This document shows, one piece after another, positions 1-64,000 of a stretch of 64,000 nucleotides of DNA (position 1 is the stretch's first letter; each line of letters starts with the position of its first letter). The notes beneath the pieces are model-generated. The model did no database searches, was not told the origin of the DNA, and saw only the letters and a list, made by a program, of their open reading frames with translations. The position numbers and the translations under genes were made by a program. This DNA comes from Aquificaceae bacterium. GTDB taxonomy: Bacteria; Aquificota; Aquificia; Aquificales; Aquificaceae. The DNA lies in NCBI GenBank assembly GCA_037925075.1, contig JAXSNR010000001.1, positions 704,001 through 768,000 on the forward strand, given 5' to 3'.

Positions 1-320
1 AGTTAGAAGGCTACAGACAGCTTATGAACTTGCTCTCAGAAGGTATAAGGGAAGAGAGGGAGCTACACCCTTACAGGGAACATCTTTCCCTTGCGGTAAG
101 AAGAGGTAAGGTTTATAGCCTTGGGGAATATCTTTATGTATCAAAGGACATGTTTGAAGAGTATGTAAAAAGGCTAAAAGGCTTGGGAAGAGAATTTACC
201 ATTCAGCAGGCAAAGGAGACCCTCGGGCTTACCAGAAAGTATCTTATTCCTCTTTTGGAGCATATGGACAGGCTGGGTATAACCAGAAGGGAAGGGGAAA
301 GGAGGGTTTTTCTAAGATGA
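1..320 (+). CDS. selB: Selenocysteine-specific elongation factor SelB, C-terminal winged-helix part (5'-partial)
   Basis: Frame is open from the window edge; C-terminus GLTRKYLIPLLEHMDRLGITRREGERR matches the SelB SECIS-binding winged helix; overlaps the selA start. Confidence 0.85.
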   Translation, partial: LEGYRQLMNLLSEGIREERELHPYREHLSLAVRRGKVYSLGEYLYVSKDMFEEYVKRLKGLGREFTIQQAKETLGLTRKYLIPLLEHMDRLGITRREGERRVFLR

Positions 321-1654
321 GCCTCCTTAGACATATACCGCAAGTCTCAAAGCTTTTAGAAGATTTCAAGGAATATCCTCAGGAGGTAGCAAAAAGGGCA
401 ATAAGGGAGGTATTGCAAAGGGTCAGAGAGGAGATAAAAGAGGGCAAAAGAGAAAGCCTTGAGGACCTTAGAGAGCTTATAAAGAAAAGGATGGACCAGC
501 TTATCACTACAAGCCTAAAAAGGGTGATAAACGCTACGGGGGTGGTCATAAACACAAACCTAGGTAGGTCTGTGCTTTCTGAAGAAGTGGCTGACTTTAT
601 AAAGGAAATTGCGACGCATTACTCAAACCTTGAGTACGACCTTTCTAAGGGTAAAAGGGGTTCAAGGCTGAGCCATGTGGAGGGACTTTTAAGGGACCTT
701 ACTGGTGCGGAAGATGTTCATGTGGTAAACAACAACGCGGGGGCTGTGTATCTTGTGCTGAACACCTTAGCCTTTGGTAAGGAGGTTATAGTCTCAAGGG
801 GTGAGCTTGTGGAGATAGGAGGTAGCTTTCGCATTCCTGACATAATGAGAGCTTCCGGTGCAAGGCTTGTGGAGGTGGGAACTACCAACAGGACAAGGCT
901 TTCCGACTACGAGAGAGCCATAAGCCCGGATACAGCCCTACTTATGAAGGTACACAGAAGCAACTTCTACATGGAGGGCTTTGTGGAGGAGGTAAAACCG
1001 GAAGAGCTTTTGAGCCTTGGACTACCCGTTTATTACGATATGGGAAGTGGAAGCCTTTTGAACCTAAAAGACTTAGGCATAAACACGCAGGAGCCAAGCT
1101 TTGAAGAAGGTATAAGAAAGGGAATGCATATAGTTTCCGGTAGCGGGGACAAGCTACTTGGAGGACCTCAAGCGGGCATTATACTGGGCAAAAGGGAGCT
1201 CATTGAAAGGATAAAGAAAAACCCAATGAGTAGGGCTTTGAGGATTGACAAGCTTACCCTTGCAGGGCTTGAGATGACCCTAAGGCTTTGCCTAAGAGGA
1301 GAATACAGGAAAATTCCCACACTAAGCATGCTTTTGCAAAAACCAGAGGATATTAGAAGGAGGGCTCTCAGGCTTATAAAAAGGCTTAGGTCTATGAAAG
1401 CCCTTGAGGTGCGACTCATAAAAGACCTTTCCCGATGTGGTGGGGGTGCTATGCCCGAGTTAAGCCTTGAAACCTATTGCCTTGCCCTTAAGCACAAAAG
1501 CCTAAGCACCGTGGAACTTGAGAGAAAACTCAGAAATGCGGAGCCACCCGTTATAGGAAGGATAAGGGACGATGTGGTGCTTTTGGACATGAGAACTGTG
1601 AATGACAGGGAGTTGATGGACCTTTTGAAGATTTTAAGGTCCTTGGAGGCTTGA
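317..1654 (+). CDS. selA: L-seryl-tRNA(Sec) selenium transferase
   Basis: VINATGVVINTNLGRS, VNNNAGA, SRGELVEIGGSFRIPD, SGDKLLGGPQAG (PLP lysine) motifs. Confidence 0.97.
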   Translation: MSLLRHIPQVSKLLEDFKEYPQEVAKRAIREVLQRVREEIKEGKRESLEDLRELIKKRMDQLITTSLKRVINATGVVINTNLGRSVLSEEVADFIKEIATHYSNLEYDLSKGKRGSRLSHVEGLLRDLTGAEDVHVVNNNAGAVYLVLNTLAFGKEVIVSRGELVEIGGSFRIPDIMRASGARLVEVGTTNRTRLSDYERAISPDTALLMKVHRSNFYMEGFVEEVKPEELLSLGLPVYYDMGSGSLLNLKDLGINTQEPSFEEGIRKGMHIVSGSGDKLLGGPQAGIILGKRELIERIKKNPMSRALRIDKLTLAGLEMTLRLCLRGEYRKIPTLSMLLQKPEDIRRRALRLIKRLRSMKALEVRLIKDLSRCGGGAMPELSLETYCLALKHKSLSTVELERKLRNAEPPVIGRIRDDVVLLDMRTVNDRELMDLLKILRSLEA

Positions 1655-1655
1655 T

Positions 1656-2213
1656 ATGCCATACTTTCCCATGTTTGTAAGTCTTGAGGGTAAAAGGGTG
1701 GTAGTGGTTGGTGGTGGAAAGGTCGCAAGCAGGAAGGTGGAAAAGCTTTTGCCCTTTGGTGCAAAGATAAGGGTCATAGCTCCAAGGGTTATGCCCTACC
1801 TTCAATCTCTCGCACAGGAAAAAAGAATAGAACTTTTCAAGAGAAGGGTAAGGCTGAAAGACCTCAAGGATGCCTTTATGGTTATAGTCGCGGTGGATAA
1901 CCTGAGGTTGCAGGAGAAAATATACAAATTCTGCCTTAGAAGGGGGATACACTGCAATGCGGTGGACAGTCCAGACTTTTGCACCTTCCTTTTCCCTGCA
2001 CTTATACTGAGGGGGGAGCTTGTTATTGGTGTTTCCACCTCAGGCAAGGCTCCTGCCCTTTCCGCTGGGATAAGGGAGCTTATTGAGAAAAACCTTCCAA
2101 AAGACCTTGAAAAGCTTTTTTCAGAGCTTGAGAAGTTAAGACAAAGCCTTCCAAAGGGCAAAGAAAGGCAAGAGATACTTACAAGCCTCGTCAGAGAGAG
2201 GCTTGGTTTGTAA
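1656..2213 (+). CDS. Precorrin-2 dehydrogenase / sirohydrochlorin ferrochelatase (CysG N-terminal / SirC type)
   Basis: YFPMF..LEGKRVVVVGGGKVASRK Rossmann start, NAVDSPDFCTFLFPA, VSTSGKAPAL. Confidence 0.9.
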   Translation: MPYFPMFVSLEGKRVVVVGGGKVASRKVEKLLPFGAKIRVIAPRVMPYLQSLAQEKRIELFKRRVRLKDLKDAFMVIVAVDNLRLQEKIYKFCLRRGIHCNAVDSPDFCTFLFPALILRGELVIGVSTSGKAPALSAGIRELIEKNLPKDLEKLFSELEKLRQSLPKGKERQEILTSLVRERLGL

Positions 2214-2294
2214 TTGATGGAAAGAGCTTACTTTTGAAGAGAGAAGGGATGTGGGACAAAAGGCTAAAGGCTTAGCTGTTTTATAATCTTTTCT

Positions 2295-3242
2295 GTGTGG
2301 GTTTTAGGTCAGCACGACGAACCATACAGAAGGCTTAGGAACTCCATTTTAAACCTCGTGGGAAATACACCACTTGTAAGGCTAAAAAGGGTTATCCCAT
2401 CTCACATCTCTCCAAGGGTGGAGATATACGCAAAGTTGGAAAGCTTTAATCCCGGAGGCTCTGTAAAGGATAGGCCCGCTTTAAGCATGTTTTTGGATGC
2501 AATGGAAAGGGGGCTTTTGAAGGAGGGTAAGGTGGTTATAGATGCCACCTCTGGCAATACGGGTATAGCCCTTGCCATGGTGGGTGCTTGTCTTGGTGTG
2601 CCCGTGGAGCTTGCCATGCCCGCCAACGTAAGCGAAGAGAGAAAGAGGATAATAAAAGCCTACGGAGCAAAGGTCTATTTCACAGACCCCCTCGAAGGCA
2701 CCGACGGTGCCATACTCTTTGTGAGGGAAAAGGTAAGCAAAGAGCCAGAAAGGTATCTCTACCTCGACCAGTACAACAACCCTGCCAACTGGAAGGCACA
2801 CTTTTACTCCACCGGAATAGAGATATGGAACCAGACGGGTGGTAGGATAACCCATCTTGTTGCGGGCATAGGCACAGGTGGTACCATAATGGGAACGGGA
2901 AGAAGGCTAAAGGTTTACAACTCTGATATTCAGATAATCGGCGTCCAGCCAGCCTATCCCTTTCATGGCATAGAAGGGCTAAAACATATAGAAAGCTCCA
3001 TAAAGCCCGGCATATTTGACGAAACCTTTTTAGACAGAACCATCTTTGTGGAAACGGAGTCTGCCTACGAGATGACAAAGAGGCTCGCTCGTGAGGAGGG
3101 CATTCTTGCAGGGCAGTCTTGCGGTGCAGCCTTGTATGCGACTATTCAGTTAGCACAGGAGTTAGAAGAGGGGGTGATAGTGGTTATTTTCCCCGATGGT
3201 GGAGAGAAGTATCTAACCACCGCACCCTACAGGGACCTTTGA
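2295..3242 (+). CDS. cysM: Cysteine synthase family (PLP-dependent)
   Basis: VGNTPLV, KLESFNPGGSVKDR, DATSGNTG, GIGTGGT, FPDGGEKY. Confidence 0.85.
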   Translation: MWVLGQHDEPYRRLRNSILNLVGNTPLVRLKRVIPSHISPRVEIYAKLESFNPGGSVKDRPALSMFLDAMERGLLKEGKVVIDATSGNTGIALAMVGACLGVPVELAMPANVSEERKRIIKAYGAKVYFTDPLEGTDGAILFVREKVSKEPERYLYLDQYNNPANWKAHFYSTGIEIWNQTGGRITHLVAGIGTGGTIMGTGRRLKVYNSDIQIIGVQPAYPFHGIEGLKHIESSIKPGIFDETFLDRTIFVETESAYEMTKRLAREEGILAGQSCGAALYATIQLAQELEEGVIVVIFPDGGEKYLTTAPYRDL

Positions 3243-3272
3243 CCTTTTTAAGCCCAATGATAAAATATTTTT

Positions 3273-5576
3273 ATGAGAATCCCCTTTTCCTGGCTTTCGG
3301 AGTTTGTAGATATAGAAGGGCTTGAGCCTCACAGAGTTGCGGAAGAACTCACCCTAAAGAGCGTTGAAACCACCTTAAGCAGGTGGGAAGTAGACCTTGA
3401 CGGCGTAGTTTTTGCAAAGGTTGTGGAAAAAAGACAGCACCCTACAAAAAAACTCAATGTTTATAAAGCTCAAGTGGGTGAGGGACATTTTCTTCAAGTT
3501 GTTTCCGCGGATACGCGGATAAAGGAAGGTCAAGAAGTGCTTTTAGCCCTTCCCAACTCAAAGGTAGGTAGCATGTGCATAACACAAAGGGAGTTTGACG
3601 GTGTGGTTTCTCAAGGCATGTTTCTATCCGCAAAGGAGTTAGGGCTTGAAGACCAGTCGGAAGGTGTGCTTGTCTTTGATGAAGACATAAAGCCCGGCAC
3701 GTCCGCCTATGACCTTCTTGGCTTTGGAGAATACATACTTGAAATAGAACCTACGCCAAACAGAGGAGACCTTCTTTCTGTCAAGGGTCTTGCAAGGGAG
3801 ATATCCGCCATACTTGGGGCAAGAAAAAAGGACAGGAGCTATCCAGAATACGAAGAGCTTGGATCCATTGACATAAGGATTGAGTCTCCAGATTGCAAAA
3901 GATACAGGGGAGCTATCATAGAAGGCATAAGTGTAAAAGGCTCACCTCTATGGCTAAGAAGGAGGCTTTGGCAGTGCGGTATAAAGACCATAAACAATGT
4001 GGTGGATATAACCAACTACGTGATGCTTTTGGAAGGTCAGCCCTTGCATGCCTTTGACCTTAAGGACCTAAAGCTTCCCATCTTTGTCAGAGATGCCAAG
4101 GAAGGAGAGGTTATAACCACCCTTATGGGAACTGAAAAAGAGCTAAGCCATACCAACCTCCTTATAGCGGATATGGAAAAGCCTCTTGCCATAGCGGGTG
4201 TGGTGGGAGGGCTAAAAAGCTCAGTACAAGAAGATACACAAAGCATACTTCTTGAGTCCGCATACTTTGACCCCTACAGAATAAGAAGGTCCGCAAAAGC
4301 CCTAAGCCTTCAAACAGACAGCTCTTACAGGTTTGAAAGGAACGTGGATATAGAGGGAGTAAAGACCGCACAGAACTTAGCCATAAAGCTTATCCTTGAA
4401 CTGTCGGGTGGCAGGCTTACCGCCATCAGGGATGTTTATCCAAAGCCCTACGAGCCCAAAAGGGTATTTTTGAGTCTTGAGAAGTTTAGAAGATACTCGG
4501 ACAAAGACTTTGACAGACAAAGGATTTCACAAATCCTTAACAGCCTTGAGATACCTCATAAGCTTATGAGGTGTGGTGTGGAGGCTTTTATACCACCTCA
4601 CAGAAGCTTTGATATGCAGGGAGATGTGGATTTGATAGAGGAGCTTCTTAGGGTTGATGGCTACTCGCAGGTAGGTTCGCCAATCCTAAGGGTACCTGCA
4701 AAGCCCTCAGAGGTGGAAGGGCTGGCGGACAAGCTTAGAAGACTTATGGTAAGCAGGGGCTTTCATGAGGTTATAACCTTTTCCTTTGAAGATGCGGAGC
4801 TCTATGAGCTTCTATCCTTGCCTCTTCCCAAGTTGGAGATTGTAAACCCCCTTAACAGAAGCCAAAGGTTTATGAGAACCTCACTTTTGCCCTCCCTCTT
4901 GAGGGTTTGCCTTGAAAATGTGAGAAACTACAACCACAGCATGGCTATTTTTGAGGTGGGTAAGGTATTTCTGGAAGAGGAAGAGCTAAGGCTTGGCTTT
5001 CTTATGACCGGCTACAGAATTCTATTCCCAGAAGAAGAGTACTCACCCTATCATGGGCTAAGCCTTATTCAGGATATTTTGAGAAACCATACAGAGGACT
5101 TTAGTTCAGAAACCTCCACCATACCCTTTTTGCATCCCAAGGTGCAGAGAACTTTTTACTCAAAGGGTGAGGAAGTAGGGTATTTTGGTCTTCTTAGCCC
5201 TGTCCTTCAGGATAGGCTTGGTCTAAGGCATAAGGTTATCGTGGGTGAGTTAAGGCTGAGTCTTCTCAAAGAAAAGCTCAAAAGCTACAAACCCATAGCC
5301 CAGTATCCGCCTGTAATAAGGGATATCACCCTGCTTGTGGACAAAGAGTTGAGTCTGGATAAATTAATATCTCATATCAGAAAAAAGGATTTGGTGGAAG
5401 AGATGAAGGTGTTTAGCGTCTATACAGACCCAAAGTTTGGGGAAGGCAAGAAGAGCGTTAGCTTTAGGCTAACCTTTAGAAGCAGAGAAGGTACCCTCTC
5501 GGACCAGCAAGTTAACGGGGTTGTAGAAGAGTTAATTGCTGAGCTGGAAGAGAAGTTCGGGGCAAAGCTAAGATAG
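3273..5576 (+). CDS. pheT: Phenylalanine-tRNA ligase beta subunit
   Basis: TPNRGDLLS, INNVVDITNYV, TDSSYRFER, MRTSLLPSLL, C-terminal YPPVIRDI..KKSV anticodon-binding domain. Confidence 0.97.
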   Translation: MRIPFSWLSEFVDIEGLEPHRVAEELTLKSVETTLSRWEVDLDGVVFAKVVEKRQHPTKKLNVYKAQVGEGHFLQVVSADTRIKEGQEVLLALPNSKVGSMCITQREFDGVVSQGMFLSAKELGLEDQSEGVLVFDEDIKPGTSAYDLLGFGEYILEIEPTPNRGDLLSVKGLAREISAILGARKKDRSYPEYEELGSIDIRIESPDCKRYRGAIIEGISVKGSPLWLRRRLWQCGIKTINNVVDITNYVMLLEGQPLHAFDLKDLKLPIFVRDAKEGEVITTLMGTEKELSHTNLLIADMEKPLAIAGVVGGLKSSVQEDTQSILLESAYFDPYRIRRSAKALSLQTDSSYRFERNVDIEGVKTAQNLAIKLILELSGGRLTAIRDVYPKPYEPKRVFLSLEKFRRYSDKDFDRQRISQILNSLEIPHKLMRCGVEAFIPPHRSFDMQGDVDLIEELLRVDGYSQVGSPILRVPAKPSEVEGLADKLRRLMVSRGFHEVITFSFEDAELYELLSLPLPKLEIVNPLNRSQRFMRTSLLPSLLRVCLENVRNYNHSMAIFEVGKVFLEEEELRLGFLMTGYRILFPEEEYSPYHGLSLIQDILRNHTEDFSSETSTIPFLHPKVQRTFYSKGEEVGYFGLLSPVLQDRLGLRHKVIVGELRLSLLKEKLKSYKPIAQYPPVIRDITLLVDKELSLDKLISHIRKKDLVEEMKVFSVYTDPKFGEGKKSVSFRLTFRSREGTLSDQQVNGVVEELIAELEEKFGAKLR

Positions 5577-5740
5577 AGCCTGCCCTGTACGTGGTGAAGG
5601 AGTTTATATTGGGGTCCACATGGTGAGGCAATAGGGAGCCCGGTCTCCGGAACAGTCGGAAGGCTTTCCGGGAGGGCACCCACCTATTTTTTCTGGGGCC
5701 CACCAAAGGCTCCTTCCTCCACGGCATGGGCGGGGGTTTC
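5576..5740 (+). ncRNA. ssrS: 6S RNA
   Basis: Long imperfect rod: CCTGCCC/GGGCGGG, CGTGG/CCACG and AAGGAGTTT/AGGCTCCTT pair the two ends; lies between pheT and ygfA, the known 6S position in Aquifex; ends approximate. Confidence 0.8.
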
Positions 5741-5771
5741 TTGCCTTCCCCTCCTGAAAAGGAGGCGGAAG

Positions 5772-6341
5772 ATGAAGGTGCTTGCTAAAAAATATATAAG
5801 AAAAAGACTTATAAATAAGAGAGAGGCTCTTACAGAAGAAGAAAGGAAAAGGTTATCAGAAGGCATAGTAAAAAACCTTCTAAGCCTAAGGTCCTTAATG
5901 GAAGCGGACAAGGTCCTTATGTTCTGTCCTCATAGGGGAGAGCCTGACATTACGCCCCTATTCTCTTGGGCTTTGCAAAAGGGTAAAATCCTCCTGCTTC
6001 CAAAGGTGGAAGGTCAGGAGCTAAAGCTTATAAGGGTTGAGGACTATACAAACCTGAGCCCTGGTGCCTTTTGCATACTTGAGCCCTTAGAAGGCGATGA
6101 GGTTAGTCCAGAAGAGGTAGGCCTCTCCCTTATACCGGGAGTAGCCTTTGACAAGGAGGGATACCGTATAGGTTATGGGAAAGGATACTACGACAGGCTT
6201 TTGGGGAGGATAGGGGGGCTGAGGGTGGGAGTTTGCTACGAGTTTCAAATCTTAGAGGAGGTGCCAAGGGATGACTGGGATATGCCTGTTGACCTCGTGG
6301 TCACAGAGGAAAAAATCTATCAAGGAGGTAAGGAAAAATGA
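5772..6341 (+). CDS. ygfA: 5-formyltetrahydrofolate cyclo-ligase
   Basis: IPGVAFDKEGYRIGYGKGYYDR, D.PVDLVVTE. Confidence 0.95.
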   Translation: MKVLAKKYIRKRLINKREALTEEERKRLSEGIVKNLLSLRSLMEADKVLMFCPHRGEPDITPLFSWALQKGKILLLPKVEGQELKLIRVEDYTNLSPGAFCILEPLEGDEVSPEEVGLSLIPGVAFDKEGYRIGYGKGYYDRLLGRIGGLRVGVCYEFQILEEVPRDDWDMPVDLVVTEEKIYQGGKEK

Positions 6342-8077
6342 GCGTGGAAATGTTTCTCGTTGTGGTTTTTTTAGTCCTGATATTTGGAGCGATTGTAGGT
6401 TTTATCCTTCTTTCAAGGAAAGGATCAGGTGCCTCACCTACCTTGGAGGCTTTCAAAGAGATTGAGGAGAAGAAAAGGACCGCGGAGCTTATAGTCTCAA
6501 AGGCTAAGGAAGAGGCTCAGGAGATACTAAAGAAGGCTCAAGCGGAAGCAAGGGAGATAAGACTAAGCTCAGAGAGGGAAGCTGAGAAGATAGTCAGGCT
6601 CGCCCAAGAGGAAGCGGATAGGTTAAGGGCAACTCTCAAAGAGGAAACGGAAAAGATAAGAAAAGACCTTGATAAGAAAAGCAGGGAGATGGAGGAATAC
6701 CTCTTAGAGAGAAAGCAGGAGATCCAAAAGCTGGAGCAAGCGCTCCAACACCGCGAGGCAAATTTGGAAAGAAGGGTTCAGGCTTTAGAAAGGCGTGAGG
6801 AAGAGCTCTACAGAAGAGAAAGGGAAATAAGGGAGATGGAAAGGCAAATAGACCAAGCCCAGAGGGATTTACAACTCAAGCTAAAAGACCTTGAGGAAAG
6901 GGAAAGGGAAATAGAAGCCCTCAGGAACAGAGAGCTTATTGAACTCCAGAAGATAGCTAGCATGACCCTTGAGGAGGCAAGAAGGGAGCTACTGAAAAAA
7001 GTGGAAGAGGAAGCAAAGGCGGAAGCCATAAGGCTTATGAAACGCATAGAAGATGAGGCTAGGGAAAGGGCTGAGTTTGAGGCAAAAAAGGTGATAACCA
7101 CCGCGGTTCAAAGGCTCTCTTCTGAGATAGCCATAAACTACACAACAACAACGTTAGAGCTTCCCAACAACGAGTTTAAGGGAAGAATAATAGGAAGAGA
7201 GGGAAGGAACATAAGGACCTTTGAGCTACTAACGGGCGTTGACCTTATCATAGACGACACACCAGATATAGTCACCATATCCTCCTTTGATCCTATGAGA
7301 AGGGAATTGGCGAGGGAAGCTCTTGAAAGGCTAATACAGGACGGAAGGATTCACCCAGCAAGGATAGAGGAAGTTGTTGCAGAGGTCAAGAAGGAAATGG
7401 ATGAGAAGATAAGGAAGATGGGAGAGGAAGCTTGTATGGAGCTTGATCTTTACGACGTGAACCCGGGGCTTTACTACTACATAGGCAAGCTCTATTACAG
7501 GACAAGCTACTCACAGAATGTGCTTCTTCACTCAAAGGAGGTGGCCTACATAGCTGGCATGATGGCGGAGGAGCTCGGGCTTGATGCCAAGATGGCAAGA
7601 AGGGCTGGGCTCTTGCACGATGTGGGCAAAGCCATATCCCACGAGTTGGGAGGATCTCATACAGACATAGGTATAGAGCTTTGCAAGCGTTATGGAGAAC
7701 CGGACCCAGTTTTGAACGCCATAAAGGCACACCACAACGAAGAGCCTGTGAGATACCCGGAGGTTGCCCTTGTGTGTGCTGCTGACGCTTTATCGGCCGC
7801 AAGACCGGGGGCAAGAAGAGAGAGCTTAGAAGCATACCTCAAAAGGCTTGAAAAGTTAGAGGAGATAGTAAAGTCCTTTAAGGGAGTGCAAAACGCCTAT
7901 GCGGTGCAGGCAGGGAGAGAGGTAAGGGTGATAGTCAGTCCAGAAGAAATAAGCGACGAAGAAGCTTACATGCTTTCCAAGAACATAGCCAGGAAGATAG
8001 AAGAGGAGATGCAGTTTCCTGGGCAGATAAAGGTGGTGGTCATAAGGGAGACAAGACATGTGGAATACGCCAAGTGA
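6338..8077 (+). CDS. rny: Ribonuclease Y
   Basis: N-terminal TM helix, long coiled coil, KH domain (KGRIIGREGRNIR), HD domain (LLHDVGK), ADALSAARPGAR. Confidence 0.97.
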   Translation: MSVEMFLVVVFLVLIFGAIVGFILLSRKGSGASPTLEAFKEIEEKKRTAELIVSKAKEEAQEILKKAQAEAREIRLSSEREAEKIVRLAQEEADRLRATLKEETEKIRKDLDKKSREMEEYLLERKQEIQKLEQALQHREANLERRVQALERREEELYRREREIREMERQIDQAQRDLQLKLKDLEEREREIEALRNRELIELQKIASMTLEEARRELLKKVEEEAKAEAIRLMKRIEDEARERAEFEAKKVITTAVQRLSSEIAINYTTTTLELPNNEFKGRIIGREGRNIRTFELLTGVDLIIDDTPDIVTISSFDPMRRELAREALERLIQDGRIHPARIEEVVAEVKKEMDEKIRKMGEEACMELDLYDVNPGLYYYIGKLYYRTSYSQNVLLHSKEVAYIAGMMAEELGLDAKMARRAGLLHDVGKAISHELGGSHTDIGIELCKRYGEPDPVLNAIKAHHNEEPVRYPEVALVCAADALSAARPGARRESLEAYLKRLEKLEEIVKSFKGVQNAYAVQAGREVRVIVSPEEISDEEAYMLSKNIARKIEEEMQFPGQIKVVVIRETRHVEYAK

Positions 8078-10598
8078 TGAAGAGCTTACCCCCATGCTTT
8101 CCCAGTACCATCACTTTAAAAAGCAGTATAAAGACTGTCTTCTCTTTTTCCGCCTTGGTGACTTTTACGAACTTTTCTACGAGGATGCGGAAGCGGGGTC
8201 AAGGGAGTTGGGGCTTGTGCTTACCTCAAGGCCCGCCGGGAAAGGAAAAGAAAGGATACCCATGTGTGGTGTTCCCTACCACTCCGCAAGCTCTTACATC
8301 TCAAAGCTTGTATCCAGAGGCTATAAGATAGCCATATGTGAGCAGTTGGAGGGTGCCTCGCAGGCTAAGGGATTGGTAAGGAGGGATGTTATAAGGATTA
8401 TAACCCCGGGGACTTACTTTGAGAAAGAGGGTTGTGGGCTTTCAAGCCTGCTAAAGCAAGGAAGCCTTTACCTGTGTGCTTATCTGAACCCTGCTACTGG
8501 TGAGTTTGTAGGTGGAAGCTTTGACCTTGCGGGTGCAAAGGAGTTTATCCTTAAATTCTCACCAAAAGAGCTTTTGATTTCTCAAGGTCTTTCTTTTGAG
8601 ATAAAGGAGTTGGAACTTTTTAAAAGCACGGTAGAAGAAGAGTACTTCCATGAAGGACTTAGGCTTCTCTTTGAAGATATGAAGATATACAGTGCTAGGG
8701 GTCTTGGCTTTCAGAGGGAAGAGGAGCTTTTGCCCTTTGGTGGGCTTTACATGTATCTAAAAACCACTCAAAAATCCTTTTTGCCTTTTGTGGCGAGGCC
8801 AAAACCTTACGTAGGAGAAGGCTATGTGCGTATAGACCACAGAACATGCAGAGGGCTTGAACTCTTAGAGTCCTACGAAGGCTCAGAAAGGTACTCTCTC
8901 TTTGGGGTGATAAACAGAACGCTAACCGGTATGGGAAGGAGAAGGCTAAGGTTTCATGTGTTGCATCCCTTCAGAAAAAGGGAAGACATACAAAAGGTAC
9001 AGGATGCGGTGGAAGAGCTCTACAAAAATAGAGAGCTTTTGAAGGCACTTAGGGAGAGCCTAAAGGGCATGCCAGACTTAGAAAGGCTTATAACCAAGAT
9101 AAGCGGTAGTATTTCCACACCAAAGGACTTGGTGCATGTAAAGAAGGCTCTGGAGTCTTTGGAAAAGATAAAAGAGCTTCTAAGGGAGGCAGGCTCGCAA
9201 GCCCTAAAAGAGGTGCACGAGGGACTTTTGGAGCTTTCCGAACTTAGGGAGGACATTGAAAAAACCCTTGTGGATGATCCACCCATCCACTTGAAAGAAG
9301 GCGGTCTTATAAGGGATGGCGTCAGCCCAGACCTTGACCAACTTCGTTACTACAGGGACAACGCCCAAAGGCTCATAGATGAGTATGAGGCAAAGCTAAG
9401 GAAGGAAACGGGTATTCAAAGCCTGAAGATAGGCTTCAATCGGGTGATGGGATACTACATAGAGGTTACAAAGCCAAACCTTAGGCATGTGCCCCCTTAC
9501 TTTCGCAGGCGTCAGACCCTCTCAAACGCAGAAAGGTTTACGGCAGATTACCTACAAGACCTTGAAGAGAAAATCCTTTCAGCTCAGAGCAGAATAAACA
9601 GCCTTGAGTACGAGCTTTTTATGGCTTTGAGGGAAAGGGTCTTAAGCAAAATAGAGGACTTGGCACATGACGCAAGGCTTATAGGATGGCTCGATTACCT
9701 TCAGTCCTTGGCTACAATAGCCTTGGAAAAGGGATGGGTAAGGCCCCAAATGGTGGAGGAAAAGGTTCTGTACATAGAAGAGGGAAGGCATCCCGTTATA
9801 GAGGAGTTTGTGAAAATCTACTGTCCCAACGACACCCACATGGACCAGGAGAACCTTCTTTTTATCATAACCGGTCCCAACATGGCGGGAAAGTCCAGCT
9901 ACATAAGACAGACTGCAATTCTCACCCTTCTGGCTCACATGGGCTCCTTTTTGCCTTGCAAATCAGCAAAGGTTGGGTTTGTATCTTCTATACATGCACG
10001 CATAGGCTCCGGAGACATACTTGCCCTTGGGGTTTCCACCTTTATGAACGAAATGCTTGAGGTTTCTAACATCCTTCATAACACCGATGAAAAAAGCCTT
10101 ATAGTGCTTGATGAGGTGGGAAGGGGGACATCCACCTACGATGGCATAGCCATAAGCAGGGCTATAGTGGAATACATACTGGAGAACATAAGGGCAAGAA
10201 CCCTTATAGCAACGCATTTTCTTGAACTTACCGAGATAAACAAAAGGGGCGTCAAAAACTACCATATGGCGGTAAGCAAAGAGGGAGAGGAGATAAACTT
10301 TTTGTATCTTTTAAAACCCGGTAGGGCGGAAGGAAGCTTTGGAGTGAGGGTAGCAAAGAAAGCAGGACTGCCACAAAAGGTTATAAAAAGGGCTGAGGAA
10401 ATCCTAAGAGAATTGGAGCTATCAAAGACCTTGCCCATGTTGGAAAAGGTGTATGAGGAAAGCCAAAGACAGGAGGAAAACCAAGTTTTAGAAGAGCTTC
10501 TGGACCTTGATATTGCAAACTTAACACCCTTGCAGGCCCTTATAAAACTGGCGGAGTTGAAGGAAAAGGCACTCAACCTAAAAAGGTCAAAGGCTTAG
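8058..10598 (+). CDS. mutS: DNA mismatch repair protein MutS
   Basis: TPML.QY, FRLGDFYELF, GPNMAGKS, DEVGRGTSTYDG, ATHF. Confidence 0.97.
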   Translation: MWNTPSDEELTPMLSQYHHFKKQYKDCLLFFRLGDFYELFYEDAEAGSRELGLVLTSRPAGKGKERIPMCGVPYHSASSYISKLVSRGYKIAICEQLEGASQAKGLVRRDVIRIITPGTYFEKEGCGLSSLLKQGSLYLCAYLNPATGEFVGGSFDLAGAKEFILKFSPKELLISQGLSFEIKELELFKSTVEEEYFHEGLRLLFEDMKIYSARGLGFQREEELLPFGGLYMYLKTTQKSFLPFVARPKPYVGEGYVRIDHRTCRGLELLESYEGSERYSLFGVINRTLTGMGRRRLRFHVLHPFRKREDIQKVQDAVEELYKNRELLKALRESLKGMPDLERLITKISGSISTPKDLVHVKKALESLEKIKELLREAGSQALKEVHEGLLELSELREDIEKTLVDDPPIHLKEGGLIRDGVSPDLDQLRYYRDNAQRLIDEYEAKLRKETGIQSLKIGFNRVMGYYIEVTKPNLRHVPPYFRRRQTLSNAERFTADYLQDLEEKILSAQSRINSLEYELFMALRERVLSKIEDLAHDARLIGWLDYLQSLATIALEKGWVRPQMVEEKVLYIEEGRHPVIEEFVKIYCPNDTHMDQENLLFIITGPNMAGKSSYIRQTAILTLLAHMGSFLPCKSAKVGFVSSIHARIGSGDILALGVSTFMNEMLEVSNILHNTDEKSLIVLDEVGRGTSTYDGIAISRAIVEYILENIRARTLIATHFLELTEINKRGVKNYHMAVSKEGEEINFLYLLKPGRAEGSFGVRVAKKAGLPQKVIKRAEEILRELELSKTLPMLEKVYEESQRQEENQVLEELLDLDIANLTPLQALIKLAELKEKALNLKRSKA

Positions 10599-10619
10599 TG
10601 GGTTAAAATAATAAGCTTA

Positions 10620-12212
10620 ATGAAAAAGGCCCTTATACTTGGCAGTGGTCCAAACCGTATAGGTCAGGGTATAGAGTTTGATTACGCTTGCGTGCATGCG
10701 GTCTTTGCCCTCAGAGAACAGGACATAAAGACCATAATGGTTAATTGCAACCCAGAGACCGTTTCCACCGACTACGATACCGCGGATAGCCTTTACTTTG
10801 AGCCAGTAGTATTAGAAAACGTGCTTGAGGTCATAAGAAGAGAAAAGCCCAATGGTGTATTTCTTCAGTTTGGGGGTCAAACTCCTCTTAAGCTATCTCT
10901 TCCCCTCAAGGAGTTGGGCATAAACATACTGGGAACTTCTCCAGAAAGCATAGATATGGCGGAGGACAGGGAGCTTTTCAGAGGGTTGGTGGAAAGCTTG
11001 GGAATAAAACAGCCACCAAGCGGGACCGCAAGAACAAAGGAAGAGGCCCTTAGGATTGCAGAGGAGCTTACCTTTCCTGTGCTTGTGAGACCTTCCTACG
11101 TGCTAGGCGGTAGGGCTATGAGGATAGTATATGACAGGGATGAACTTTTGCAGTACCTTGAGGAGGCGGTAAGCGTAAGCTTTGAAAGGCCCATACTTAT
11201 AGACAAGTACCTTTCTGACAGCGTGGAGGTGGATGTGGATGCCATAGGAGACGGTGAGGACTACCTTATAGGTGCGGTGATGGAGCATATAGAAGAGGCG
11301 GGCGTCCATTCGGGAGACAGTGCCGCAAGCATACCACCCTACAGCCTTTCTGAGGAGGTGGTAGAGGAGATAAAAAGACAGTCCAAGCTCATAGCAAAAG
11401 CTCTAAAGGTAAAAGGGCTTGTGAACCTTCAGTTTGCGGTAAAGGATGGAGAGGTTTATGTGCTTGAGGTAAACCCAAGGGCTTCAAGGACCGTGCCCTT
11501 TGTAAGTAAAACCATAGGCTACCCTCTGGCAAAGCTCTCCGCTTTGGTGGGCGTAGGGAAAAAGTTGAGACAGCTAGTGCCGGAGGTATTTGAAAGGCTT
11601 GAAAAGGGGCAGGCACACTTAGCCAGCGACTTTATGAAGGCGGACAAGAAAATATACTCGGTCAAAGAGGTGGTCTTTCCTTGGAACAGGTTTCCAGAAG
11701 AAGACCCAGTGCTTGGTCCTGAGATGAAAAGCACGGGTGAGGTTATGGGTATTGCGGAAGACTTTGGCCTTGCCTACTACAAGGCACAGCTCTCCGCAGG
11801 AAATAGGCTACCTCTAACGGGTAGAGTTTTTATAAGCGTGGCGGACAGGGACAAGCCAAAGGTTGTGGACCTGGCGATGGGTTTTCTCGAGCTTGACTTT
11901 GAAGTCTATGCCACCAGTGGCACATATAGGTTTTTGAAGGAAAAAGGGCTAAGGGTAAAGCATGTGCTAAAGGTATCCGAAGGAAGGCCCAATGTGGTAG
12001 ATATGATAAAAAACCAAGAAATACAGCTTATCATAAATACACCTACTGGCAGAAGAGAAAGAAGCGATGCTTATCATATCAGAAGGTCTGCAGTGCAGTA
12101 TCACATACCCTACACCACCACGGTAAGGGGAGGGTATGCCATGCTTGAAGCCGTAAGGAGTTACATAAAGCACGGGGGCAAGCTAAAAGTTTATGCCCTT
12201 CAGGACCTATGA
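10620..12212 (+). CDS. carB: Carbamoyl-phosphate synthase large subunit, C-terminal half (split CarB)
   Basis: Starts at LGSGPNRIGQGIEFDY (second ATP-grasp repeat); RPSYVLGG, EVNPRASRT, MGS domain; only 530 aa. Confidence 0.92.
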   Translation: MKKALILGSGPNRIGQGIEFDYACVHAVFALREQDIKTIMVNCNPETVSTDYDTADSLYFEPVVLENVLEVIRREKPNGVFLQFGGQTPLKLSLPLKELGINILGTSPESIDMAEDRELFRGLVESLGIKQPPSGTARTKEEALRIAEELTFPVLVRPSYVLGGRAMRIVYDRDELLQYLEEAVSVSFERPILIDKYLSDSVEVDVDAIGDGEDYLIGAVMEHIEEAGVHSGDSAASIPPYSLSEEVVEEIKRQSKLIAKALKVKGLVNLQFAVKDGEVYVLEVNPRASRTVPFVSKTIGYPLAKLSALVGVGKKLRQLVPEVFERLEKGQAHLASDFMKADKKIYSVKEVVFPWNRFPEEDPVLGPEMKSTGEVMGIAEDFGLAYYKAQLSAGNRLPLTGRVFISVADRDKPKVVDLAMGFLELDFEVYATSGTYRFLKEKGLRVKHVLKVSEGRPNVVDMIKNQEIQLIINTPTGRRERSDAYHIRRSAVQYHIPYTTTVRGGYAMLEAVRSYIKHGGKLKVYALQDL

Positions 12213-12733
12213 AGATAGTGCTCACAGGAGAGCCAGGCGTAGGTAAGACAACCTTGATAAAAAAGCTTGTAAGTTCACTGGGAGATAGAGCAATAGGCTT
12301 CTGGACAGAGGAAGTCAGAGACCCAAAGACAAAGAAACGTACCGGCTTTAGAATACGTACCACCGACGGCAAAAGCTTACTCTTTGCCAGCAAAACCTTT
12401 ACCTCAAAACATCTTGTGGGGTCATACGGTGTGAATGTGGAAAGGTTTGAAAGCCTTGCCCTTCCCATTCTTGAAAAAGCCCTACAAGAGGACAAGGTGG
12501 TGGTCGTGGATGAGGTGGGCAAGATGGAGCTTTTCTCAAAGGCTTTTAGAGACTTGGTGAGAAGGCTCATTTATGATCAGAAGAAAGATATGGTGATAAC
12601 CATACCCATAAGGGATGTGCATCCTCTTGTGGCGGAGATAAGAAGGCTTAGGGAGGCGGTTCTTTTGGAGGTAAGCAAGGACAACAGAGAGGGGCTTTTG
12701 GAGGACATTCTGAGCCTTCTTGACAGGGTTTGA
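12209..12733 (+). CDS. THEP1-type NTPase (COG1618)
   Basis: LTGEPGVGKTT, GFWTEEVR, VVDEVGKMEL. Confidence 0.9.
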   Translation: MKIVLTGEPGVGKTTLIKKLVSSLGDRAIGFWTEEVRDPKTKKRTGFRIRTTDGKSLLFASKTFTSKHLVGSYGVNVERFESLALPILEKALQEDKVVVVDEVGKMELFSKAFRDLVRRLIYDQKKDMVITIPIRDVHPLVAEIRRLREAVLLEVSKDNREGLLEDILSLLDRV

Positions 12734-12749
12734 CTTTTTGGGATATAGT
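12720..12749 (+). promoter_or_regulatory. sigma70-type promoter for the 12785 gene
   Basis: TTGACA (12720-25), N18, TATAGT (12744-49); AAGGAGG SD follows. Confidence 0.6.
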
Positions 12750-12784
12750 TTTAACCGTCCCTTCTGGGGCAAAGGAGGGTTGCT

Positions 12785-13051
12785 ATGAAAAAGGTTTTAG
12801 TTTTGGCTTCAATGCTTTCAGTTCTTGGCCTTTCCGTGCCCATAGACTTTTCTTTTGCGGGCAATGAGACAAACAAGCAGGTTGTGCAGGGAAAGGCTAA
12901 GGGAGTTGCAAATAAGGAAAAGAGTATAAGCAAGAAGACACGCAAAAAGATTGCTTACAAAAAACCACGCTACGCCAAAAACGTTAATAGGCCTCAGGAA
13001 GGTGAAAACCTGAAATTGGAGGGTATGATAAAGGACCTCAATGAACAGTGA
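12785..13051 (+). CDS. Small exported, lysine-rich hypothetical protein
   Basis: Strong SD, signal peptide MKKVLVLASMLSVLGL..FSFA, basic mature region. Confidence 0.75.
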   Translation: MKKVLVLASMLSVLGLSVPIDFSFAGNETNKQVVQGKAKGVANKEKSISKKTRKKIAYKKPRYAKNVNRPQEGENLKLEGMIKDLNEQ

Positions 13052-13790
13052 AGAGATAAGGCTTATAGAAGAGCTGAAGATAAGGCAGGGGGACACATGG
13101 CGTGTGCTTAAGATAATGAGCGAGTTTGTGCAAGGCTTTGATGCTTTATCTTCCATAGGTCCTGCCATAACCTTCTTTGGAAGTTCAAGGCTTGATGAAT
13201 CGGACCCCTATTACAAAATGGCATACAGAACTGCCTTTATGCTTGGAAGTCTTGGCTTTCATATAGTCACTGGTGGTGGCCCTGGCATAATGGAGGCAGC
13301 AAACCGAGGAGGAAAGGACGCAGGAACTTTTTCAGTGGGTCTAAACATCCAGATACCCACCGAGCAGGTCCCCAACCCCTATCAAAACATATCTTTGAAC
13401 TTCGACTACTTCTTTGTTAGAAAGGTGATGCTTTTAAGGTATTCCACCGCTTACCTTATATTTCCCGGTGGTTTTGGCACTCTTGACGAGCTTTTTGAAG
13501 CTCTAACTCTAATACAGACGGGTAAAAGCCCCAAATTTCCCATTGTTCTCTTTGGTTCCCAATACTGGAAGCCTCTTCTGGATTTTATGAAAAACACCAT
13601 GGCGGTTTACCGCACCATAGACCAAGAAGATATGGACCTTATATCTTTGTGCGACAGCCCAGAAGAGGCAGTGGAGCTAATATTGGATGAAATGCTTTCC
13701 CTTTACAGAAGGCTTGAAAAGGAGGAAGCTTTTAATCCCATGTTTGAGAGGTTAAGGAACATACTGTCTGGAGCGGGAGTCCTATCATGA
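13041..13790 (+). CDS. LOG family (TIGR00730-type) nucleotide phosphoribohydrolase
   Basis: TGGGPGIMEAAN, YFFVRK, PGGFGTLDE. Confidence 0.92.
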   Translation: MNSEEIRLIEELKIRQGDTWRVLKIMSEFVQGFDALSSIGPAITFFGSSRLDESDPYYKMAYRTAFMLGSLGFHIVTGGGPGIMEAANRGGKDAGTFSVGLNIQIPTEQVPNPYQNISLNFDYFFVRKVMLLRYSTAYLIFPGGFGTLDELFEALTLIQTGKSPKFPIVLFGSQYWKPLLDFMKNTMAVYRTIDQEDMDLISLCDSPEEAVELILDEMLSLYRRLEKEEAFNPMFERLRNILSGAGVLS

Positions 13791-14938
13791 GACTTCTTCA
13801 TATAGCAGACCTTCATGCGGGCAAAAGGCTCTACGACAAGATAAACAGAAACGAGGACCTTATGTATGCCCTTGAACAGGTAAAGAGGATATGCAAAGAG
13901 GAGAGGGTAAGCCTTCTTCTGATGGCTGGGGATATTTTTGACAAAAAAAGCCCTGACTTTGAGTCTCAGGGGTTGATGATGGAATTTCTAACGGAGATGA
14001 ACGCCCTCGGACTGCAGATTCTTCTCATAGCGGGAAACCACGACAGCTACGACTTTTTTAAAATATACACAAACCTAAAGAAACTTGCCAACATTCATGT
14101 TTTTGATAGACCCTACGCAAACCTTAAAGAAGCCATATTCCAATATGATCAGTTAAAAGTTGCCTGCCTCCCCTATCCCGATGAGAGGGTTTTGACCCAT
14201 TTTGACGAAGAAAGGCAAAGGAGCTACGCGGACAAGGTGGCAAAGTATATGAGTGCCCTTGCCCGTGAGGTAGAAGATGTACGCTATAGGGTCCTTATGG
14301 CACACCTAATGGTGGACAGAGCTCAGATAGCAGGCAGTGAGCTTCAGTCAAGCGTAAGCCCCTATTATGCAATAAAAGCAGAAACCATTCCAGACACTTT
14401 TCAGTATGTAGCCCTAGGTCATGTTCACAAAAACCAGAGAATAGAAGGCGTAGCCCCTAAGGTTTACTATTCAGGCAGCCTCTATCAGATGGATTTTTCA
14501 GAAAAGGGAGCGGAAAAGTTTGTAAATTTAGTGGTGCTTGAGGATGGGATGGCAAAGGTAACACCCATAAGGCTTGACCTCAAAAGGCACCTTTTGGAGA
14601 TAAGGCTAAAAGAAGGAGATATTATACAAAAAGCCCTTGAGCCCTTGGCTAAGGAAAACCTACTGTTAAAGGTTATAATGGAAGTTAAAATGTCAGACCC
14701 CTTTTACCAGCAGAAGAGGGATATGGTGGTCAAAATTCTTGGCGATAGGCTTGCAAGGCTTGAGATGGAGCCTGTGGGGAACCTTGGAGAGACAAGGGCA
14801 GAATTTAAAAGCTTTGACCTTCTTAATCTTTATGAAGAGTTCCACAAGTTCAGATATAAGTCAGAGCCACCAGAGGAACTAAAACACCTTTTGCAAAAAC
14901 TTTTGGATAGAGTTAGCCATGAGACCCATAAGGCTTGA
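13787..14938 (+). CDS. sbcD: SbcD/Mre11 nuclease
   Basis: HIADLH, AGDIFD, AGNHD, ALGHVH, YSGS. Confidence 0.95.
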   Translation: MRLLHIADLHAGKRLYDKINRNEDLMYALEQVKRICKEERVSLLLMAGDIFDKKSPDFESQGLMMEFLTEMNALGLQILLIAGNHDSYDFFKIYTNLKKLANIHVFDRPYANLKEAIFQYDQLKVACLPYPDERVLTHFDEERQRSYADKVAKYMSALAREVEDVRYRVLMAHLMVDRAQIAGSELQSSVSPYYAIKAETIPDTFQYVALGHVHKNQRIEGVAPKVYYSGSLYQMDFSEKGAEKFVNLVVLEDGMAKVTPIRLDLKRHLLEIRLKEGDIIQKALEPLAKENLLLKVIMEVKMSDPFYQQKRDMVVKILGDRLARLEMEPVGNLGETRAEFKSFDLLNLYEEFHKFRYKSEPPEELKHLLQKLLDRVSHETHKA

Positions 14939-17900
14939 GCTTGAAAATTTTACCGTCTACAGAGGAAAACACAGCCTTGACTTTTCACCCCTTAACTTCT
15001 TTGTTATAAAGGGAAGGACTGGAGCGGGCAAAACAAGCCTTATAGATGCCATATGCTATGCCCTGTATGGAAAAGTACCAAGATACGGAAAAGAAAAAGC
15101 CCACGCACATCTTATCTCCAAAGGTCAAAGGTATATGCGTGTAGCTTTGGAGTTCTCAGTCAGAGGCAGGCGATACAGAATAGAAAGGGAGTACCAAGCA
15201 GACAAGAAGAGAAATCTGTCGGACTTTAGGTTTTACGAGGAGGGAAGACCCAAGCCCTTTAGAGAGGAGGAGCTAAATAGGTACCTCAAAGACATACTAA
15301 GGCTTGACTACAACATATTTACAAAGGTTATACTCCTGCCCCAAAACCAGTTTGATAGGTTCCTAAAGCCACAGGAACCCAAGGAAAGGAGGGAAATACT
15401 CAACTTACTTTTAGGCTTTTCTGAAGCCCTTTCTGGGCTCAAAAACTTGGTAGGTGAAGAATACAAGTCCCTTGTTAGTAAAATGCAATTTTTGCAATCC
15501 AGACTTGACCAGCTTTCCCACATAAGCCCAGGACTTATTCTTCAGAAGGAAAAAGAGCTAAAAGAGGTGGAAAGGGCTTACAAAGACCTTACGGAAAAAA
15601 AGTCCCAATTAGAATACCAACTCCTGAGGTGTAGAGAGAGAGATGTTTTACAGGATGAGCACAGGAAAACTAACGAAAGCCTAAAAAAGCTATCGGATGA
15701 GGAAAAAGAAATCACTCAGAAAAAACAGCGTCTTGAAATAGCCCTTGAGATACTCCCCCACCTTCCAAAGGTAGAGCAGTATGAGAGGATAAACTTAGAG
15801 GAAAAAAGGCTAAATGATGAAATGAGGCACAAGGAAATAGAGCTTAAAAAATATCAAGAAGAGATAAAAACGGTGGAAGAAGAGTTTGAAAAAGTAAATA
15901 AGGAGTTTGAAAACCTTGAAGTATACAACAATAAAAGGCTTAAAATTAGTCAAATTTTGCGTTCTGTTGAAGACTATATGGCACAAAAAAGGGAGTTAAA
16001 CCGTATAGAAACGGAAATAGCCCAGCTGGAAGAGGAAAAGCGTTCCCATGGTGAGAGATTAAAAGGTCTAAGAGATAAGCACAAAAGCTGTTTTGAGAAT
16101 ATAAACGAACTAAGGCAAGCCATACAAGAACTTGAAGGAATGAATATTGAAACAGAATTTATAAGGGCTCAGAAAAGAAAGGAGCAGGTAGAAAGATTAA
16201 GAGAGTTGGAAGAGGAAGAAAAGAAGTTTGAGAAAGAGTTAGAAGGCCTTAATAAAGAGCTTATGTCCAAAAAGGAAGATTTAGAAAGAGCCAAAAGAGA
16301 GCAGGAAGGTTTAACTTCTGAGATAGAAAATACAGAAGAGGGAATAAAAGCCCTTGAGTCCTTTTTAGAGGAAGAAGGAAAGGTCCTTCAGGAGCTTTTT
16401 AGCCTTGAAGAAAAGCTTAAAAAGGCTGTGGAGCTTGAAGAGGTAAGAAAAAACAAAGCTTTCTACCAGAAAAGATTGCAGGAGATAGAAGATAGCCTAA
16501 GGTCTGTGGAGAAGGACTTAGAAGAGTCGAGGGAGAGAAGGTTTGAAGTTTATGCCTTTGAGCTAAGAGTGAGATTAAAGGAAGGAGATATCTGTCCTGT
16601 ATGTGGTCAGAGTGCGAGACACATGGAGGTTGAGGAGACAAGGGAAGACCTAAAGGAGCTAATAGGAAAACAAGAAGAGCTGGAAAAAAGGGAAAGAGAC
16701 TTAAGGTCACAACTTCACCACATACAAGCCCAGATTTCTACCTTAGAAGGTAGGGAAAGGGAGATAGAAGAAGTGCTTAATGGACTAACTAAGGAAGATA
16801 TTCAAAACAAAGTCTCTGAGCTAAAGGGCATCCGTGAAGATATGTCCGAAAAAAGGCAATTACTAAAGCAAAAGGAACAAAATCTGAGAGAGCTAAGAAG
16901 GAAACAAACGGAGCTTTCACAGTCTATAGATAAGTTGAGGTTTGAAGAGGCTGAGATAAGGGAAAAAATTTCCTCAAAGTCTTCGCTCGTCAAAAGGCTT
17001 GAAGAGGAAAAGGCTTTTCTTAAAAATGCCTTAGGTGATAACTTGTGGGCTGTACTTGAAGAGGTGCAGAAGATAGAAGAGGACTACGAAAAGCTTCAAT
17101 CTTTGAAGGAAAGAGAGAAAAAGCTTATCCAAGAGCTTGAAGAAGTCCAGAGGGACCTCTCGGAAGAGGAGAGAAACTATACAAAGCTTGAAGAGAGACT
17201 AAAAAACCTAAAGGAACAAAAAAAGTCCTTAGAGGAAAAGCTTAATAGTATGGAGGAGGAAATCAAGGAAAGTACAAAAGAGCCACCTTCTGAGGTTTTG
17301 ATTTACAGATTAAACAAGTATATGCAAGACTTGGAAAAGAAAATAAAAGAACTGCAAGAAAAATACACAAAGACTACATCTTACTTACAGGGGCTAAAAG
17401 TAAAAGAGGCAAGCCTCAATTCGGATATACAAAACATAAAAGAGCGTCTTTCTTTTCTGCAGAGCCAAAAGGAAAGCATTGCCACTGAAATATACTCTCT
17501 TCTGAACAAGTTCGGAAGCTTTGAAAATATAAAGGCTTACGCCTTAAGTCAGGACCAAATAAAAATTCTTCAGGAGGAGATAGAGAAATACAATAAGGAA
17601 AAACACAATTTGGAAAACAAACTTTCAGAGCTTAAAAAAAGGCTTGAAGGTCTGAAGGACCTTCCTGAGACTTCCCTTGTGGAGGTAGAACTAAAGAACC
17701 TAAATGAGTCCATTCACGAAAACAGAAGGCTCTACGGAAGTCTTCAGGGTGAGATGGAAAAGCTAAAAAGGGAGCTTTCTGAAAAACAGGATCTGGAAGG
17801 AAACCTTAGGGAGCTTTTCTCAAGTCTGAGCCTGTATGAAAGGCTAAAGAACGACCTTATGGATAATCAGTTTCCAGAGTTTGTAAGCCAGCTTATGCTC

Positions 17901-18314
17901 AAAAAGGTCACCGTCATGGCAAACTACTATCTTTTTAAATTTACTTCTGGACAGTTTACCTTTGAGCTGGTTGAGGGAGACCTTCATATCTACGACCATG
18001 CCATAGGACATCATAGGGTGGTTTCAAGTCTCAGCGGTGGTGAGACATTTTTGGCTAGCATCTCTCTTGCCTTTGCGGTGGCGGACATTCTCTCTCAAAA
18101 TGCACCCCTTGAAAGCCTATTTATAGATGAGGGCTTTGGTTCTTTGGACAGAGAAACAAGAGAATCCTTTTCTGAGTTTTTTGACCTTATAAGACAATCC
18201 ACCGACAGGCTTGTGGGCATAATAACCCACGTGGAGGACATAGCGGAAAAGTTTGATCAAAGAATTGAAGTGGAAAAAAGGGATGGCTATACGAACCTAA
18301 AAGTCATATATTAG
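14919..18314 (+). CDS. sbcC: SbcC/Rad50 SMC-like ATPase
   Basis: Walker A GRTGAGKTS, long coiled coil with CPVC zinc hook, LSGGE signature, FIDEGFGSLD. Confidence 0.95.
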   Translation: MRPIRLELENFTVYRGKHSLDFSPLNFFVIKGRTGAGKTSLIDAICYALYGKVPRYGKEKAHAHLISKGQRYMRVALEFSVRGRRYRIEREYQADKKRNLSDFRFYEEGRPKPFREEELNRYLKDILRLDYNIFTKVILLPQNQFDRFLKPQEPKERREILNLLLGFSEALSGLKNLVGEEYKSLVSKMQFLQSRLDQLSHISPGLILQKEKELKEVERAYKDLTEKKSQLEYQLLRCRERDVLQDEHRKTNESLKKLSDEEKEITQKKQRLEIALEILPHLPKVEQYERINLEEKRLNDEMRHKEIELKKYQEEIKTVEEEFEKVNKEFENLEVYNNKRLKISQILRSVEDYMAQKRELNRIETEIAQLEEEKRSHGERLKGLRDKHKSCFENINELRQAIQELEGMNIETEFIRAQKRKEQVERLRELEEEEKKFEKELEGLNKELMSKKEDLERAKREQEGLTSEIENTEEGIKALESFLEEEGKVLQELFSLEEKLKKAVELEEVRKNKAFYQKRLQEIEDSLRSVEKDLEESRERRFEVYAFELRVRLKEGDICPVCGQSARHMEVEETREDLKELIGKQEELEKRERDLRSQLHHIQAQISTLEGREREIEEVLNGLTKEDIQNKVSELKGIREDMSEKRQLLKQKEQNLRELRRKQTELSQSIDKLRFEEAEIREKISSKSSLVKRLEEEKAFLKNALGDNLWAVLEEVQKIEEDYEKLQSLKEREKKLIQELEEVQRDLSEEERNYTKLEERLKNLKEQKKSLEEKLNSMEEEIKESTKEPPSEVLIYRLNKYMQDLEKKIKELQEKYTKTTSYLQGLKVKEASLNSDIQNIKERLSFLQSQKESIATEIYSLLNKFGSFENIKAYALSQDQIKILQEEIEKYNKEKHNLENKLSELKKRLEGLKDLPETSLVEVELKNLNESIHENRRLYGSLQGEMEKLKRELSEKQDLEGNLRELFSSLSLYERLKNDLMDNQFPEFVSQLMLKKVTVMANYYLFKFTSGQFTFELVEGDLHIYDHAIGHHRVVSSLSGGETFLASISLAFAVADILSQNAPLESLFIDEGFGSLDRETRESFSEFFDLIRQSTDRLVGIITHVEDIAEKFDQRIEVEKRDGYTNLKVIY

Positions 18315-18319
18315 TAAGG

Positions 18320-18814
18320 ATGAAAGCCACAAGCAAAAAGGAGTTAAAAGAGCTTTATGACAAAGACTTTCCCCTTTGGGCTGAGATAAACTTAGAACTT
18401 CTAAAAGAAAAAGCCTATGACCTCGTAGACTGGGAAAACCTATTGGAGGAAATAGAGGATATGGCAAGGTCTGACCTAAGGGGTTGTATAAGTCAGTTGG
18501 CAAGGATTTTGGAACATCTTTATAAGTGGGATAACTTCAAAGAGCTAGCTGGTGGTAAAACCGCAGGTATGGGATGGGTCAGAAGCATAGAGAATGCAAG
18601 GAACGAAATACTTGATACCTTTGACCTATCACCAAGCCTAAGGTCAAAACTGCCTTTGGAGCTTGACACTGCTTGGCGTTTTGCAAGGAGAAGGCTAAAC
18701 ACATGGCTTGTGCAAAACAACCAAAGACCAGAAGATTTTCATATCCCCGAAGAATGCCCCTACACTTACGAAACTGCCATGACAAGGGACTTAAGGAAGG
18801 AGATAAAACCATGA
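18320..18814 (+). CDS. DUF29 family protein, copy 1
   Basis: LY.KDF.LW..LL...DWENLLEEIEDM..LEHL.KW..PSL..P.ECPY signature. Confidence 0.88.
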   Translation: MKATSKKELKELYDKDFPLWAEINLELLKEKAYDLVDWENLLEEIEDMARSDLRGCISQLARILEHLYKWDNFKELAGGKTAGMGWVRSIENARNEILDTFDLSPSLRSKLPLELDTAWRFARRRLNTWLVQNNQRPEDFHIPEECPYTYETAMTRDLRKEIKP

Positions 18815-19305
18815 AAACCATAAGCAAGGAAGAGTTAAAAGAGCTTTACGACAAAGATTTTCCCCTTTGGGCTGAAATCAATTTAGAGCTTCTTAGGGAA
18901 AAAGCCTATGACCTTGTGGATTGGGAAAATCTCCTGGAGGAAATAGAGGATATGGCAAGGTCGGACTTAAAAGCCTGTATAAGCTATTTAGCGGTGATTT
19001 TGGAACACCTTTATAAGTGGGACCACTTTAGAGATTTGGCAGGTGGAGAAACTGCGGGAAGGTCTTGGATGAAAAGCGTAGAAAAGGCAAGGAACGAGAT
19101 TAGAACCATGTTTATGGATTATCCAAGCTTGAGGAATAAACTTCCCAACGAAGTTGAAAAGGCGTGGAGACATGCGGTAAGCAGGCTAAAAGGATGGCTT
19201 ATAGACAATGACTACGAGCCAGAGGACTTTAACATACCTGAAAAATGCCCCTACACTTACGAAACCGCCATGACAAGGGACCTAAGAAAGGAGATAAAGC
19301 CATGA
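18811..19305 (+). CDS. DUF29 family protein, copy 2
   Basis: Paralog of copy 1; start reassigned to ATG 18811 (AGGAG SD, ATGA overlap). Confidence 0.88.
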   Translation: MKTISKEELKELYDKDFPLWAEINLELLREKAYDLVDWENLLEEIEDMARSDLKACISYLAVILEHLYKWDHFRDLAGGETAGRSWMKSVEKARNEIRTMFMDYPSLRNKLPNEVEKAWRHAVSRLKGWLIDNDYEPEDFNIPEKCPYTYETAMTRDLRKEIKP

Positions 19306-19790
19306 AAACCATAAGCAAAGAAGAGTTAAAAGAGCTTTATGACAAAGATTTTCCACTCTGGGCTGAAATCAACTTGGAGCTTCTAAAAGAAAAAGCCTAT
19401 GACCTTGTGGATTGGGAAAACCTATTGGAGGAAATAGAAGATATAGCACAGAGGCACTTAGATGCTTGTGTAAGCTATTTAGCGGTTATTTTGGAACACC
19501 TTTATAAGTGGGACCACTTTAGAGACTTAGCGGGCGGAGGGACCGCAGGGAGAAAGTGGATAAAGAGTGTTTTGGTCTCAAGGCTGGAAATAGATGCCAT
19601 GTTTAAGAAATACCCAAGCCTGAAATCAAAGCTACCCAAAGAGCTTAAAACCGCATGGATAGACGCTAGAAAGGAGCTATTCAAGTGGCTTATTAAAAAG
19701 GACCTTGACCCAGAGAACTTTTCCATACCCGAAGAATGCCCCTACACTTATGAGATTGCAATGACAAGAGACCTAAGAAGGGAACAATGA
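19302..19790 (+). CDS. DUF29 family protein, copy 3
   Basis: Paralog; start reassigned to ATG 19302 (AGGAG SD, ATGA overlap). Confidence 0.88.
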   Translation: MKTISKEELKELYDKDFPLWAEINLELLKEKAYDLVDWENLLEEIEDIAQRHLDACVSYLAVILEHLYKWDHFRDLAGGGTAGRKWIKSVLVSRLEIDAMFKKYPSLKSKLPKELKTAWIDARKELFKWLIKKDLDPENFSIPEECPYTYEIAMTRDLRREQ

Positions 19791-21076
19791 GACTTTTTTT
19801 ATTACTTTTGGAGGTGTTTTTTATGGCTACGCTGGTTCTTGCGGGAGAATTAAAAACCTACAAACTTCCCAACGGTGCAAAGCTGGTGATAAACAGAAGG
19901 GAGGATACGGAGGCGGTCGCCCTGCATGTATGGTTCAAGGTAGGTTCCATATACGAAGATTATCAACAAAAGGGCATGGCTCACTTTTTGGAGCATATGC
20001 TCTTTAACGGCTCTGAAAAGTATCCCTATGGGCAGATAGATTACATAGTGGAAAGTTTGGGGGGCAATCTCAACGCAGGCACTTCAAAGGAATACACCTT
20101 TTATCACATAACCATAGCAAAGCCTTATTGGAAAGACGCTCTTGAGGTACTTTACCAGCTTACCCAAAAGCCACTCCTTTTGGAGGAGATGGTGGAAAAG
20201 GAAAAGCCCATTGTGATTGAGGAGCTAAGGCGTGGGAAGGATAACCCAACCACAGTCCTATGGGAAGAATTTGAAAAACTCCTTTACAAGGTATCTCCCT
20301 ACCGCCATCCCATAATAGGCTACGAGGAAACCATCCAAAAGTTCAGTAGAAATATGCTTCTTGAATTCTACAGAAACTTTTACCAGCCCAGAAACATGTA
20401 TGTGGTGGTTGTGGGAGATGTGGAGCCAGAGGAAGTTTATAGGGAGGTGTTAAAAACCTTTGGGAGGGAAGAGGGTAAGCCTGTGCCAAAAGTGGAGCTA
20501 ATTCCCGAACCAGAGCAGTTAGAAAACCGTTCAAAGACCATAAGGGACAAAAGGGTAGAAAAAGCCTATTGGCTAATAGGCTGGAGAGTGCCAGCCATAG
20601 GCACAAAGGAATACTACGCCCTTGTGGTACTTGACCAACTTCTGGGCAGTGGTAGAACATCTCTTTTTTACAGAGAGCTGAGGGAAAAGGGTGTAGTCTA
20701 TAGCATATCCACAGGAGACTTTGGAAGACCAAGGGACAACCTTTTCTTTGTTTATGCAACCCTTGAGGGAGAGAGGTTTCAGGAGGTAAAGGATAGGGTC
20801 TTTGGACTGATGAAAAGCCTAAAAGAAAGCCTTACAGAGGAGGAGCTACAGAAGGCAAAGCAAAGGCTTATAAACTCTGAGGTTTTTGCCCTTGAAAGGG
20901 TGGAAAGGGATGCCTTTTACATTGGCTATTCTCTTGCGGTGGTTGGGCTTTTGGACTACTACAAATACTTTGAAAACAACATAAGAAGCGTCCGTCGTGA
21001 AGATGTGATTAGAGTACTTGAAAAGTATATTCTTGGCAAGCCTTACGGTGAAGTCCTTATGGTACCAGAGAAATGA
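19787..21076 (+). CDS. M16 (pitrilysin-family) zinc peptidase, active subunit
   Basis: GMAHFLEHMLFNGS (HxxEH), NAGTS, signal-like N-terminus. Confidence 0.92.
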   Translation: MRLFLLLLEVFFMATLVLAGELKTYKLPNGAKLVINRREDTEAVALHVWFKVGSIYEDYQQKGMAHFLEHMLFNGSEKYPYGQIDYIVESLGGNLNAGTSKEYTFYHITIAKPYWKDALEVLYQLTQKPLLLEEMVEKEKPIVIEELRRGKDNPTTVLWEEFEKLLYKVSPYRHPIIGYEETIQKFSRNMLLEFYRNFYQPRNMYVVVVGDVEPEEVYREVLKTFGREEGKPVPKVELIPEPEQLENRSKTIRDKRVEKAYWLIGWRVPAIGTKEYYALVVLDQLLGSGRTSLFYRELREKGVVYSISTGDFGRPRDNLFFVYATLEGERFQEVKDRVFGLMKSLKESLTEEELQKAKQRLINSEVFALERVERDAFYIGYSLAVVGLLDYYKYFENNIRSVRREDVIRVLEKYILGKPYGEVLMVPEK

Positions 21077-22326
21077 GGTTTATAATACTTGTGCTTTTTA
21101 TTCTAAGCCTTTCCTTTGGAGGTGCAAGAGTGCAGGAATACATCCTTGAAAAGGGAGTAAAGCTTATACTAAAAGAAACAAAGGGCAAGGGTATAGTCTC
21201 TGGGGTTGTCTTTATAAAGTCTGGCACGCACGGAGAGGAAAAAAGAGGTCTTACGAACCTTACAGCACTATTACTTACAAAAGGCACAAAGAGCTACAGC
21301 TCCTATCAGATTGCCAGCACCTTTGAGGACTACGGTGGGAGTGTGTATGCATCCGCAAGCGACGACTATGTGGAGATAGGCTTTTCCACCAAGTTGGAGG
21401 GACTGCGGGAAGGCCTTTTGGTTATAAGGAGCATGCTTACAGAGCCATCCTTTTCCCATGAGGATGTGCAAAGAGAAAAGCAGAACCTACTTCAAGCCAT
21501 AAGGTCAAGGAGGGAAAGTGGTCAGGAGCTTGCGGTGGATGCCCTCAGAAGGCTAACCTACAAGGGCTCCAACTACGAGGTGGTGCCTCTTGGACTTGAG
21601 GAGGATGTAAAAAGCATAAGCAGGGAAGACATTGTCAGAAGGTGGAAACAGATACTGCGTTCCAAAAATGTGGTGGTGAGCCTCGTGGGAGACTTCAAAA
21701 CAGAAGAGGTTCTGCCCATGCTAAAAGAGGTCTTTTCTGAAATTCCTGAAGGGGAATACGCCATAAACCCTGTGGAGATTCCTATGGAAAGGGACCTTTT
21801 GGACAGGGTAAAAAGGCCCGGTTCTCAGGCGACGGTGATGTGTGCCTTTGACGCTCCAGACTTTAAGGGTGAGGAATACTTTGCCTTTAAGGTTTTGGAT
21901 GCGGTGCTTGGTGATGGCATGACTTCAAAGCTCTTTAAAGAGCTCAGAGAAAAAAGGGGCTACGCCTATGCGGTCTATTCCACCTATCCCACCCGCCTCT
22001 CTTCTCCGAGGCTTATAACCTACATAGGCACCTCTCCAGAAAAGAAGGAAGATGCCCTAAGAGACATGGTGAGCTTGGTAAAAGAGGTTCAAATCACGCC
22101 CGAGGATGTGGAGCTGGCAAAGAACAAGATTGTGGGAGACTTTCTTCTTTCTCGCCAGACAAGGTCAAGACAGGCTTTCTATCTGGGCTTTTTTGAGGTG
22201 ATGGGCTTTGGATGGAAGATGGACGGGCAATATACAGACAGGATAAGAGCGGTTAGCTTTGAAGAGGTACAAAAGGTAAGAGAAAAGTACCTAAAGGTAC
22301 ATCACTGTGTTGTGGTGGAACCCTGA
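21073..22326 (+). CDS. M16 peptidase family, non-catalytic partner subunit
   Basis: M16 fold motifs (LLTKGT, SKLFKELREKRGYAY) but no HxxEH; coupled to the preceding gene. Confidence 0.88.
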   Translation: MRFIILVLFILSLSFGGARVQEYILEKGVKLILKETKGKGIVSGVVFIKSGTHGEEKRGLTNLTALLLTKGTKSYSSYQIASTFEDYGGSVYASASDDYVEIGFSTKLEGLREGLLVIRSMLTEPSFSHEDVQREKQNLLQAIRSRRESGQELAVDALRRLTYKGSNYEVVPLGLEEDVKSISREDIVRRWKQILRSKNVVVSLVGDFKTEEVLPMLKEVFSEIPEGEYAINPVEIPMERDLLDRVKRPGSQATVMCAFDAPDFKGEEYFAFKVLDAVLGDGMTSKLFKELREKRGYAYAVYSTYPTRLSSPRLITYIGTSPEKKEDALRDMVSLVKEVQITPEDVELAKNKIVGDFLLSRQTRSRQAFYLGFFEVMGFGWKMDGQYTDRIRAVSFEEVQKVREKYLKVHHCVVVEP

Positions 22327-22625
22327 TGGCGGACTTTACCAAGGCTGGACTTGACAGGGGAGACCTACACAAGGAATTAGAGCATACCCTAATATCCGCA
22401 AAAATGCTATACAGGACATACTCCGCAAGCATAGAAGACCTAACAGAAGAGGAGCTAAAATACGACCTTGTAGAATACACAGACCAATTGGAACGTACCA
22501 TTATGCCCCTTGTCAAGAGGGCTGAAGGGACAAAGGATAAAAAGTTAGTGGATATGGCTTATGAACTTAGATACACCTACGAAAGGCTTATAGAACTTAT
22601 ACATCAGAGGCTAAAAACCTTTTGA
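22326..22625 (+). CDS. Hypothetical helical protein
   Basis: Stop/start overlap with the M16 gene, host-like composition. Confidence 0.7.
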   Translation: MADFTKAGLDRGDLHKELEHTLISAKMLYRTYSASIEDLTEEELKYDLVEYTDQLERTIMPLVKRAEGTKDKKLVDMAYELRYTYERLIELIHQRLKTF

Positions 22626-23283
22626 GCTTTTCTATCGCTTCTGCCTTTATCTGGGAAACCCTTGCCATAGAAACACCCAAAATCCCTGCCACCTCCTTTA
22701 GTGGAAGCTCTTCGTAGTACAAAAGCTGTAGGACTAACTTTTCCCTGTATTCAAGGCTCTCTATAGCCCTAAGCAGTCTTTCCCTCAGGTCTTTTTTGAT
22801 AACCACCTCTTCTGGTCCCTCCTCTGAGCTCTCAAAGAGCTCCTCATAGCTCCTACCCTCCTGAAAAACTTCATCAAGGCTCATCATATAAGAAAAGCTT
22901 ATCGCCTGAAGGTCTTCTCTAAGTTTTTCTGGGCTTTCGCCAAGATAATCCGCTAACTCTTCATCGCTCACCTCACCGCCCTTTTCCATACTGAGTTTTT
23001 CCATAGCTTGTCTTATTGCCTTTTCTTTTGACCTGAGGCTTCTACTAACAAAATCAAGACTTCTCAAGTAGTCATACATAGCCCCCCTTATGCGTAGCCT
23101 AAGGTAGGCGGTGGTATTTTTTGTTTTATCCAGTCTTGGCAAAGCCTCTACGAGAGCAAGCACTCCATATCCTATTAGGTCCCTCACATCCACGGAAGCT
23201 GGCAGGTGTCTGTGTATGCGGTAGGCTATCTGCTGAACCAAAGGCAGGTAAGAAAGCACCAACTCCTTTTCTTCGGCGGTCAT
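22597..23283 (-). CDS. fliA: FliA/WhiG-family sigma-28 factor
   Basis: YLPLV..IA..I...LP.SV...DLI..G, RIRGAM.D.LR.LD, LYYEEL.LKE...LGVS..RVSQI. Confidence 0.92.
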   Translation of the reverse strand: MTAEEKELVLSYLPLVQQIAYRIHRHLPASVDVRDLIGYGVLALVEALPRLDKTKNTTAYLRLRIRGAMYDYLRSLDFVSRSLRSKEKAIRQAMEKLSMEKGGEVSDEELADYLGESPEKLREDLQAISFSYMMSLDEVFQEGRSYEELFESSEEGPEEVVIKKDLRERLLRAIESLEYREKLVLQLLYYEELPLKEVAGILGVSMARVSQIKAEAIEKLKRFLASDV

Positions 23284-23370
23284 GGAAATATTTTAGTGGC
23301 TATGAGCTTTGTCATTGAAAGAAGGAGATATAAGTATATATTCACTCAAAAACTTAGGAGGTGTAAAGGT

Positions 23371-23763
23371 ATGCTTGAGCTAAGAAGTCTTCCAAAGGTT
23401 GCCAACGAGCTTTTCAATGCTCTGCACGAGGATGAACTACAGCTGATAAATGAACTATACTTAGCCTGTGAAAAGGAAGATCTCGCAGAGGCAGACAGGT
23501 TAATGGATCTGCTCCTATACGATGTGGAGGAGCATTTTTCTACGGAGGAGGAGCTTATGAAGGAGGCGGACTTCTTTGCCTATCCTATGCACAAGGCGGA
23601 GCACGACACTATGAGAGGAGACCTAAAAGCCCTATACAGCAACTGGAAAACATCAAAGGATACACCCATGGTAATGGACTTCATAAAGGATAAGCTTATT
23701 CCGTGGCTTTTGCTACATATATCCCGTTGGGATTCAGTGACCGCCATGCATATAGGAAGCTAA
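23371..23763 (+). CDS. Bacteriohemerythrin
   Basis: H..EHFSTEEELM..YPMHKAEH..WLLLHI..D di-iron ligands; start reassigned to ATG 23371 after AGGAGG. Confidence 0.88.
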   Translation: MLELRSLPKVANELFNALHEDELQLINELYLACEKEDLAEADRLMDLLLYDVEEHFSTEEELMKEADFFAYPMHKAEHDTMRGDLKALYSNWKTSKDTPMVMDFIKDKLIPWLLLHISRWDSVTAMHIGS

Positions 23764-24219
23764 AAAGCCAAACCATAGCACATTGCTGGCAAGATGGAGA
23801 AGGCTCACCAAGGCTAAGGATCCAGTCCTTTGGTACGCATAGCCATAAAAAAGGGAAGGGAAAAAGGTAAGCACCGACCAAAGGTCTGTATAAAGCACCA
23901 CATGGGGCAATGTAAAAAGCACTGAAACCACAAGGTTTGAAAACCTTTGCATAAGGTAGGCTCTAAAAAAAAGCTCTTCCGCAAAAGCCTGAAGGGCCAA
24001 GCTGGCAAAGTCTTTGGGATACAAAAGGTACAAAGGGGGCAAAAGAAGAAGGCTCAAGTTCCATACACTTTTTAGCCCAAGCTTCTCCGACGGTAAGAAA
24101 ACAAGAGGAAGCAAAAGCACAATTATGCCAAGGTTGGGCAAGCCAAAGAGTCTATGAAATAGGATATTAAAGAGAAAAAGTCCATAAAGTAAGAGCTCAG
24201 TATATCCTTTTATAGACAA
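23734..24219 (-). CDS. CPBP (type II CAAX) glutamic intramembrane protease, myxosortase/JDVT-CTERM-sortase-like
   Basis: EELFFR, LFTLPH, TFFPSLFYG, LLHLASN motifs; last gene of the gspE-L-M-K operon. Confidence 0.85.
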   Translation of the reverse strand: MSIKGYTELLLYGLFLFNILFHRLFGLPNLGIIVLLLPLVFLPSEKLGLKSVWNLSLLLLPPLYLLYPKDFASLALQAFAEELFFRAYLMQRFSNLVVSVLFTLPHVVLYTDLWSVLTFFPSLFYGYAYQRTGSLALVSLLHLASNVLWFGFLASYMHGGH

Positions 24220-25045
24220 TTTTCCCCTCCTGTCTGTCGTATATTGCGGAAAAGCTTATGCTGTAGCCTCCGCTTTTTAGGTCCATCACAAGGTGGAAGA
24301 ACCTGCTTTTGGTGTCTATGTAGTTTTTCATCTTGTAAAGCATATCAAAGGTAAAGCCCTCCACAAGCACAAGGTCATCGGGCCTTTTGAAGGGCTCCTT
24401 TGCCCTCCTCTCTATTATCTTACTTGCGAGGGTTTGGTCTATGCGGGGGTCAAGTGCCATAAGCACAGGCATGGGTGCGGTGTTTATATTTACCTTGCCC
24501 GAAGAGAAGGTGGTGGTAAGGCTCCAAAGCCCGGGGTAAAAGTCTTTTCCTATGGTCTTGCCTTGTAGGTCTTCTGGCTTAAAGCCCACATAAAGGAGCT
24601 CTTCCTTTGAGTTAAGGGGTGCCCTCTTTATGGGATAAGGGCTATCAAAGGCACCATCCTTTTTGCCTATCCAGGTCAAAAGCCTATCAAGGTACTGGGA
24701 GTCAATCCTTAGGTAGGAAAAAAGGTGTTTAAAAAGCTCCTGATGTTCTCCTGCGGTGTTTAGGTTTATGTATCGGTCCTCGTCGTATATGGTGATGGTG
24801 AGCTCTCCCTTTTCGGTTTTAAAGCTCAGTGGGTATGCCCACCTTTCCTGAAGGTGGTCCACAGAGGGGTCGTCAGGCCTTATTATTTCTATGGCAAGGG
24901 GGAGTGCGGACCTGAAAACATAGAGGGCTTGGGTGCGTGCATAAACCTGTTGAACCGCCATCTGCGTACTTTTTACGCTTGCAAAAAGGTCCAAAACCAC
25001 AAGGCTGGCACTTATAAAGAGTATAAGGGCAAGGATTATGGTCAT
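24197..25045 (-). CDS. gspK: Type II secretion minor pseudopilin GspK
   Basis: N-terminal hydrophobic helix, DHL.E.WA, I.DE...INLN, KVNINTAP..VL.AL. Confidence 0.88.
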   Translation of the reverse strand: MTIILALILFISASLVVLDLFASVKSTQMAVQQVYARTQALYVFRSALPLAIEIIRPDDPSVDHLQERWAYPLSFKTEKGELTITIYDEDRYINLNTAGEHQELFKHLFSYLRIDSQYLDRLLTWIGKKDGAFDSPYPIKRAPLNSKEELLYVGFKPEDLQGKTIGKDFYPGLWSLTTTFSSGKVNINTAPMPVLMALDPRIDQTLASKIIERRAKEPFKRPDDLVLVEGFTFDMLYKMKNYIDTKSRFFHLVMDLKSGGYSISFSAIYDRQEGKIVYKRIY

Positions 25046-25434
25046 CTTATGGTCATTTCCACCTCATACAGCCCCTGTCCCGTGTTGTCCACGGATATGA
25101 ACTTTCTAATCTCAACGCCCGAACTTTCCAAAGAATATACAAGCTTTGGGAGGTTTTCGCCTCTTAGGTTTCTTGCCTTTACCTCATAGCCTACATCCAC
25201 CTGTTTAAAGGACACAAAGTCAGCCCCCACCTCTGATAGCTTTTGCCTTACAAAGCCCTCATCTATTGTAGCCTTCTGTCTTGTCTGATAGTTCTTTAAA
25301 AGTAGCATAACCTCCTTGTACCGTAGGTATTCCGCATAGTAGTTGTCCCTTAGCCTGTAGTAGTGGTCAAGAAGAAGGGCAAGGAGCAAAAAGGTCAGCA
25401 AGAAAAGTATAAGGTTTATCCTACTTGCACTCAT
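25042..25434 (-). CDS. gspM: Type II secretion protein GspM-like
   Basis: Single TM plus short ferredoxin-like periplasmic domain, located between gspL and gspK. Confidence 0.6.
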   Translation of the reverse strand: MSASRINLILFLLTFLLLALLLDHYYRLRDNYYAEYLRYKEVMLLLKNYQTRQKATIDEGFVRQKLSEVGADFVSFKQVDVGYEVKARNLRGENLPKLVYSLESSGVEIRKFISVDNTGQGLYEVEMTIR

Positions 25435-26588
25435 GGCGTTTTCAGTTCAAACTCCACCTTTCCTGTGGGTGTTTCCTTTGTGGAGAAGAGCTTTAGCCCT
25501 TCGAGGGTTTTTCTTTCAGCCTCCCCCTTTACGGTAAGCCTTCCCTCCGCGTACTCAATGCGGTAAAGCCTCATGCCGGGCTTTAGAGATTCTTGAGCCC
25601 TCAAAAGAAGCTTTGTAAGTTTGTACTCTTCACCGCTTGACACCTTTGCCCTAACCTGCTCATAAAGGGAGATTATGGGTTCTTTTGGGAAGTGCTTTTT
25701 GAACTCTGTCCTCTGTATGTCTCTGAGCTTTTCCACCGAGTAGAGCCTTTGCATGGCAAAGAAGCTAAGGAAAAAGGCGACCGCAACCCCTCCACCCACA
25801 TAGGCAAGCCTTTTCATCTCCTGAGGGCTTAGCTCCCTTTGGGCAAAGTCCGGGTAAGGGTTTTTTAGAACTTCCCTAAGGCACGTACCTAAGCATACCG
25901 CATACTCCGGCTCGCAATAGGTCAATTCCACAGCCTCTGGGAAAAGGCTTTTTAGGCCCCTCATCCTTGAGCCCCCGCCCGTAAGAAGCACCTTATGGTC
26001 TTCAAAGTTGTATCCCGAAAGCCCCAAAATCTCCTCAACCCCCTCTCTTATTTCCTTCGCACTTAGCCCTTCTGACCTCTTTAGCCTTTCCGCACTTTCA
26101 TAGTCCAAAGACCTACCTTCCGCCAACCTCTGGGTGAGATAGTTGCCACCCCTCAGGACAAGCCTAAAGGACCTCAAAAAGCCTTCCCTTATCTCCACAA
26201 AAACCGTCTTTCTCCTCCCCCAGTCTATCACAAAAAGCTCATCACCGTAAAGACTTCCAAGCCTTGCAAGGGCAAAGGGCTCAAGCTCCACCCCTTCGTA
26301 CTGCTCACATCCTCTGCACAGGGCAAGGTAGGCCCTACCTTGGGAAAGCTTGATGTCATACCTTGCGTCCGAAAACCTTTCCTTGACGTACTGCATAAGC
26401 TCTTTGGCCTTTGCCCTTTTACTCTCTTGTGCGTAAGCCTCCACCTTTATGAGGACCCTGTCGGAGGGAATGCATGTTATAAGCCTTCCAGTTTTTTGGG
26501 AGATTTTCCACTCTTTGGAGAGCAAGCTGTATTCAAGGCTTAGACTCTTTTCTCCATCCTTTGCACTTATAACCCTTTTAAGCCACAT
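25431..26588 (-). CDS. gspL: Type II secretion protein GspL (PilM-like actin fold, TM, periplasmic domain)
   Basis: IDWGRRKT, GG.YLT..LA, LLTGGGSR actin-like motifs, then TM; follows gspE. Confidence 0.75.
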   Translation of the reverse strand: MWLKRVISAKDGEKSLSLEYSLLSKEWKISQKTGRLITCIPSDRVLIKVEAYAQESKRAKAKELMQYVKERFSDARYDIKLSQGRAYLALCRGCEQYEGVELEPFALARLGSLYGDELFVIDWGRRKTVFVEIREGFLRSFRLVLRGGNYLTQRLAEGRSLDYESAERLKRSEGLSAKEIREGVEEILGLSGYNFEDHKVLLTGGGSRMRGLKSLFPEAVELTYCEPEYAVCLGTCLREVLKNPYPDFAQRELSPQEMKRLAYVGGGVAVAFFLSFFAMQRLYSVEKLRDIQRTEFKKHFPKEPIISLYEQVRAKVSSGEEYKLTKLLLRAQESLKPGMRLYRIEYAEGRLTVKGEAERKTLEGLKLFSTKETPTGKVEFELKTP

Positions 26589-28005
26589 TTTGGTCCTCTG
26601 TCTTTACCGCCCTTAGAAGCTCCTCCGAAGTGGTTATACCCGCAAGGACTTTCCTTATGCCATCTTCAAGCATGCTCTTAAAGCCCCTTGTCTTGGCAAA
26701 GTTCCTAAGCTCCACCGCATCCTGAGTCCTTAGTATGTACCTTTTTACCTCCTCATCCACTTCCAAAACCTCGTATATGCCAGTCCTTCCCCTGTAGCCA
26801 GTTCCCATGCAATGCTCACAGCCCCTGCCACGATAAAAGGTGTATTCACCAGAAAGGCCAAGCTCCGAAAGCTCTTCCTGTGTGGGCTTATAGGGTTCTT
26901 TACAATGCGAACATATTTTACGCACAAGCCTTTGGGCTATAATACCTTCAAGGGCTGAAGCAATAAGAAAGGGCTCTATCCCAAGGTCAAAAAGCCTTGT
27001 GATGGCGGAGGGTGCGTCGTTTGTATGCAAGGTGGAAAGCACCAAGTGTCCCGTCAGGGCGGATTGCACCGCTATCTGTGCGGTTTCTGAGTCCCTTATC
27101 TCCCCCACCATGATCACATCTGGGTCTTGTCTGAGGATGGCTCTGAGCCCTGTCGCAAAGGTAAGCCCCACCTTTGGGTTTACCTGTATCTGGCTTACGC
27201 CCTCTATCTGGTATTCTGGCGGGTCTTCTATGGTGATAATGTTTCTCTTTGGGCTTTTTATCTCAAGGATCATGGCATAAAGGGTGGTGCTTTTGCCCGC
27301 ACCGGTGGGTCCTGTGGCAAGCACAATGCCGTAGGGTTTTTGAGAAAGTCTTCTGAGCTTTGTAAGGTCTTCTTCCCAAAGGCCCAAGTCCTCAAGCCTT
27401 AGGATTTTTCCACCCTTTTCTAAAAGCCTGAGAACCACCCTTTCACCAAAGACGGTGGGCACCACCGAAACCCTTATGTCAAGGTGCCTTGTGCCTACCC
27501 TTACAGCTATCTTTCCATCTTGCGGGACCCTTCTTTCCGCCACATTGAGGTTTGAAAGTACCTTTATACGAGATACCACCTGCTCATGCAAGGAAAGGGG
27601 TATGCGCGTGTATTCGTGAAGGATTCCGTCAAGCCTTATCCTTACCAAAGCCTGCCCTTCGTAGGGCTCTATATGTATATCAGACGCCCCCACATTTACC
27701 GCCTTAATAAGCACCTGATTTACAAAGCTTACTGCCGGGCTTGTCTCTTCCTCATAGAGGATATCCTTTATTTCCGAAGACTCTCCCTCTTCTCCTTCAA
27801 TCTGCACCTCCTCCTGAGCCAAAGCTTCCTGTAGCCTTTGGGCAAAATCCTCCTCTGGCACAAAAACGGGTATGACCTCCTTTCCAAGAGAAAAGCGAAG
27901 CTCTTCAAGGACGGATGGGTCCAAACCCTTTGGTGCCAATACCTTCAAAAAGTCTTCTCCCTCTTCAAGGGGCACAAGCCTGTATTCTTTTAGCACCTTA
28001 GCCAT
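26578..28005 (-). CDS. gspE: Type II secretion ATPase GspE
   Basis: ASDIHIEP, PQDG, GPTGAGKST, LRQDPD, TLHTN, CxxC..CxxC. Confidence 0.93.
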   Translation of the reverse strand: MAKVLKEYRLVPLEEGEDFLKVLAPKGLDPSVLEELRFSLGKEVIPVFVPEEDFAQRLQEALAQEEVQIEGEEGESSEIKDILYEEETSPAVSFVNQVLIKAVNVGASDIHIEPYEGQALVRIRLDGILHEYTRIPLSLHEQVVSRIKVLSNLNVAERRVPQDGKIAVRVGTRHLDIRVSVVPTVFGERVVLRLLEKGGKILRLEDLGLWEEDLTKLRRLSQKPYGIVLATGPTGAGKSTTLYAMILEIKSPKRNIITIEDPPEYQIEGVSQIQVNPKVGLTFATGLRAILRQDPDVIMVGEIRDSETAQIAVQSALTGHLVLSTLHTNDAPSAITRLFDLGIEPFLIASALEGIIAQRLVRKICSHCKEPYKPTQEELSELGLSGEYTFYRGRGCEHCMGTGYRGRTGIYEVLEVDEEVKRYILRTQDAVELRNFAKTRGFKSMLEDGIRKVLAGITTSEELLRAVKTEDQNVA

Positions 28006-28028
28006 GCTTGGTATAATTTTACACCACC

Positions 28029-29900
28029 ATGTGGCTTATAGTACTCTTTCTTCTTGGCATTGCCTTTTCTGGGGAGGTAAAGGTCCTCTACGAAGATGGC
28101 AGGGTAGGTGTAGTTTCCGAAAAAGCCCTCAAAAGCCTCAAGTCTCGGGTTTTGTATGTGGAAAAGCCAAAAAGGCTGTGGCTCAAGGATGAGATACTCA
28201 GAAGCTCCGCCGTAGGTGTATGGGTCAGTGGTCAGTATAAGGCTTCTCTTCCCGTAAGTGCAGGACAGAGAATAGGGTTTTCTTCCATAAACACCCAGCT
28301 AAGCTTTTCTGGTCCATGCACCCAGTCTGGAAGTCTCTTGGTATGTACCTCCGATGGAACTCTGAACATAACCGCCAGCTCCTCCAACGGAAATTTTGCC
28401 CTGTGGAGCGAGACCCATGCCCTTAGCCTTCTTCCAAATGCTTACTGGCTTGGCACATCCGCAAGGCTTTCGGGGGGAACTGGGAGTGGTGTGCTTGTCG
28501 CCGTGGTGGACTCGGGCATAGACCTTTGCCATCCTGAGTTTGAGGACAGGATAGTGCTTTTTTATGATGCGGTCACGGGTCAGGAGTTTGACCAAAACAC
28601 CATAAGACAGAAAAGACAAAACGGGGACTGTGATTATGACTATGTAGGACACGGCACCGCTGTGGCAAGCGTGCTGGCTGGCAGAAACGGAATAGCACCC
28701 GATGCAAGCATGGTGGTGGTGAGGGTAGCAGACCCCTCGGGTGTTATTTATGATACAACGCTTATACGAGCCTTACAATATCTTAAAAACAAGCAATCAC
28801 AGCTTGGAAGGCCCATGGTGGTAAACCTTTCCCTTGGAAACACCCTTGGGCCGGCGGACGGCACGTACCTTCTTGACCTTGCCATAGACCAGCTATCGGG
28901 CAGTGGTTTTGTGGTGGTGGTTGCCAACGGCAACGAGGGAGACCTTCCCATAAGGGCGGTCATTGAAAATGCAAGTTCTGTAAGCATTCCTGTAAGTCTT
29001 ACCAGTGATCTTCCCTTTGAGCTTTGGTACGGAGGAAACTCCTCCTACAGGGTGGAGCTTTGCGACAGTCAAAACCGATGCGCGGTATCACAAAAGGACT
29101 CGCAGGTAAGCGGAAATCTTCCATGCGTGAGCTATGTGGAACACAGAAGCTACCCCCTGAACGGAAAGGTTTATGCAAGCTTTGACCACAGCTGTGGTGG
29201 TAGCTACACCCTTAGGCTTTCCCTTGCCTCTGGCTCACCATCAAGGGTGGACCTCTTTGGGGGCTTTGAGGGCAACTCCTTTGGTGCCTATACAGTGCCA
29301 GACGGACAAGGGGGATATCTCTACACGGTAGGCCAGCCAGCAACCGCAAGAAGGACAATAGGGGTAGGGGCTATAAATTTAAGGTCCTCTAACGGTCTTG
29401 GTATGCTTGCCTTTTTCTCCTCACGCGGTCCAACCGCTGACGGCAGGACAAAGCCAGAGATAGTGGTAGGGGGTGCATGGGTTTATGTGGCCACCGAAGG
29501 TGGAGGCTATGATTACAAACGAGGCACCTCCATTTCCTCACCCGCGGTCGCGGGCCTTGTAGCCCTTATGCTCCAAGCCAACCCATCCCTTACACCAGAA
29601 CAGGCTAAGGAGCTTCTCTGTCAAAACGCCCTAAAGGACGGTGCTGTTGGTAGCACACCCAACAACCTCTACGGCTGTGGAAAAGCCCATGCGGTAGCCC
29701 TAAGTGCCAATAATCCGCCACCCACAGAAAACTCAACCAACCCACCACCCACTATAAACCTGCCACCACCCACAGAAAGCCCCTCCTCAGGTGGTGGTGG
29801 TGGTTGCAGTACAGGCTCATCCACCTATCTGTGGTCTTATGCCCTTTTTGTAGTGCTTTTACTTCTTAGGAGGTTCAAGGGCAAGCTTGACCGCATGTAA
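28029..29900 (+). CDS. Secreted S8 subtilase with Pro-rich linker and GGGGGC-TM-basic C-terminal sorting signal
   Basis: Signal peptide; VDSG / GHGT / GTSISSP triad; FSSRGPTADGRTKPE; ends SSGGGGGCSTGSSTYLWSYALFVVLLLLRRFKGKLDRM. Confidence 0.9.
   Translation: MWLIVLFLLGIAFSGEVKVLYEDGRVGVVSEKALKSLKSRVLYVEKPKRLWLKDEILRSSAVGVWVSGQYKASLPVSAGQRIGFSSINTQLSFSGPCTQSGSLLVCTSDGTLNITASSSNGNFALWSETHALSLLPNAYWLGTSARLSGGTGSGVLVAVVDSGIDLCHPEFEDRIVLFYDAVTGQEFDQNTIRQKRQNGDCDYDYVGHGTAVASVLAGRNGIAPDASMVVVRVADPSGVIYDTTLIRALQYLKNKQSQLGRPMVVNLSLGNTLGPADGTYLLDLAIDQLSGSGFVVVVANGNEGDLPIRAVIENASSVSIPVSLTSDLPFELWYGGNSSYRVELCDSQNRCAVSQKDSQVSGNLPCVSYVEHRSYPLNGKVYASFDHSCGGSYTLRLSLASGSPSRVDLFGGFEGNSFGAYTVPDGQGGYLYTVGQPATARRTIGVGAINLRSSNGLGMLAFFSSRGPTADGRTKPEIVVGGAWVYVATEGGGYDYKRGTSISSPAVAGLVALMLQANPSLTPEQAKELLCQNALKDGAVGSTPNNLYGCGKAHAVALSANNPPPTENSTNPPPTINLPPPTESPSSGGGGGCSTGSSTYLWSYALFVVLLLLRRFKGKLDRM
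29712..29780 (+). repeat. Three imperfect (N/L)PPPT repeats forming a linker
   Basis: NPPPTE / NPPPTI / LPPPTE, encoded by recurring CCACCCAC. Confidence 0.7.
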
Positions 29901-30914
29901 GGCGCTTGAAAAGGAGGTGCCAGAAAATACCCTTTCCACACCACCCACACCCAAAGCCCTGACCCTGTATGGCTCTCTTGGGTAGCCCTCGCACAACCCC
30001 TTTGGAAAGCATGGGTCTCCCGCCACCTTTAGGACCTCTGGGTGCCTTGCGGGAAAGGGAAGAACCTTTGAGGGCTCGTTGCCCACCGGTGCCACCACCA
30101 AAAAGCCAAGCTTGGATATGCCAGAGATGATAAGGCTTGCCAGCCTGTCCTCTCCGTACATACCAAAGGGCGTGTTTATGACCCTTACCCCATCCCTTAC
30201 ACACTCCACCAAAGCTTTGGCAAAGGCAAAGGAGGTGCACCTGTTTTCGGAGCATACCCTATGAAGATAAACCATCCCACCCCTTGAACCCACAAGGTAT
30301 GCGTTGGCTGTGCCGTGGTCCTCCGGAAGGTAGGGGCTTTTTAGGTGGTTTTCTACCCTTAGTAGAAAGCTCCCCACAGCCTTTTGGTCTGCACCCGTAT
30401 CAAGAAGGCAAAGGCTCGCACCACCTCCTTTTGGTTGAAGCTTTTCAAAGCCCACCTGTGCGTAGCCCTCACCAAAAAGCTCGTATAGGAAGTTGGGCTG
30501 GACAAAAAGAACCCTGTCGCCAAGGCTTTCTTCCAGCTCCCTTTGGCTCTTTTCCCACCTAACAAGAGAAAAGCTGATATCTTCAAACACACCCCTATCT
30601 ATTACCTCAAGCCCCTCCAAAAGCCCCCTATGGACCACTATAAACTCAAAGGGTACAAAGGCTGGCATTCTCTGACCCTTTTCAGCCTTGCCCTCCGTGG
30701 GTTTGGCGGGTGCCATCTTTGAAAAGATAAGGCTAAGGATAAGAGTGCCCAGTACCGTACCCAGCACCGCACCCACGCCAGTACCACCCCCACCACCGCC
30801 ACTCTGAGGGGGTTGAGGGGTGGGTTGTTCCTGCCTTTGACCAGGGATGGGAACTATCACCGTCTGAGAAAACCCAAAGGAAAAACACACCAAAAGGCTC
30901 AAAAGCCACCTCAT
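29859..30914 (-). CDS. Compact S8 subtilase-family protein
   Basis: Signal peptide; VQPNFLY propeptide end; LLDTG / DHGT / SGTSFSS triad. Confidence 0.8.
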   Translation of the reverse strand: MRWLLSLLVCFSFGFSQTVIVPIPGQRQEQPTPQPPQSGGGGGGTGVGAVLGTVLGTLILSLIFSKMAPAKPTEGKAEKGQRMPAFVPFEFIVVHRGLLEGLEVIDRGVFEDISFSLVRWEKSQRELEESLGDRVLFVQPNFLYELFGEGYAQVGFEKLQPKGGGASLCLLDTGADQKAVGSFLLRVENHLKSPYLPEDHGTANAYLVGSRGGMVYLHRVCSENRCTSFAFAKALVECVRDGVRVINTPFGMYGEDRLASLIISGISKLGFLVVAPVGNEPSKVLPFPARHPEVLKVAGDPCFPKGLCEGYPREPYRVRALGVGGVERVFSGTSFSSALHAVKLALEPPKK

Positions 30915-30980
30915 AGCTTAAAGTATAAACCTTTTGGGGTTAAATAGCCACATACATAAAGAGAGGTAAAATAATGAAAC

Positions 30981-31508
30981 ATGGAGGAGCTTATAAGAGC
31001 CATAGCCAGGGGCGAAGAAAAGGCCCTGAGGGAGCTTATAAGAAGGATGCAGGGAAGGGTGTATGCCTACTGCTACTCTCTCGTGGGCTGTCAGGAGGAT
31101 GCGGAGGAGCTCACCTCGGAGGTTTTCTTTCAGGTGTGGAGGTCCGCCAAGAAGTTCAGGGGGGATTCAAAGGCGACCACATGGATATTTGGCATAGCCA
31201 GAAACCTTTGCTTGAACCATCTTCGGAAAAGGAAGATCCAGTTTATGGAGCTTTTGGAGGCCGATGCGGTCTGCGAGCCGGAGGAGGAGCCAGAGTGCGA
31301 CCCAGAGCTGATAAAGAGAGCCATGGAAAGGCTAAGCCCCCTTCACAGGGAGGTGCTTTACCTTGCCTACTACGAGGAGCTTCCCTATTCAAGTATAGGG
31401 GAATTGTTGGGAATTCCAGAAAGCACGGTAAAGACCCGGGTTTTCAACGCAAAGAGAAGATTAAGGGAGATTATAGAAAATGAAGCGAGCAATAAAGGAA
31501 TATTATAG
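30981..31508 (+). CDS. ECF sigma-70 factor
   Basis: DAEEL..EVF..VW, F.G.S...TWIFGIARN, LGIPESTVKTR. Confidence 0.93.
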   Translation: MEELIRAIARGEEKALRELIRRMQGRVYAYCYSLVGCQEDAEELTSEVFFQVWRSAKKFRGDSKATTWIFGIARNLCLNHLRKRKIQFMELLEADAVCEPEEEPECDPELIKRAMERLSPLHREVLYLAYYEELPYSSIGELLGIPESTVKTRVFNAKRRLREIIENEASNKGIL

Positions 31509-31854
31509 GGAAAAAGCACTGAAAAAAGACATAGAGACAGAGGCGATTTTGCGGATAAGAGAACACAGACTAAAAATATGGAAGTTGCTTTCTTTTGCCC
31601 TCCTTAGCCTTAACTTTTCCCTTATGACCTTTTTATTCGTGAACCTAACAAAAACTGAATACGAAACCATGTCCGGTGGTTACGAGGTGCATATACGGGA
31701 CGATGTTAGCTTTTCTCAGTTAGACCAGTTTTTGAGAAGACACAACCTATTTATAAAGGGACCTACACCGGAGGGCACATACCTTATAGAAGGTGCAAGC
31801 TCGGATACCATAAAAGCTATAGAAAAGTCAAACATCTTTAGACCAAAGGATTAA
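31480..31854 (+). CDS. Putative membrane anti-sigma factor
   Basis: Overlaps the ECF gene; short cytoplasmic part, one TM, then YETMS..GP..EG.Y.I periplasmic domain. Confidence 0.65.
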   Translation: MKRAIKEYYREKALKKDIETEAILRIREHRLKIWKLLSFALLSLNFSLMTFLFVNLTKTEYETMSGGYEVHIRDDVSFSQLDQFLRRHNLFIKGPTPEGTYLIEGASSDTIKAIEKSNIFRPKD

Positions 31855-32100
31855 AATTTAATAACATAAATAAGAGGTTTGGGAACAAAGCAGTAGGCGG
31901 GTTTGTGCAATGAAGGAAGGGCACATTACAAAGCTTGTAAGCAAGGTGGAATTTTACCGCGAAAGGGAAAAGGTAAGGACCAGCATAGGCCACAAGGGAG
32001 AGCTTCTATCTAACTTTAAGATAGACACACAAATTACGGGCTTTGCAAAAACAAATTCCGCCTTCATAAAACTTTTGAAGTTCCTCATTGGGCTTTTCAC

Positions 32101-33579
32101 ATGAAGAGGCTACCTTTGGCTCTTGCTCTTTTTTTGGTATCTTGCGGTGGTGGTGAGCAAAGCACAGAGGGGCGTATAAGCCTTAGCATAAAGGGGGAGG
32201 TAAAGGTAGAATATTTTAGCAGGGTTTTTTTGAGGGTCTCTTACCCAGAGGGTGGACCATACCAAGAGGAAAGGTATGGGAGGTTTGCACCAGGTGATGT
32301 GTTGGTGTTCAACGTGGAAATTCCAGAGGGCAGAGAACGCACCATTGAGGTTTTTCTCTTTGACCCGCAGAACAAGCCTGTATATTACCGTTCTCTTTTC
32401 CTACCTGAGCTTTCAAAGAAGGATACCATAAATGTGGAACTCTTGCCTTCTGAAAAAAGCATCCAAACCTTTGAAATAAGGTCAGACGGCACCATAAAGA
32501 CCAGTGCAAAGCTTGAGCTTTTGAGCGAAGACCTCTACTCTTCTAACGGTTTGTATGACCGCTATGTGGTGGGAAGGGCTATAAGAGAAGGTCAAAGGAT
32601 TTTCTATGTAGACGCCTTACAGGATAAGGTTGAAGTTGAACTTGAAAGAAGGCAAGAGCTTGTGGTAAGCTCGCAAACACCTCTGTATGTGACGGGTAGT
32701 GCGGAGGGCTTTGTAAGAGATAGCGTGCAGGTCAGCGTTAGCAGTTCAAAGCTCACCACCGAGGGCGAAGGTTTCCTATGTGCGGTAGATGGTAATTCCA
32801 TATGGTATAGCCTTTCTAAGGCTTCCACCCTTGAACTTCAAAGGGCTTGTGTAGGAAGCACCTGCACCGCATACACCGTAAATTCACCTCAGGACTTTAC
32901 CCTTGCGGAGGTTCTTATATTATACAAGGGTATAGCCTGCGTGGGTGGATATTTGGAAGCTCCAAACAGGGTGAGAGTGCTTGACCTACCTCAGACTCAA
33001 AAATATCTGGGTTTTAACTATGTGAGTGACCAACCTTGTAAAACCTACGGGAAGTTATACACGCCAATTAACAATGTGGAGTTTTCAAAAATGTTCTTTG
33101 AGGTCCCACCCTTATCTTCTTGGAGGGTGTATTCGGAGGATAGGCTTTATGAGATGAAGACCTCTTGCTTTGCTTCCTCTGGGGCTTCTTTTCTCTTGAT
33201 TCCCTCTTATAGGGGCAGGCTTTTTGTGGAGAAGTTGGAAGAGGGGAAAGCTTACGGAAAGTTTCTGGACTCTCGCAGATGGTCATGGGAAGGGCATGAT
33301 ATAAAGGGCGTAAGCATAAAGGACATAGGAGATTTGTTCCTTTTGAGCTTTGAGTTGGTTGGAAACTTTAAAAGCTGTGATATGAGATTATGGTCAGAAG
33401 AGGGTGAGCTTCACATAAAAGGCATACCCACATACAGAAGACATATAAAGCTTTCTAAGGCTCTTTTTGGGAAGCCGGAGGATATGAACTACGAGCTCAC
33501 ATGCTATTTTGAGGGGGGTTATGTAAAAAACAAGCAAGAAAAAGAACCTGTTTATGGCATCTACAACCCAGCGATGTAA
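32101..33579 (+). CDS. Hypothetical lipoprotein
   Basis: Lipobox LVS-C followed by GGG; beta-rich mature region. Confidence 0.8.
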   Translation: MKRLPLALALFLVSCGGGEQSTEGRISLSIKGEVKVEYFSRVFLRVSYPEGGPYQEERYGRFAPGDVLVFNVEIPEGRERTIEVFLFDPQNKPVYYRSLFLPELSKKDTINVELLPSEKSIQTFEIRSDGTIKTSAKLELLSEDLYSSNGLYDRYVVGRAIREGQRIFYVDALQDKVEVELERRQELVVSSQTPLYVTGSAEGFVRDSVQVSVSSSKLTTEGEGFLCAVDGNSIWYSLSKASTLELQRACVGSTCTAYTVNSPQDFTLAEVLILYKGIACVGGYLEAPNRVRVLDLPQTQKYLGFNYVSDQPCKTYGKLYTPINNVEFSKMFFEVPPLSSWRVYSEDRLYEMKTSCFASSGASFLLIPSYRGRLFVEKLEEGKAYGKFLDSRRWSWEGHDIKGVSIKDIGDLFLLSFELVGNFKSCDMRLWSEEGELHIKGIPTYRRHIKLSKALFGKPEDMNYELTCYFEGGYVKNKQEKEPVYGIYNPAM

Positions 33580-33596
33580 TGTTATAATATAAACTT

Positions 33597-35567
33597 ATGA
33601 GGCTTACCCAAGAAAAGGTCTTGGAGACCTTTAACAAAAACGTGGATTTCCTTTCAAGATACTACCCTCAGCTGCTTGAAAAACTCAATATTCCCAAGGA
33701 CAGTATAAGGGTAAGCCTCGACCCACAGGGCAGGATCGACGCCTTTATTGGTAGTTTAATGGTGTATGGAGGAGACGCCTATAAAAAGTCCTTAGAGCAA
33801 GTGTATCGCTTTGATGCACTACCTATTAGGTTTATGCCAAACCTTCATATATCTTCTTCCGCAGACGAAAAGCTAATATCCTATAGGACTAAGGCAAAAA
33901 TGGAAAAAGTGGTGGGCACGGAAATAAAATTTCCCCAATACCCACCAGATAAAAACATCCCCCTTTTAATATCCATAGGCTTAGGCTTTGGGTTTCATAT
34001 AGATATGTTGAGAAAAATGTACAAAATACAGCACATGATCATCATAGACCTGCCCATTTTTGCACACCTAAGCCTATATACCATGGACTGGAAGGATTTA
34101 GTGGAGGAATTTAACAAACAGGATAAGAGCATCACCCTGTTTATAGGAGAAGACTTTTTCAAACCAGAAACCATAGATAATACAGTACAAGAGCTTATCA
34201 ATGCCTTTAATAGAATAGGTCCCATGTTGACTTATTGGGGGTACTACTTTGAACATTTGAAGTACAACCCACCCGTTAGATTTTCGGAGTTTTTGGCAAA
34301 GACGCCGGCTATCAGTCAGTTGTACAAAGGCTTTTGTGATGACGAGCTTTGGTCTCTTGAATGGACATTGGAAAAAATAGAACGTTCTATACCCGCATAC
34401 TATGGAGGCTACACCATCCCACGAGGCTATACCGCCTTTGTGTTGGGAGCAGGTCCATCTTTGGACAAAGCCATTGAATTTATACAACGTTATAAAGGCA
34501 AGGCGGTAATCTTTTCCTGTGGTTCCACAATAACCGCATTGGAAAGGGTTGGCATACTGCCAGACTATCATGTGGAGACAGAGAGGACAAAATACACTTA
34601 TGACATACTTGCTGAGGTTAACAGGGAATTTTTGAAGGACATCATCTTTATTACAAACAACCCAACATGGACGGAGTGCTTTGACCTGTTTAAGGAAGGT
34701 TATATGTTTTTAAAGCTTAACGATACGGGTGGCATACTTCTTGCCAAGTATGGTGGGGTTCCTATAAGGATACGGCATACGGGACCAACGGTAACCGCAG
34801 GGGGTGTTGCCCTTGCTGCGGAGTTTGGCTTTGAGGAAATCTACCTCTTTGGAGTAGATTTAGGTAAAAAAGCCACACAAGAGCACCACTCTAAACTGAC
34901 CAACTACTATAAGAGCAACAGCATGCTTTCAAAAATGGTGCCCGAGTTGGATATACCCTACGAGGCAGTTAATGGTGGCTTGGCTTATACAAACATTTGG
35001 TTTTTAGAAACTGCCCAAAGCATAGAGGCTATTGCCCGAAAATTCAATGTTAGAATATACAATGCCTCTGACGGAATAAATATAAGTGGGACTATTCCCA
35101 TAAGGCTGGAAGATATAAACATGGAAAGCAAGCCAGAAATTGACAAAGAATACATAAAAAGTGTTATAAGAAGCAATTTTAGTATGAATTATACGCAATA
35201 TATAAATAGGGAAAATATGGGATACATACTTACAAAAGTTATAGAACAAGTAGATGAGCTTATTGCAATTGCCAAGAGATATACGGAGATGGATTATAGG
35301 AACTATACAGATTTGTTATCTTACTTCACTATGTTTAACTACAGCCTTAAACATTGTGATGACGTACTATATCATCTGATATTCCACGATACGCACACTT
35401 GGACCACTGCGGTGGTGGGAGCTTCTGCGACCGTAGGACCTGAGGAAAGGGACAGGCTGGTAAAGGAGTTCTGGCATATATACATACAGTATCTAAGGGA
35501 GATAAAAGAATATTTAGAAGCTCTAAGGGGGAGGTTTGCCTATCAGGGTGCAAAGGCTATGGGTTGA
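33597..35567 (+). CDS. Motility-associated-factor (Maf/DUF115)-type glycosyltransferase
   Basis: G.G.G.HI, VLGAGPSLD, SCGST..L...GI.PD.HVE.ER, GPTV, IYLFGVDLG, N.SDG..I.G. Confidence 0.8.
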   Translation: MRLTQEKVLETFNKNVDFLSRYYPQLLEKLNIPKDSIRVSLDPQGRIDAFIGSLMVYGGDAYKKSLEQVYRFDALPIRFMPNLHISSSADEKLISYRTKAKMEKVVGTEIKFPQYPPDKNIPLLISIGLGFGFHIDMLRKMYKIQHMIIIDLPIFAHLSLYTMDWKDLVEEFNKQDKSITLFIGEDFFKPETIDNTVQELINAFNRIGPMLTYWGYYFEHLKYNPPVRFSEFLAKTPAISQLYKGFCDDELWSLEWTLEKIERSIPAYYGGYTIPRGYTAFVLGAGPSLDKAIEFIQRYKGKAVIFSCGSTITALERVGILPDYHVETERTKYTYDILAEVNREFLKDIIFITNNPTWTECFDLFKEGYMFLKLNDTGGILLAKYGGVPIRIRHTGPTVTAGGVALAAEFGFEEIYLFGVDLGKKATQEHHSKLTNYYKSNSMLSKMVPELDIPYEAVNGGLAYTNIWFLETAQSIEAIARKFNVRIYNASDGINISGTIPIRLEDINMESKPEIDKEYIKSVIRSNFSMNYTQYINRENMGYILTKVIEQVDELIAIAKRYTEMDYRNYTDLLSYFTMFNYSLKHCDDVLYHLIFHDTHTWTTAVVGASATVGPEERDRLVKEFWHIYIQYLREIKEYLEALRGRFAYQGAKAMG

Positions 35568-36334
35568 TCAAGACTTACCCTTTCGGGGTTTCTTTGTAGG
35601 TAGGCGTCTATAAGCCTTTTGTAGTTGTAGAGGGAATGCAGATGGTAGTATATGGCTCTTATATAACCCTTTTGTTCAAAATCCCTTAGGACTGTTTGGG
35701 GAAGCTCCATAAGGGCTTTCTCATCTACCGCATTGAAGGATACACTTATGCCCTTGTAGGTAAAGGTTCCGGGCCTTATAAGGTCATATTCAACCAAAGC
35801 TTGCACGAACAGGCGGGTTTGTTCATAGTCTTGTAGGAAGTTTATGCCCGGCTGTACAAAATGCACCATGAAAAGGGGGTTCATCTCCTCTTTTGACAGA
35901 AGCACGGGCTCACCCTCTACATCTGACCATCCGGGACAGGTGAGGTCTATGTTTACAAGGGTTCTTCCCGTTTGGTCCTTGACGGGGCTAAAGGGGTATT
36001 GCTTGCAAGATGTTGGCTTGTCTTCACCCAAGATGCACCCAAAGCCCTCTTTTAGATATACACAGCTTCCATCCACGTCTATGTCCAGTTTATAGAAAAG
36101 GTTCATCTCAAAGCTTGCGGGCTGGTCTTCACTGTACTTTATCAGGGGGAAGATTATGGGAAAGTAGAGAGATAGGTGACTTATCTCAGAAAAACCAACG
36201 GAGGACCTCACGGGCGCGTAGCAACAACTCTTTGGACAGCTTGCTCCCAAACATCTCCATTTGAGGTTTTTGTGCTTTTCCGTGTCAAGAAGTTCTGTTA
36301 TTTCAAAAAGCTTTTTTGAAGGCTTGTCGCTCAT
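35543..36334 (-). CDS. YkgJ-family (CxxCxxCC) cysteine-cluster protein
   Basis: C....C..SCC, CVYL...GC...KP..C..YPF, CPG; start reassigned to ATG 36334 (ATGA overlap). Confidence 0.75.
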   Translation of the reverse strand: MSDKPSKKLFEITELLDTEKHKNLKWRCLGASCPKSCCYAPVRSSVGFSEISHLSLYFPIIFPLIKYSEDQPASFEMNLFYKLDIDVDGSCVYLKEGFGCILGEDKPTSCKQYPFSPVKDQTGRTLVNIDLTCPGWSDVEGEPVLLSKEEMNPLFMVHFVQPGINFLQDYEQTRLFVQALVEYDLIRPGTFTYKGISVSFNAVDEKALMELPQTVLRDFEQKGYIRAIYYHLHSLYNYKRLIDAYLQRNPERVSLDQPIAFAP

Positions 36335-36732
36335 GGTATTATGTACCACCTCTCTTTTATTTTTACTGCAAAATTTTTGACCACCGTAGGCTCTCCCTTT
36401 GGAGTGTGCAAGCTTATTTCCAAAAGAACCACATCCTGACCGTGCGTGCTCTTTATAGTTTTGGCGACGGTGGCGGTTATGTTGATGGGTTTTGTGTACA
36501 GCCTTGTGTATTGTTCCTTTTTTTCGCAAAAGGTCTTTGCTTGCTCCTCCGAAGCGGGCATAAATATATTATATGCCTGAACCGCCAAATTGCTCTTGGC
36601 AAACTCCATACACCTCTGGGGCTCAAAAAACATCACCTGCCAGAAGGCAACCCCCAAGTCTTTTGGGTCCTCGTAGGCCTTTTGGGAACAGGCAAACATA
36701 AAAAAAGCAAAAAGCAACCAAAGCAATCTCAT
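36331..36732 (-). CDS. Small lipoprotein
   Basis: GGAGG SD, MRLLWLLFAFFMFA-C lipobox; start reassigned to 36732. Confidence 0.75.
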   Translation of the reverse strand: MRLLWLLFAFFMFACSQKAYEDPKDLGVAFWQVMFFEPQRCMEFAKSNLAVQAYNIFMPASEEQAKTFCEKKEQYTRLYTKPINITATVAKTIKSTHGQDVVLLEISLHTPKGEPTVVKNFAVKIKERWYIIP

Positions 36733-36750
36733 AGAAAACCTCCAAAAAAG

Positions 36751-36771
36751 AAAAAGCCCCCAAAAGGGGGC
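36751..36771 (-). terminator. Rho-independent terminator of the 736-aa lipoprotein gene
   Basis: Minus strand GCCCCC-TTTT-GGGGGC followed by TTTTTCTTTTTT, 7 nt after the stop codon. Confidence 0.85.
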
Positions 36772-36778
36772 ACAAGAC

Positions 36779-38989
36779 TTAGAACTTGATGAAGGGCACG
36801 CCAAGGGCGTTGTTAGGTCCTACACCGCCAGCACCATTGAAGCTATTAAAGACCTTAAAGCAAAGACCCACTTGAGAACCGCTTCCTGGAAACTGTAAGC
36901 TGTTGGCACCAAGAATAAGGTATTCCCAAGTGTTTCCAGAGGGGCAGAAGGATACAGTTCCTCTGTTGGCGGCAGAGTCAAGGTAGTTGTAAAGGGCGTT
37001 GTTGTTGTTGGCAACATCACCAAAGGTTGGAGGATTTATCCCTGCACCTGCACCCACTATATTAACAGGAGTAACCGCGTCTGTGTTGTAGTTGACGTAG
37101 TTGTAGGTAAAACCACCTGGACCGGGTACAGGGGGTACAGGGTTAACGCATGCCCGGTCTGTTGGGCTATATATCTGCACAAGTTGACCAGCAAAAGCAG
37201 CACCACCACAGTTGGCTCCGTTAAAGTGTGCCTCCAAAACAGCGTTTTTAGGCGTAGGTGCGGCGTTGTGAGTATAGTGGCGTAGATTATTAGCTCCTCT
37301 CCTAATTACAAAGGCGTTGGTGATATTTCTGTCAAGGTTGTTTGAGAATACATCACCAGCAAGAGCATCACTATCTTCACCTTGGATCAGACATGTTGGG
37401 TTTCCACCCACCACAAAGCTAATAGAGGCTACTTGGTTGTCGTTAGTAGCTGCTGCACCAAAGCGGCTATTAGTGCTTATCATACCGATCAGTATGCTGT
37501 TTGTCCTTGTGTTCTTTACTCTTACAACGCCATTGTTCAAAGACACTACAAAGCTTGCTGCCAAAGTCTCCGTGTTTCCTACATTGCAATTCTGAGCACC
37601 ACCAGGAAGAGCAGCGGCTCCAAAAACTACTGCTGTGTGAGCATTGCTAAGTGACCTCACCGTAAGGTTTGGTGCAAACTGGAAGTAGGCAATTGCGGTA
37701 CCATTGGCTCCCCCTATCGCAAGGGCTCCGTTGTCAAGACCTATAACACTAAACACTGGTGTGTTTACCGCATTTGCCACGTTAATTGGATATCCTGCTC
37801 CTTGAACTACGCCCATGTTGTTAAGGGCCGCAACAAAACCTGTAGCTGCTGATATATTAGTGCCACAACTTGTTGCTGTTGCGTTGCGTGCACCCACAAA
37901 TAGGTTGTTGTTGGCATCCACATCAAAGGCGGCGATGGATGAAACACCAATGTTCCCAACCCTTATTTCTATGCCAGCAGCACCGCATTGAAAGGTGTTA
38001 CCATTTACTTGGAACTGTGTAACTGTGTTGCCAGAAACATTAAAGGCGGTCAGTGCACATGATACTTGCTGACCGGCGAGTATACCAGCACCAGCTACTT
38101 CTGGTGAGTTCATCACAACAAGGTATGAGCCGTTTGGAGCTTTGTTTATGATGGTTCTGTTGCCAAATTGATTTAGAGGGGAGGTGAATACTTGGACTAA
38201 GTCTCCGTTATCTGTGACAAGGTGTATGGGAAGTGATTTTGTGTTATCACCCACAAGGAATGTGGTGTAGGAGCCCGCGGGTCTGGTGGCGGTAACGTTG
38301 TCTATGCGAACTACTGGGTTTTGTCCATTTGATATGGCTTGTGCAAAAGTGCCGTCGCTTTTTACCACAAAGACGTTGGGGTTTGTGGCAGCATCTCGCA
38401 CAATGGCATAAGCGTTGTTTATTGCAAAGACATTCTGCCCGTTGATATCTTGAGCAACTTCAATCTGTTGAAACTGTGTTGCGGAGACTTTCTTCGCGGT
38501 GCAGTCCTTTGTCACAACATATCCGCCGTCTGTGGCGTTCATGAGGAAGTAAGGCCTGTTACGTACAAGCTCGTTGGTTACGTTTGCATAAGCATGTCCT
38601 GCAAAGGTGAGGCTTAGGTCCTTGGCGGTGGCGTTTGAAGCATCAACGCAAAAGACTTGGTTGGTTGCGGTTCTTACCAGTAGGTTGCTGTTGTTAAACT
38701 GGTATAGGACTGCGGTTATGTCCTTGCCCGCAAGGTCTTTTACCTCCACCTTGTTGCCAGATCCGTCCACAAAGTAGTATCTGTCTTGTCCGGCTCCTGC
38801 GGGGGAAAGCCTTGTAAAGACCGCGGGAGTACCTAGGCTTCCAACCGTGGGGGTGGTTGTGGTTGGCGTAGTTGTGGATGGTGGTGGGGTTGTGGTGGCG
38901 CTAGCGGTTCCACCACCGCCTCCGCAAGAGGCAACGAGTGCCCCCAAGCTTAGCACTGCTGATGCTAAGAGTAGGCTTTTCTTGCTCAT
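36779..38989 (-). CDS. Large Asn/Ala/Gly/Val/Thr-rich surface lipoprotein
   Basis: Lipobox LVAS-CGGGGG, Thr/Pro linker, beta-rich and Glu-poor body; no family recognised. Confidence 0.85.
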   Translation of the reverse strand: MSKKSLLLASAVLSLGALVASCGGGGGTASATTTPPPSTTTPTTTTPTVGSLGTPAVFTRLSPAGAGQDRYYFVDGSGNKVEVKDLAGKDITAVLYQFNNSNLLVRTATNQVFCVDASNATAKDLSLTFAGHAYANVTNELVRNRPYFLMNATDGGYVVTKDCTAKKVSATQFQQIEVAQDINGQNVFAINNAYAIVRDAATNPNVFVVKSDGTFAQAISNGQNPVVRIDNVTATRPAGSYTTFLVGDNTKSLPIHLVTDNGDLVQVFTSPLNQFGNRTIINKAPNGSYLVVMNSPEVAGAGILAGQQVSCALTAFNVSGNTVTQFQVNGNTFQCGAAGIEIRVGNIGVSSIAAFDVDANNNLFVGARNATATSCGTNISAATGFVAALNNMGVVQGAGYPINVANAVNTPVFSVIGLDNGALAIGGANGTAIAYFQFAPNLTVRSLSNAHTAVVFGAAALPGGAQNCNVGNTETLAASFVVSLNNGVVRVKNTRTNSILIGMISTNSRFGAAATNDNQVASISFVVGGNPTCLIQGEDSDALAGDVFSNNLDRNITNAFVIRRGANNLRHYTHNAAPTPKNAVLEAHFNGANCGGAAFAGQLVQIYSPTDRACVNPVPPVPGPGGFTYNYVNYNTDAVTPVNIVGAGAGINPPTFGDVANNNNALYNYLDSAANRGTVSFCPSGNTWEYLILGANSLQFPGSGSQVGLCFKVFNSFNGAGGVGPNNALGVPFIKF

Positions 38990-39021
38990 GTCTGTACCCT
39001 CCTTTAAAGGAATTTAAGACT

Positions 39022-39050
39022 ATTATAACAGAGCTTTTTTGCCCTGTCAA
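39022..39050 (-). promoter_or_regulatory. Consensus sigma70 promoter of the 736-aa lipoprotein gene
   Basis: Minus strand TTGACA (39050-45), N17, TATAAT (39027-22) with extended -10 TG; AAGGAGG SD at 39004-38998. Confidence 0.88.
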
Positions 39051-39099
39051 GTAGTATGTGGCTTTTTTTGACCAAAAGGTTCATCTAAAATATTAGCCT

Positions 39100-40236
39100 A
39101 TGAGGTTGATAAGGCTAAAAGGGGACTTTTCGGGAAGACTTTTTGATGAGGAGGTGCAAGGGAGTTCTGGCGACCTTTTTTTGGTGTTTGATGACACCGC
39201 AGAAAACCTTTTGAAAACACCCTACTTTTCTTCTCTCAAAAAGTCCGAAGAGAAGTCCATACTCTCAAAGCTTTTTAGACCCTATGAGGGTGAGCCCTTG
39301 CACGGCAAAAGTCTTCTCCTTTTCTTTGGTAGTGCCCTTGGGGATACCCTTGTTTTTTTGCCCGTTATAAGAAGAATAAGGGAGTTGTATGGGAGCTGTA
39401 AGCTGTATGTAACCGTTAGGCCCTTTGAGACGCATTTTTATTATGGTGTAAGGGAGGTGGATGGGCTTTTAAACAGGGTGCTAAACCTTAGGGATCTGCC
39501 ACCGGTGGATTATGTGGTGGATTTTTCGGGAATGGCTGGGCATAGGGACTTTTTGGAGCTTGGTATGCAACAGTACTACTGCAAGAGGCTTTTTTTGGAC
39601 TGGGAGAGCGTCCAGCCCAAGCACTACAAACTACCCATAAAGCCAGAAGCGACAAAGTCCATCACAAAGCTTTTAAAGGGGCTAAAAGCCTCAAAAAAGC
39701 CCTTGCTTTTGGTTTGCCCAAGAAGCCCTGCCTGGGTTAGGAGGCTTCCCTTTGAACTCTTGAAAAAACTTCCGGAGCTTCTGCCCCAATACAGGCTTTT
39801 GGTCGCCCAACCTCCAAAAGACCAGCCCTACACCCGAAGGCTTGCCTCCTTTGGTTATGCGGACCTTACACCCCATATGGTACATCTTGACCACTTTAAG
39901 GCTTTGGTTTCTCTCGTGGATGTGGTGCTTAGCGTGGATACGGGTTGCTTTCATATTGCGGGTTCTTTGGAAAAGCCGGTGGTGGCTGTTTTTAACACCT
40001 TTGAGTGTTCTCATAGGAACTACTACCCAAAAGCCCTCTGCTATCAGGTTAGCTATAAGTCTTTTCTCTGTGAGTCCCCCTGTAAGATAAGCTTTGTGTC
40101 CGCCACAAAGGAAAACCCGGAGGGCATGTGCCAAACCGCCCTCCTAAACAGGCACGTCTACAAGGACGCACCCCCCTGTATGCACAGCATAGACCCAAAA
40201 GCCCTGGCGTCTATGATAGAGTCCTTAACTTCCTAA
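39100..40236 (+). CDS. Glycosyltransferase family 9 (heptosyltransferase-like)
   Basis: SALGDTL..LP.IR, D.VLSVDTG..HIAGSL.KP.VA.F, C-terminal Cys cluster. Confidence 0.82.
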   Translation: MRLIRLKGDFSGRLFDEEVQGSSGDLFLVFDDTAENLLKTPYFSSLKKSEEKSILSKLFRPYEGEPLHGKSLLLFFGSALGDTLVFLPVIRRIRELYGSCKLYVTVRPFETHFYYGVREVDGLLNRVLNLRDLPPVDYVVDFSGMAGHRDFLELGMQQYYCKRLFLDWESVQPKHYKLPIKPEATKSITKLLKGLKASKKPLLLVCPRSPAWVRRLPFELLKKLPELLPQYRLLVAQPPKDQPYTRRLASFGYADLTPHMVHLDHFKALVSLVDVVLSVDTGCFHIAGSLEKPVVAVFNTFECSHRNYYPKALCYQVSYKSFLCESPCKISFVSATKENPEGMCQTALLNRHVYKDAPPCMHSIDPKALASMIESLTS

Positions 40237-41956
40237 GGACTGCCATACCAAAAACAAAAAGCCAAGCCCATAGGTTGGAAGAAGCACCCGCATTACAACC
40301 ACCACCTCCACCGCTTTCAACGGGTGGGTTTAGGTTTTCAAGGATAACTATGGGGTCCTCTATAAATAGATCCGTGCTGTCAGCGTCGTAGATAGAGTTG
40401 TCGTATATCACAAAGGTTATGGTGGAGCCCAGTATGCTAACCTGGGATGTTATGTCGTAGATTTGATTTCCCACAAGTTTATAAACCCTGCTACCCGCGG
40501 GTATACGGGTTGGTAAAATCAACCTTACGGTGGCAAGGCGAGCTATATTAGCCACCTGAACCCTTATTCTAAAAGCAGGGTAGTTTATGGCATAGCCCGG
40601 TGGTGGGCTTACTGGCGGTTGAAAGCTCTCAAAGGCAAGTATGTTGGCGTCTGTTTGTAAAAGGATGCTACCTGCTGGTGAGGTTGTGCTGGAATAGTAT
40701 GGGAGTGGTGGTAGGTTGTCGGGTAGTGGTGGCGGTGGCTGGTTATCAGGTGGCGGCTGTTGGCTTTGAGATTGCTTGAACTTTGCGGTGCAGGTTTTGT
40801 CCGCGGCTATGTTTGTTAGTATGCATGTGGCGTTGGTGCAAGAAGAACAATCCCCAAGCCACCCGTCAAACTCATACCCAGAACTTGGATTGGCAGTAAG
40901 GCTAACATCTGCCCCATGCTCGTATTCTCCATCGCCTGATACGGTACCCGAGCCCGAGGGTTGGACGCCAACGGATACATTGTAAAGTGCCTCAAAGGCT
41001 CCTGCGTCGCATTTTTTGTTGTTTTTGTTCCTGTCTTTGCCCCTTTGGTCTTTGGTGATATCAACTACTAATATGTCCGTGCAATCTGTCACGGAGTTTA
41101 TAGCAACAGAAGATGAGTTTAGTTTGTAAACTCTTGTGCTTCCTCCATGATAGTCAAGCGTATCAAGGGCTAATTCCTGCTGTGTCTTTTGGGTAAAGCC
41201 CGTACATCCCCCTATACTTGTGCTATAAAGCACGCCAAAGCCTTGCACCGTGCCAGCACAAAGATTGCCCGTGTGGTCAAAGATGGAGTTTTTGACTTGC
41301 AAGGTGCCACCAGCTTGTGCCAAAGCGTCTGCGGAGTTCCCGCTTGCGGTGATAAAGGCTATTCGTGTTATCCCTGCGTTGTTATAGACTATACTGCCTG
41401 CGGGTGCGGTGTTGTTGGCAAAGGTGCAGTTGGTTATCTCCACAGTTCCCCCGTTGTTGTAGATGGTGCCGTTGCCTGTAGCGTTGTTGTAACCTATAAA
41501 GGAGTTTGAAATTTTGAGGGTCCGCCCTGAGCCAACCGCAACCACCGAGCCGTTGGTCGTACTACGCCCATTGATAAGGTTTAAGTTCCTTATCTCCAAA
41601 GTGCCACTGCCTGTTAGTGTAAAGAGCTGAACCGTATTATTCCCACTTATACTGACCCTTACACCAGAGCCATCAATGGTGAGATTGCCACCCGTAAAAT
41701 CGACTGACAAAGAAGATGAGAGCGTGATAACCTGCCCGTTTAGGCTTTGTGCAAAATTGATAGTATCATTTCCAAGAGTCCCTTGCACTTGACATTCTGT
41801 ATAGGTTGAAATACTGTTAGTGTTGGCGATTTTCAAAGCTTCCCTTAAATTGCATTTACCATCGCCGGGATTATCACTGTCCCCCGCATCATCAACGGTG
41901 ATGGTCGCAGAAAAGCTTATGGCTATCAAGCTTAGTAAGACAAGTAAGTATATCAT
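40211..41956 (-). CDS. CSLREA-domain adhesin-like protein with GGGGGC-TM-basic C-terminal sorting signal
   Basis: Signal peptide (start 41956 after GGAGG), CNLREA, beta-helix-like repeats, DQRG..R..CD.GAFE, GYEFDGW.GDC repeat domain, Pro linker, ends SGGGGGCNAGASSNLWAWLFVFGMAVLRKLRTLS. Confidence 0.85.
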   Translation of the reverse strand: MIYLLVLLSLIAISFSATITVDDAGDSDNPGDGKCNLREALKIANTNSISTYTECQVQGTLGNDTINFAQSLNGQVITLSSSLSVDFTGGNLTIDGSGVRVSISGNNTVQLFTLTGSGTLEIRNLNLINGRSTTNGSVVAVGSGRTLKISNSFIGYNNATGNGTIYNNGGTVEITNCTFANNTAPAGSIVYNNAGITRIAFITASGNSADALAQAGGTLQVKNSIFDHTGNLCAGTVQGFGVLYSTSIGGCTGFTQKTQQELALDTLDYHGGSTRVYKLNSSSVAINSVTDCTDILVVDITKDQRGKDRNKNNKKCDAGAFEALYNVSVGVQPSGSGTVSGDGEYEHGADVSLTANPSSGYEFDGWLGDCSSCTNATCILTNIAADKTCTAKFKQSQSQQPPPDNQPPPPLPDNLPPLPYYSSTTSPAGSILLQTDANILAFESFQPPVSPPPGYAINYPAFRIRVQVANIARLATVRLILPTRIPAGSRVYKLVGNQIYDITSQVSILGSTITFVIYDNSIYDADSTDLFIEDPIVILENLNPPVESGGGGGCNAGASSNLWAWLFVFGMAVLRKLRTLS

Positions 41957-41975
41957 AGTTGTCACCTCCCTTTCT

Positions 41976-42647
41976 TTATCTGCATTGGTCTTGTTCTCCG
42001 TAGTCCGCAAGTCTTATAGCAAGGCTGTATTTTATGGTTTTTTTCTTGCCAGAGTATATTTCCACCACATCAAACTCAAAGTTTGCCAAGGCATTGCAGA
42101 TGCTGGGGTATGAAGCTCTTTGAAGGAGTGTTGGACACCCATCTTGGTTTATGTATATGTAATTTATTATTTCCGTGATTGCTATTTTCATATCTTGTGT
42201 TATGGGCTGTATGGTCACGGTGGAATCGCCAGTAGGCTGTAAAACCGCACCTACGGGAAATTCATATATGCCGGGTATACAACCTGTAAAGCTAACCTTG
42301 TACTTTTCCACAAGGACTGGGGAGGGAAGTTCCACCACCGGCTCTCCTTTGACGTTTTTTAGAGGCTCAACATTAAAGGTAATATCCACGTTTTCTGCTC
42401 TGTATACCGCGCCAATACAAACATCGTTTGCGACTGCAATAGCGTTGCAACCTGTGGAAGGAGCAGAGAGGACTGGTGCCTGTACTGGTGTATGGATAAC
42501 CACATCGCTTTCCAGTGGGTTTGGTTGTGCGTTGGCTATAACCACCGTCACCGTGTCAAAGGTTGGGGTATAGTCGGACAGTCCTGTGCCACCGCAAGAA
42601 AAGGCACCTAAAACTATGGGCATGCTCGCAACCGCAAGCTTTTTCAT
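41976..42647 (-). CDS. Hypothetical lipoprotein
   Basis: AAGGAGG SD, lipobox GAFS-CGG. Confidence 0.78.
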   Translation of the reverse strand: MKKLAVASMPIVLGAFSCGGTGLSDYTPTFDTVTVVIANAQPNPLESDVVIHTPVQAPVLSAPSTGCNAIAVANDVCIGAVYRAENVDITFNVEPLKNVKGEPVVELPSPVLVEKYKVSFTGCIPGIYEFPVGAVLQPTGDSTVTIQPITQDMKIAITEIINYIYINQDGCPTLLQRASYPSICNALANFEFDVVEIYSGKKKTIKYSLAIRLADYGEQDQCR

Positions 42648-42680
42648 TTTTCCCTCCTTTTGCTATTATATGATTATAAT

Positions 42681-43766
42681 ATGTCACCTCAAGCTCTAAG
42701 CAAGGTCAAATATGGCAGTTTCCTAAAAGGCAATCTACTAAAAGGTAGGGTAGACCAGTACGAGCTTTCTCTGGTTTTGGTTGAGCTTTCTACCCTTATG
42801 GCTTCTGGGCTTTCCTTGATAAACGCCCTTAGGTTGATAAAAGACCAGACCTCCAACAGGGCTATAAAGGACGGCTTAGATAAGGTAATGCAGGAGATAG
42901 AGAAAGGCAGAAGCCTATACAGAGCCTTTTCTGAGGCTGGCATCTTTCCAGAGTTTTTTATTGAGATGTTAAGAACCGCAGAAAGCGGAGAAAACCTTAA
43001 ACAGGTGCTAAAAATAGCAGGCCAGTATCTTCAAAAAACAGTGGAAGCAAGAGCCAAGTTTTTTACAGCAATCGCCTATCCGATTTTTGTAATATTTGCA
43101 AGCCTCTTGGCAGTCCTTGTGGTGGTCAAGGTGGTGGTGCCAAAGATTGCCGGCGTCCTCGAAAGCCTTGGGAAAGAATTACCCCTTATAACAAAAGCCC
43201 TTGTGCTTTTTTCTGTTTTTCTTTCCTATTTTGTGTATCTTATCCCAATCCTTGCGGTGCTATATGTTTTCAGGCACAGGTTCATAAAAAAAGAGTTTTG
43301 GGATAGGTATATGCTTGGTGTCCCCATTCTTGGGAGGCTTTCCCTCTATTACAACCTTTCTCGTTTTGCAAGCAGTCTTTACATGTCCCTTTCTTCCAAC
43401 ATCCCCATTACAAGAGCCATAGCACTTAGCTTGGGTAGTATATCCAACGTCTATCTTAGGGCTTCTCTAATTGGTGTGGAGCAAGAGGTGGCAAAGGGAA
43501 AGAGCCTTAGCCTTGCCTTGAGGGAAAGGAGGGTGCTTCCTGAGACCTTTCTTAACCTTCTTGCCATGGGAGAGCGTAGCGGTGAGTTGGAAAAGAGCCT
43601 TATGATGATTTCTGAGCTTTATGAACGTCAGGCGGAGAGGGTGATTTCCTTTTGGCTTAGGTTTGCGGAGCCTTTGGCTATGCTTGTGGTGGGTGCCTTG
43701 GTGGCTGTGGTAGTCCTTAGCGTGGTTTTGCCCCTTTCCGAGATATCCGCGGGCGTAAGAAGATAG
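42681..43766 (+). CDS. gspF: Type II secretion inner-membrane platform protein GspF
   Basis: L.TL..SGL.L..AL, G.SL..A, ESG.L, AI.YP, GE.SGEL, EP; start ATG 42681 preferred. Confidence 0.9.
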   Translation: MSPQALSKVKYGSFLKGNLLKGRVDQYELSLVLVELSTLMASGLSLINALRLIKDQTSNRAIKDGLDKVMQEIEKGRSLYRAFSEAGIFPEFFIEMLRTAESGENLKQVLKIAGQYLQKTVEARAKFFTAIAYPIFVIFASLLAVLVVVKVVVPKIAGVLESLGKELPLITKALVLFSVFLSYFVYLIPILAVLYVFRHRFIKKEFWDRYMLGVPILGRLSLYYNLSRFASSLYMSLSSNIPITRAIALSLGSISNVYLRASLIGVEQEVAKGKSLSLALRERRVLPETFLNLLAMGERSGELEKSLMMISELYERQAERVISFWLRFAEPLAMLVVGALVAVVVLSVVLPLSEISAGVRR

Positions 43767-43781
43767 CCTTATAATTTTTCC

Positions 43782-44183
43782 ATGAGACAAAAAGGTTTTA
43801 CACTGATAGAGCTTTTGGTGGTTATCATCATCCTTGGCATCCTTGCGGCCATTGTGGTTCCCCGTATAACGGGCAGGGTGGATGAGGCAAAGGTAGAAGC
43901 CACAAGGGTACAGCTAAAAGCCGTAAAGGACGCCCTTGAACAGTACAAGCTGGACAACGGCTTTTATCCCACCACGGAGCAAGGGCTTAGGGCTCTTGTG
44001 GAAAAGCCCGCCACACCACCAAACCCCACAAGGTGGAGGCAGTACTTGGACAAGGTGCCAAAGGACTCATGGGACAGAGAGCTTATATACATGTCTCCGG
44101 GTATTGGAAGGCCCTTTGAGCTTAGGTCTATGGGTCCAGACGGTAAAGAGGGCACAGAGGACGACATAGATGTTTGGAAATAA
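43782..44183 (+). CDS. gspG: Major pseudopilin GspG
   Basis: KG/FTLIELLVV, YKLDNG.YPTTEQGL.AL, PKD.W, S.GPDG.EGTEDDI. Confidence 0.96.
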   Translation: MRQKGFTLIELLVVIIILGILAAIVVPRITGRVDEAKVEATRVQLKAVKDALEQYKLDNGFYPTTEQGLRALVEKPATPPNPTRWRQYLDKVPKDSWDRELIYMSPGIGRPFELRSMGPDGKEGTEDDIDVWK

Positions 44184-44454
44184 GGGCTTTACACTTCTTG
44201 AGCTTATGGTTGCCATAGTGGTGCTTGCGGTGGGCTTTTCTGTGGTTTTTGAGGTCCTATCAAAGGCAAGGCTTGATTACGCACAGGCTAACAGCCTTGA
44301 AAGGGATATGATAGAGCTTAACAAGGCCCTTTTGGAGGGAAAAACGGAGGACCTCCTGTCTCAGGCAAGAACCCTTGAAGACTACCCACAGGTGGAGGAG
44401 GTCTCATACAGGCTTGGCTCTGCGGAGTTTTTCCTGTATGGGCTTAAAAAATGA
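44170..44454 (+). CDS. gspI: Minor pseudopilin, GspI-like
   Basis: KG/FTLLELMVA prepilin site, short protein, follows gspG. Confidence 0.7.
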   Translation: MFGNKGFTLLELMVAIVVLAVGFSVVFEVLSKARLDYAQANSLERDMIELNKALLEGKTEDLLSQARTLEDYPQVEEVSYRLGSAEFFLYGLKK

Positions 44455-44933
44455 AAAGGGGCTTTACCCTTCTTGAGGTGCTTCTTGTGGTGGCCCTTAT
44501 GGGCGTGTTCTTTGGGGTGCTTTCTTATGGCTTTTACTCCTCTGTGAGAAACTCCTACCTCCTTATGGAGTCTGCGGAGGCAACAAGGGAAGAGGTAATG
44601 CTCTTTTGGAACCTTCAGAGAAAGCTAACCGGTGCCCAAGACCTTTATCTCAAAAGGGATGCCCTTTTTATGACCACCACCGCAGGGGACTACTACCAAG
44701 GGGTTGTAAAGTGTGCCTATCTGTACAAGGATGGCTGGCTTTACTACTATGAGTTCCCGTACCCTTACGGAGACATAACCTTTTACGAAGAGGACAAGCT
44801 TATAAGGCTTGGAAGGTTCAAAGAGCTGTCCTTTAGGGCCTTTGCGGGAGGGCAGTTTTTGGAGGAATTCAGGGGCAAGCCCAATTGGGTGGAGATAAAA
44901 GGTGAAGGAAGGGTCCTTATGGTAGCCCCTTAG
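44451..44933 (+). CDS. gspJ: Minor pseudopilin, GspJ-like
   Basis: RG/FTLLEVLLV prepilin site, position in operon. Confidence 0.7.
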   Translation: MKRGFTLLEVLLVVALMGVFFGVLSYGFYSSVRNSYLLMESAEATREEVMLFWNLQRKLTGAQDLYLKRDALFMTTTAGDYYQGVVKCAYLYKDGWLYYYEFPYPYGDITFYEEDKLIRLGRFKELSFRAFAGGQFLEEFRGKPNWVEIKGEGRVLMVAP

Positions 44934-44949
44934 GTTATAATATTATCAA

Positions 44950-45696
44950 ATGCGGATTTTCTACCCTCTATACTTGTTTTCCCTTGCTTTGCTTATGCTT
45001 GCGTATGTTTCCTTTGTAAGTAGCAGGGTGGAGGTACCTCAGCTTGTGAGGGAAGAGGTTCAAACCCAAAGCCTTTTTGCAAAGTTTGAAGGTTTGTATC
45101 CAAAGCAAGTAAAAGAGGAGGAAAAGGTGCCCACCGTAAGCCTGATCGCAACCGCCACTGGCTACGTCCCTCTTGCCCTTGCGGAGGTGGACGGACAGAC
45201 AAAAACCCTCAGAATTGGTTCTCAGGTGGGTGGCTACAAGGTGGCTTCCATAGAAAGAAACTATATATTGCTTTCAAAGGGTGAAAAGAAGCTTGCGGTG
45301 GGCTTTACCTTTGGTCCAAAACCCACTCCACAGCAAACCTCTTCTCAGGGAGCTTCTTTGCCGCAGGCAAGCAGAAGCCTTCAAGCAAGCCTTCCAAAGG
45401 GAGAGTTAGAACGCATAACCTCAGACCCCGGGATCATGTTTAGGATGATAAGGCTTGTGCCCTTTGTGCAAGAAGGAAGAACCAAAGGCTTCCTCTTTGA
45501 GTGGGTGGAGCCGGGTAGTATTTTTGAAAGGGCTGGCATAAAGGTTGGGGATGTTTTGCTTTCTATAAACAACCAAGAGATAAAAAGTGGTGAGGACGCC
45601 TTTAGGATCTTACAGGTGCTTAGAAACGAAAACAGTATAAAATTGAACCTACAAAGAGGAAATGAGATTTTAGAACTTTCTTTGAGGGTGGAATGA
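44950..45696 (+). CDS. gspC: Type II secretion protein GspC with PDZ domain
   Basis: TM, HR-like domain, PDZ (GI..GD....IN). Confidence 0.85.
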   Translation: MRIFYPLYLFSLALLMLAYVSFVSSRVEVPQLVREEVQTQSLFAKFEGLYPKQVKEEEKVPTVSLIATATGYVPLALAEVDGQTKTLRIGSQVGGYKVASIERNYILLSKGEKKLAVGFTFGPKPTPQQTSSQGASLPQASRSLQASLPKGELERITSDPGIMFRMIRLVPFVQEGRTKGFLFEWVEPGSIFERAGIKVGDVLLSINNQEIKSGEDAFRILQVLRNENSIKLNLQRGNEILELSLRVE

Positions 45697-47660
45697 TGAA
45701 AAGGTTTGTGGTTTTCCTTGTGCTTTTTTTGGTGCTTGCACCCGTTGGTCATACTCAGACCGCGGAAGAGCTTCAAAGACAAGCTCAGGAACAAAAAAGA
45801 GCCGGAAAGGTCTTTCTCAACTTTCAGAACGCGGACATATCCTTGGTGGTCAAGTTTATGTCGGAGCTAACTGGCAAAAATATAATCCTTGACCCAAACG
45901 TAAAGGGAACCATTACCATAAGCTCCGCAAAGCCTGTTAGCCTAAGTCAGGCATGGGAGCTTTTTGTCATGTCTCTTACCCTTCAGGGCTATGGAGTGGT
46001 GGAAGAGAAAAACTTTGTGCGCATAGTACCCATAGCACAGGCTGTGCCCCTTGCGGAGCCAAGAAGGCCCTCCACTGGAGCGGACATAATCATATACCTC
46101 TATGGTGCGGAAAACACACAGGCAAGCCAGCTTCAGCAAGCCATTCAGCCCTTCCTTTCCCCCTTTGCAAAGGTGAGCATACACGCACAGTCCAACACTC
46201 TCATAATAGCGGACATAGCAAGGAACATAGAAAAGATAAAGGGCATAATAAAGGAGCTTGACTCTCCACAGAAGACCCTTAAGATAAAGCTCTACCCCCT
46301 CCAGAGGGCAAAGGCGGAAAACGTGCTTCAGAGTGTGCAGGCGGTTGTAAGCACCCTACAGCAACAGATAGGTATTCCGGGTGTAGCTACCATAAGCAAG
46401 GATGCCAACGCAATTATTGTGGTCGCCCGCGAGGATGTGCATGCTTTGGTTGAAGAGGTTATAAAAACCATAGACCAATCCACTCAGATTACAGAAGACA
46501 GGAGCTTTTATGTCCTACCTCTTAAGTTTATCTCCGCGGAGGAACTTCAAAAAAGCCTTCAGAGCCTTCTCTCTGGAGTAAGCCCGGTTATCACACAGCC
46601 CACCCCACCAACCCAACCGCAAGAGATAAGAGGTCTTGAGACACCCCTCAGAAAGGAGCCCACAGCTCAGCCCAAACAACCCCAGCCCATACCTGCCATA
46701 CAGACGAAGGAAGGCATGCGTATAGGCTTTGATAGAGGCACAAACTCCTTGCTTATATACGCAACTCCTCAGGAGTTTGAAGGACTAAAGGCTCTTGTGG
46801 AAAGGCTTGATGTGCGTAGAAGGCAGGTGCTTATTGCAGCCTCCGTGGTGGAGATGTCCACGAGCAAAGCCTTTGAGCTTGGAGTAAGATGGCAGGCCAT
46901 AGGCTCCAAGGGTGGTGCAGGCTTTGGTGTGGGAAGTGTTCAGGACCTGTACAGCTCCATACTAACTGGCAACTTTGTGCTTGGTTTTATAAACAACGTG
47001 GGAAGAACCATCACCATAGGTGGAGCGACCCTTTTCTTCCCAGACCTTGTGCTTCTTTTATCTCTTCTTGAGAAGGGCACCGGCTTTAATCTCATCTCAA
47101 ACCCAAAGGTGCTTACCCTTGACAACCAACCCGCGGAGATAAAGGTGGGTCAGGTGGTACCCTTTGCCTCTGGTGTAAAGTTTGACATAAACGGACAGCC
47201 CGTTATAACCTACGACTACAAGGAGGTGGGGCTTGACCTCAAGATTACACCCACCATAGCGGAAAACAACCTAAGGCTTATGATAGGCTTGCAGGTGCAG
47301 GAGATTGTGGATTTTATAAGGCCTCAGGTGGGACAGCTAAGCTATGCGGTGCCAGTGACCTCCAACAGACAGGTAAATTCAGATGTGGTGGTAGAAAACG
47401 GTCAGACCATAATCATTGGCGGGCTTGTTAGCACAAGAAGTATAAGCACTCAGGAGGGAGTGCCGGGTCTTAAGGATGTTCCCCTTTTTGGAAGGCTTTT
47501 CAGAAGGGATACCCAGACGGAAGATAAGGTTTCTCTGTTTATATTTATAACGCCCTATGTGGTAGAAAGCCCAGAAGAGCTTAGTAAGATAACCCAAGAA
47601 CATCAAAAGTTGGCGGAGGAGCTTAAAAAACTTATGGAAAAGCAGAAGAAGAATGAATAA
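45693..47660 (+). CDS. gspD: Type II secretion secretin GspD
   Basis: LNF.NADI, N.I.DP.VKG, LD.RR.QV.I, P..LTLDN..A.I.VG, VP.L..PL.G.LF. Confidence 0.95.
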   Translation: MMKRFVVFLVLFLVLAPVGHTQTAEELQRQAQEQKRAGKVFLNFQNADISLVVKFMSELTGKNIILDPNVKGTITISSAKPVSLSQAWELFVMSLTLQGYGVVEEKNFVRIVPIAQAVPLAEPRRPSTGADIIIYLYGAENTQASQLQQAIQPFLSPFAKVSIHAQSNTLIIADIARNIEKIKGIIKELDSPQKTLKIKLYPLQRAKAENVLQSVQAVVSTLQQQIGIPGVATISKDANAIIVVAREDVHALVEEVIKTIDQSTQITEDRSFYVLPLKFISAEELQKSLQSLLSGVSPVITQPTPPTQPQEIRGLETPLRKEPTAQPKQPQPIPAIQTKEGMRIGFDRGTNSLLIYATPQEFEGLKALVERLDVRRRQVLIAASVVEMSTSKAFELGVRWQAIGSKGGAGFGVGSVQDLYSSILTGNFVLGFINNVGRTITIGGATLFFPDLVLLLSLLEKGTGFNLISNPKVLTLDNQPAEIKVGQVVPFASGVKFDINGQPVITYDYKEVGLDLKITPTIAENNLRLMIGLQVQEIVDFIRPQVGQLSYAVPVTSNRQVNSDVVVENGQTIIIGGLVSTRSISTQEGVPGLKDVPLFGRLFRRDTQTEDKVSLFIFITPYVVESPEELSKITQEHQKLAEELKKLMEKQKKNE

Positions 47661-48291
47661 GGTAAGCCTTAGGTCAATTTTTATAAACTTGATTTTCCTT
47701 TTCCTTTTGCTGGTCCTTTTGGTGCTTTTAACTTTTCCAAAATTTCTTCTGCTTGAAAGAGAGCTTGCAAAGGCTGGGCTATACCTTACCGCAAGGGAAG
47801 TCAAAGAAGATATTAGGGGTATTACTCTAAAAGAGGTGAACCTTTACGATAAAAGTTCAAAGCTTGCCCGCTTTGACAGTCTTAGGATTGACCTTAGACC
47901 CTTTGGTGTGGGCATATCAGCCCTTTGTGAGGGCAAAGGTTTTTGGTTAGATTGGTCTATTACTTCAAAAAGGCTAAAAGCTCAAGACTTCACCTGCTTT
48001 TCTGTTGCTGAAAGTATAAGTGCAGATCTGGTCATAAAAGAGGGTTTATATGGCAAGATGTGGCTAAAGGGTATAAGGGTTCAGGATACAAAGGTGGAAG
48101 AGCTGTCCCTTGAGATGAAGGGAAGGGTCTTTACCGCAAAAGCTAAGGTTATGGGTTTTGAACTTGTTGGAGATGGGCAGGTGGTTTTTAACCCTTCTAA
48201 TTTCTTAGAGTCAAAGATAAACGGCAGGCTTTCTGGCGGTATGAACCTTACCATCTCCGGCACATTAGAAAAGATACAGCTTACAAGGTAG
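47653..48291 (+). CDS. gspN: GspN-like protein
   Basis: TM ending in TFP, beta-rich body, C-terminal L.ISGTL; follows gspD. Confidence 0.55.
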   Translation: MNKVSLRSIFINLIFLFLLLVLLVLLTFPKFLLLERELAKAGLYLTAREVKEDIRGITLKEVNLYDKSSKLARFDSLRIDLRPFGVGISALCEGKGFWLDWSITSKRLKAQDFTCFSVAESISADLVIKEGLYGKMWLKGIRVQDTKVEELSLEMKGRVFTAKAKVMGFELVGDGQVVFNPSNFLESKINGRLSGGMNLTISGTLEKIQLTR

Positions 48292-48300
48292 AATTTTTAC

Positions 48301-48483
48301 ATGGAAGAAAAGGTGCGGATGCTTATAAATGGCAAAGAGGTCAAGCTAAAAGATTACCCAAAGAGGGTGCTGTACAACCTTTTGGTTGGCTATGTAAAGA
48401 GCCTTAACCTTGAAGAGGCACCCAAAGATATTCAGGTTTATGTTAGAGTTGAGGAAGAGGATATTAGAGAGCCTAAGCTTTGA
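48301..48483 (+). CDS. Small hypothetical protein
   Basis: TAGAAT 6 nt upstream of the ATG; host-like composition. Confidence 0.6.
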   Translation: MEEKVRMLINGKEVKLKDYPKRVLYNLLVGYVKSLNLEEAPKDIQVYVRVEEEDIREPKL

Positions 48484-49420
48484 ATTCAACGAAAGCTTTG
48501 AAGGGCTTAGACTTGACCAGTTTTTGGCAAAGGTATACCCTGACTTCTCAAGAAGCTATCATCAAAGGCTTATAGAGGAGGGCTATGTGTTTGTGGATGG
48601 GCTTGAGGTAAGAAAGCCCTCAAAAAGGCTTAGGAAGGGAAGCCTTATAACCTTGCTCATCCCAGAGCCAGAGCCGATTGATGTGCCTGCGGAGAATATA
48701 CCTATTGATATAGTTTATGAGGATGAGGAGGTTCTTGTGCTTGTAAAGCCTTGTGGGCTTGTGGTGCATCCTTCACCGGGCTACACCTCTGGAACGCTTG
48801 TAAATGCCCTTCTGTACCATGTCAAAAAGCTCTCCTCCATAGGAGGAGTGGAAAGACCGGGAATAGTCCATCGCCTTGACAAAAACACCATGGGACTTAT
48901 GGTGGTGGCAAAAAGTGATGTGGCACACAGGAGCCTTACAGAGCAGTTCAAAGAAAGAAGGGTAGAAAAGCTTTATAAGGCTTTGGTAAAGGGACTGCCA
49001 GACTGGGAGTACAAAAGCATCGAGGCACCCATAGGAAGGCATGCCTTTGACAGAAAAAGGTTTGCCATAAGAGAGGAGGGAAAGCCCGCAAAAAGTGAAG
49101 TATGGGTTCTAAAGCGTTTCCCACGTCAGGGTATAAGCCTTCTCAAGGTGAAGATACATACGGGCAGGACCCATCAGATAAGGGTGCATCTTTCCCATTT
49201 AGGCTTTCCCATTCTGGGAGACATAACCTACGGCTTTAAGAGGAGCTCCGTAGACAAAAAGCTTCTTGAGACTATGGGAGATTGCCATATGCTCTTTAGC
49301 TACCACCTTGCCTTTGAACATCCCACAAAAGGGCAAAAGCTTAGCTTTGAAATAGAAGACCCAGAACCTTTTAGAAGCACCTTAGCCCTCATAGAAAAGC
49401 TGGAGGAAGAGATTTCTTAG
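48440..49420 (+). CDS. rluD: RluA/RluD-family pseudouridine synthase
   Basis: S4 domain (RLDQFL), KP.GLVVHP, GIVHRLDK, TGRTHQIRVH; start uncertain. Confidence 0.88.
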   Translation: MLELRKRILESLSFEFNESFEGLRLDQFLAKVYPDFSRSYHQRLIEEGYVFVDGLEVRKPSKRLRKGSLITLLIPEPEPIDVPAENIPIDIVYEDEEVLVLVKPCGLVVHPSPGYTSGTLVNALLYHVKKLSSIGGVERPGIVHRLDKNTMGLMVVAKSDVAHRSLTEQFKERRVEKLYKALVKGLPDWEYKSIEAPIGRHAFDRKRFAIREEGKPAKSEVWVLKRFPRQGISLLKVKIHTGRTHQIRVHLSHLGFPILGDITYGFKRSSVDKKLLETMGDCHMLFSYHLAFEHPTKGQKLSFEIEDPEPFRSTLALIEKLEEEIS

Positions 49421-50488
49421 TCTTTGAAGGGCACCATCGCCACCAAGGGCATATCTGAGTCTTTTAAACTCCGACCTTTGCCTATCTTTCCAGTTTGGGT
49501 CTTTATCAAGCCTTAACAAAAAGCCACATAGCTCTTTTGGACTTTTCTGAAGAAGCTCCGGCACCACATCCCTTTGAAGTATCAGGTTTGTCAGGGCTAC
49601 ATTTTTGACCTTTACAAGAAGCCTTCCAAGCAAATAGGTAAAAGGGCTAACTCTATAAAAAACTACATGCGGAGAGTTCAAAAGGCTCGCTTCAAGCTCC
49701 GCTGTTCCACTGGCAAGAAGTGTAAAGTCCGCATAAGCCATAAGGTTATAGGAGGGTTTTTCGAGGTCTTTGGAGGTAAAAACCCTCACAGGTAAGCCCC
49801 TAAAGGTTTCCTCAAGATAAATCCTAAAGCTTTCAAAGGTGGGCACAAGAAAAGGAAGCTCTGGCTTTAGACACATAAGAAGCTCTCTCAGGTAGCTTGC
49901 ATGCCTTTTTATCTCACTCCAACGACTGCCGGGCAAGAGGGCTACATACCTTTCAAAGCCAGTTAGCCTGTTTAGCTCCTCCTTGCCAAGGGTAGGACTT
50001 GCCAAGTCCACGAGGGGATGTCCCACAAAATGCACCCGAAAGCCCTCCCTTACGTATTTCTTGTAAAAGTCCACCTCAAAGGGTAAAAGCACAATAAGGT
50101 GGTCCGCAAGCTCTGATATGAGCCTTGCCCTGTCCTCCTTCCATGCCCAAACCTGTGGTGAGATAAAGTAGATGACCTTTTTAACTTTACCCTTTGCCCT
50201 CTTGAGAAGGGGTAGGTTAAAGGCTGGTGCGTCGCACAGAACAAGCACATCTACCTCATTTAAAAGACTTTCAATCCTTTTCAAAAGCCTATATACATAG
50301 GGAATTTTGGGAATAGCCTCCGCAATGCCAACCACCGAAAGGTCTTCTATCTTTGCAATGCTTTCAAACCCTATGGATTCAAGCCTCTCATCCGTGATGC
50401 CTATAAAGTTTATACCTTTAACATCTTTGAATATGCTATAAACATAGTTGCTTGCGGACCTCTCACCTACGGAAAGGAAAACTCTCAT
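49382..50488 (-). CDS. lpxB: Lipid-A-disaccharide synthase
   Basis: SVGE.S, D.PAFN, SPQVWAW, FVGHPL, LLPGSR.SEI, ASGT. Confidence 0.95.
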   Translation of the reverse strand: MRVFLSVGERSASNYVYSIFKDVKGINFIGITDERLESIGFESIAKIEDLSVVGIAEAIPKIPYVYRLLKRIESLLNEVDVLVLCDAPAFNLPLLKRAKGKVKKVIYFISPQVWAWKEDRARLISELADHLIVLLPFEVDFYKKYVREGFRVHFVGHPLVDLASPTLGKEELNRLTGFERYVALLPGSRWSEIKRHASYLRELLMCLKPELPFLVPTFESFRIYLEETFRGLPVRVFTSKDLEKPSYNLMAYADFTLLASGTAELEASLLNSPHVVFYRVSPFTYLLGRLLVKVKNVALTNLILQRDVVPELLQKSPKELCGFLLRLDKDPNWKDRQRSEFKRLRYALGGDGALQRLRNLFLQLFYEG

Positions 50489-50901
50489 CCAGACTTGGCA
50501 AACAGGCTAAAAAGCCCTTCCCCTTCCCTCTCAACCCTTACCTTCATGCCTTCCAAACTTACAAAAAGGGCATAAGAGACTTCAACCCTGCCTGAGCTTC
50601 TTATACTTACATACCTTTCCGCCCAGCAACCGTTGGCTTCATTCCTGAAGGTAGCCTTCAGATAGGCACCGTCGTGATGCTCCATAATCTCCGTAAAAAC
50701 CACCTCCATGTAGTTGTTTTCTTCCACCGCCTCCCGCCAAAGAGGGTCAAGCTTCTTCTCTTCTAACTCAAGCCTTATGCCAAACTCAAGGTCTTCTGGG
50801 TCTGTTTCACTTAGCATAGCTTTTATTCTGTCCTTTAGAACATGGCAAAAACCCTCAAGCTTTGACAGAGCCTTTTCTCTGTACTCTTCCTGTATTGGCA
50901 T
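50485..50901 (-). CDS. Hypothetical protein
   Basis: Coupled to lpxB (ATGA overlap); start placed at 50901 because a TATGAT -10 box lies 7 nt upstream. Confidence 0.7.
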   Translation of the reverse strand: MPIQEEYREKALSKLEGFCHVLKDRIKAMLSETDPEDLEFGIRLELEEKKLDPLWREAVEENNYMEVVFTEIMEHHDGAYLKATFRNEANGCWAERYVSIRSSGRVEVSYALFVSLEGMKVRVEREGEGLFSLFAKSG

Positions 50902-50943
50902 GCAAAATATCATAACCCATTTTCTGGCTTATATTTTTAACCT

Positions 50944-51576
50944 ATGGAAGAAAAGGTAGAAGAAAGGGTTGATAGACTTGAAAGAATTGCGGAACGTTTT
51001 ATGCAAGAGATGGCGGACTTTAAGGTATGGGTTGTAAAGTTTTTGGAAGATTACAGAAGGGAGATGGATAGGCAGATAAGGGAATACAAAGAGGAGACCG
51101 ACAGAAAAATAGAAGAGGGCAGAAAAGAATTAAGGGAAGCAAACAAGCGTTGGGGAGAAATAGCCAACAAGCTTGGGACAGTTGTAGAAGACATAATTTT
51201 TCCAGCCCTTAGGCCTGTGATAGAAAAATACTTTGGCTGTGAGATAAAAAGGCTTGCTATGAGGCTAACATACAGAGAAAAGGCAAAGGGCATTTATGAG
51301 GAGTTTGATGCGGTAGCGGAGTGCGAAGACAGAGTGTTTTTGGTGGAAGTAAAATCCACACCAAGAGAAAAACACATTGAGGAGTTCAAACTGAAAGGGG
51401 AAAGGTTTGTTAAGTATTTTCCAGCTTATTCCGGGAAAAAATTGGTGCTGATAATGGGAAGTTTGAGGTTTGAAGAAGATTTTATAAAGCTTTTATCCCA
51501 AGCTGGCATCTATGCCATGGCGTACAGGGAGTGGGAGTATATGGATATTCTAAACTTTGAGGAGGTTAAAACTTAA
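50944..51576 (+). CDS. Coiled-coil plus PD-(D/E)XK nuclease-like protein (DUF3782-like)
   Basis: Coiled coil, WG..ANKLG..VED, EFDAV...VEVKS. Confidence 0.7.
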   Translation: MEEKVEERVDRLERIAERFMQEMADFKVWVVKFLEDYRREMDRQIREYKEETDRKIEEGRKELREANKRWGEIANKLGTVVEDIIFPALRPVIEKYFGCEIKRLAMRLTYREKAKGIYEEFDAVAECEDRVFLVEVKSTPREKHIEEFKLKGERFVKYFPAYSGKKLVLIMGSLRFEEDFIKLLSQAGIYAMAYREWEYMDILNFEEVKT

Positions 51577-52604
51577 TCCACCTTTAAAACCACCTTTCCA
51601 AAATGCTTTGATTCTTCCAAATACCTGTGGGCTTCTTGGACTTCCTCTAAGGGAAAGACCTTATCCACCATCGGCTTTAGCAGTCCCCTCTCAAAAAGCT
51701 CGGTGATTTTCAAAAGGTCAGCCCTTGGACCCATATACACACCAAGAAGCTCTATTTCGCGTACAAAGATGTACCTTATGTCTATCTGTGCCTCTGAACC
51801 TGTGGTGGTGCCAAAAAACACAAGCCTTCCACCCTTTCTTAGGCACTCCACACTCTTCCAAAAGCTTTTACTACCCACATGGTCCATAACCACATCCACA
51901 CCTTCTTTAAAGAGCTCTCTTACCCTCTTTACCACATCCTCCTCGTAATGGTTTATGACCACATCCGCACCAAGCTCAAGGCACCTTTTGGCTTTCTCTT
52001 TAGAGCCTGCGGTGGCTATCACAAAGGCACCGAAAAGCTTGGCAATTTGAATTCCCGCAACTCCAACACCCGATGAGCCTCCCCATATAAGGACCCTATG
52101 GTAAGGCTTTATACCTGCCTTATTCACCAATGCGTTCCAAACGGTTAGAAAGGTCAAAGGGTATGAGCTTGCCTCCTCAAAGCTGAGGTTTGAGGGTTTT
52201 TTTATCACATTCCTGACGGGCACCTTTACATACTGGGCGTAGCCACCCTTGGACTTAAGACCGAGAATATCGTAGTGCTTGCAGTGGTTGTCATGCCCCG
52301 ACTGGCAGTCATAACAGACTCCGCAGGAAAGTCCTGGAGCGAGTACCACCTCATCACCCTCTTTTACTCCCTCCACAAGGCTTCCCACCCTTTCCACCAC
52401 ACCGCTTATGTCTGAACCCAGTATATGTGGTAGCTCTGGCTTTACCGCAAGGGCTCCCATCCTTACCCATATGTCAAGGTGGTTTAGAGCTACCGCCTTC
52501 ACCCGCACGAGGACCTCATCCTCTTTTATCTGTGGCACTGGAAAGTCTTCCATAAGCCTTAGCTTTTCCACACCACCAAAACCCTCAAGGATAACCGCTT
52601 TCAT
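51573..52604 (-). CDS. Zinc-binding alcohol dehydrogenase / quinone reductase family
   Basis: LNHLD, CGVC..C..G..N.C, GGSSGVG, FGKVVL. Confidence 0.92.
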   Translation of the reverse strand: MKAVILEGFGGVEKLRLMEDFPVPQIKEDEVLVRVKAVALNHLDIWVRMGALAVKPELPHILGSDISGVVERVGSLVEGVKEGDEVVLAPGLSCGVCYDCQSGHDNHCKHYDILGLKSKGGYAQYVKVPVRNVIKKPSNLSFEEASSYPLTFLTVWNALVNKAGIKPYHRVLIWGGSSGVGVAGIQIAKLFGAFVIATAGSKEKAKRCLELGADVVINHYEEDVVKRVRELFKEGVDVVMDHVGSKSFWKSVECLRKGGRLVFFGTTTGSEAQIDIRYIFVREIELLGVYMGPRADLLKITELFERGLLKPMVDKVFPLEEVQEAHRYLEESKHFGKVVLKVD

Positions 52605-52621
52605 GGTATGCTTATTATACT

Positions 52622-53902
52622 ATGCATATAGAAGACCTAAGGCATTCCGCATGGAGGTTTAACGAAAGGCTTAACTTCCTTAAAAACAGAGGGCAGTTTC
52701 TTGCGGAGGAGTATGAGCCAGCTGTAAAGGAGATAATACAAAGGGTTCAAAGGGAGGGCGACAAGGCTATTTTGGAATACACAAAGAGGTTTGACGGGGT
52801 GGAGCTCACTTCTGAGACTATGGAGGTTCCCTACGAGGAATTAGAAAGGGCATACAACGAAATAGAGGAGGACGTGAGGTCCGCCCTTGAGATTGCCCAT
52901 GAGAGGATAAGGAGGTTTCACGAAAAGCAGTTAGAGAAAAGCTTTTTTACAGAGGAGGAGGGCGTAATCCTTGGAAACAGGGTTTTACCCTTGGAAAGGG
53001 TCGGCATATATGTGCCGGGTGGAAAGGCGGCTTACCCTTCTACTGTGCTTATGAATACGGTGCCTGCGGTGGTGGCGGGCGTGCAAGAGGTCATAATGGT
53101 CTCTCCCAAGCCAAACCCCTATACTCTTGCCAGTGCCTTTATAGCTGGAGTGAGCAGGGTTTACCAAATTGGCGGTGCTCAAGCTATCGCAGGGCTCGCC
53201 TTTGGGACTGAAACGCTTCCAAAGGTGGATAAGATAGTGGGACCGGGCAACATATACGTAACCCTCGCCAAAAAGCTCCTGTACGGAGTGGTGGATATAG
53301 ACATGATAGCGGGACCTTCTGAGATACTTGTGATTGCGGATGGTACCGTGGACCCCAAATGGACAGCCTGCGACCTTCTTTCTCAGGCTGAACATGATGA
53401 GCTTGCTGGTGCCTTTATGATAACCACCGACGAAGAATACGCAAAAGAGGTTTCTTATTGGGTTAAAAGGCTTCTTGAGGACTTCCCAAGAAGAGATATA
53501 GCCCAAAAGTCCATAGAGAGGTTTGGAACCATCTTTTTGGTGGAAGACCTATACAAAGCCTGCGAGGTGGCAAACCACATAGCACCAGAGCACCTTGAGG
53601 TTTTGACAGAAGACCCCTTTTCTCTGCTTCCTTACATAAAGCACGCGGGTGCCATATTTCTTGGAAAGTATGCGACAGAACCCCTGGGAGATTATGTGCT
53701 TGGACCAAACCACACCCTTCCCACGGGGGGAACCGCAAGGTTCTTCTCACCTCTTGGAGTTTATCACTTTCTAAAAAGGGCTTCTGTAATATACCTTTCT
53801 AAAGAGGGCTTTGAAAAGGTTGCGGAACCCGCAGAAAGCATAGCAAAGGCTGAGGGGCTTTATGCCCACTACTATGCGGTTAGGGTAAGGAGGGAAACAT
53901 GA
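52622..53902 (+). CDS. hisD: Histidinol dehydrogenase
   Basis: [44 protein letters not shown]. Confidence 0.97.
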
Positions 53903-54444
53903 AAAGGCTACTTTTTCTTCCTTTTCTCCTGGCTTCCTGTGCTCCCCTTGTCTGCCCAGAGGGAGAAGAGATAAAAAGGGCTTATTCAGAGTTTAAGGCA
54001 CCTCAGTCTTACAGTGCGGACCTATCTCTTAGGTATGGGCTTTTGAGAGTCCCTATAAGCCTTAAAAAGTCAGAGGGCAGATTTACTATAAGCGGAGAGG
54101 GAAGAACCGCGGAAATCTCCCTTAACAACCTTTGCGTGGCGGGTACTTGTATAGACTTTCCCATAAGTCCAGATGGCATAATCTTTGGCATGGTGCTAGG
54201 GGGTGGTGAGAAGATGGGTTGCTCACCTTCTGGTGTGTATTTTGAAAGGGATGAGGGTATGTTCAAATCAAAATATATTTTCAAGGATGGAAAGCTAAGC
54301 CTTGCAGAGTTTTACGACACAAAAAGGGACAAAAAGCTTACCTTAAGCTACCTTGAGTGGTCAAAGGAAGGCTACGCCAAAGCCCTAAGGCTTCAAACGG
54401 AAAGCATGAGCCTTATCCTTACGGTGGATAGTTTAAAATTTTAG
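53899..54444 (+). CDS. Hypothetical lipoprotein
   Basis: Lipobox LLAS-C; AGGAGG SD. Confidence 0.75.
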
Positions 54445-54446
54445 CC

Positions 54447-55259
54447 ATGTACCCCCTTCTGATAGAAATATTTGGCATAAAGATATACACCTACGGTGTT
54501 TTGGTAGCTTTGGGAGCCCTAACTGCCTACTGGCTTTTGCTTAGGCTTGCAAAAAGGGAAGGCATAAACCCAAACCATGTGGAAAACACGCTTCTGCTTG
54601 CCCTTCTTCTTGGCATAGTGGGTGGTAGGGTCTCCTATGTAATAGAACATCCTGAGCAGGTTCAGAGCCTTACGGACATCTTTGCCATATGGAACGGTGG
54701 TATGAACTTTTTCGGTGGTCTTGGGGGTGGAGTGGTAGGTGCCTTGTTGGGAATTCTTAAATATCGCCTGCCCTTCTGGAAGAGTGCAGACATGGCGGTG
54801 GTAGCCCTAAGCATAGCCCATGCCTTGGGAAGGCTTGGATGCACTTCCGCAGGGTGCTGTTATGGAAAGCCCTTTCCAATAGAGGGTTCTACCTTTCCAG
54901 GAGTGCACTTTTCAGACAGGTTTCCCTTTTTTTATCTGGTCTTTCCGCCGGGTGCGGTCGCTCCACCTTATATGCCCTTATACCCCACTCAGCTTATGGA
55001 GTTTGTAGGTCTTGTTTTCATATTTTTAGTCCTCCTTTTTGCCTACAAGAAAAAGCCCTTTGATGGATCGGTGTTTTCCCTGTATATGCTTCTGTACGGT
55101 TTGCTTAGGTTTTCCCTTGAGTTTTTCAGAGGCGTCACACCCCCCATACAAAGCATAGGGCTTACATGGAACCAGCTTGTTGCCCTGACTATGATAATTA
55201 CTTCTATTGTCCTTGCCCTTTGGCTTTTAAGAGAGAAAAAGCATGGGAAGGTGGCTTAA
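54447..55259 (+). CDS. lgt: Prolipoprotein diacylglyceryl transferase
   Basis: YG, G.R, IW.GG..F.GG, GRLGC...GCC.G, PTQL.E, R...EFFR. Confidence 0.95.
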
Positions 55260-56088
55260 AAGAGCTTTCATCTTTGGCATAATAGTTCTTGTGCTGGGAT
55301 TTTTAAGCTCCTTGCTTTCAAGAGTGCCCTTAGGCGACAGGGTTGCGGTCATAAAGGTAAAGGGTGCCATAATTGAGCCAGACAGAGTTGTGTCAAGGAT
55401 CCAGCAGGCAAAGGAGGACAAAAGCGTCAAGGCCCTTGTACTCAGAGTGGATAGCCCCGGTGGTTCTGTGGGAGCGTCTCAGGAGATATACAGAGCCCTT
55501 GAGGACTTTAAGAGTTCTGGAAAGCCCCTTGTGGTATCCATGGGCAATGTGGCAGCCTCTGGAGGCTACTATATTTCAGCACCTGCAGACCTCATATTTG
55601 CCAATCCTGGCACCATAACGGGTAGCATAGGCGTCATCGTCCAGCATACGGAGCTAAAGGACCTCTTTGAAAGGCTTGGAGTAAGGACAACCGCTATAAA
55701 AACGGGAAAGTTCAAGGATACCCTTTCCCCTTTTAGAGAGCTTACCCCAGAGGAAAAGGAGTACCTCCAAAGGACCATACAGGATGCTTACGAACAGTTC
55801 CTTCAGGCTATTTTAAAGTACCGTTCAAAGAAGATAAGTGAGCAAAAACTCAGAGAAATAGCGGACGGAAGGGTCTTTACGGGAAGGGTTGCCAAGGACC
55901 TTGGTCTTGTGGATGAGCTTGGGAACCTTCTGGATGCCATAAACAGGGCAAAGCAGATGGCTGGAGTGCCGGACGCAAGGGTCTTTTATATGGAAGAAAA
56001 AAGAGGCCTTCTTAGGAGGCTGATGGAGGAGGACTTTAAGGGCTTTTTGGGAGAATATCCCTTGATGCTCTACTACCTTATGAAATAA
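55243..56088 (+). CDS. sppA: Signal peptide peptidase SppA (36K type)
   Basis: DSPGG, AASGGYY, TGSIGV, ADGRVF.G..A..LGLVD. Confidence 0.95.
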
Positions 56089-56854
56089 AGGCATAGCCCC
56101 CATATCCTACCACCCTTCTTTTATCTCCAAAGCTGTCCGCGGATGTGCTGTAATCTACGAGGATTGCCTTGATTTTTTTATCCCTTGCGTAAAGGAGTGC
56201 TCCCTCTATACCCCTTTTGCCACAAGCTTGACATTTCTTTCCATCCTCTTCACTTCCTTTCAAGACCCACATATGGCAATGGCTGTCAAGCCTTCTTGTG
56301 GTTTGGTCATCATAGTAATGGCTAAGGTCAGAGCTTATCACAAAGAGAGTGTCTTCATCGCAGAAGTATTCAATGAGCTTTTTTATCTCCCGTGCCTCAA
56401 TTCTTCCATAAACTACGGGAATGAGCAAAAACTCTCCAAGGGCAAGCTGTAAAAAAGGTAATTGGACCTCAAGGGAGTGTTCCCAAAGATGGGGTTCATC
56501 GTAGAAAAGCTCTTTCCTTTTTTCTGCGTATTTCTCAATGCTTATTCTGTCTAAGGGTACCTTTCCGAGAGGTGTTTCAAAGGCTTCAAAGCTTCCAAAG
56601 GAATAGCCTTCAAAATCTACAAAGTGGGAAGGACCAATAAGGAGCACCCTTTTTATAGGCTTTCCCTTGACAAGGGCGTAAACCCTTCCTGCGGCTTTCC
56701 CTGAGTATTCGTACCCTGCATGGGGAGATATGAGCCCAACCACTTTACCCTCTGGCTCAAACCTCTTTTCCATAAGCCCTTCCACCTTTTTTCTTAACTC
56801 CTCCGGGTCTGAGGGATAAAAGTAGCCCGCTACCGCTGGTTTTCTAACCCTCAT
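56078..56854 (-). CDS. amrB: AmmeMemoRadiSam system protein B (MEMO1 family)
   Basis: R.PAVAG.FYP, PHAGY.YSG, GPSH, EHSLEVQLPFL, SSDLSHY, CG, VVGY; start reassigned to 56854. Confidence 0.9.
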   Translation of the reverse strand: MRVRKPAVAGYFYPSDPEELRKKVEGLMEKRFEPEGKVVGLISPHAGYEYSGKAAGRVYALVKGKPIKRVLLIGPSHFVDFEGYSFGSFEAFETPLGKVPLDRISIEKYAEKRKELFYDEPHLWEHSLEVQLPFLQLALGEFLLIPVVYGRIEAREIKKLIEYFCDEDTLFVISSDLSHYYDDQTTRRLDSHCHMWVLKGSEEDGKKCQACGKRGIEGALLYARDKKIKAILVDYSTSADSFGDKRRVVGYGGYAFIS

Positions 56855-56872
56855 GGGTTTAAATTTAGACCT

Positions 56873-57883
56873 GTGAAGGCTGTCGCATGGCTCAGTGAGA
56901 AGAAAGATGGGAAAATACTTTGCAAAGCTTGTTCTCAAAGGTGTTTGCTTGAGGAGGGAGAATACGGAAAGTGTGGCGTAAGGGTAAGGGAAGGTGATAG
57001 GCTTTACCTTACAGTCTACGGGCTTGTATCCGCCATAAATGCGGACCCTATAGAGAAAAAGCCCCTTTATCACTTTCTACCATCCACTTACAGCCTTTCC
57101 ATAGGCACTGTGGGATGTAATTTTTCCTGTCAGTTCTGTCAAAACTGGGAGATTTCTCAGTATCCTCAGACGCATAACTATGAGGTCTTTGGTGAAGAAA
57201 TAAGCCCAGAGGAGATAGTAAGACTTGCGGAGCTATACAAAACCCCTTCTATATCCTACACCTACAATGAGCCTGTTATCTTTTTTGAATTTGCCTACGA
57301 TGTGATGAAGTTGGCAAAGGAAAGGGGTATAAGGAACGTCTTTGTCACAAGCGGTTATGAAACACAGGAAGCCATAGATACAGCCCTTCCCTACCTTGAT
57401 GCCATGAACATAGACCTAAAATCCTTTTCTGATGATTTTTACAGGAAGATATGCGGAGCAAGGTTAAAGCCTGTCCTTAAAACCATTGAATACGCCTTTA
57501 AGAAGGGCATATGGATTGAGATAACCACCTTACTTATACCCGGATACAACGATTCAGAAAAGGAGATCAGGGAGTTAGCCAGATTTATAGCTGGGCTTTC
57601 AAAGGATATTCCTTGGCACATATCCAGATTCTTCCCAGCTTACAGGATGCTTGATGTTCCTCCAACCGCGGTGGAAAAGCTAAAAAGGGCTTACGAGATA
57701 GGGAAGGAAGAGGGTCTTAACTTTGTTTATGTGGGCAACTACTGGAATGAGGACCTTGAATCCACCTACTGCCCCAACTGTGGCAAAAAGGTCATAGAAA
57801 GGCTTGGCTACAGGACCACAAACAGGCTAAAAGAGGGAGCTTGTCCGCATTGCGGGTATAAACTGCCGGGTATCTGGATATAA
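56873..57883 (+). CDS. amrS: AmmeMemoRadiSam system radical SAM enzyme
   Basis: DPIEKKPLYHF, GCNFSCQFCQNWEIS (CxxxCxxC), YTYNEP, NIDLK. Confidence 0.95.
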   Translation: MKAVAWLSEKKDGKILCKACSQRCLLEEGEYGKCGVRVREGDRLYLTVYGLVSAINADPIEKKPLYHFLPSTYSLSIGTVGCNFSCQFCQNWEISQYPQTHNYEVFGEEISPEEIVRLAELYKTPSISYTYNEPVIFFEFAYDVMKLAKERGIRNVFVTSGYETQEAIDTALPYLDAMNIDLKSFSDDFYRKICGARLKPVLKTIEYAFKKGIWIEITTLLIPGYNDSEKEIRELARFIAGLSKDIPWHISRFFPAYRMLDVPPTAVEKLKRAYEIGKEEGLNFVYVGNYWNEDLESTYCPNCGKKVIERLGYRTTNRLKEGACPHCGYKLPGIWI

Positions 57884-57884
57884 A

Positions 57885-57958
57885 CGTGCCCGGGGGGACT
57901 TGAACCCCCGACCTTGGGTTCCGGAGACCCACGCTCTATCCAGCTGAGCTACGGGCAC
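57885..57958 (-). tRNA. tRNA-Arg (anticodon CCG), CCA not encoded
   Basis: GTGCCCG acceptor / CGGGCAC-G, TAGCTCAGCTGGATAGAGC D arm, TGGGT-CTCCGGA-ACCCA anticodon arm, GGTTCAAGTCC T arm. Confidence 0.96.
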
Positions 57959-57979
57959 TTAGAGGGATATAATATACAC

Positions 57980-59338
57980 ATGTTCAGAGAAAAGGTCAAA
58001 AGCTTCCACTTTGTGGGCATAGGTGGGATAGGCATGAGTGGTATAGCCCAGATACTCCTTGAACTGGGCTATGAGGTCTCCGGTTCAGACCTCAGGGAAA
58101 ACAAAAACATAGACCTCCTTAAAAAAAAGGGTGCGCGGGTATACATAGGACACTCTGAGGAAAATCTGAAGGGTGCTCAGGTAGTGGTCTATTCTTCTGC
58201 GGTTTCTGAGGACAACCCAGAGATAAAGAAGGCAAAGGAGCTGGGTATTCCTGTAATACCAAGGGGAGAGATGCTTGCGGAGCTTTTCAGGATTGGAGAA
58301 GGCATAGCGGTATGCGGTTCTCATGGAAAGACCACAACCACCTCCATGATAGCCCATGCCTTTCATGAGGCTGGGTATGACCCTACGGTGCTCATAGGTG
58401 GTGTGCTTCAAAGGTTTGGCTCTAACGCAAAGCTTGGCAAAGATAAGCTTATAATCTCTGAGGCGGACGAAAGCGATGGCAGTTTTCTAAAGCTTTTGCC
58501 CACCGTCGCTGTGATAACCAACATAGACAGGGAGCATATAGGCTTTTACAAGGATATTGAGGACATAAAACATGCCTTTCTTAGGTTTGCGGATGCGGTA
58601 CCCTTTTACGGCTTTGTGGTGCTAAACCTTGACGACGAAAACTGCAGGTGGGTTTTGGAGAAAACCCATAGGAAGGTGATAACCTTTGGTGTAGAACAGG
58701 CATCCAGCTACACCGCAAAAGGGCTTAGGCTTGTGGATGGCAAATACGCTTTTGAGGTTTGGCATGAGGGTAAAAGACTTGGTGAGGTATATCTTGGTGT
58801 GCCTGGTAGGCACAATGTGTATAATGCCCTTGCCTGCATGGCGGTCTGCATTGAGGCTGGGCTAAGCTTTGAGGATGTTAAAAGGGCACTTGAGAGCTTC
58901 AAAAATGCGGAAAGAAGGCTTGAGTTAAAAGGATACTATAGAGAAGCCCCAGTGTATGACGATTATGGGCACCACCCAACGGAGATAAGGGCTGTTATAA
59001 ATGCGGTGAGAGATATGCATCCCGAAAGGAAAATACTGCTTGCTTTTCAGCCCCATAGGTATTCAAGAACCTACCACCTTCTTGAAGAATTTGTAAATGT
59101 ACTAAGTGAAGTAGAGGAATGTCTTCTCACAGACATATATCCCGCGGGAGAGCAAAATCTGTATGGAGTGAGCTCAAAGGAGCTTGCCATAAGGTCTGGC
59201 TGTGTTTATTGTCCTACAAAGGATGAGCTTTTTGAAGCCTTAGAAGAAAGGGTTTCTGAGGACCATGTGGTCCTATTTATGGGTGCGGGTAGCATATCAA
59301 GGTGGTGTGAGGAGTTTCTGGAGTTAAAAAGGGCATGA
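57980..59338 (+). CDS. murC: UDP-N-acetylmuramate-L-alanine ligase
   Basis: GIGGIGMSG, HGKTTT, EADESDGSF, DDYGHHPTEI, FQPHRYSRT; start 57980. Confidence 0.97.
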   Translation: MFREKVKSFHFVGIGGIGMSGIAQILLELGYEVSGSDLRENKNIDLLKKKGARVYIGHSEENLKGAQVVVYSSAVSEDNPEIKKAKELGIPVIPRGEMLAELFRIGEGIAVCGSHGKTTTTSMIAHAFHEAGYDPTVLIGGVLQRFGSNAKLGKDKLIISEADESDGSFLKLLPTVAVITNIDREHIGFYKDIEDIKHAFLRFADAVPFYGFVVLNLDDENCRWVLEKTHRKVITFGVEQASSYTAKGLRLVDGKYAFEVWHEGKRLGEVYLGVPGRHNVYNALACMAVCIEAGLSFEDVKRALESFKNAERRLELKGYYREAPVYDDYGHHPTEIRAVINAVRDMHPERKILLAFQPHRYSRTYHLLEEFVNVLSEVEECLLTDIYPAGEQNLYGVSSKELAIRSGCVYCPTKDELFEALEERVSEDHVVLFMGAGSISRWCEEFLELKRA

Positions 59339-60954
59339 ATGGAATCTCTGGAAAAGAATGGGTGCTCCTTAGCCATCTGATAAAGCCAGACAGCGACCTA
59401 TCTCAAAGGCTTGGTTTTTTCAAAGCTCAGCTCCTTGCCAACAGAAACCAAAGGGACCTTGAAAGCAGGCTCAATAGACTGATCCCACCCTCCGGCATTC
59501 CAAATATACAGGAGGCGGTTGAACTCATTGTAAGTTATGTCAAAAGCGGTAGAAGAATAGTGGTTTTTGGAGATTACGACGTGGATGGAATAACGGGTAC
59601 AGCCATCCTATATGACCTTCTAAAAAAGGCTGGTGCAAAGGTTTTTCCCCTTCTGCCTTCAAGAAAGAAGGGCTACGGGCTTACAAAGGAGCTTGTAATA
59701 AAACTCAGCAGGTATGCGGACCTTCTTATAACCGTGGATAACGGAAGCACAGCGGTGGAGGAACTGAGCTACTCCACCATACCTACCATAGTGCTTGACC
59801 ATCATAATGTAAGCGAAAATGTGCCAAAGGCTCTTGTGGTAAACCCAAAACTGGGAGAAGACAGGGAACTTAGACACATATCATCCTCTGGGCTTGCCTT
59901 TTATATGTCCATCCTTTTGAGTAAGAGTTTAGACCTTGATTTGGATGTGCGTAACTACCTTCATCTTGCCTCTATGGGAACGGTTGCGGACGTTATGCCC
60001 ATGAACCTCGTTAATAGAATAATTGTCTCCAACGGCATAAGGCTTTTGAACCATGTTCTCAAGGGTAGCCTTCATGCACCGGGTATAAGGCTTTTGATGG
60101 AAAGGTCAGGCATAAGGGAGGAAGTAACCTCAAGGGATATAGCCTTCTCTTTGGCACCTCGGCTTAACGCTCCCGGTAGGGTAGCCAAGCCCTATGTGGC
60201 CCTCAAGCTACTCCTTGAGACCAAAGAGGATAGGGCCAAGTCTCTTGTGGAGAGGATAGACAGGTTAAACCAGTACAGAAAACAGCTAAGCCAGATGGCT
60301 TTTGAGGAAGCTCTCAAGCAAGCTCAAAAGCAAAAGGACCATACTGTTATAATCACCAAACTTGAGGAATGGGCAGGGGGTGTTGCTGGCATAGTGGCGG
60401 GTAGGATATCCGCCCTGTTCGCAAAGCCTTCTGTGGTAATATCCTTAGGTAAGGAGTATTCAAGTGCGTCGGTGAGGGGGGTAGAAGGTACGGATGTGCA
60501 TTCCATCCTAAAAAGGATGTCCCATCTGTTCATAAAATGGGGTGGGCATTCCACCGCCGCAGGTTTTACCATAAGAACGCAGGATATATCCCACTTTGAA
60601 AGCCTCGCAAGGTACTTTTTCTCAGAGCTTCCCTCAGAGGAAGGCAAGCTGTACATAGACATGGCTCTTCCCTTGGCTTGTGTAAACCAAGAGCTCTACG
60701 ACGCCATAAGAGACCTTGAGCCTTACGGTGAGGGTTTTCCAGAACCTCTTTTTATGTCGGAGCCTTTGAACCTGAAGTTGGTAGGGGGTAGCAAGGAAAG
60801 AATGTGTTTAAAAGCGGACAATTTTAGCTTGCTTTCTTGGGATAGCATCATAAACGAGAAGCTTTACACTTTTAACTCAAAGCCCAGAAGAATAGTCTAC
60901 CAGTTAGACAGAAGAAGGCCCAACACGCTTGTGCTGGTGGATGTGGAGGCTTAG
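59335..60954 (+). CDS. recJ: ssDNA exonuclease RecJ
   Basis: GDYDVDG, TVDNG, DHH, GTVADV, PRLNA.GR, GGH..AAG, LEPYG. Confidence 0.93.
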   Translation: MNGISGKEWVLLSHLIKPDSDLSQRLGFFKAQLLANRNQRDLESRLNRLIPPSGIPNIQEAVELIVSYVKSGRRIVVFGDYDVDGITGTAILYDLLKKAGAKVFPLLPSRKKGYGLTKELVIKLSRYADLLITVDNGSTAVEELSYSTIPTIVLDHHNVSENVPKALVVNPKLGEDRELRHISSSGLAFYMSILLSKSLDLDLDVRNYLHLASMGTVADVMPMNLVNRIIVSNGIRLLNHVLKGSLHAPGIRLLMERSGIREEVTSRDIAFSLAPRLNAPGRVAKPYVALKLLLETKEDRAKSLVERIDRLNQYRKQLSQMAFEEALKQAQKQKDHTVIITKLEEWAGGVAGIVAGRISALFAKPSVVISLGKEYSSASVRGVEGTDVHSILKRMSHLFIKWGGHSTAAGFTIRTQDISHFESLARYFFSELPSEEGKLYIDMALPLACVNQELYDAIRDLEPYGEGFPEPLFMSEPLNLKLVGGSKERMCLKADNFSLLSWDSIINEKLYTFNSKPRRIVYQLDRRRPNTLVLVDVEA

Positions 60955-61446
60955 GTGGCTCTCGGAAAAGGTCACGACTTTGTAAACCTCCTTGCCCTTC
61001 CCGCATGCCTTTACTTTGTGCCAAGAGAGTTTTTCTTTCCCTTTACCGCAGGGTATCTTGTAGGAACTTTCCTTTTGTCTCCAGACCTTGACCTTCCTTA
61101 CTCAAAGCCTTCCAGAAGATGGAAAACTCTAAAGTTTATCTGGATGCCTTATCAGGTTTTCTCAAGGCATAGAGGTGCATCTCATGTGCCAATTCTTGGA
61201 ACTTTCCTAAGACTTGCCTATTTTTCGTTGACTCTTTTGTTTCTTTACTTTGTCTTGCTTGGTTTTTCCTCCAAATATGTGCCTGCTCTAAAAGACCTTC
61301 TCCTTAGCTTTGACATCTTTGAGCTTTTCTCAAGGCTTGCCAAAAGGGAAGAAATCTTTTACTTTGCTCTTGGAGTTGTTATTTCTGAGGTTTTTCATGT
61401 TTTCCTTGACCTTTTGACTAGCTTGCTCAAAAGGTTTAAAATATAG
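60955..61446 (+). CDS. DUF2227-type putative metal-binding membrane protein
   Basis: G..HD, LSPDLD, W.PY....HRG.SH, H..LD. Confidence 0.8.
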   Translation: MALGKGHDFVNLLALPACLYFVPREFFFPFTAGYLVGTFLLSPDLDLPYSKPSRRWKTLKFIWMPYQVFSRHRGASHVPILGTFLRLAYFSLTLLFLYFVLLGFSSKYVPALKDLLLSFDIFELFSRLAKREEIFYFALGVVISEVFHVFLDLLTSLLKRFKI

Positions 61447-61448
61447 CT

Positions 61449-62003
61449 GTGAGACTTCTAATACTTGCCTCCCAATCAAAAAGGAGGGTTCAGATACTCA
61501 GCATGCTTGGTTTTAAGTTTCAAGTAGTGCCCTCCTATGTGGAAGAGGGACACAGTGGTAAGCCGGTGCTTACCGCAAGAAGACTTGCCTTCAAAAAGGC
61601 TTTCGCTGTATGGAAGGACTACAAGTTTGCCACCGTGCTTGGGGCGGACACGATAGTGGTCCTTGGAAGGGAGATACTTGGAAAGCCAAGGGATAGGGAG
61701 GAAGCCGTAGAAATCTTGGCCAAGCTATCGGGAAGATGGCACAGGGTCATAACTGGGGTTTGTGTGCTTTCTCCAAAGGGGAAGTATAGCTTTCATGATA
61801 CCGCATGGGTAAAGTTTAGACCCATGAGCCTAAGAGAAATCCAAAGCTATGTGGAAACGGGAGAGCCTATGGACAAGGCGGGGGCTTACGCGGTTCAAGG
61901 CATGGGTGCGCGGTTTGTGGAGAAGATAATAGGCGATTTTTACACGGTTATGGGGCTTCCCGCAAGCAAAACCTACGAGGTACTAAAGGATGTTTTGGAT
62001 TAG
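61449..62003 (+). CDS. maf: Maf family nucleoside-triphosphate pyrophosphatase
   Basis: LILASQS.RR, GADTIV, GKP, DKAGAY..QG, V.GLP. Confidence 0.95.
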   Translation: MRLLILASQSKRRVQILSMLGFKFQVVPSYVEEGHSGKPVLTARRLAFKKAFAVWKDYKFATVLGADTIVVLGREILGKPRDREEAVEILAKLSGRWHRVITGVCVLSPKGKYSFHDTAWVKFRPMSLREIQSYVETGEPMDKAGAYAVQGMGARFVEKIIGDFYTVMGLPASKTYEVLKDVLD

Positions 62004-62109
62004 CTTGTTTATGCTGTTCTTGTGTGGTTGTTCCGCTGTGGTAAGTCAAAGGGAAGGAGATGTGGAAATAGGCGGAGGAGTTCAGATACAAATACAACAT
62101 AGGAGGTAA
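61990..62109 (+). CDS. Putative 39-aa lipoprotein, not in the ORF track
   Basis: MFWISLFMLFLCG-CSAVVSQREGDVEIGGGVQIQIQHRR*; fills the maf-redoxin gap. Confidence 0.5.
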   Translation: MFWISLFMLFLCGCSAVVSQREGDVEIGGGVQIQIQHRR

Positions 62110-62112
62110 GAT

Positions 62113-62613
62113 ATGCCCTTAAAGGTTGGAGAAAAGGCTAAGGACTTTGAGCTTTCTGATGTGGATGGAAGTTTTCACTCCTTGGCGGAGACGGAAGGTT
62201 ATAGGCTATTGGTTTTTTACAAGGTTACCTGTCCAACCTGCCAACTAACACTGCCCTTTGTGGAAAAGCTATACGGGCTTTACGGACATAAGATTACCTT
62301 CTGGGGCATAGCTCAAGACCCAGACCACGCGGTGCATGATTTTGCCAAGACCTACGGGCTTACCTTCCCACAGCTTATAGACTATCCAGACTATGCGGTA
62401 TCTGTGGATTACCATGTGCAGGTGGTACCGACCATATACCTGATAAACCCACAGGGAATTATAGAGTTTGTGAGCTACTCTTTTGTAAAGGCTGAAATCC
62501 AAAAGCTTACAGAAAAGTTGTCTCATATTGCGGAGAAGCCCTTTGAGGATGTTTTTTCAGGTCAGCGTGTGCCTGAATTAAAGCCCGGCTGAGGCTCAAG
62601 AAGTAGGCGTTAG
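62113..62613 (+). CDS. AhpC/TSA-TlpA-like redoxin, probable selenoprotein (UGA 62590-62592 read as Sec)
   Basis: CPTC active site, VPT cis-Pro loop; C-terminus KPG-TGA-GSRSRR-TAG with a hairpin right after the TGA; selA/selB in the same window. Confidence 0.8.
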
Positions 62614-62628
62614 GCTAACGCTATGAGC
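62594..62628 (+). promoter_or_regulatory. Candidate bacterial SECIS element
   Basis: GCTCA/TGAGC lower stem, GCGTTA-GGC-TAACGC apical stem-loop with G-first loop 20 nt after the UGA. Confidence 0.65.
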
Positions 62629-63303
62629 TGTGATAGGTTAAAGGAGGTAGAAGAGAGAATTCAATGGGCTTGCCAGCGTGCGGGCAGAAAAAGGGAAGAG
62701 GTATTGCTACTGGGAGCTTCAAAGTCTGTTCCGTCGGAAAGAATAAGGGAGTTTTTTAACTGTGGGCTTAAGGTCTTTGGTGAAAACCGAGTTCAGGAGT
62801 TTTTGAAAAAGTACGAGGACCTAAAGGACCTTCCCATAGACTGGCATTTTATAGGAAGGCTTCAGAGCAACAAGGTTAAATACATCATAGACAAGGTAAG
62901 CCTTGTGCATTCCCTTGACAGGGAAAGCTTGTTGGAGGAGCTTCAAAAAAGGGCTGAAGGGCTTGGAAAGGTCCAAGAGGTCCTCATAGAGGTCAATGTG
63001 GGGGGTGAGGAAACAAAGGGTGGCGTTGAGCCAAAGGCTCTAAAGGAATTCTTTGAAAAGTGCCTAAAGGCAAAAAATATTAAGGTGCTTGGTCTTATGT
63101 GCATTCCTCCTTACAGGAAAAACCCAGAAGAAGTACGTCCCTACTTTGCCCTTTTGAGAAGGCTCAGGCAAGAACTGGAGGAGGAGTTTAACCTAAGGCT
63201 TCCTCACCTTTCCATGGGCATGTCCCACGACTTTGAGACAGCAATAGAAGAGGGAGCCACCATAGTAAGAGTAGGAACTTTACTCTTTGGAAGCAGGGTT
63301 TAA
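62623..63303 (+). CDS. yggS: YggS-family PLP homeostasis protein
   Basis: ASK, FGENRVQE, WHFIG.LQSNK, GLM, LSMGMS.DFE.AIEEGAT.VRVGT. Confidence 0.96.
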   Translation: MSCDRLKEVEERIQWACQRAGRKREEVLLLGASKSVPSERIREFFNCGLKVFGENRVQEFLKKYEDLKDLPIDWHFIGRLQSNKVKYIIDKVSLVHSLDRESLLEELQKRAEGLGKVQEVLIEVNVGGEETKGGVEPKALKEFFEKCLKAKNIKVLGLMCIPPYRKNPEEVRPYFALLRRLRQELEEEFNLRLPHLSMGMSHDFETAIEEGATIVRVGTLLFGSRV

Positions 63304-64000
63304 ATAAACCTCCCTTACTGGGAAGGGTATCCTTATGCCCTCCTCTTCGTATCTCCTTTTGAGCCTTTTTATAAACTCGTGCCTGAGAAGGTGCTGACTT
63401 TCAAAGTCTTTGGCCCTGAGTATCACGTTGAAGTTTATGGAAAAGTCTCCAAAAGAAGTGTATCGCACCCTTGGCTCAAAGTCTGGCACTCCCCCTTCCA
63501 CTTCTCTTTGTACCTGTCTTGCCACTTCAAGGGTAGTCCTTTCCACCTTTTCCAGATCGCTCTCATAAGATACACCTACCGGTACTATCACATTTAGCTC
63601 TGGCTGTGGCATATGAAAGTTGGTAATTATGGAGGTAGAAAGCTTGGAGTTGGGTACTATTATGAGGTTGTTAGTCGGATGGCGTAGTATGGTGTTCCTC
63701 CAAGTGATGTCTTCCACAAAGCCCTCTTCACCGCTCTGAAGCCTTATGTAGTCCCCTACCTTTATCTGCCTTGCGATAAGCACATGAAAACCCGCAAAGA
63801 GGTTTTCAAGGGTATCCCTCAGGGCAAGTGCCACAGCCAAGCCTCCCACACCAAGGGCTGTAAGGATAGGGGTTATAGCTATACCAATCTTGTCAAGAGC
63901 GACCAGAAAGCCTATAACATACACAAGAACACTAACAACCTGCACCACAAGAGAAGTTACCGGCAAATCTTCCCTGTATCTGCTTAGGTACAGTTTAATA
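63280..64000 (-). CDS. mscS: Small-conductance mechanosensitive channel (5'-partial)
   Basis: LGVGGLAVALAL.DTL.N..AG, VGD.I, G.VEDI..R.T, PNS, GI.IPFP; frame is open to the window edge. Confidence 0.9.
   Translation of the reverse strand, partial: IKLYLSRYREDLPVTSLVVQVVSVLVYVIGFLVALDKIGIAITPILTALGVGGLAVALALRDTLENLFAGFHVLIARQIKVGDYIRLQSGEEGFVEDITWRNTILRHPTNNLIIVPNSKLSTSIITNFHMPQPELNVIVPVGVSYESDLEKVERTTLEVARQVQREVEGGVPDFEPRVRYTSFGDFSINFNVILRAKDFESQHLLRHEFIKRLKRRYEEEGIRIPFPVREVYLNPASKE

Follow-up and report, generated by a model that had tools for sequence, protein, structure and literature searches.

The sole type II secretion system (T2SS) of a hot-spring Aquificaceae genome was found within the window (the whole 64,000-nucleotide stretch of DNA analysed), split around a 14.6-kb island (28029-42647), with two operons facing outward, gspE-L-M-K-CPBP on the minus strand and gspF-G-I-J/H-C-D-N on the plus strand. 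ORFs and family matches confirm this bracketing arrangement, as set out in a preliminary description. On the minus strand, the GspE secretion ATPase (26578-28005) was matched by PF00437 (447.7 bits) and TIGR02533 (609.9 bits, cut-off 630.25), and the minor pseudopilin GspK (24197-25045) by PF03934 (T2SSK) and NF037980 (96.1 bits, below the cut-off of 130). Between them are encoded a GspL-like inner-membrane platform protein (25431-26588), whose position is conserved in relatives and whose sole, weak family match is to an FtsA/PilM-like ATPase fold, and a 130-aa single-TM protein (25042-25434), which gave no match in family searches and was assigned to GspM by position and by conservation in the operons of relatives.

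The plus-strand operon comprises GspF (42660-43766; PF00482, 159 bits; TIGR02120, 236.3 bits, below the cut-off of 424), the major pseudopilin GspG (43782-44183; TIGR01710, 173.5 bits, cut-off 88.85), two minor pseudopilins with N_methyl motifs and weak GspH/I/J matches, one GspI-like (94 aa, 44170-44454) and one GspH/J-like (160 aa, 44451-44933), GspC with a PDZ domain (44950-45696; TIGR01713, 82.8 bits, cut-off 101.6; PDZ_6), the secretin GspD (45693-47660; TIGR02517, 482 bits, cut-off 351.35), the genome's sole GspD match at E ≤ 1e-60, and a GspN-like protein (47653-48291; TIGR04411, 23.5 bits, cut-off 50). The previously proposed order gspF-G-I-J-C-D-N holds for the operon, except that its 'J' gene scores GspH-like and not GspJ. 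The GspN-like protein is predicted to form a TM helix at the N-terminus followed by an all-beta meander (AF2 pLDDT 85.4), and an atlas lead points to the Synergistales GspN family (score 0.93). The identities of GspM, GspL and GspN are putative, being based on position and weak matches.

The last gene of the gspE-L-M-K operon encodes a 161-aa CPBP/Rce1-like glutamic intramembrane protease (23734-24219, minus strand; PF02517, 47.4 bits, cut-off 22.4), the sole PF02517/Rce1-like gene in the genome. Its top seven NCBIfam matches are the seven Mrt (myxosortase) models, yet every one falls below its cut-off (Mrt_core 48.6 vs 100, MrtS 37.6 vs 130, MrtJ 41.1 vs 75). All seven models were matched by 10/10 Aquificota CPBP homologs, and the EExxxR, FxxxH and HxxxN motifs are invariant across 10 such homologs. 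The AF2 model (pLDDT 92.2) is predicted to have the Rce1 fold, superposing on MmRce1 (4cad_C; Z 11.9, rmsd 3.9, 152 aligned) and SpdC (6u0o_A; Z 11.2), with the next-best structure at Z 4.3. This protease is a candidate sorting enzyme for the Gly-run-Cys tails described below.

Two island proteins with signal peptides carry such a C-terminal tag. One is a 623-aa S8 subtilase with a Pro/Thr/Ser linker (28029-29900, plus strand; PF00082, 155.4 bits; tag profile E 4.9e-18), ending in GGGGGCSTGSS-TM-RRFKGK (tag 29784-29897, Cys 30 residues from the end). The other is a choice-of-anchor Q/U and InlB B-repeat protein (40211-41956, minus strand, starting at Met19 of ORF 40211-42010; NF041518, 40.3 bits; NF041766, 39.3 bits; PF18998, 62.3 bits; tag profile E 6.7e-15), ending in GGGGGCNAGAS-TM-RKLR (tag 40214-40321, Cys 27 residues from the end). 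Among the 39 stop-to-stop ORFs of the genome with GGC in their last 50 residues, the full design of Gly run, Cys, hydrophobic stretch and basic end appears in three, two of which sit in the island; in the third (contig C2) an in-frame TAA splits the signal peptide from the body, and therefore both intact tagged genes of the genome are island genes. With tail-profile E values of 5e-18 to 7e-15 per genome, the GGGGGC tail is not a chance feature. The tripartite tail with its invariant Cys was found in 21 tails from 19 genomes, and 19 carriers belong to unrelated families (11 S8, 3 DUF7948/SBBP, 3 InlB-repeat and 2 without a family match). Matches of these tails to the MYXO-CTERM model TIGR03901 are marginal (at most 16.7 vs a cut-off of 20), and one carrier has 'choice-of-anchor' domains.

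All remaining island contents previously listed are present beside the tagged pair. A second S8-like protein (351 aa, 29859-30914, minus strand) shows a weak PF00082 match (E 2.5e-4), D/H/S motifs, an N-terminal hydrophobic segment, a Gly run and a TM. An ECF sigma factor (30981-31508, plus strand; Sigma70_r2 and r4; TIGR02937, 112.5 bits) is overlapped by the gene of a 124-aa single-TM protein (31480-31854, plus strand), which had no match in family searches and is, from its position, a putative anti-sigma factor. Glycosyltransferases are represented by a Maf-type (MptE-like) enzyme, Maf656 (33597-35567, plus strand; PF01973, 106.2 bits; PF20157, 86 bits), with two paralogs elsewhere in the genome (C2:231876-233807 and C2:617927-619801), and by a GT9 (heptosyltransferase-like) enzyme (39100-40236, plus strand; PF01075, 36.7 bits). 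A SapC-family Cys-rich protein (35543-36334, minus strand; PF07277, 90.6 bits) likely starts at Met66 of the long ORF 35543-36529.

Four lipoproteins were identified from sequence and a genome lipobox scan: 492 aa, LVSC|GGGEQ (32101-33579, plus strand); a small one, MFAC|SQK (36331-36732, minus strand, starting at Met25 of ORF 36331-36804); 736 aa, VASC|GGGGG followed by a Thr/Pro linker (36779-38989, minus strand); and 223 aa, AFSC|GGTG (lipo223; 41976-42647, minus strand), directly upstream of the tagged choice-of-anchor protein. The Cys is followed by GGG or GG in three of the four and by SQK in the other, and the island holds 3/6 of the Cys-GG lipobox ORFs of the genome (lipobox scan, with lipo223 added by eye). 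The gene of the 736-aa lipoprotein is flanked by a 12/12 consensus promoter (39050-39022) and a GC-rich terminator-like hairpin (36771-36756), the promoter/terminator scan as a whole being not above shuffles; its product contains 9.9% charged residues, compared with a 26.7% median among ORFs of 400 aa or longer.

Co-occurrence was evaluated at a tag threshold of E ≤ 0.01 in 178 Aquificota genomes, a sample in which relatives are non-independent and many genomes are incomplete MAGs. Tags were detected in 76/113 genomes with both CPBP and GspD, the other 37 showing none at this threshold, in 1/12 with CPBP only, in 6/21 with GspD only (none of the six more than 96% complete) and in 2/32 with neither. 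Most of family f5 shows this untagged pattern (CPBP homolog in 26/28, tag in 4/28). Some Hydrogenothermaceae keep an intact CPBP, in two copies in G038, without GspD or detectable tags, and therefore the protease may have another substrate there.

Regarding gene neighbourhood, CPBP lies within ~6 kb of a tagged gene in six genera (g1, g3, g5, g15, g18 and g23), and it is the final gsp-operon gene in 8 of the best 10 contig loci in Aquificaceae and also in G147 (Hydrogenothermaceae). Tagged subtilase orthologs adjoin gspE in G003, G011 and G019. In G003, a 75% identical ortholog of the second S8-like protein adjoins the tagged subtilase, and homologs of the ECF sigma factor and the 124-aa protein are adjacent to each other beside a gene like that of the 492-aa lipoprotein. 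The pairing of the 223-aa lipoprotein with the tagged protein recurs in G003 and G074, and in G095 the interval from the tagged subtilase to gspG contains SapC-like fragments. In two complete genomes (G016 and G024) the flanks are the same, but the stretch that starts within the CPBP gene and runs through gspN is missing; neither genome gave tag matches, and homologs of the subtilase and the third tagged protein were likewise not found. A survey of synteny across Aquificota, as suggested in the preliminary description, upholds the co-occurrence of gsp, CPBP and tag and the ~6-kb proximity in six genera, but cargo and gsp genes are not linked in several relatives.

Taken as a whole, CPBP probably cuts the Gly-run-Cys tails of the two island proteins, and the T2SS would then take both to the surface, where they are predicted to remain lipid-anchored via the Cys. 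The steps proposed are drawn by analogy with the MYXO-CTERM/MrtX model (PMC11980579): (i) the N-terminal signal peptides, read from sequence, would direct Sec export, (ii) the TM helix of the tail would retain the protein in the inner membrane, leaving the Arg/Lys cluster on the cytoplasmic side, (iii) the invariant Cys would be lipidated, possibly by Lgt, a step likewise unproven in Myxococcus, (iv) CPBP would cut just after the Cys, as suggested by homology, fold, co-occurrence and adjacency, and (v) the T2SS would translocate the folded, lipid-tethered protein, as co-occurrence suggests. In Acinetobacter, GGG after the lipobox Cys is described as required for GspN-dependent T2SS surface lipoproteins (PMC12802150). 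Since three of the four island lipoproteins share GGG or GG at this place, their export by the T2SS is indirectly supported, and the Cys-GGG and Cys-GG lipoproteins probably add to the lipid-anchored cargo of the T2SS, with the GspN-like protein taking part in their handling.

This sorting reading is weakened by the untagged genomes among those with CPBP and GspD, by tags without a CPBP match in G023 (99% complete, also without a GspD match) and G117 (96% complete, with GspD), by intact CPBP kept without GspD or tags, and by tagged genes unlinked to gsp in G006, G015 and G017. The missed named-family cut-offs, and a sample of related and often incomplete genomes, weaken it further. If the tails were plain C-terminal membrane anchors, or were cut by another enzyme, the role of CPBP would be unrelated and its place in the gsp operon a lineage habit; G023, G117, the missed Mrt cut-offs and the 12 GspD-less genomes keeping CPBP with a single tag among them agree with this. 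On the contrary, six CPBP-less genera show no tags in 25 genomes, though 12 of them have GspD; in G034 and G127, where no T2SS gene lies closer than 10 kb, CPBP adjoins a tagged subtilase; unrelated families bear the same tail; and a simple anchor needs neither an invariant Cys nor a Gly run, all of which makes such an explanation quite improbable. Subtilases are common free exoenzymes. CPBP might cut the tails to yield soluble T2SS exoproteins (secreted proteases) in the medium, as TraA, MXAN_4924 and VesB are described as partly shed in model systems (PMC11980579), but a lipid anchor is suggested both by the invariant Cys and by the mirror-image Cys-GGG motif of lipoproteins in this island, and soluble release is considered very improbable.

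The preliminary description went further, taking the whole 24.5-kb block as one self-contained, dedicated machine in which Maf and GT9 glycosylate tagged or lipidated cargo for export by the T2SS into a surface layer or matrix. The genes are indeed physically clustered, Maf656 is present in addition to the paralog adjoining NeuB and flagellin, the subtilase, choice-of-anchor protein and 736-aa lipoprotein all contain linkers rich in Pro, Thr and Ser, and the promoter, hairpin and low charge of the last of these fit an abundant surface protein. Nonetheless, a T2SS that is the sole one of the genome is not dedicated, and G006, G015 and G017 keep T2SS and CPBP with gsp operons ~4 kb apart and no island, their tagged genes lying elsewhere. 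Among five genomes queried, the best Maf656 matches are only 42-44% identical, that of G003 lying on a contig other than that of the T2SS island, and G015 and G095 gave none; the 736-aa lipoprotein has a partial homolog in just 1/24 genus members, plus two very short matches. The promoter/terminator evidence is tempered by the shuffles. Self-containment, dedication and modification of cargo by island enzymes are consequently not upheld, a surface layer or matrix is speculative, and the single-machine explanation is considered unlikely.

The proposed link between T2SS, CPBP and Cys tag is, on the other hand, borne out by phylum-wide co-occurrence, adjacency in six genera, the predicted Rce1 fold, the myxosortase best matches and the lack of tags in T2SS-less relatives. 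The conserved core is formed by the T2SS, CPBP and the tagged subtilase. Maf, GT9, SapC, the ECF pair and the 736-aa lipoprotein vary, as passengers of a hot spot for surface proteins rather than established components of the pathway; among them, both glycosyltransferases and the 736-aa lipoprotein are strain-specific. T2SS, CPBP and tagged proteins likely make up a previously uncatalogued form, in Aquificota, of the known myxosortase (Cys-CTERM) pathway, and would tether proteins to the cell surface.

The genome that carries the window (1.6 Mb on four contigs) has Aquificaceae metagenome-assembled genomes, Candidatus Pampinifervens and Thermocrinis, as its nearest named relatives, and the window DNA is also found in hot-spring metagenome runs. 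ORF listing and family scans bore out the gene map of the preliminary description, in which two outward-facing gsp operons of a type II secretion system (T2SS) enclose a 14.6 kb island (28029-42647). The minus-strand genes, namely gspE (26578-28005, scoring 609.9 against a cut-off of 630.25), a GspL-like gene, a 130-aa gene at the GspM position, gspK and, in last place, a 161-aa CPBP/Rce1-like gene (23734-24219), overlap one another and constitute one operon. The plus strand (42660-48291) carries gspF, gspG, two minor pseudopilins, gspC with a PDZ domain, gspD and a GspN-like gene. GspD and GspG score above their NCBIfam equivalog cut-offs, while GspE, GspF, GspK and GspC are best matches but stay below them; the names GspL, GspM and GspN were assigned from weak matches and position, and relaxed Pfam and NCBIfam scans of the proteins at these three positions gave nothing further. 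Counting the prepilin peptidase encoded outside the window on contig C2 (C2:59201-59530), the genome holds secretin, ATPase, platform, GspC, major and minor pseudopilins and prepilin peptidase, with GspL, GspM and GspN present by position. A single GspD is found in the whole genome at E≤1e-60, and housekeeping genes flank the T2SS block. Lgt and an S49 signal-peptide peptidase are encoded 6 kb downstream of it (54447-56088); in the Myxococcus model, Lgt heads the enzymes that might lipidate the tag, but as a housekeeping gene it may lie close to the T2SS here without any significance. Elsewhere, the most AT-rich part of the window (GC 0.39-0.42) holds, behind an SbcC/SbcD pair, three DUF29 paralogs in tandem (18320-19790).

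Two island proteins carry a C-terminal tag. One is an S8 subtilase with a signal peptide, a Pro/Thr/Ser linker and a tail in which GGGGGC is followed by about 20 hydrophobic residues and RRFKGK; the other (40211-41956) combines choice-of-anchor Q/U and InlB-repeat regions with the same kind of signal peptide and linker and a tail of the same GGGGGC-hydrophobic build, ending in RKLR. The residues right after GGGGGC fit (S/N)(T/A)G in both tails. The island further encodes four lipobox proteins (CGGGEQ, CGGGGGTAS, CGGTGLS and CSQKAY from the lipobox Cys onwards), an ECF sigma factor with a 124-aa single-TM partner, a Maf-type and a GT9 glycosyltransferase, a SapC-family Cys-rich protein and a second S8-like protein. 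The latter (29859-30914, minus strand) displays an N-terminal hydrophobic segment, a Pro/Gln linker, a six-Gly run, a second TM segment and a Lys-rich stretch, a layout by which its protease-like domain would face the cytoplasm. The arrangement looks like an N-terminal version of the tag that lacks the Cys, and the protein is kept beside the tagged subtilase in the related genome G003.

Both window tails were aligned with 19 tails from relatives (19 genomes), and a search profile was built from these 21 sequences. In the tag, 3-7 consecutive Gly precede an invariant Cys, which a 6-10-residue polar spacer (Ser/Thr/Gly/Asn) separates from a TM segment and the Arg/Lys cluster behind it; the G, G and C positions are invariant in the 21 tails, and an Arg after the TM segment nearly so. 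Two flavours can be told apart, CSTGSxxY(L/A)WxY and CSMGxGASxxNxLLWLLxP, the second with a Pro in the helix. The 19 carriers from relatives comprise 11 S8 proteins, three DUF7948/SBBP proteins, three InlB-repeat proteins and two without match, and such sharing of one tail by unrelated families is the hallmark of a sorting signal. Known models recognize it poorly: the MYXO-CTERM model TIGR03901 gives 12.0 and 16.7 bits for the window tails (cut-off 20), TIGR03382, also MYXO-CTERM, reaches 15.9 against 15.85 for one excised tail alone and is unlisted for the full-length protein, and the Synerg-CTERM model TIGR04564 gives 6.8 bits (cut-off 22.5). Within the genome, 39 ORFs have GGC in their last 50 residues and three of them show the full tail design. 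The third tagged gene, for a DUF7948/SBBP beta-propeller protein on contig C2 (C2:708852-710717, or 7853-9718 of the extracted locus L013), contains an in-frame TAA (L013:8069-8071) that splits the signal peptide from the body, so that it is ruled out as intact, unlinked cargo and is probably a pseudogene or a sequencing error. Thus, both intact tagged genes of the genome sit in the island.

The CPBP gene is the only PF02517 gene of the genome (47.4 bits against a gathering cut-off of 22.4). Residues E81, E82, R86, F102, H106, H142 and N146 are invariant among ten Aquificota homologs, and make up EExxxR, FxxxH and HxxxN, which we take to be the defining motifs of CPBP/Rce1 proteins. Its AlphaFold2 model (pLDDT 92.2, pTM 0.87) aligns 152 of 161 residues with the archaeal Rce1 4cad_C (Z 11.9, rmsd 3.9) and matches SpdC 6u0o_A with Z 11.2, the next match having Z 4.3. 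Foldseek also placed 4cad and 6u0o entries first, but with weak E-values of 0.35-0.6, and a PDB sequence search with the CPBP profile returned no match at E≤1. The predicted fold is that of Rce1. The top seven NCBIfam matches are all myxosortase (Mrt) models and all lie below their cut-offs: Mrt_core (48.6 bits against 100), MrtJ (41.1 against 75), MrtP (37.6 against 250), MrtS (37.6 against 130), MrtC (32.9 against 195), MrtZ (29.7 against 325) and MrtX (27.7 against 180). This pattern recurs in all ten Aquificota homologs, with the best E-value from MrtS (2.4e-21). In the same scan, the control set of 12 ORFs from Myxococcota/Polyangia loci all reached at least 100 bits on Mrt_core and one Granulosicoccaceae protein passed MrtJ; among 18 further Aquificota ORFs (loci L056-L074) Mrt_core gave at most 71.2 bits for those listed, eight of the 18 having no match at the listing threshold of E≤1e-12. 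Fold and sub-threshold best matches together place the enzyme in the myxosortase neighbourhood of the CPBP superfamily, in none of its named families. Complex prediction of CPBP with the tag gave a median of 0.25, the mark being 0.32.

Across 178 Aquificota genomes, the CPBP profile matches in 125, the tag profile in 85 (E≤0.01) and GspD in 134 (E≤1e-60; 125 of these above the family cut-off). Since the genomes share ancestry and many of them are incomplete, the following counts should be read as a pattern, not as a statistical test: the tag is present in 76 of 113 genomes with both CPBP and GspD (73 of 87 when the distant family f5 is set aside), in 1 of 12 with CPBP only (a 57%-complete genome; likewise 1 of 12), in 6 of 21 with GspD only (all at most 96% complete; 5 of 20) and in 2 of 32 with neither (G010, 54% complete, and G023, 99% complete; 2 of 31). 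No tag was found in the six CPBP-less genera (25 genomes, 12 of them with GspD). At E≤0.01 the tag profile finds nothing in 37 genomes that have both CPBP and GspD; family f5 has a distant CPBP homolog in 26 of 28 genomes and the tag in just 4 of 28, and intact CPBPs are kept in Hydrogenothermaceae that have neither GspD nor tag, for instance G038. CPBP adjoins a tagged gene in six genera. Enzyme and tag thus share species distribution and gene neighbourhoods, with G023 and G117, which have tags and no CPBP match, as exceptions. In the 30 contigs of G023 one protein (contig C8, L142:7213-9888) bears both an N-terminal lipobox, SGC followed by GGGSSS, and a C-terminal GGGGGGC tag, and a Cys-GGG lipoprotein homolog is encoded at C25:68600-69433; searches of this genome for CPBP, Rce1-like and GspD proteins found none, which may reflect an assembly gap or a true exception.

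The preliminary description had proposed a self-contained system enclosing its own cargo, which the synteny of relatives does not support, although part of them show the linkage: tagged genes lie with gsp genes in G003, G011, G019 and G095 and apart from them in G006, G015 and G017. The first three genomes, of the same genus as the window genome, show gspE divergent from a tagged subtilase as in the window. G095, from another genus, has a compact arrangement of gspN-D-C, gspE-L-M-K-CPBP, tagged subtilase, SapC fragments and gspG-I-J-F. On the contrary, in G006, G015 and G017 some 4 kb separate gspE-L-M-K-CPBP from gspD-N, no island is present, and the tagged genes are elsewhere; in G009, also of the window genome's genus, a 147-aa subtilase-like ORF occupies the position of the tagged subtilase. 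In G147 (Hydrogenothermaceae) a tagged protein converges on the CPBP gene that ends a gspG...K operon, and in G143 a tagged subtilase adjoins gspM-L-E-D-N-K. CPBP and tagged subtilase stand back-to-back in G034, G127 and G026, with no gsp genes within 10 kb of the pair in G034 and G127. CPBP follows gspK in eight of the ten best contig-search loci, all Aquificaceae-type. From these varied pairwise linkages, the conserved core is T2SS, CPBP and tagged subtilase.

Natural losses were also found. Two complete genomes, G016 and G024, keep the flanks of the window locus (sigma factor, hemerythrin-like gene, then rluD), and all that remains between these is a 3' piece of the CPBP gene (123-124 aa), the approximately 24 kb from gspK to gspN being missing. 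Both are without GspD and without tag matches, neither the subtilase nor the third tagged protein has a homolog in them, and GspD, tag and tagged-protein homologs are likewise all missing from G008 (99% complete). The remnant (L015:9850-10221 in G016, L016:9819-10193 in G024) is an open frame of 123-124 codons that spans all three catalytic motifs, and it might still be expressed. Another variation is seen in G003 (L136:11366-13453, L137:4346-7482), in G074 (L146:7182-13013), by coordinates in G013, and in genus g10, where a second secretin/ATPase module adjoins a tagged protein and a lipoprotein of the Cys-GGG type. Its secretin is of lipoprotein type, about 700 aa long, and stays below the cut-off of the GspD model (300-310 bits); its ATPase is a second GspE-like one (48-49% identical). 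Of these genes, the window genome has the pair of lipoprotein (41976-42647) and tagged protein (40211-41956) and lacks the additional secretin and ATPase. Outside the phylum, planctomycete loci L111 and L133 show giant tagged ORFs followed by CPBP and gsp genes, and L124 shows CPBP amid gsp genes.

Other island genes appear as variable passengers. The proposal that the island glycosyltransferases belong to a dedicated system is not supported, as they are not conserved with it. The 656-aa Maf-type protein, with Maf_flag10_N and MptE-like domains both above cut-off, is one of three paralogs in the genome, another of which adjoins NeuB and flagellin; its best matches in relatives are 42-44% identical, and in G003 the match and the T2SS island are on separate contigs. 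The paralog beside NeuB (C2:231058-231774) and flagellin (starting at C2:233944) spans C2:231876-233807 and contains one in-frame TGA; given the SelB/SelA genes at the start of the window (24-1654), it may be a selenoprotein or a pseudogene. A 736-aa island lipoprotein is nearly strain-specific; its best ESM atlas score, 0.88, is uninformative. Ahead of its gene stands a sigma-70 promoter that matches the consensus at 12 of 12 positions and has an extended -10 TG (39022-39050), and the gene is accompanied by a terminator-like hairpin of six all-G-C pairs with a T run (36756-36771), promoter and terminator scan totals not being above those of shuffles (26 vs 21.1 ± 4.8 and 31 vs 25.2 ± 5.6). 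Charged residues make up 9.9% of the protein; the median among ORFs of 400 aa or more is 26.7%. Promoter, hairpin and low charge suggest an abundant surface protein. With non-conserved glycosyltransferases and a strain-specific lipoprotein, the island looks like a variable surface-protein hot spot between gsp operons rather than a fixed machine.

The mechanism considered here is taken by analogy from the MrtX model (PMC11980579), whereas the observations made here concern sequence features, fold, co-occurrence and neighbourhoods; from that analogy we infer every biochemical step of tag processing. The tagged protein would be exported by Sec and retained in the membrane by its tail helix, a putative enzyme would lipidate the tag Cys, CPBP would cleave the tag, and the T2SS would transfer the protein to the surface.

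Among described systems, Synerg-CTERM/MrtS with its T2SS comes closest, and the experimentally proven reference is MYXO-CTERM/MrtX. In the family-defining preprint (Haft, bioRxiv 10.1101/2023.06.07.544157), Synerg-CTERM/MrtS accompanies a divergent T2SS in Synergistota and, as in Aquificota, presents a Gly/Ser-rich cluster ending in a single invariant Cys, a small CPBP (about 160-170 aa) and a tag and protease distributed together with a T2SS cassette. On the contrary, Synerg-CTERM has no spacer between Cys and TM segment, whereas the Aquificota tag has a Gly run and its 6-10-residue Ser/Thr/Gly/Asn spacer, occurs in another phylum and has its protease gene last in gspE-L-M-K. JDVT-CTERM/MrtJ of Pseudomonadota, in the same preprint, likewise has a single tag Cys and a small CPBP adjoining one or few substrates, but a nearly invariant Asp-Pro lies in its TM segment about nine residues after the Cys; this pair is absent from all 21 aligned tails, and the MrtJ cut-off is not reached. 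In the account of Guo, Haft and Wall (mBio 2025, PMC11980579), MYXO-CTERM/MrtX with the T2SS of Myxococcus xanthus is the only such member with proven cleavage. It shares the tripartite Cys tag, an Rce1-like glutamic intramembrane protease and the T2SS, surface display being shown there and predicted here; MrtX is longer (a profile of 238 positions and seven predicted TM helices, against 161 aa), Myxococcus has dozens of substrates against two to three here, and its motif is GCGC instead of GGGGGC. According to the same two papers, the GlyGly-CTERM/rhombosortase system of Vibrio cholerae also has a serine protease with a tripartite C-terminal tag as main cargo, VesB, which needs the T2SS and stays on the surface; its sorting enzyme, rhombosortase, differs from CPBP in belonging to the rhomboid serine proteases, and anchoring is through glycerophosphoethanolamine on the new C-terminus, not through a Cys side chain. 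Rhombosortase targets have domains in common with the second cargo of the island (TIGR04212 RbtA, E 8.8e-6; choice-of-anchor Q).

To our knowledge, myxosortase-type sorting has been proven in Myxococcus only; for a few lineages there are in silico descriptions. The string 'Aquif' does not occur in the available text of the family-defining preprint (10.1101/2023.06.07.544157), and no paper on such a system in Aquificae/Aquificota was found in the literature on type II secretion, sorting signals and CPBP. The Aquificota version fails every named-family cut-off and is caught by no current NCBIfam model. What is new is a distinct poly-Gly-Cys signature together with a very small enzyme, in most sampled Aquificaceae and Hydrogenothermaceae genomes. 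The weight of the finding is limited by its mechanism being borrowed from a known system. Nonetheless, a compact thermophile enzyme and its tag are suited to cleavage assays and structures, natural T2SS-plus and T2SS-minus strains can be compared in a phylum without genetics, and whether C-terminal Cys tags are related to the GGG motif of T2SS lipoproteins can be put to the test.

This motif is known from Acinetobacter, where, according to Roberts, Gura and Sandkvist (mBio 2025, PMC12802150), T2SS surface lipoproteins require GspN and GGG or ND(N/D) right after the lipobox Cys (P2'-P4'). Two island lipoproteins (CGGGEQ and CGGGGGTAS) have GGG at this place, as in the GspN-dependent lipoprotein system (InvL, PulA) of that article, a third (CGGTGLS) has GG, and CSQKAY lacks the motif; island lipoproteins of relatives also carry a Gly run after the lipobox Cys. 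A crude genome-wide scan gave 43 lipobox ORFs, five with Cys-GG, to which the 223-aa island lipoprotein, missed by the pattern, adds a sixth; three of these six are located in the island. When three Cys-GGG lipoproteins were searched in five genomes (four without GspD, plus G015), one query matched G015 and G023 alone, and the other two had no match in any of the five, GspD-positive G015 included. As in the GspN-dependent system (PMC12802150), a gspN-like gene closes the gsp operon, but its homology is weak here (TIGR04411 23.5 bits against a cut-off of 50; YdbH-like E 0.0046). GspN itself is of the AsmA-like beta-taco kind. The model of the window protein shows a TM helix and a beta meander; Foldseek returned nothing at E≤0.001, a wide structure search gave generic beta meanders and barrels (best Z 7.2), and the nearest named atlas clusters are GspN families, the Synergistales type first (score 0.93, a lead only).

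Unlike in the InvL/PulA system, the Aquificota Gly run also occurs on the other side of a C-terminal Cys, the tag being the mirror image of the lipoprotein motif, with the Gly run first and then the Cys. Judged from these motifs, both the Cys-GGG lipobox and the Gly-run-Cys tag would mark lipid-anchored T2SS cargo. A broader and tentative reading, to which we give a minority chance, is that in Aquificota a single code, a lipidated Cys adjoining a glycine run, works in either orientation and singles out the proteins that are to be displayed on the outer surface with the help of T2SS and GspN, with a minimal 160-aa myxosortase in the T2SS operon serving the C-terminal form. If this were true, T2SS-coupled lipid anchoring would be an old, phylum-wide route for the surface proteome of these thermophiles, with subtilases first among its cargo, and strains losing the T2SS would lose that surface proteome too.

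Follow-up and report, generated by a model that had tools for sequence, protein, structure and literature searches.

In the 64,000-nucleotide stretch of Aquificaceae bacterium DNA that was analysed (the window), the gene that starts at position 62,113 very probably encodes a selenocysteine-containing redoxin, and comparison with its homologues suggests that it belongs to an apparently uncatalogued subfamily. As described in an earlier sequence-only reading, the open reading frame carrying the CPTC motif runs to KPG, is interrupted by a TGA and continues in frame with GSRSRR up to a TAG, which places the predicted selenocysteine (Sec) six residues before the real end of the protein (Table 1). 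We regard the insertion of Sec at this UGA as very likely, judging from the homologues. The 166-residue product with Sec on its C-terminal tail, proposed from the window alone, is upheld with the same high confidence by the conservation of either UGA or Cys at this site across the loci of the family. The CPTC motif is intact and the predicted Sec lies 117 residues farther along the chain.

Table 1. Positions in the window of the redoxin gene, its predicted functional elements and the neighbouring Sec machinery genes.
Feature	Positions	Strand	Remarks
selB (Sec elongation factor), 3' end	1..311	+	TIGR00475, 412 bits (cut-off 242.25); match C1:702626-704311, starts upstream of the window
selA (Sec synthase)	326..1639	+	TIGR00474, 578 bits (cut-off 267.9); whole gene inside the window
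RBS-like GGAGG	62102..62106	+	upstream of the ATG, read from the sequence; putative function
Read-through gene, 166-aa thioredoxin-fold (AhpC-TSA/Redoxin) predicted selenoprotein	62113..62613	+	ATG at 62113, true stop TAG at 62611-62613
C40-P-T-C43 redox motif	62230..62241	+	the sole two Cys of the protein
V104-V105-P106, thioredoxin cis-Pro loop position, predicted tail docking site	62422..62430	+	alignment and models
C-terminal tail K-P-G-U-G-S-R-S-R-R	62581..62610	+	U, predicted Sec
In-frame TGA, predicted Sec 160	62590..62592	+	TGA/Cys conservation in homologues
SECIS upper stem-loop	62606..62622	+	stem of 6-7 bp, loop sequence GGC; the TAG ends on the loop G, 62613

The protein matched the Pfam families PF00578 (E 2.9e-18) and PF08534 (E 2.4e-14), and in the NCBIfam profile comparison it passed no cut-off, whether or not the tail was included. 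Its redoxin domain begins at about residue 4 and the chain has no hydrophobic stretch, the highest 19-residue hydropathy being 1.28; the best reading is a cytoplasmic oxidoreductase of the ResA/TlpA fold. The closest relatives found in the genome collection were from Aquificaceae. Among 106 aligned members, which were chosen for having the tail, P106 and C40 were present in all 106, while C43 was found in 97, the other 9 having Ser or Val in its place. Among the 68 distinct UGA members, between 4 and 10 tail residues follow the UGA, most often 6 (46 members), and G-S-R/K is conserved directly behind the site. The gene lies between maf, upstream, and yggS, whose ATG is at 62623.

The host genome (G000) contains tRNA-Sec (C1:679700-679795), the selB-selA pair (C1:702626-705639), a Sec-type selD with an in-frame TGA (C1:212766-213671) and an fdhA with an in-frame TGA (C1:673332-676349). 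The fdhA, tRNA-Sec and selB-selA genes cluster within about 33 kb, and the Sec-type selD is far off. Both selA and selB had been assigned to the window; selA is indeed there as a whole gene, and of selB only the last 311 nucleotides are. A single tRNA with a TCA anticodon was found in the genome, and it was called as tRNA-SeC. The motif scan of the genome for further selenoproteins was too loose to be of use beyond selD and fdhA. The redoxin is a third predicted selenoprotein of this small thermophile genome, with SelD and FdhA. The Rfam search of the window gave one tRNA and nothing else. At 18269-19790 the window also contains three highly similar tandem ORFs of about 180 residues each, presumably DUF29-type proteins.

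Evidence for recoding comes from the codon found at position 160 in homologous genes. When 178 Aquificota genomes were searched at E 1e-15, 39 matches were obtained, namely one distant paralogue, aligned over residues 6-126, and 38 full orthologues, all from one family, to which the gene is confined among the genomes searched. Each of these 38 orthologues has one in-frame TGA. Among 37 loci retrieved from the genome collection, the site is TGA in 32 (in Aquificota, two Armatimonadota-like genomes, Actinomycetota and one Acidobacteriota); one locus is truncated by a contig end, and the other four are distant paralogues that lack the tail. In a sample of 201 Acidobacteriota genomes, 32 of which matched, the site could be read in 30 loci and was TGA in 19, TGC or TGT in 11 and TAA or TAG in none. 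The family loci read come from four phyla, and each of them has a TGA or a Cys codon; homologues that end at PG with TAA or TAG, which would have spoken against the proposal, were absent from this set. Two of the loci, L016 (from G180) and L098 (from G220), come from genomes flagged as unpublished; each contributes one row to the UGA counts, alignment A4, the tree and the SelA tallies, L016 alone is in alignment A2, and no conclusion rests on either of them.

Protein records give the complementary picture. Of the best 150 protein representatives, 107 end at the Gly before the site, as do 65 of 68 further close homologues, which bears out the expectation that gene callers truncate this gene, one residue before the UGA. 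In six of the 150 the chain continues as PG-C, in stand-alone Cys forms, and the remaining 37 have other or unrelated ends. PG-C forms, 11 fused and 6 stand-alone, were found in the Acidobacteriota loci and the protein collections, so that homologues with Cys aligned to the UGA, which the sequence-only reading had suggested looking for, do exist. In a 51-row alignment of the tail, with TGA read as U, G-C is invariant. On an 86-row tree, built from 129 columns with all rows cut before the Sec site, the Cys label needs five changes, at least three of which are forced by well-supported branches; this supports repeated Sec/Cys changes at the site, and no direction of change is claimed from a short alignment and an unrooted tree. 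In several members (L016, L024, L027, L028, L064, L066, L075, L076 and others) the next in-frame stop, 4-10 codons after the Sec site, is a second TGA located inside the SECIS stem or apex. The short tail of these genes would probably hold one recoded and one terminating UGA. In the ESM Atlas the related clusters bear generic redoxin or peroxiredoxin names only and are commonest in Acidobacteriota.

The presence of the gene was also compared with that of the Sec machinery, in counts that are descriptive only because the genomes are kin and not independent. SelB scored over the cut-off in 35 of the 38 Aquificota carriers, as compared to 74 of the 178 genomes of the phylum. The three other carriers are fragmented assemblies: one (G017) has selA and a Sec-type selD, another (G009) a Sec-type selD, and the third (G062, 64% complete) only a fragment of the SelB family at a contig end. 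Within the carrier family SelB was found in 49 of 90 genomes, 35 of which have the redoxin gene; the remaining SelB-positive ones yielded no Cys version. This query gave no orthologue in 25 SelB-positive genomes of family f5 or in the near-complete, Sec-using G001. Among 20 non-Aquificota genomes reached via the loci, SelA passed its cut-off in 16 and was present in pieces in two; the last two, which include the host of a distant paralogue, gave no SelA. All 32 Acidobacteriota carriers have SelA, the baseline being already 160 of 201.

The hairpin that follows the UGA had been proposed as a bacterial SECIS element with an upper and a lower stem, and the two parts fared differently. The upper stem, GCGTTA/TAACGC, consists of 6 bp at 62607-62621 with the loop G 20 nt after the UGA. 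Over 46 distinct 40-nt sequences, 80.1% of its cells are paired and six of seven pairs are changed on both sides; its covariation was 0.341 as compared to 0.164 in shuffled alignments and at most 0.155 with slid partners, although the tested structure was derived from the same 46 sequences and is therefore favoured over the slid controls. The arms of the lower stem, GCTCA at 62594 and TGAGC at 62624, are present as described and are not conserved as a helix, since 57% of the cells are paired vs. 55.7% after shuffling, and 124 of 500 shuffles were as high; the 3' arm is in fact the start of the next gene. The conserved SECIS is thus the upper stem only, as far as the alignment tells. A hairpin of at least six pairs with G first in the loop (strict rule) was found behind 56 of the 68 UGA members, the other 12 failing the rule, and behind none of the 11 Cys members.

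Taken singly, the hairpin of this gene is weak (z = -1.77, with 11 of 200 shuffles folding as well), and its significance comes from conservation and covariation, not from single-gene folding. The minimum-energy fold (-12.6) has another inner helix than the structure proposed at first (-9.1); SECIS-type folds of the 41 nt range from -9.1 to -11.8 and the apical hairpin alone gives -6.9. Of the 778 ORFs of this genome that end in UGA, 40 are followed by a hairpin of this type, a number given both for a loose and for the strict rule. [quoted passage not shown] The element reaches right up to the start codon of yggS (62623), and its apex contains the redoxin TAG. The yggS gene follows the redoxin in 20 of 30 Aquificaceae loci and in none of 48 other loci, which keep the hairpin all the same; the hairpin therefore does not belong to the next gene. 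For the 20 Aquificaceae loci with yggS in this place, a coupling between read-through and the translation of yggS is conceivable.

These data bear on two readings in which Sec is not inserted. If the TGA were an ordinary stop, the product would be a 159-residue protein and the hairpin a terminator or an element of the next gene. Database records do end there (WP_121009649.1 has 159 residues), and the hairpin is unremarkable in isolation and terminator-like on the minus strand (one found, 0.8 expected). A plain stop would, however, drift among TAA, TAG and TGA, whereas all family loci read, from four phyla, have TGA or a Cys codon at the site; moreover, the residues behind it are conserved (G-S-R/K), the coding strand has no T-run, the downstream genes differ and the Cys forms have no hairpin. 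We consider this explanation very improbable. Reading of the UGA as Trp or Cys, through a changed code or by leakage, is permitted by the in-frame UGA alone, but 778 ORFs of at least 100 residues end in UGA in this genome, the only TCA-anticodon tRNA is called as tRNA-SeC, and the homologues align Cys, not Trp, which makes such a reading scarcely credible.

Where the Sec tail might act was examined in AlphaFold models in which residue 160 was modelled as Cys. The full-length model (pLDDT 96.6, dropping to 74 over residues 161-166) shows the extended thioredoxin fold with CxxC and the conserved Pro at the cis-Pro position, and has beta-bridges at 104-105, 124-125, 156-157 and 160-161. In the model ending at Gly159 (pLDDT 97.2) the 104-105 bridge is lost and those at 124-125 and 156-157 are kept; the two models were built on different alignments, of 106 and 98 rows. 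The loss of the 104-105 bridge on truncation suggests that residues 160-161 pair with the V104-V105-P106 loop. [quoted passage not shown] The models make it probable that the tail docks at Cys40 in the protein's own substrate groove, a docking read only from the secondary-structure letters of the models. The invariance of C40 and P106, as opposed to C43, suggests that the core pair consists of Cys40 and residue 160.

We propose that SelB, acting on the hairpin behind the UGA, inserts Sec at position 160 and that the tail works as a built-in swinging arm. The Sec160 selenolate would reduce an outside target (a disulfide or persulfide of a partner protein, or a peroxide); the oxidised selenium would be caught by Cys40 in a Cys40-Sec160 selenenylsulfide, and Cys43 would shift the bond to a Cys40-Cys43 disulfide, freeing the selenol. 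The disulfide would then be re-reduced by the thioredoxin/thioredoxin-reductase system. Without Sec insertion, translation would stop at Gly159 and leave the arm minus its reactive residue. This cytoplasmic relay, with electrons flowing from the CxxC to the Sec arm and on to an outside target, is favoured because the peroxiredoxin motif and a membrane anchor are absent, the core pair appears to be Cys40 and residue 160, and the fold is ResA-like; by analogy with known systems we hold it with moderate confidence. It has to be considered, as a point against the relay, that a tail filling the groove must leave before the CxxC can be re-reduced. The Aquificaceae neighbours maf and yggS point to no substrate.

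The same predicted docking and the dispensable C43 fit a scheme in which Sec is inserted and the roles are reversed, so that Cys40 would be the attacking residue and the tail Sec would be the resolving one, releasing the substrate and carrying the oxidation out to a reductant. In PMC3091736 the C-terminal Cys of 2ywi, whose structure matches the redoxin over its full length, is regarded as a resolving cysteine, but this assignment is an inference in that work. In addition, the docked tail would block the groove that a substrate of Cys40 needs, and Sec in the catalogued redox selenoproteins (Table 1 of PMC13188914) mostly appears to take the attacking position of the motif. On balance the reversed scheme seems rather unlikely. 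The Sec tail might instead be a cap, a sensor or a metal(loid)-binding site, with selenium supply deciding whether a capped long form or an open form of 159 residues is made. The confidence of the truncated model (pLDDT 97.2) equals that of the full-length one, the tail would bring three thiol/selenol groups together, and read-through could open the hairpin, which ends at the yggS ATG, in the share of Aquificaceae where yggS follows. Yet the Cys versions cannot switch and keep the tail, some with a further 370-residue domain behind it, and the loci outside Aquificaceae keep the hairpin without any yggS; we therefore find a cap or sensor improbable. The relay from the CxxC through the Sec arm to an outside target remains our preferred reading.

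The Acidobacteriota Cys forms extend for 179-383 residues past the site, some of them being cut by the locus end. A Cys redoxin fused to a domain of about 370 residues was observed in L086:355-1989 (minus strand), L091, L094, L088 and L100-L106, and the added part gave no Pfam or NCBIfam match in the four forms scanned. In six of seven neighbourhoods fetched, the Cys fusion is followed by a UGSC-motif gene with an in-frame TGA, and the one such gene that was scanned passes NF041046. One genome (G303) has two copies of the 370-residue domain, each beside a UGSC gene. This domain was not found in G000, G047, G010, G048, G366, G182 and G375 (positive controls G303 and G263), nor the UGSC gene in G000, G048, G010 and G375 (positive control G303); since the search of this genome (G000) gave neither, neither is the partner of the redoxin here. 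Two Acidobacteriota UGA loci were scanned because their neighbours resembled thioredoxin reductase, and in both a thioredoxin-reductase gene lies directly downstream of the UGA form (L077:502-1446, minus strand, and L081:2038-3231, plus strand), that of L081 being fused to a glutaredoxin. This adjacency speaks for the proposed relay, although it was seen in these two loci only.

As regards novelty, none of the 119 prokaryotic families in Table 1 of PMC13188914 (2026) corresponds to a CxxC redoxin with Sec on a C-terminal tail, and this layout is absent from NCBIfam. The string GUGS occurs 0 times in four supplements of PMC12013277, in which some long cells are incomplete, and neither UGSR nor UGSK was found in the four supplements of PMC2398784, the ocean-sampling survey. 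The layout is not mentioned in the consulted parts of PMC13326102, PMC13745706 and PMC1976440. The literature search gave no description of it; the supplements of Haft and Tolstoy 2025 (mSystems), which may bear on novelty, lie outside this comparison, and the families of that work appear in the 2026 table. The RefSeq look-up that gave the 159-residue record would miss records bearing U.

Put together, these elements compose a broader and tentative picture, which as a whole we hold to be possible but slightly less probable than its opposite. A large uncatalogued family of at least four phyla would have been hidden by truncation; its Sec forms would be thioredoxins equipped with a swinging Sec arm of their own, which docks at the cis-Pro loop and carries electrons from the CxxC to an outside target, and in the Cys forms the arm would feed electrons to the 370-residue/UGSC system, selenium having moved between components several times. 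The SECIS would lie half in the 3' untranslated region, the stop codon giving its key G. Catalogues drive annotation, and the records of this family end one residue before the likely reactive selenium in nearly every case seen. A predicted three-residue relay (Cys-x-x-Cys plus tail Sec) in one 18-kDa domain of a hot-spring lineage would be a simple test of selenium vs. sulfur, for which the natural Cys, CxxS and fused variants are controls. The family also offers a way into the uncharacterised UGSC neighbourhood, and it is a naturally occurring example of a putative bacterial SECIS overlapping a stop codon.

Among known systems, the peroxiredoxins (BCP/PrxQ, AhpC) are defined by the motif PxxxT/SxxC and a catalytic Arg. 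A peroxiredoxin identity does not fit the redoxin, which has FYKVTCPTC with V-P at the cis-Pro site and lacks the peroxiredoxin motif, and whose scores are below cut-off (27 vs. 140 for NF006960 and 26 vs. 260 for NF053650). The resemblance to ResA/TlpA/CcmG(DsbE) proteins is in the extended thioredoxin fold, the CxxC and the cis-Pro position (B. subtilis ResA, 1su9 and 1st9; 3gl3). The best Foldseek match of the model was 1su9 (E 5e-12, 27% identity), and ResA-type structures gave Z values of 19-20, aligned only over about residues 1-143 of the model. That group is defined by an N-terminal membrane anchor or export signal, whereas the redoxin has no N-terminal hydrophobic anchor, has Lys37 where ResA has Trp, carries an extra predicted Sec tail that the ResA structures do not cover, and stays below the ResA and CcmG family cut-offs (68.4 vs. 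170 for NF002854 and 20.7 vs. 123 for TIGR00385). Structures of a further type, thioredoxin-like proteins with a C-terminal extension that we take to be CDD PRX_like1, namely 2ywo and 2cvb (Thermus), 2ywi (Geobacillus) and 3u5r (Sinorhizobium), align over residues 1-166 of the model with Z values of 17.6-18.5. They differ from the redoxin in sequence (20-24% identity) and are not listed as selenoproteins. A C-terminal cysteine is described for 2ywi (PMC3091736), which may or may not correspond to U160; the tail profile matched no sequence of a solved structure, these four included, at E up to 10. A link between 2cvb and the locus tag TTHA1422, which is called SoxW in PMC10318464, was not confirmed, and no connection to sulfur oxidation is therefore drawn.

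The catalogued Prx-like and TlpA-like selenoproteins share with the redoxin the thioredoxin fold and Sec encoded by UGA with a downstream SECIS. The set compared comprises the Prx-like thiol:disulfide oxidoreductase UxxC, the Redoxin family UxxC, the UGC-containing TlpA/WAxxUGC NF041054 and VPGUxxT NF041383, and the thioredoxin-fold subfamilies considered were UxxC, CxxU, TxxU, WAxxUGC, VPGU and UGSC. In the catalogued proteins Sec is in the CxxC position, in the N-terminal half, and the representatives of six thioredoxin-fold families in supplement 3 of PMC12013277 carry it at the motif position; in the redoxin, on the contrary, the CPTC is intact and the predicted Sec is on the tail. The redoxin scored 16.9 with NF041054, against a cut-off of 300, and gave no match with NF041383 at E up to 1; with four full-length and 51 tail sequences, none of the NCBIfam selenoprotein models reached its cut-off. 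The predicted SECIS resembles that of fdhA of the same genome, in that both have a triloop beginning with G, enclosed by an A-T pair and placed 19-20 nt behind the UGA. Unlike the fdhA element, it straddles the stop codon and is half in the 3' untranslated region, and in most members of the redoxin family the loop G is the G of the stop codon. In mammalian thioredoxin reductase a short C-terminal Gly-Cys-Sec-Gly arm takes up electrons from a CxxC-type centre inside the protein and passes them on to outside substrates, and the Sec arm of the redoxin may work in a similar way. This is an analogy of function and no homology is claimed: the redoxin has another fold, no flavin, a single predicted Sec without an adjacent Cys and a bacterial SECIS.
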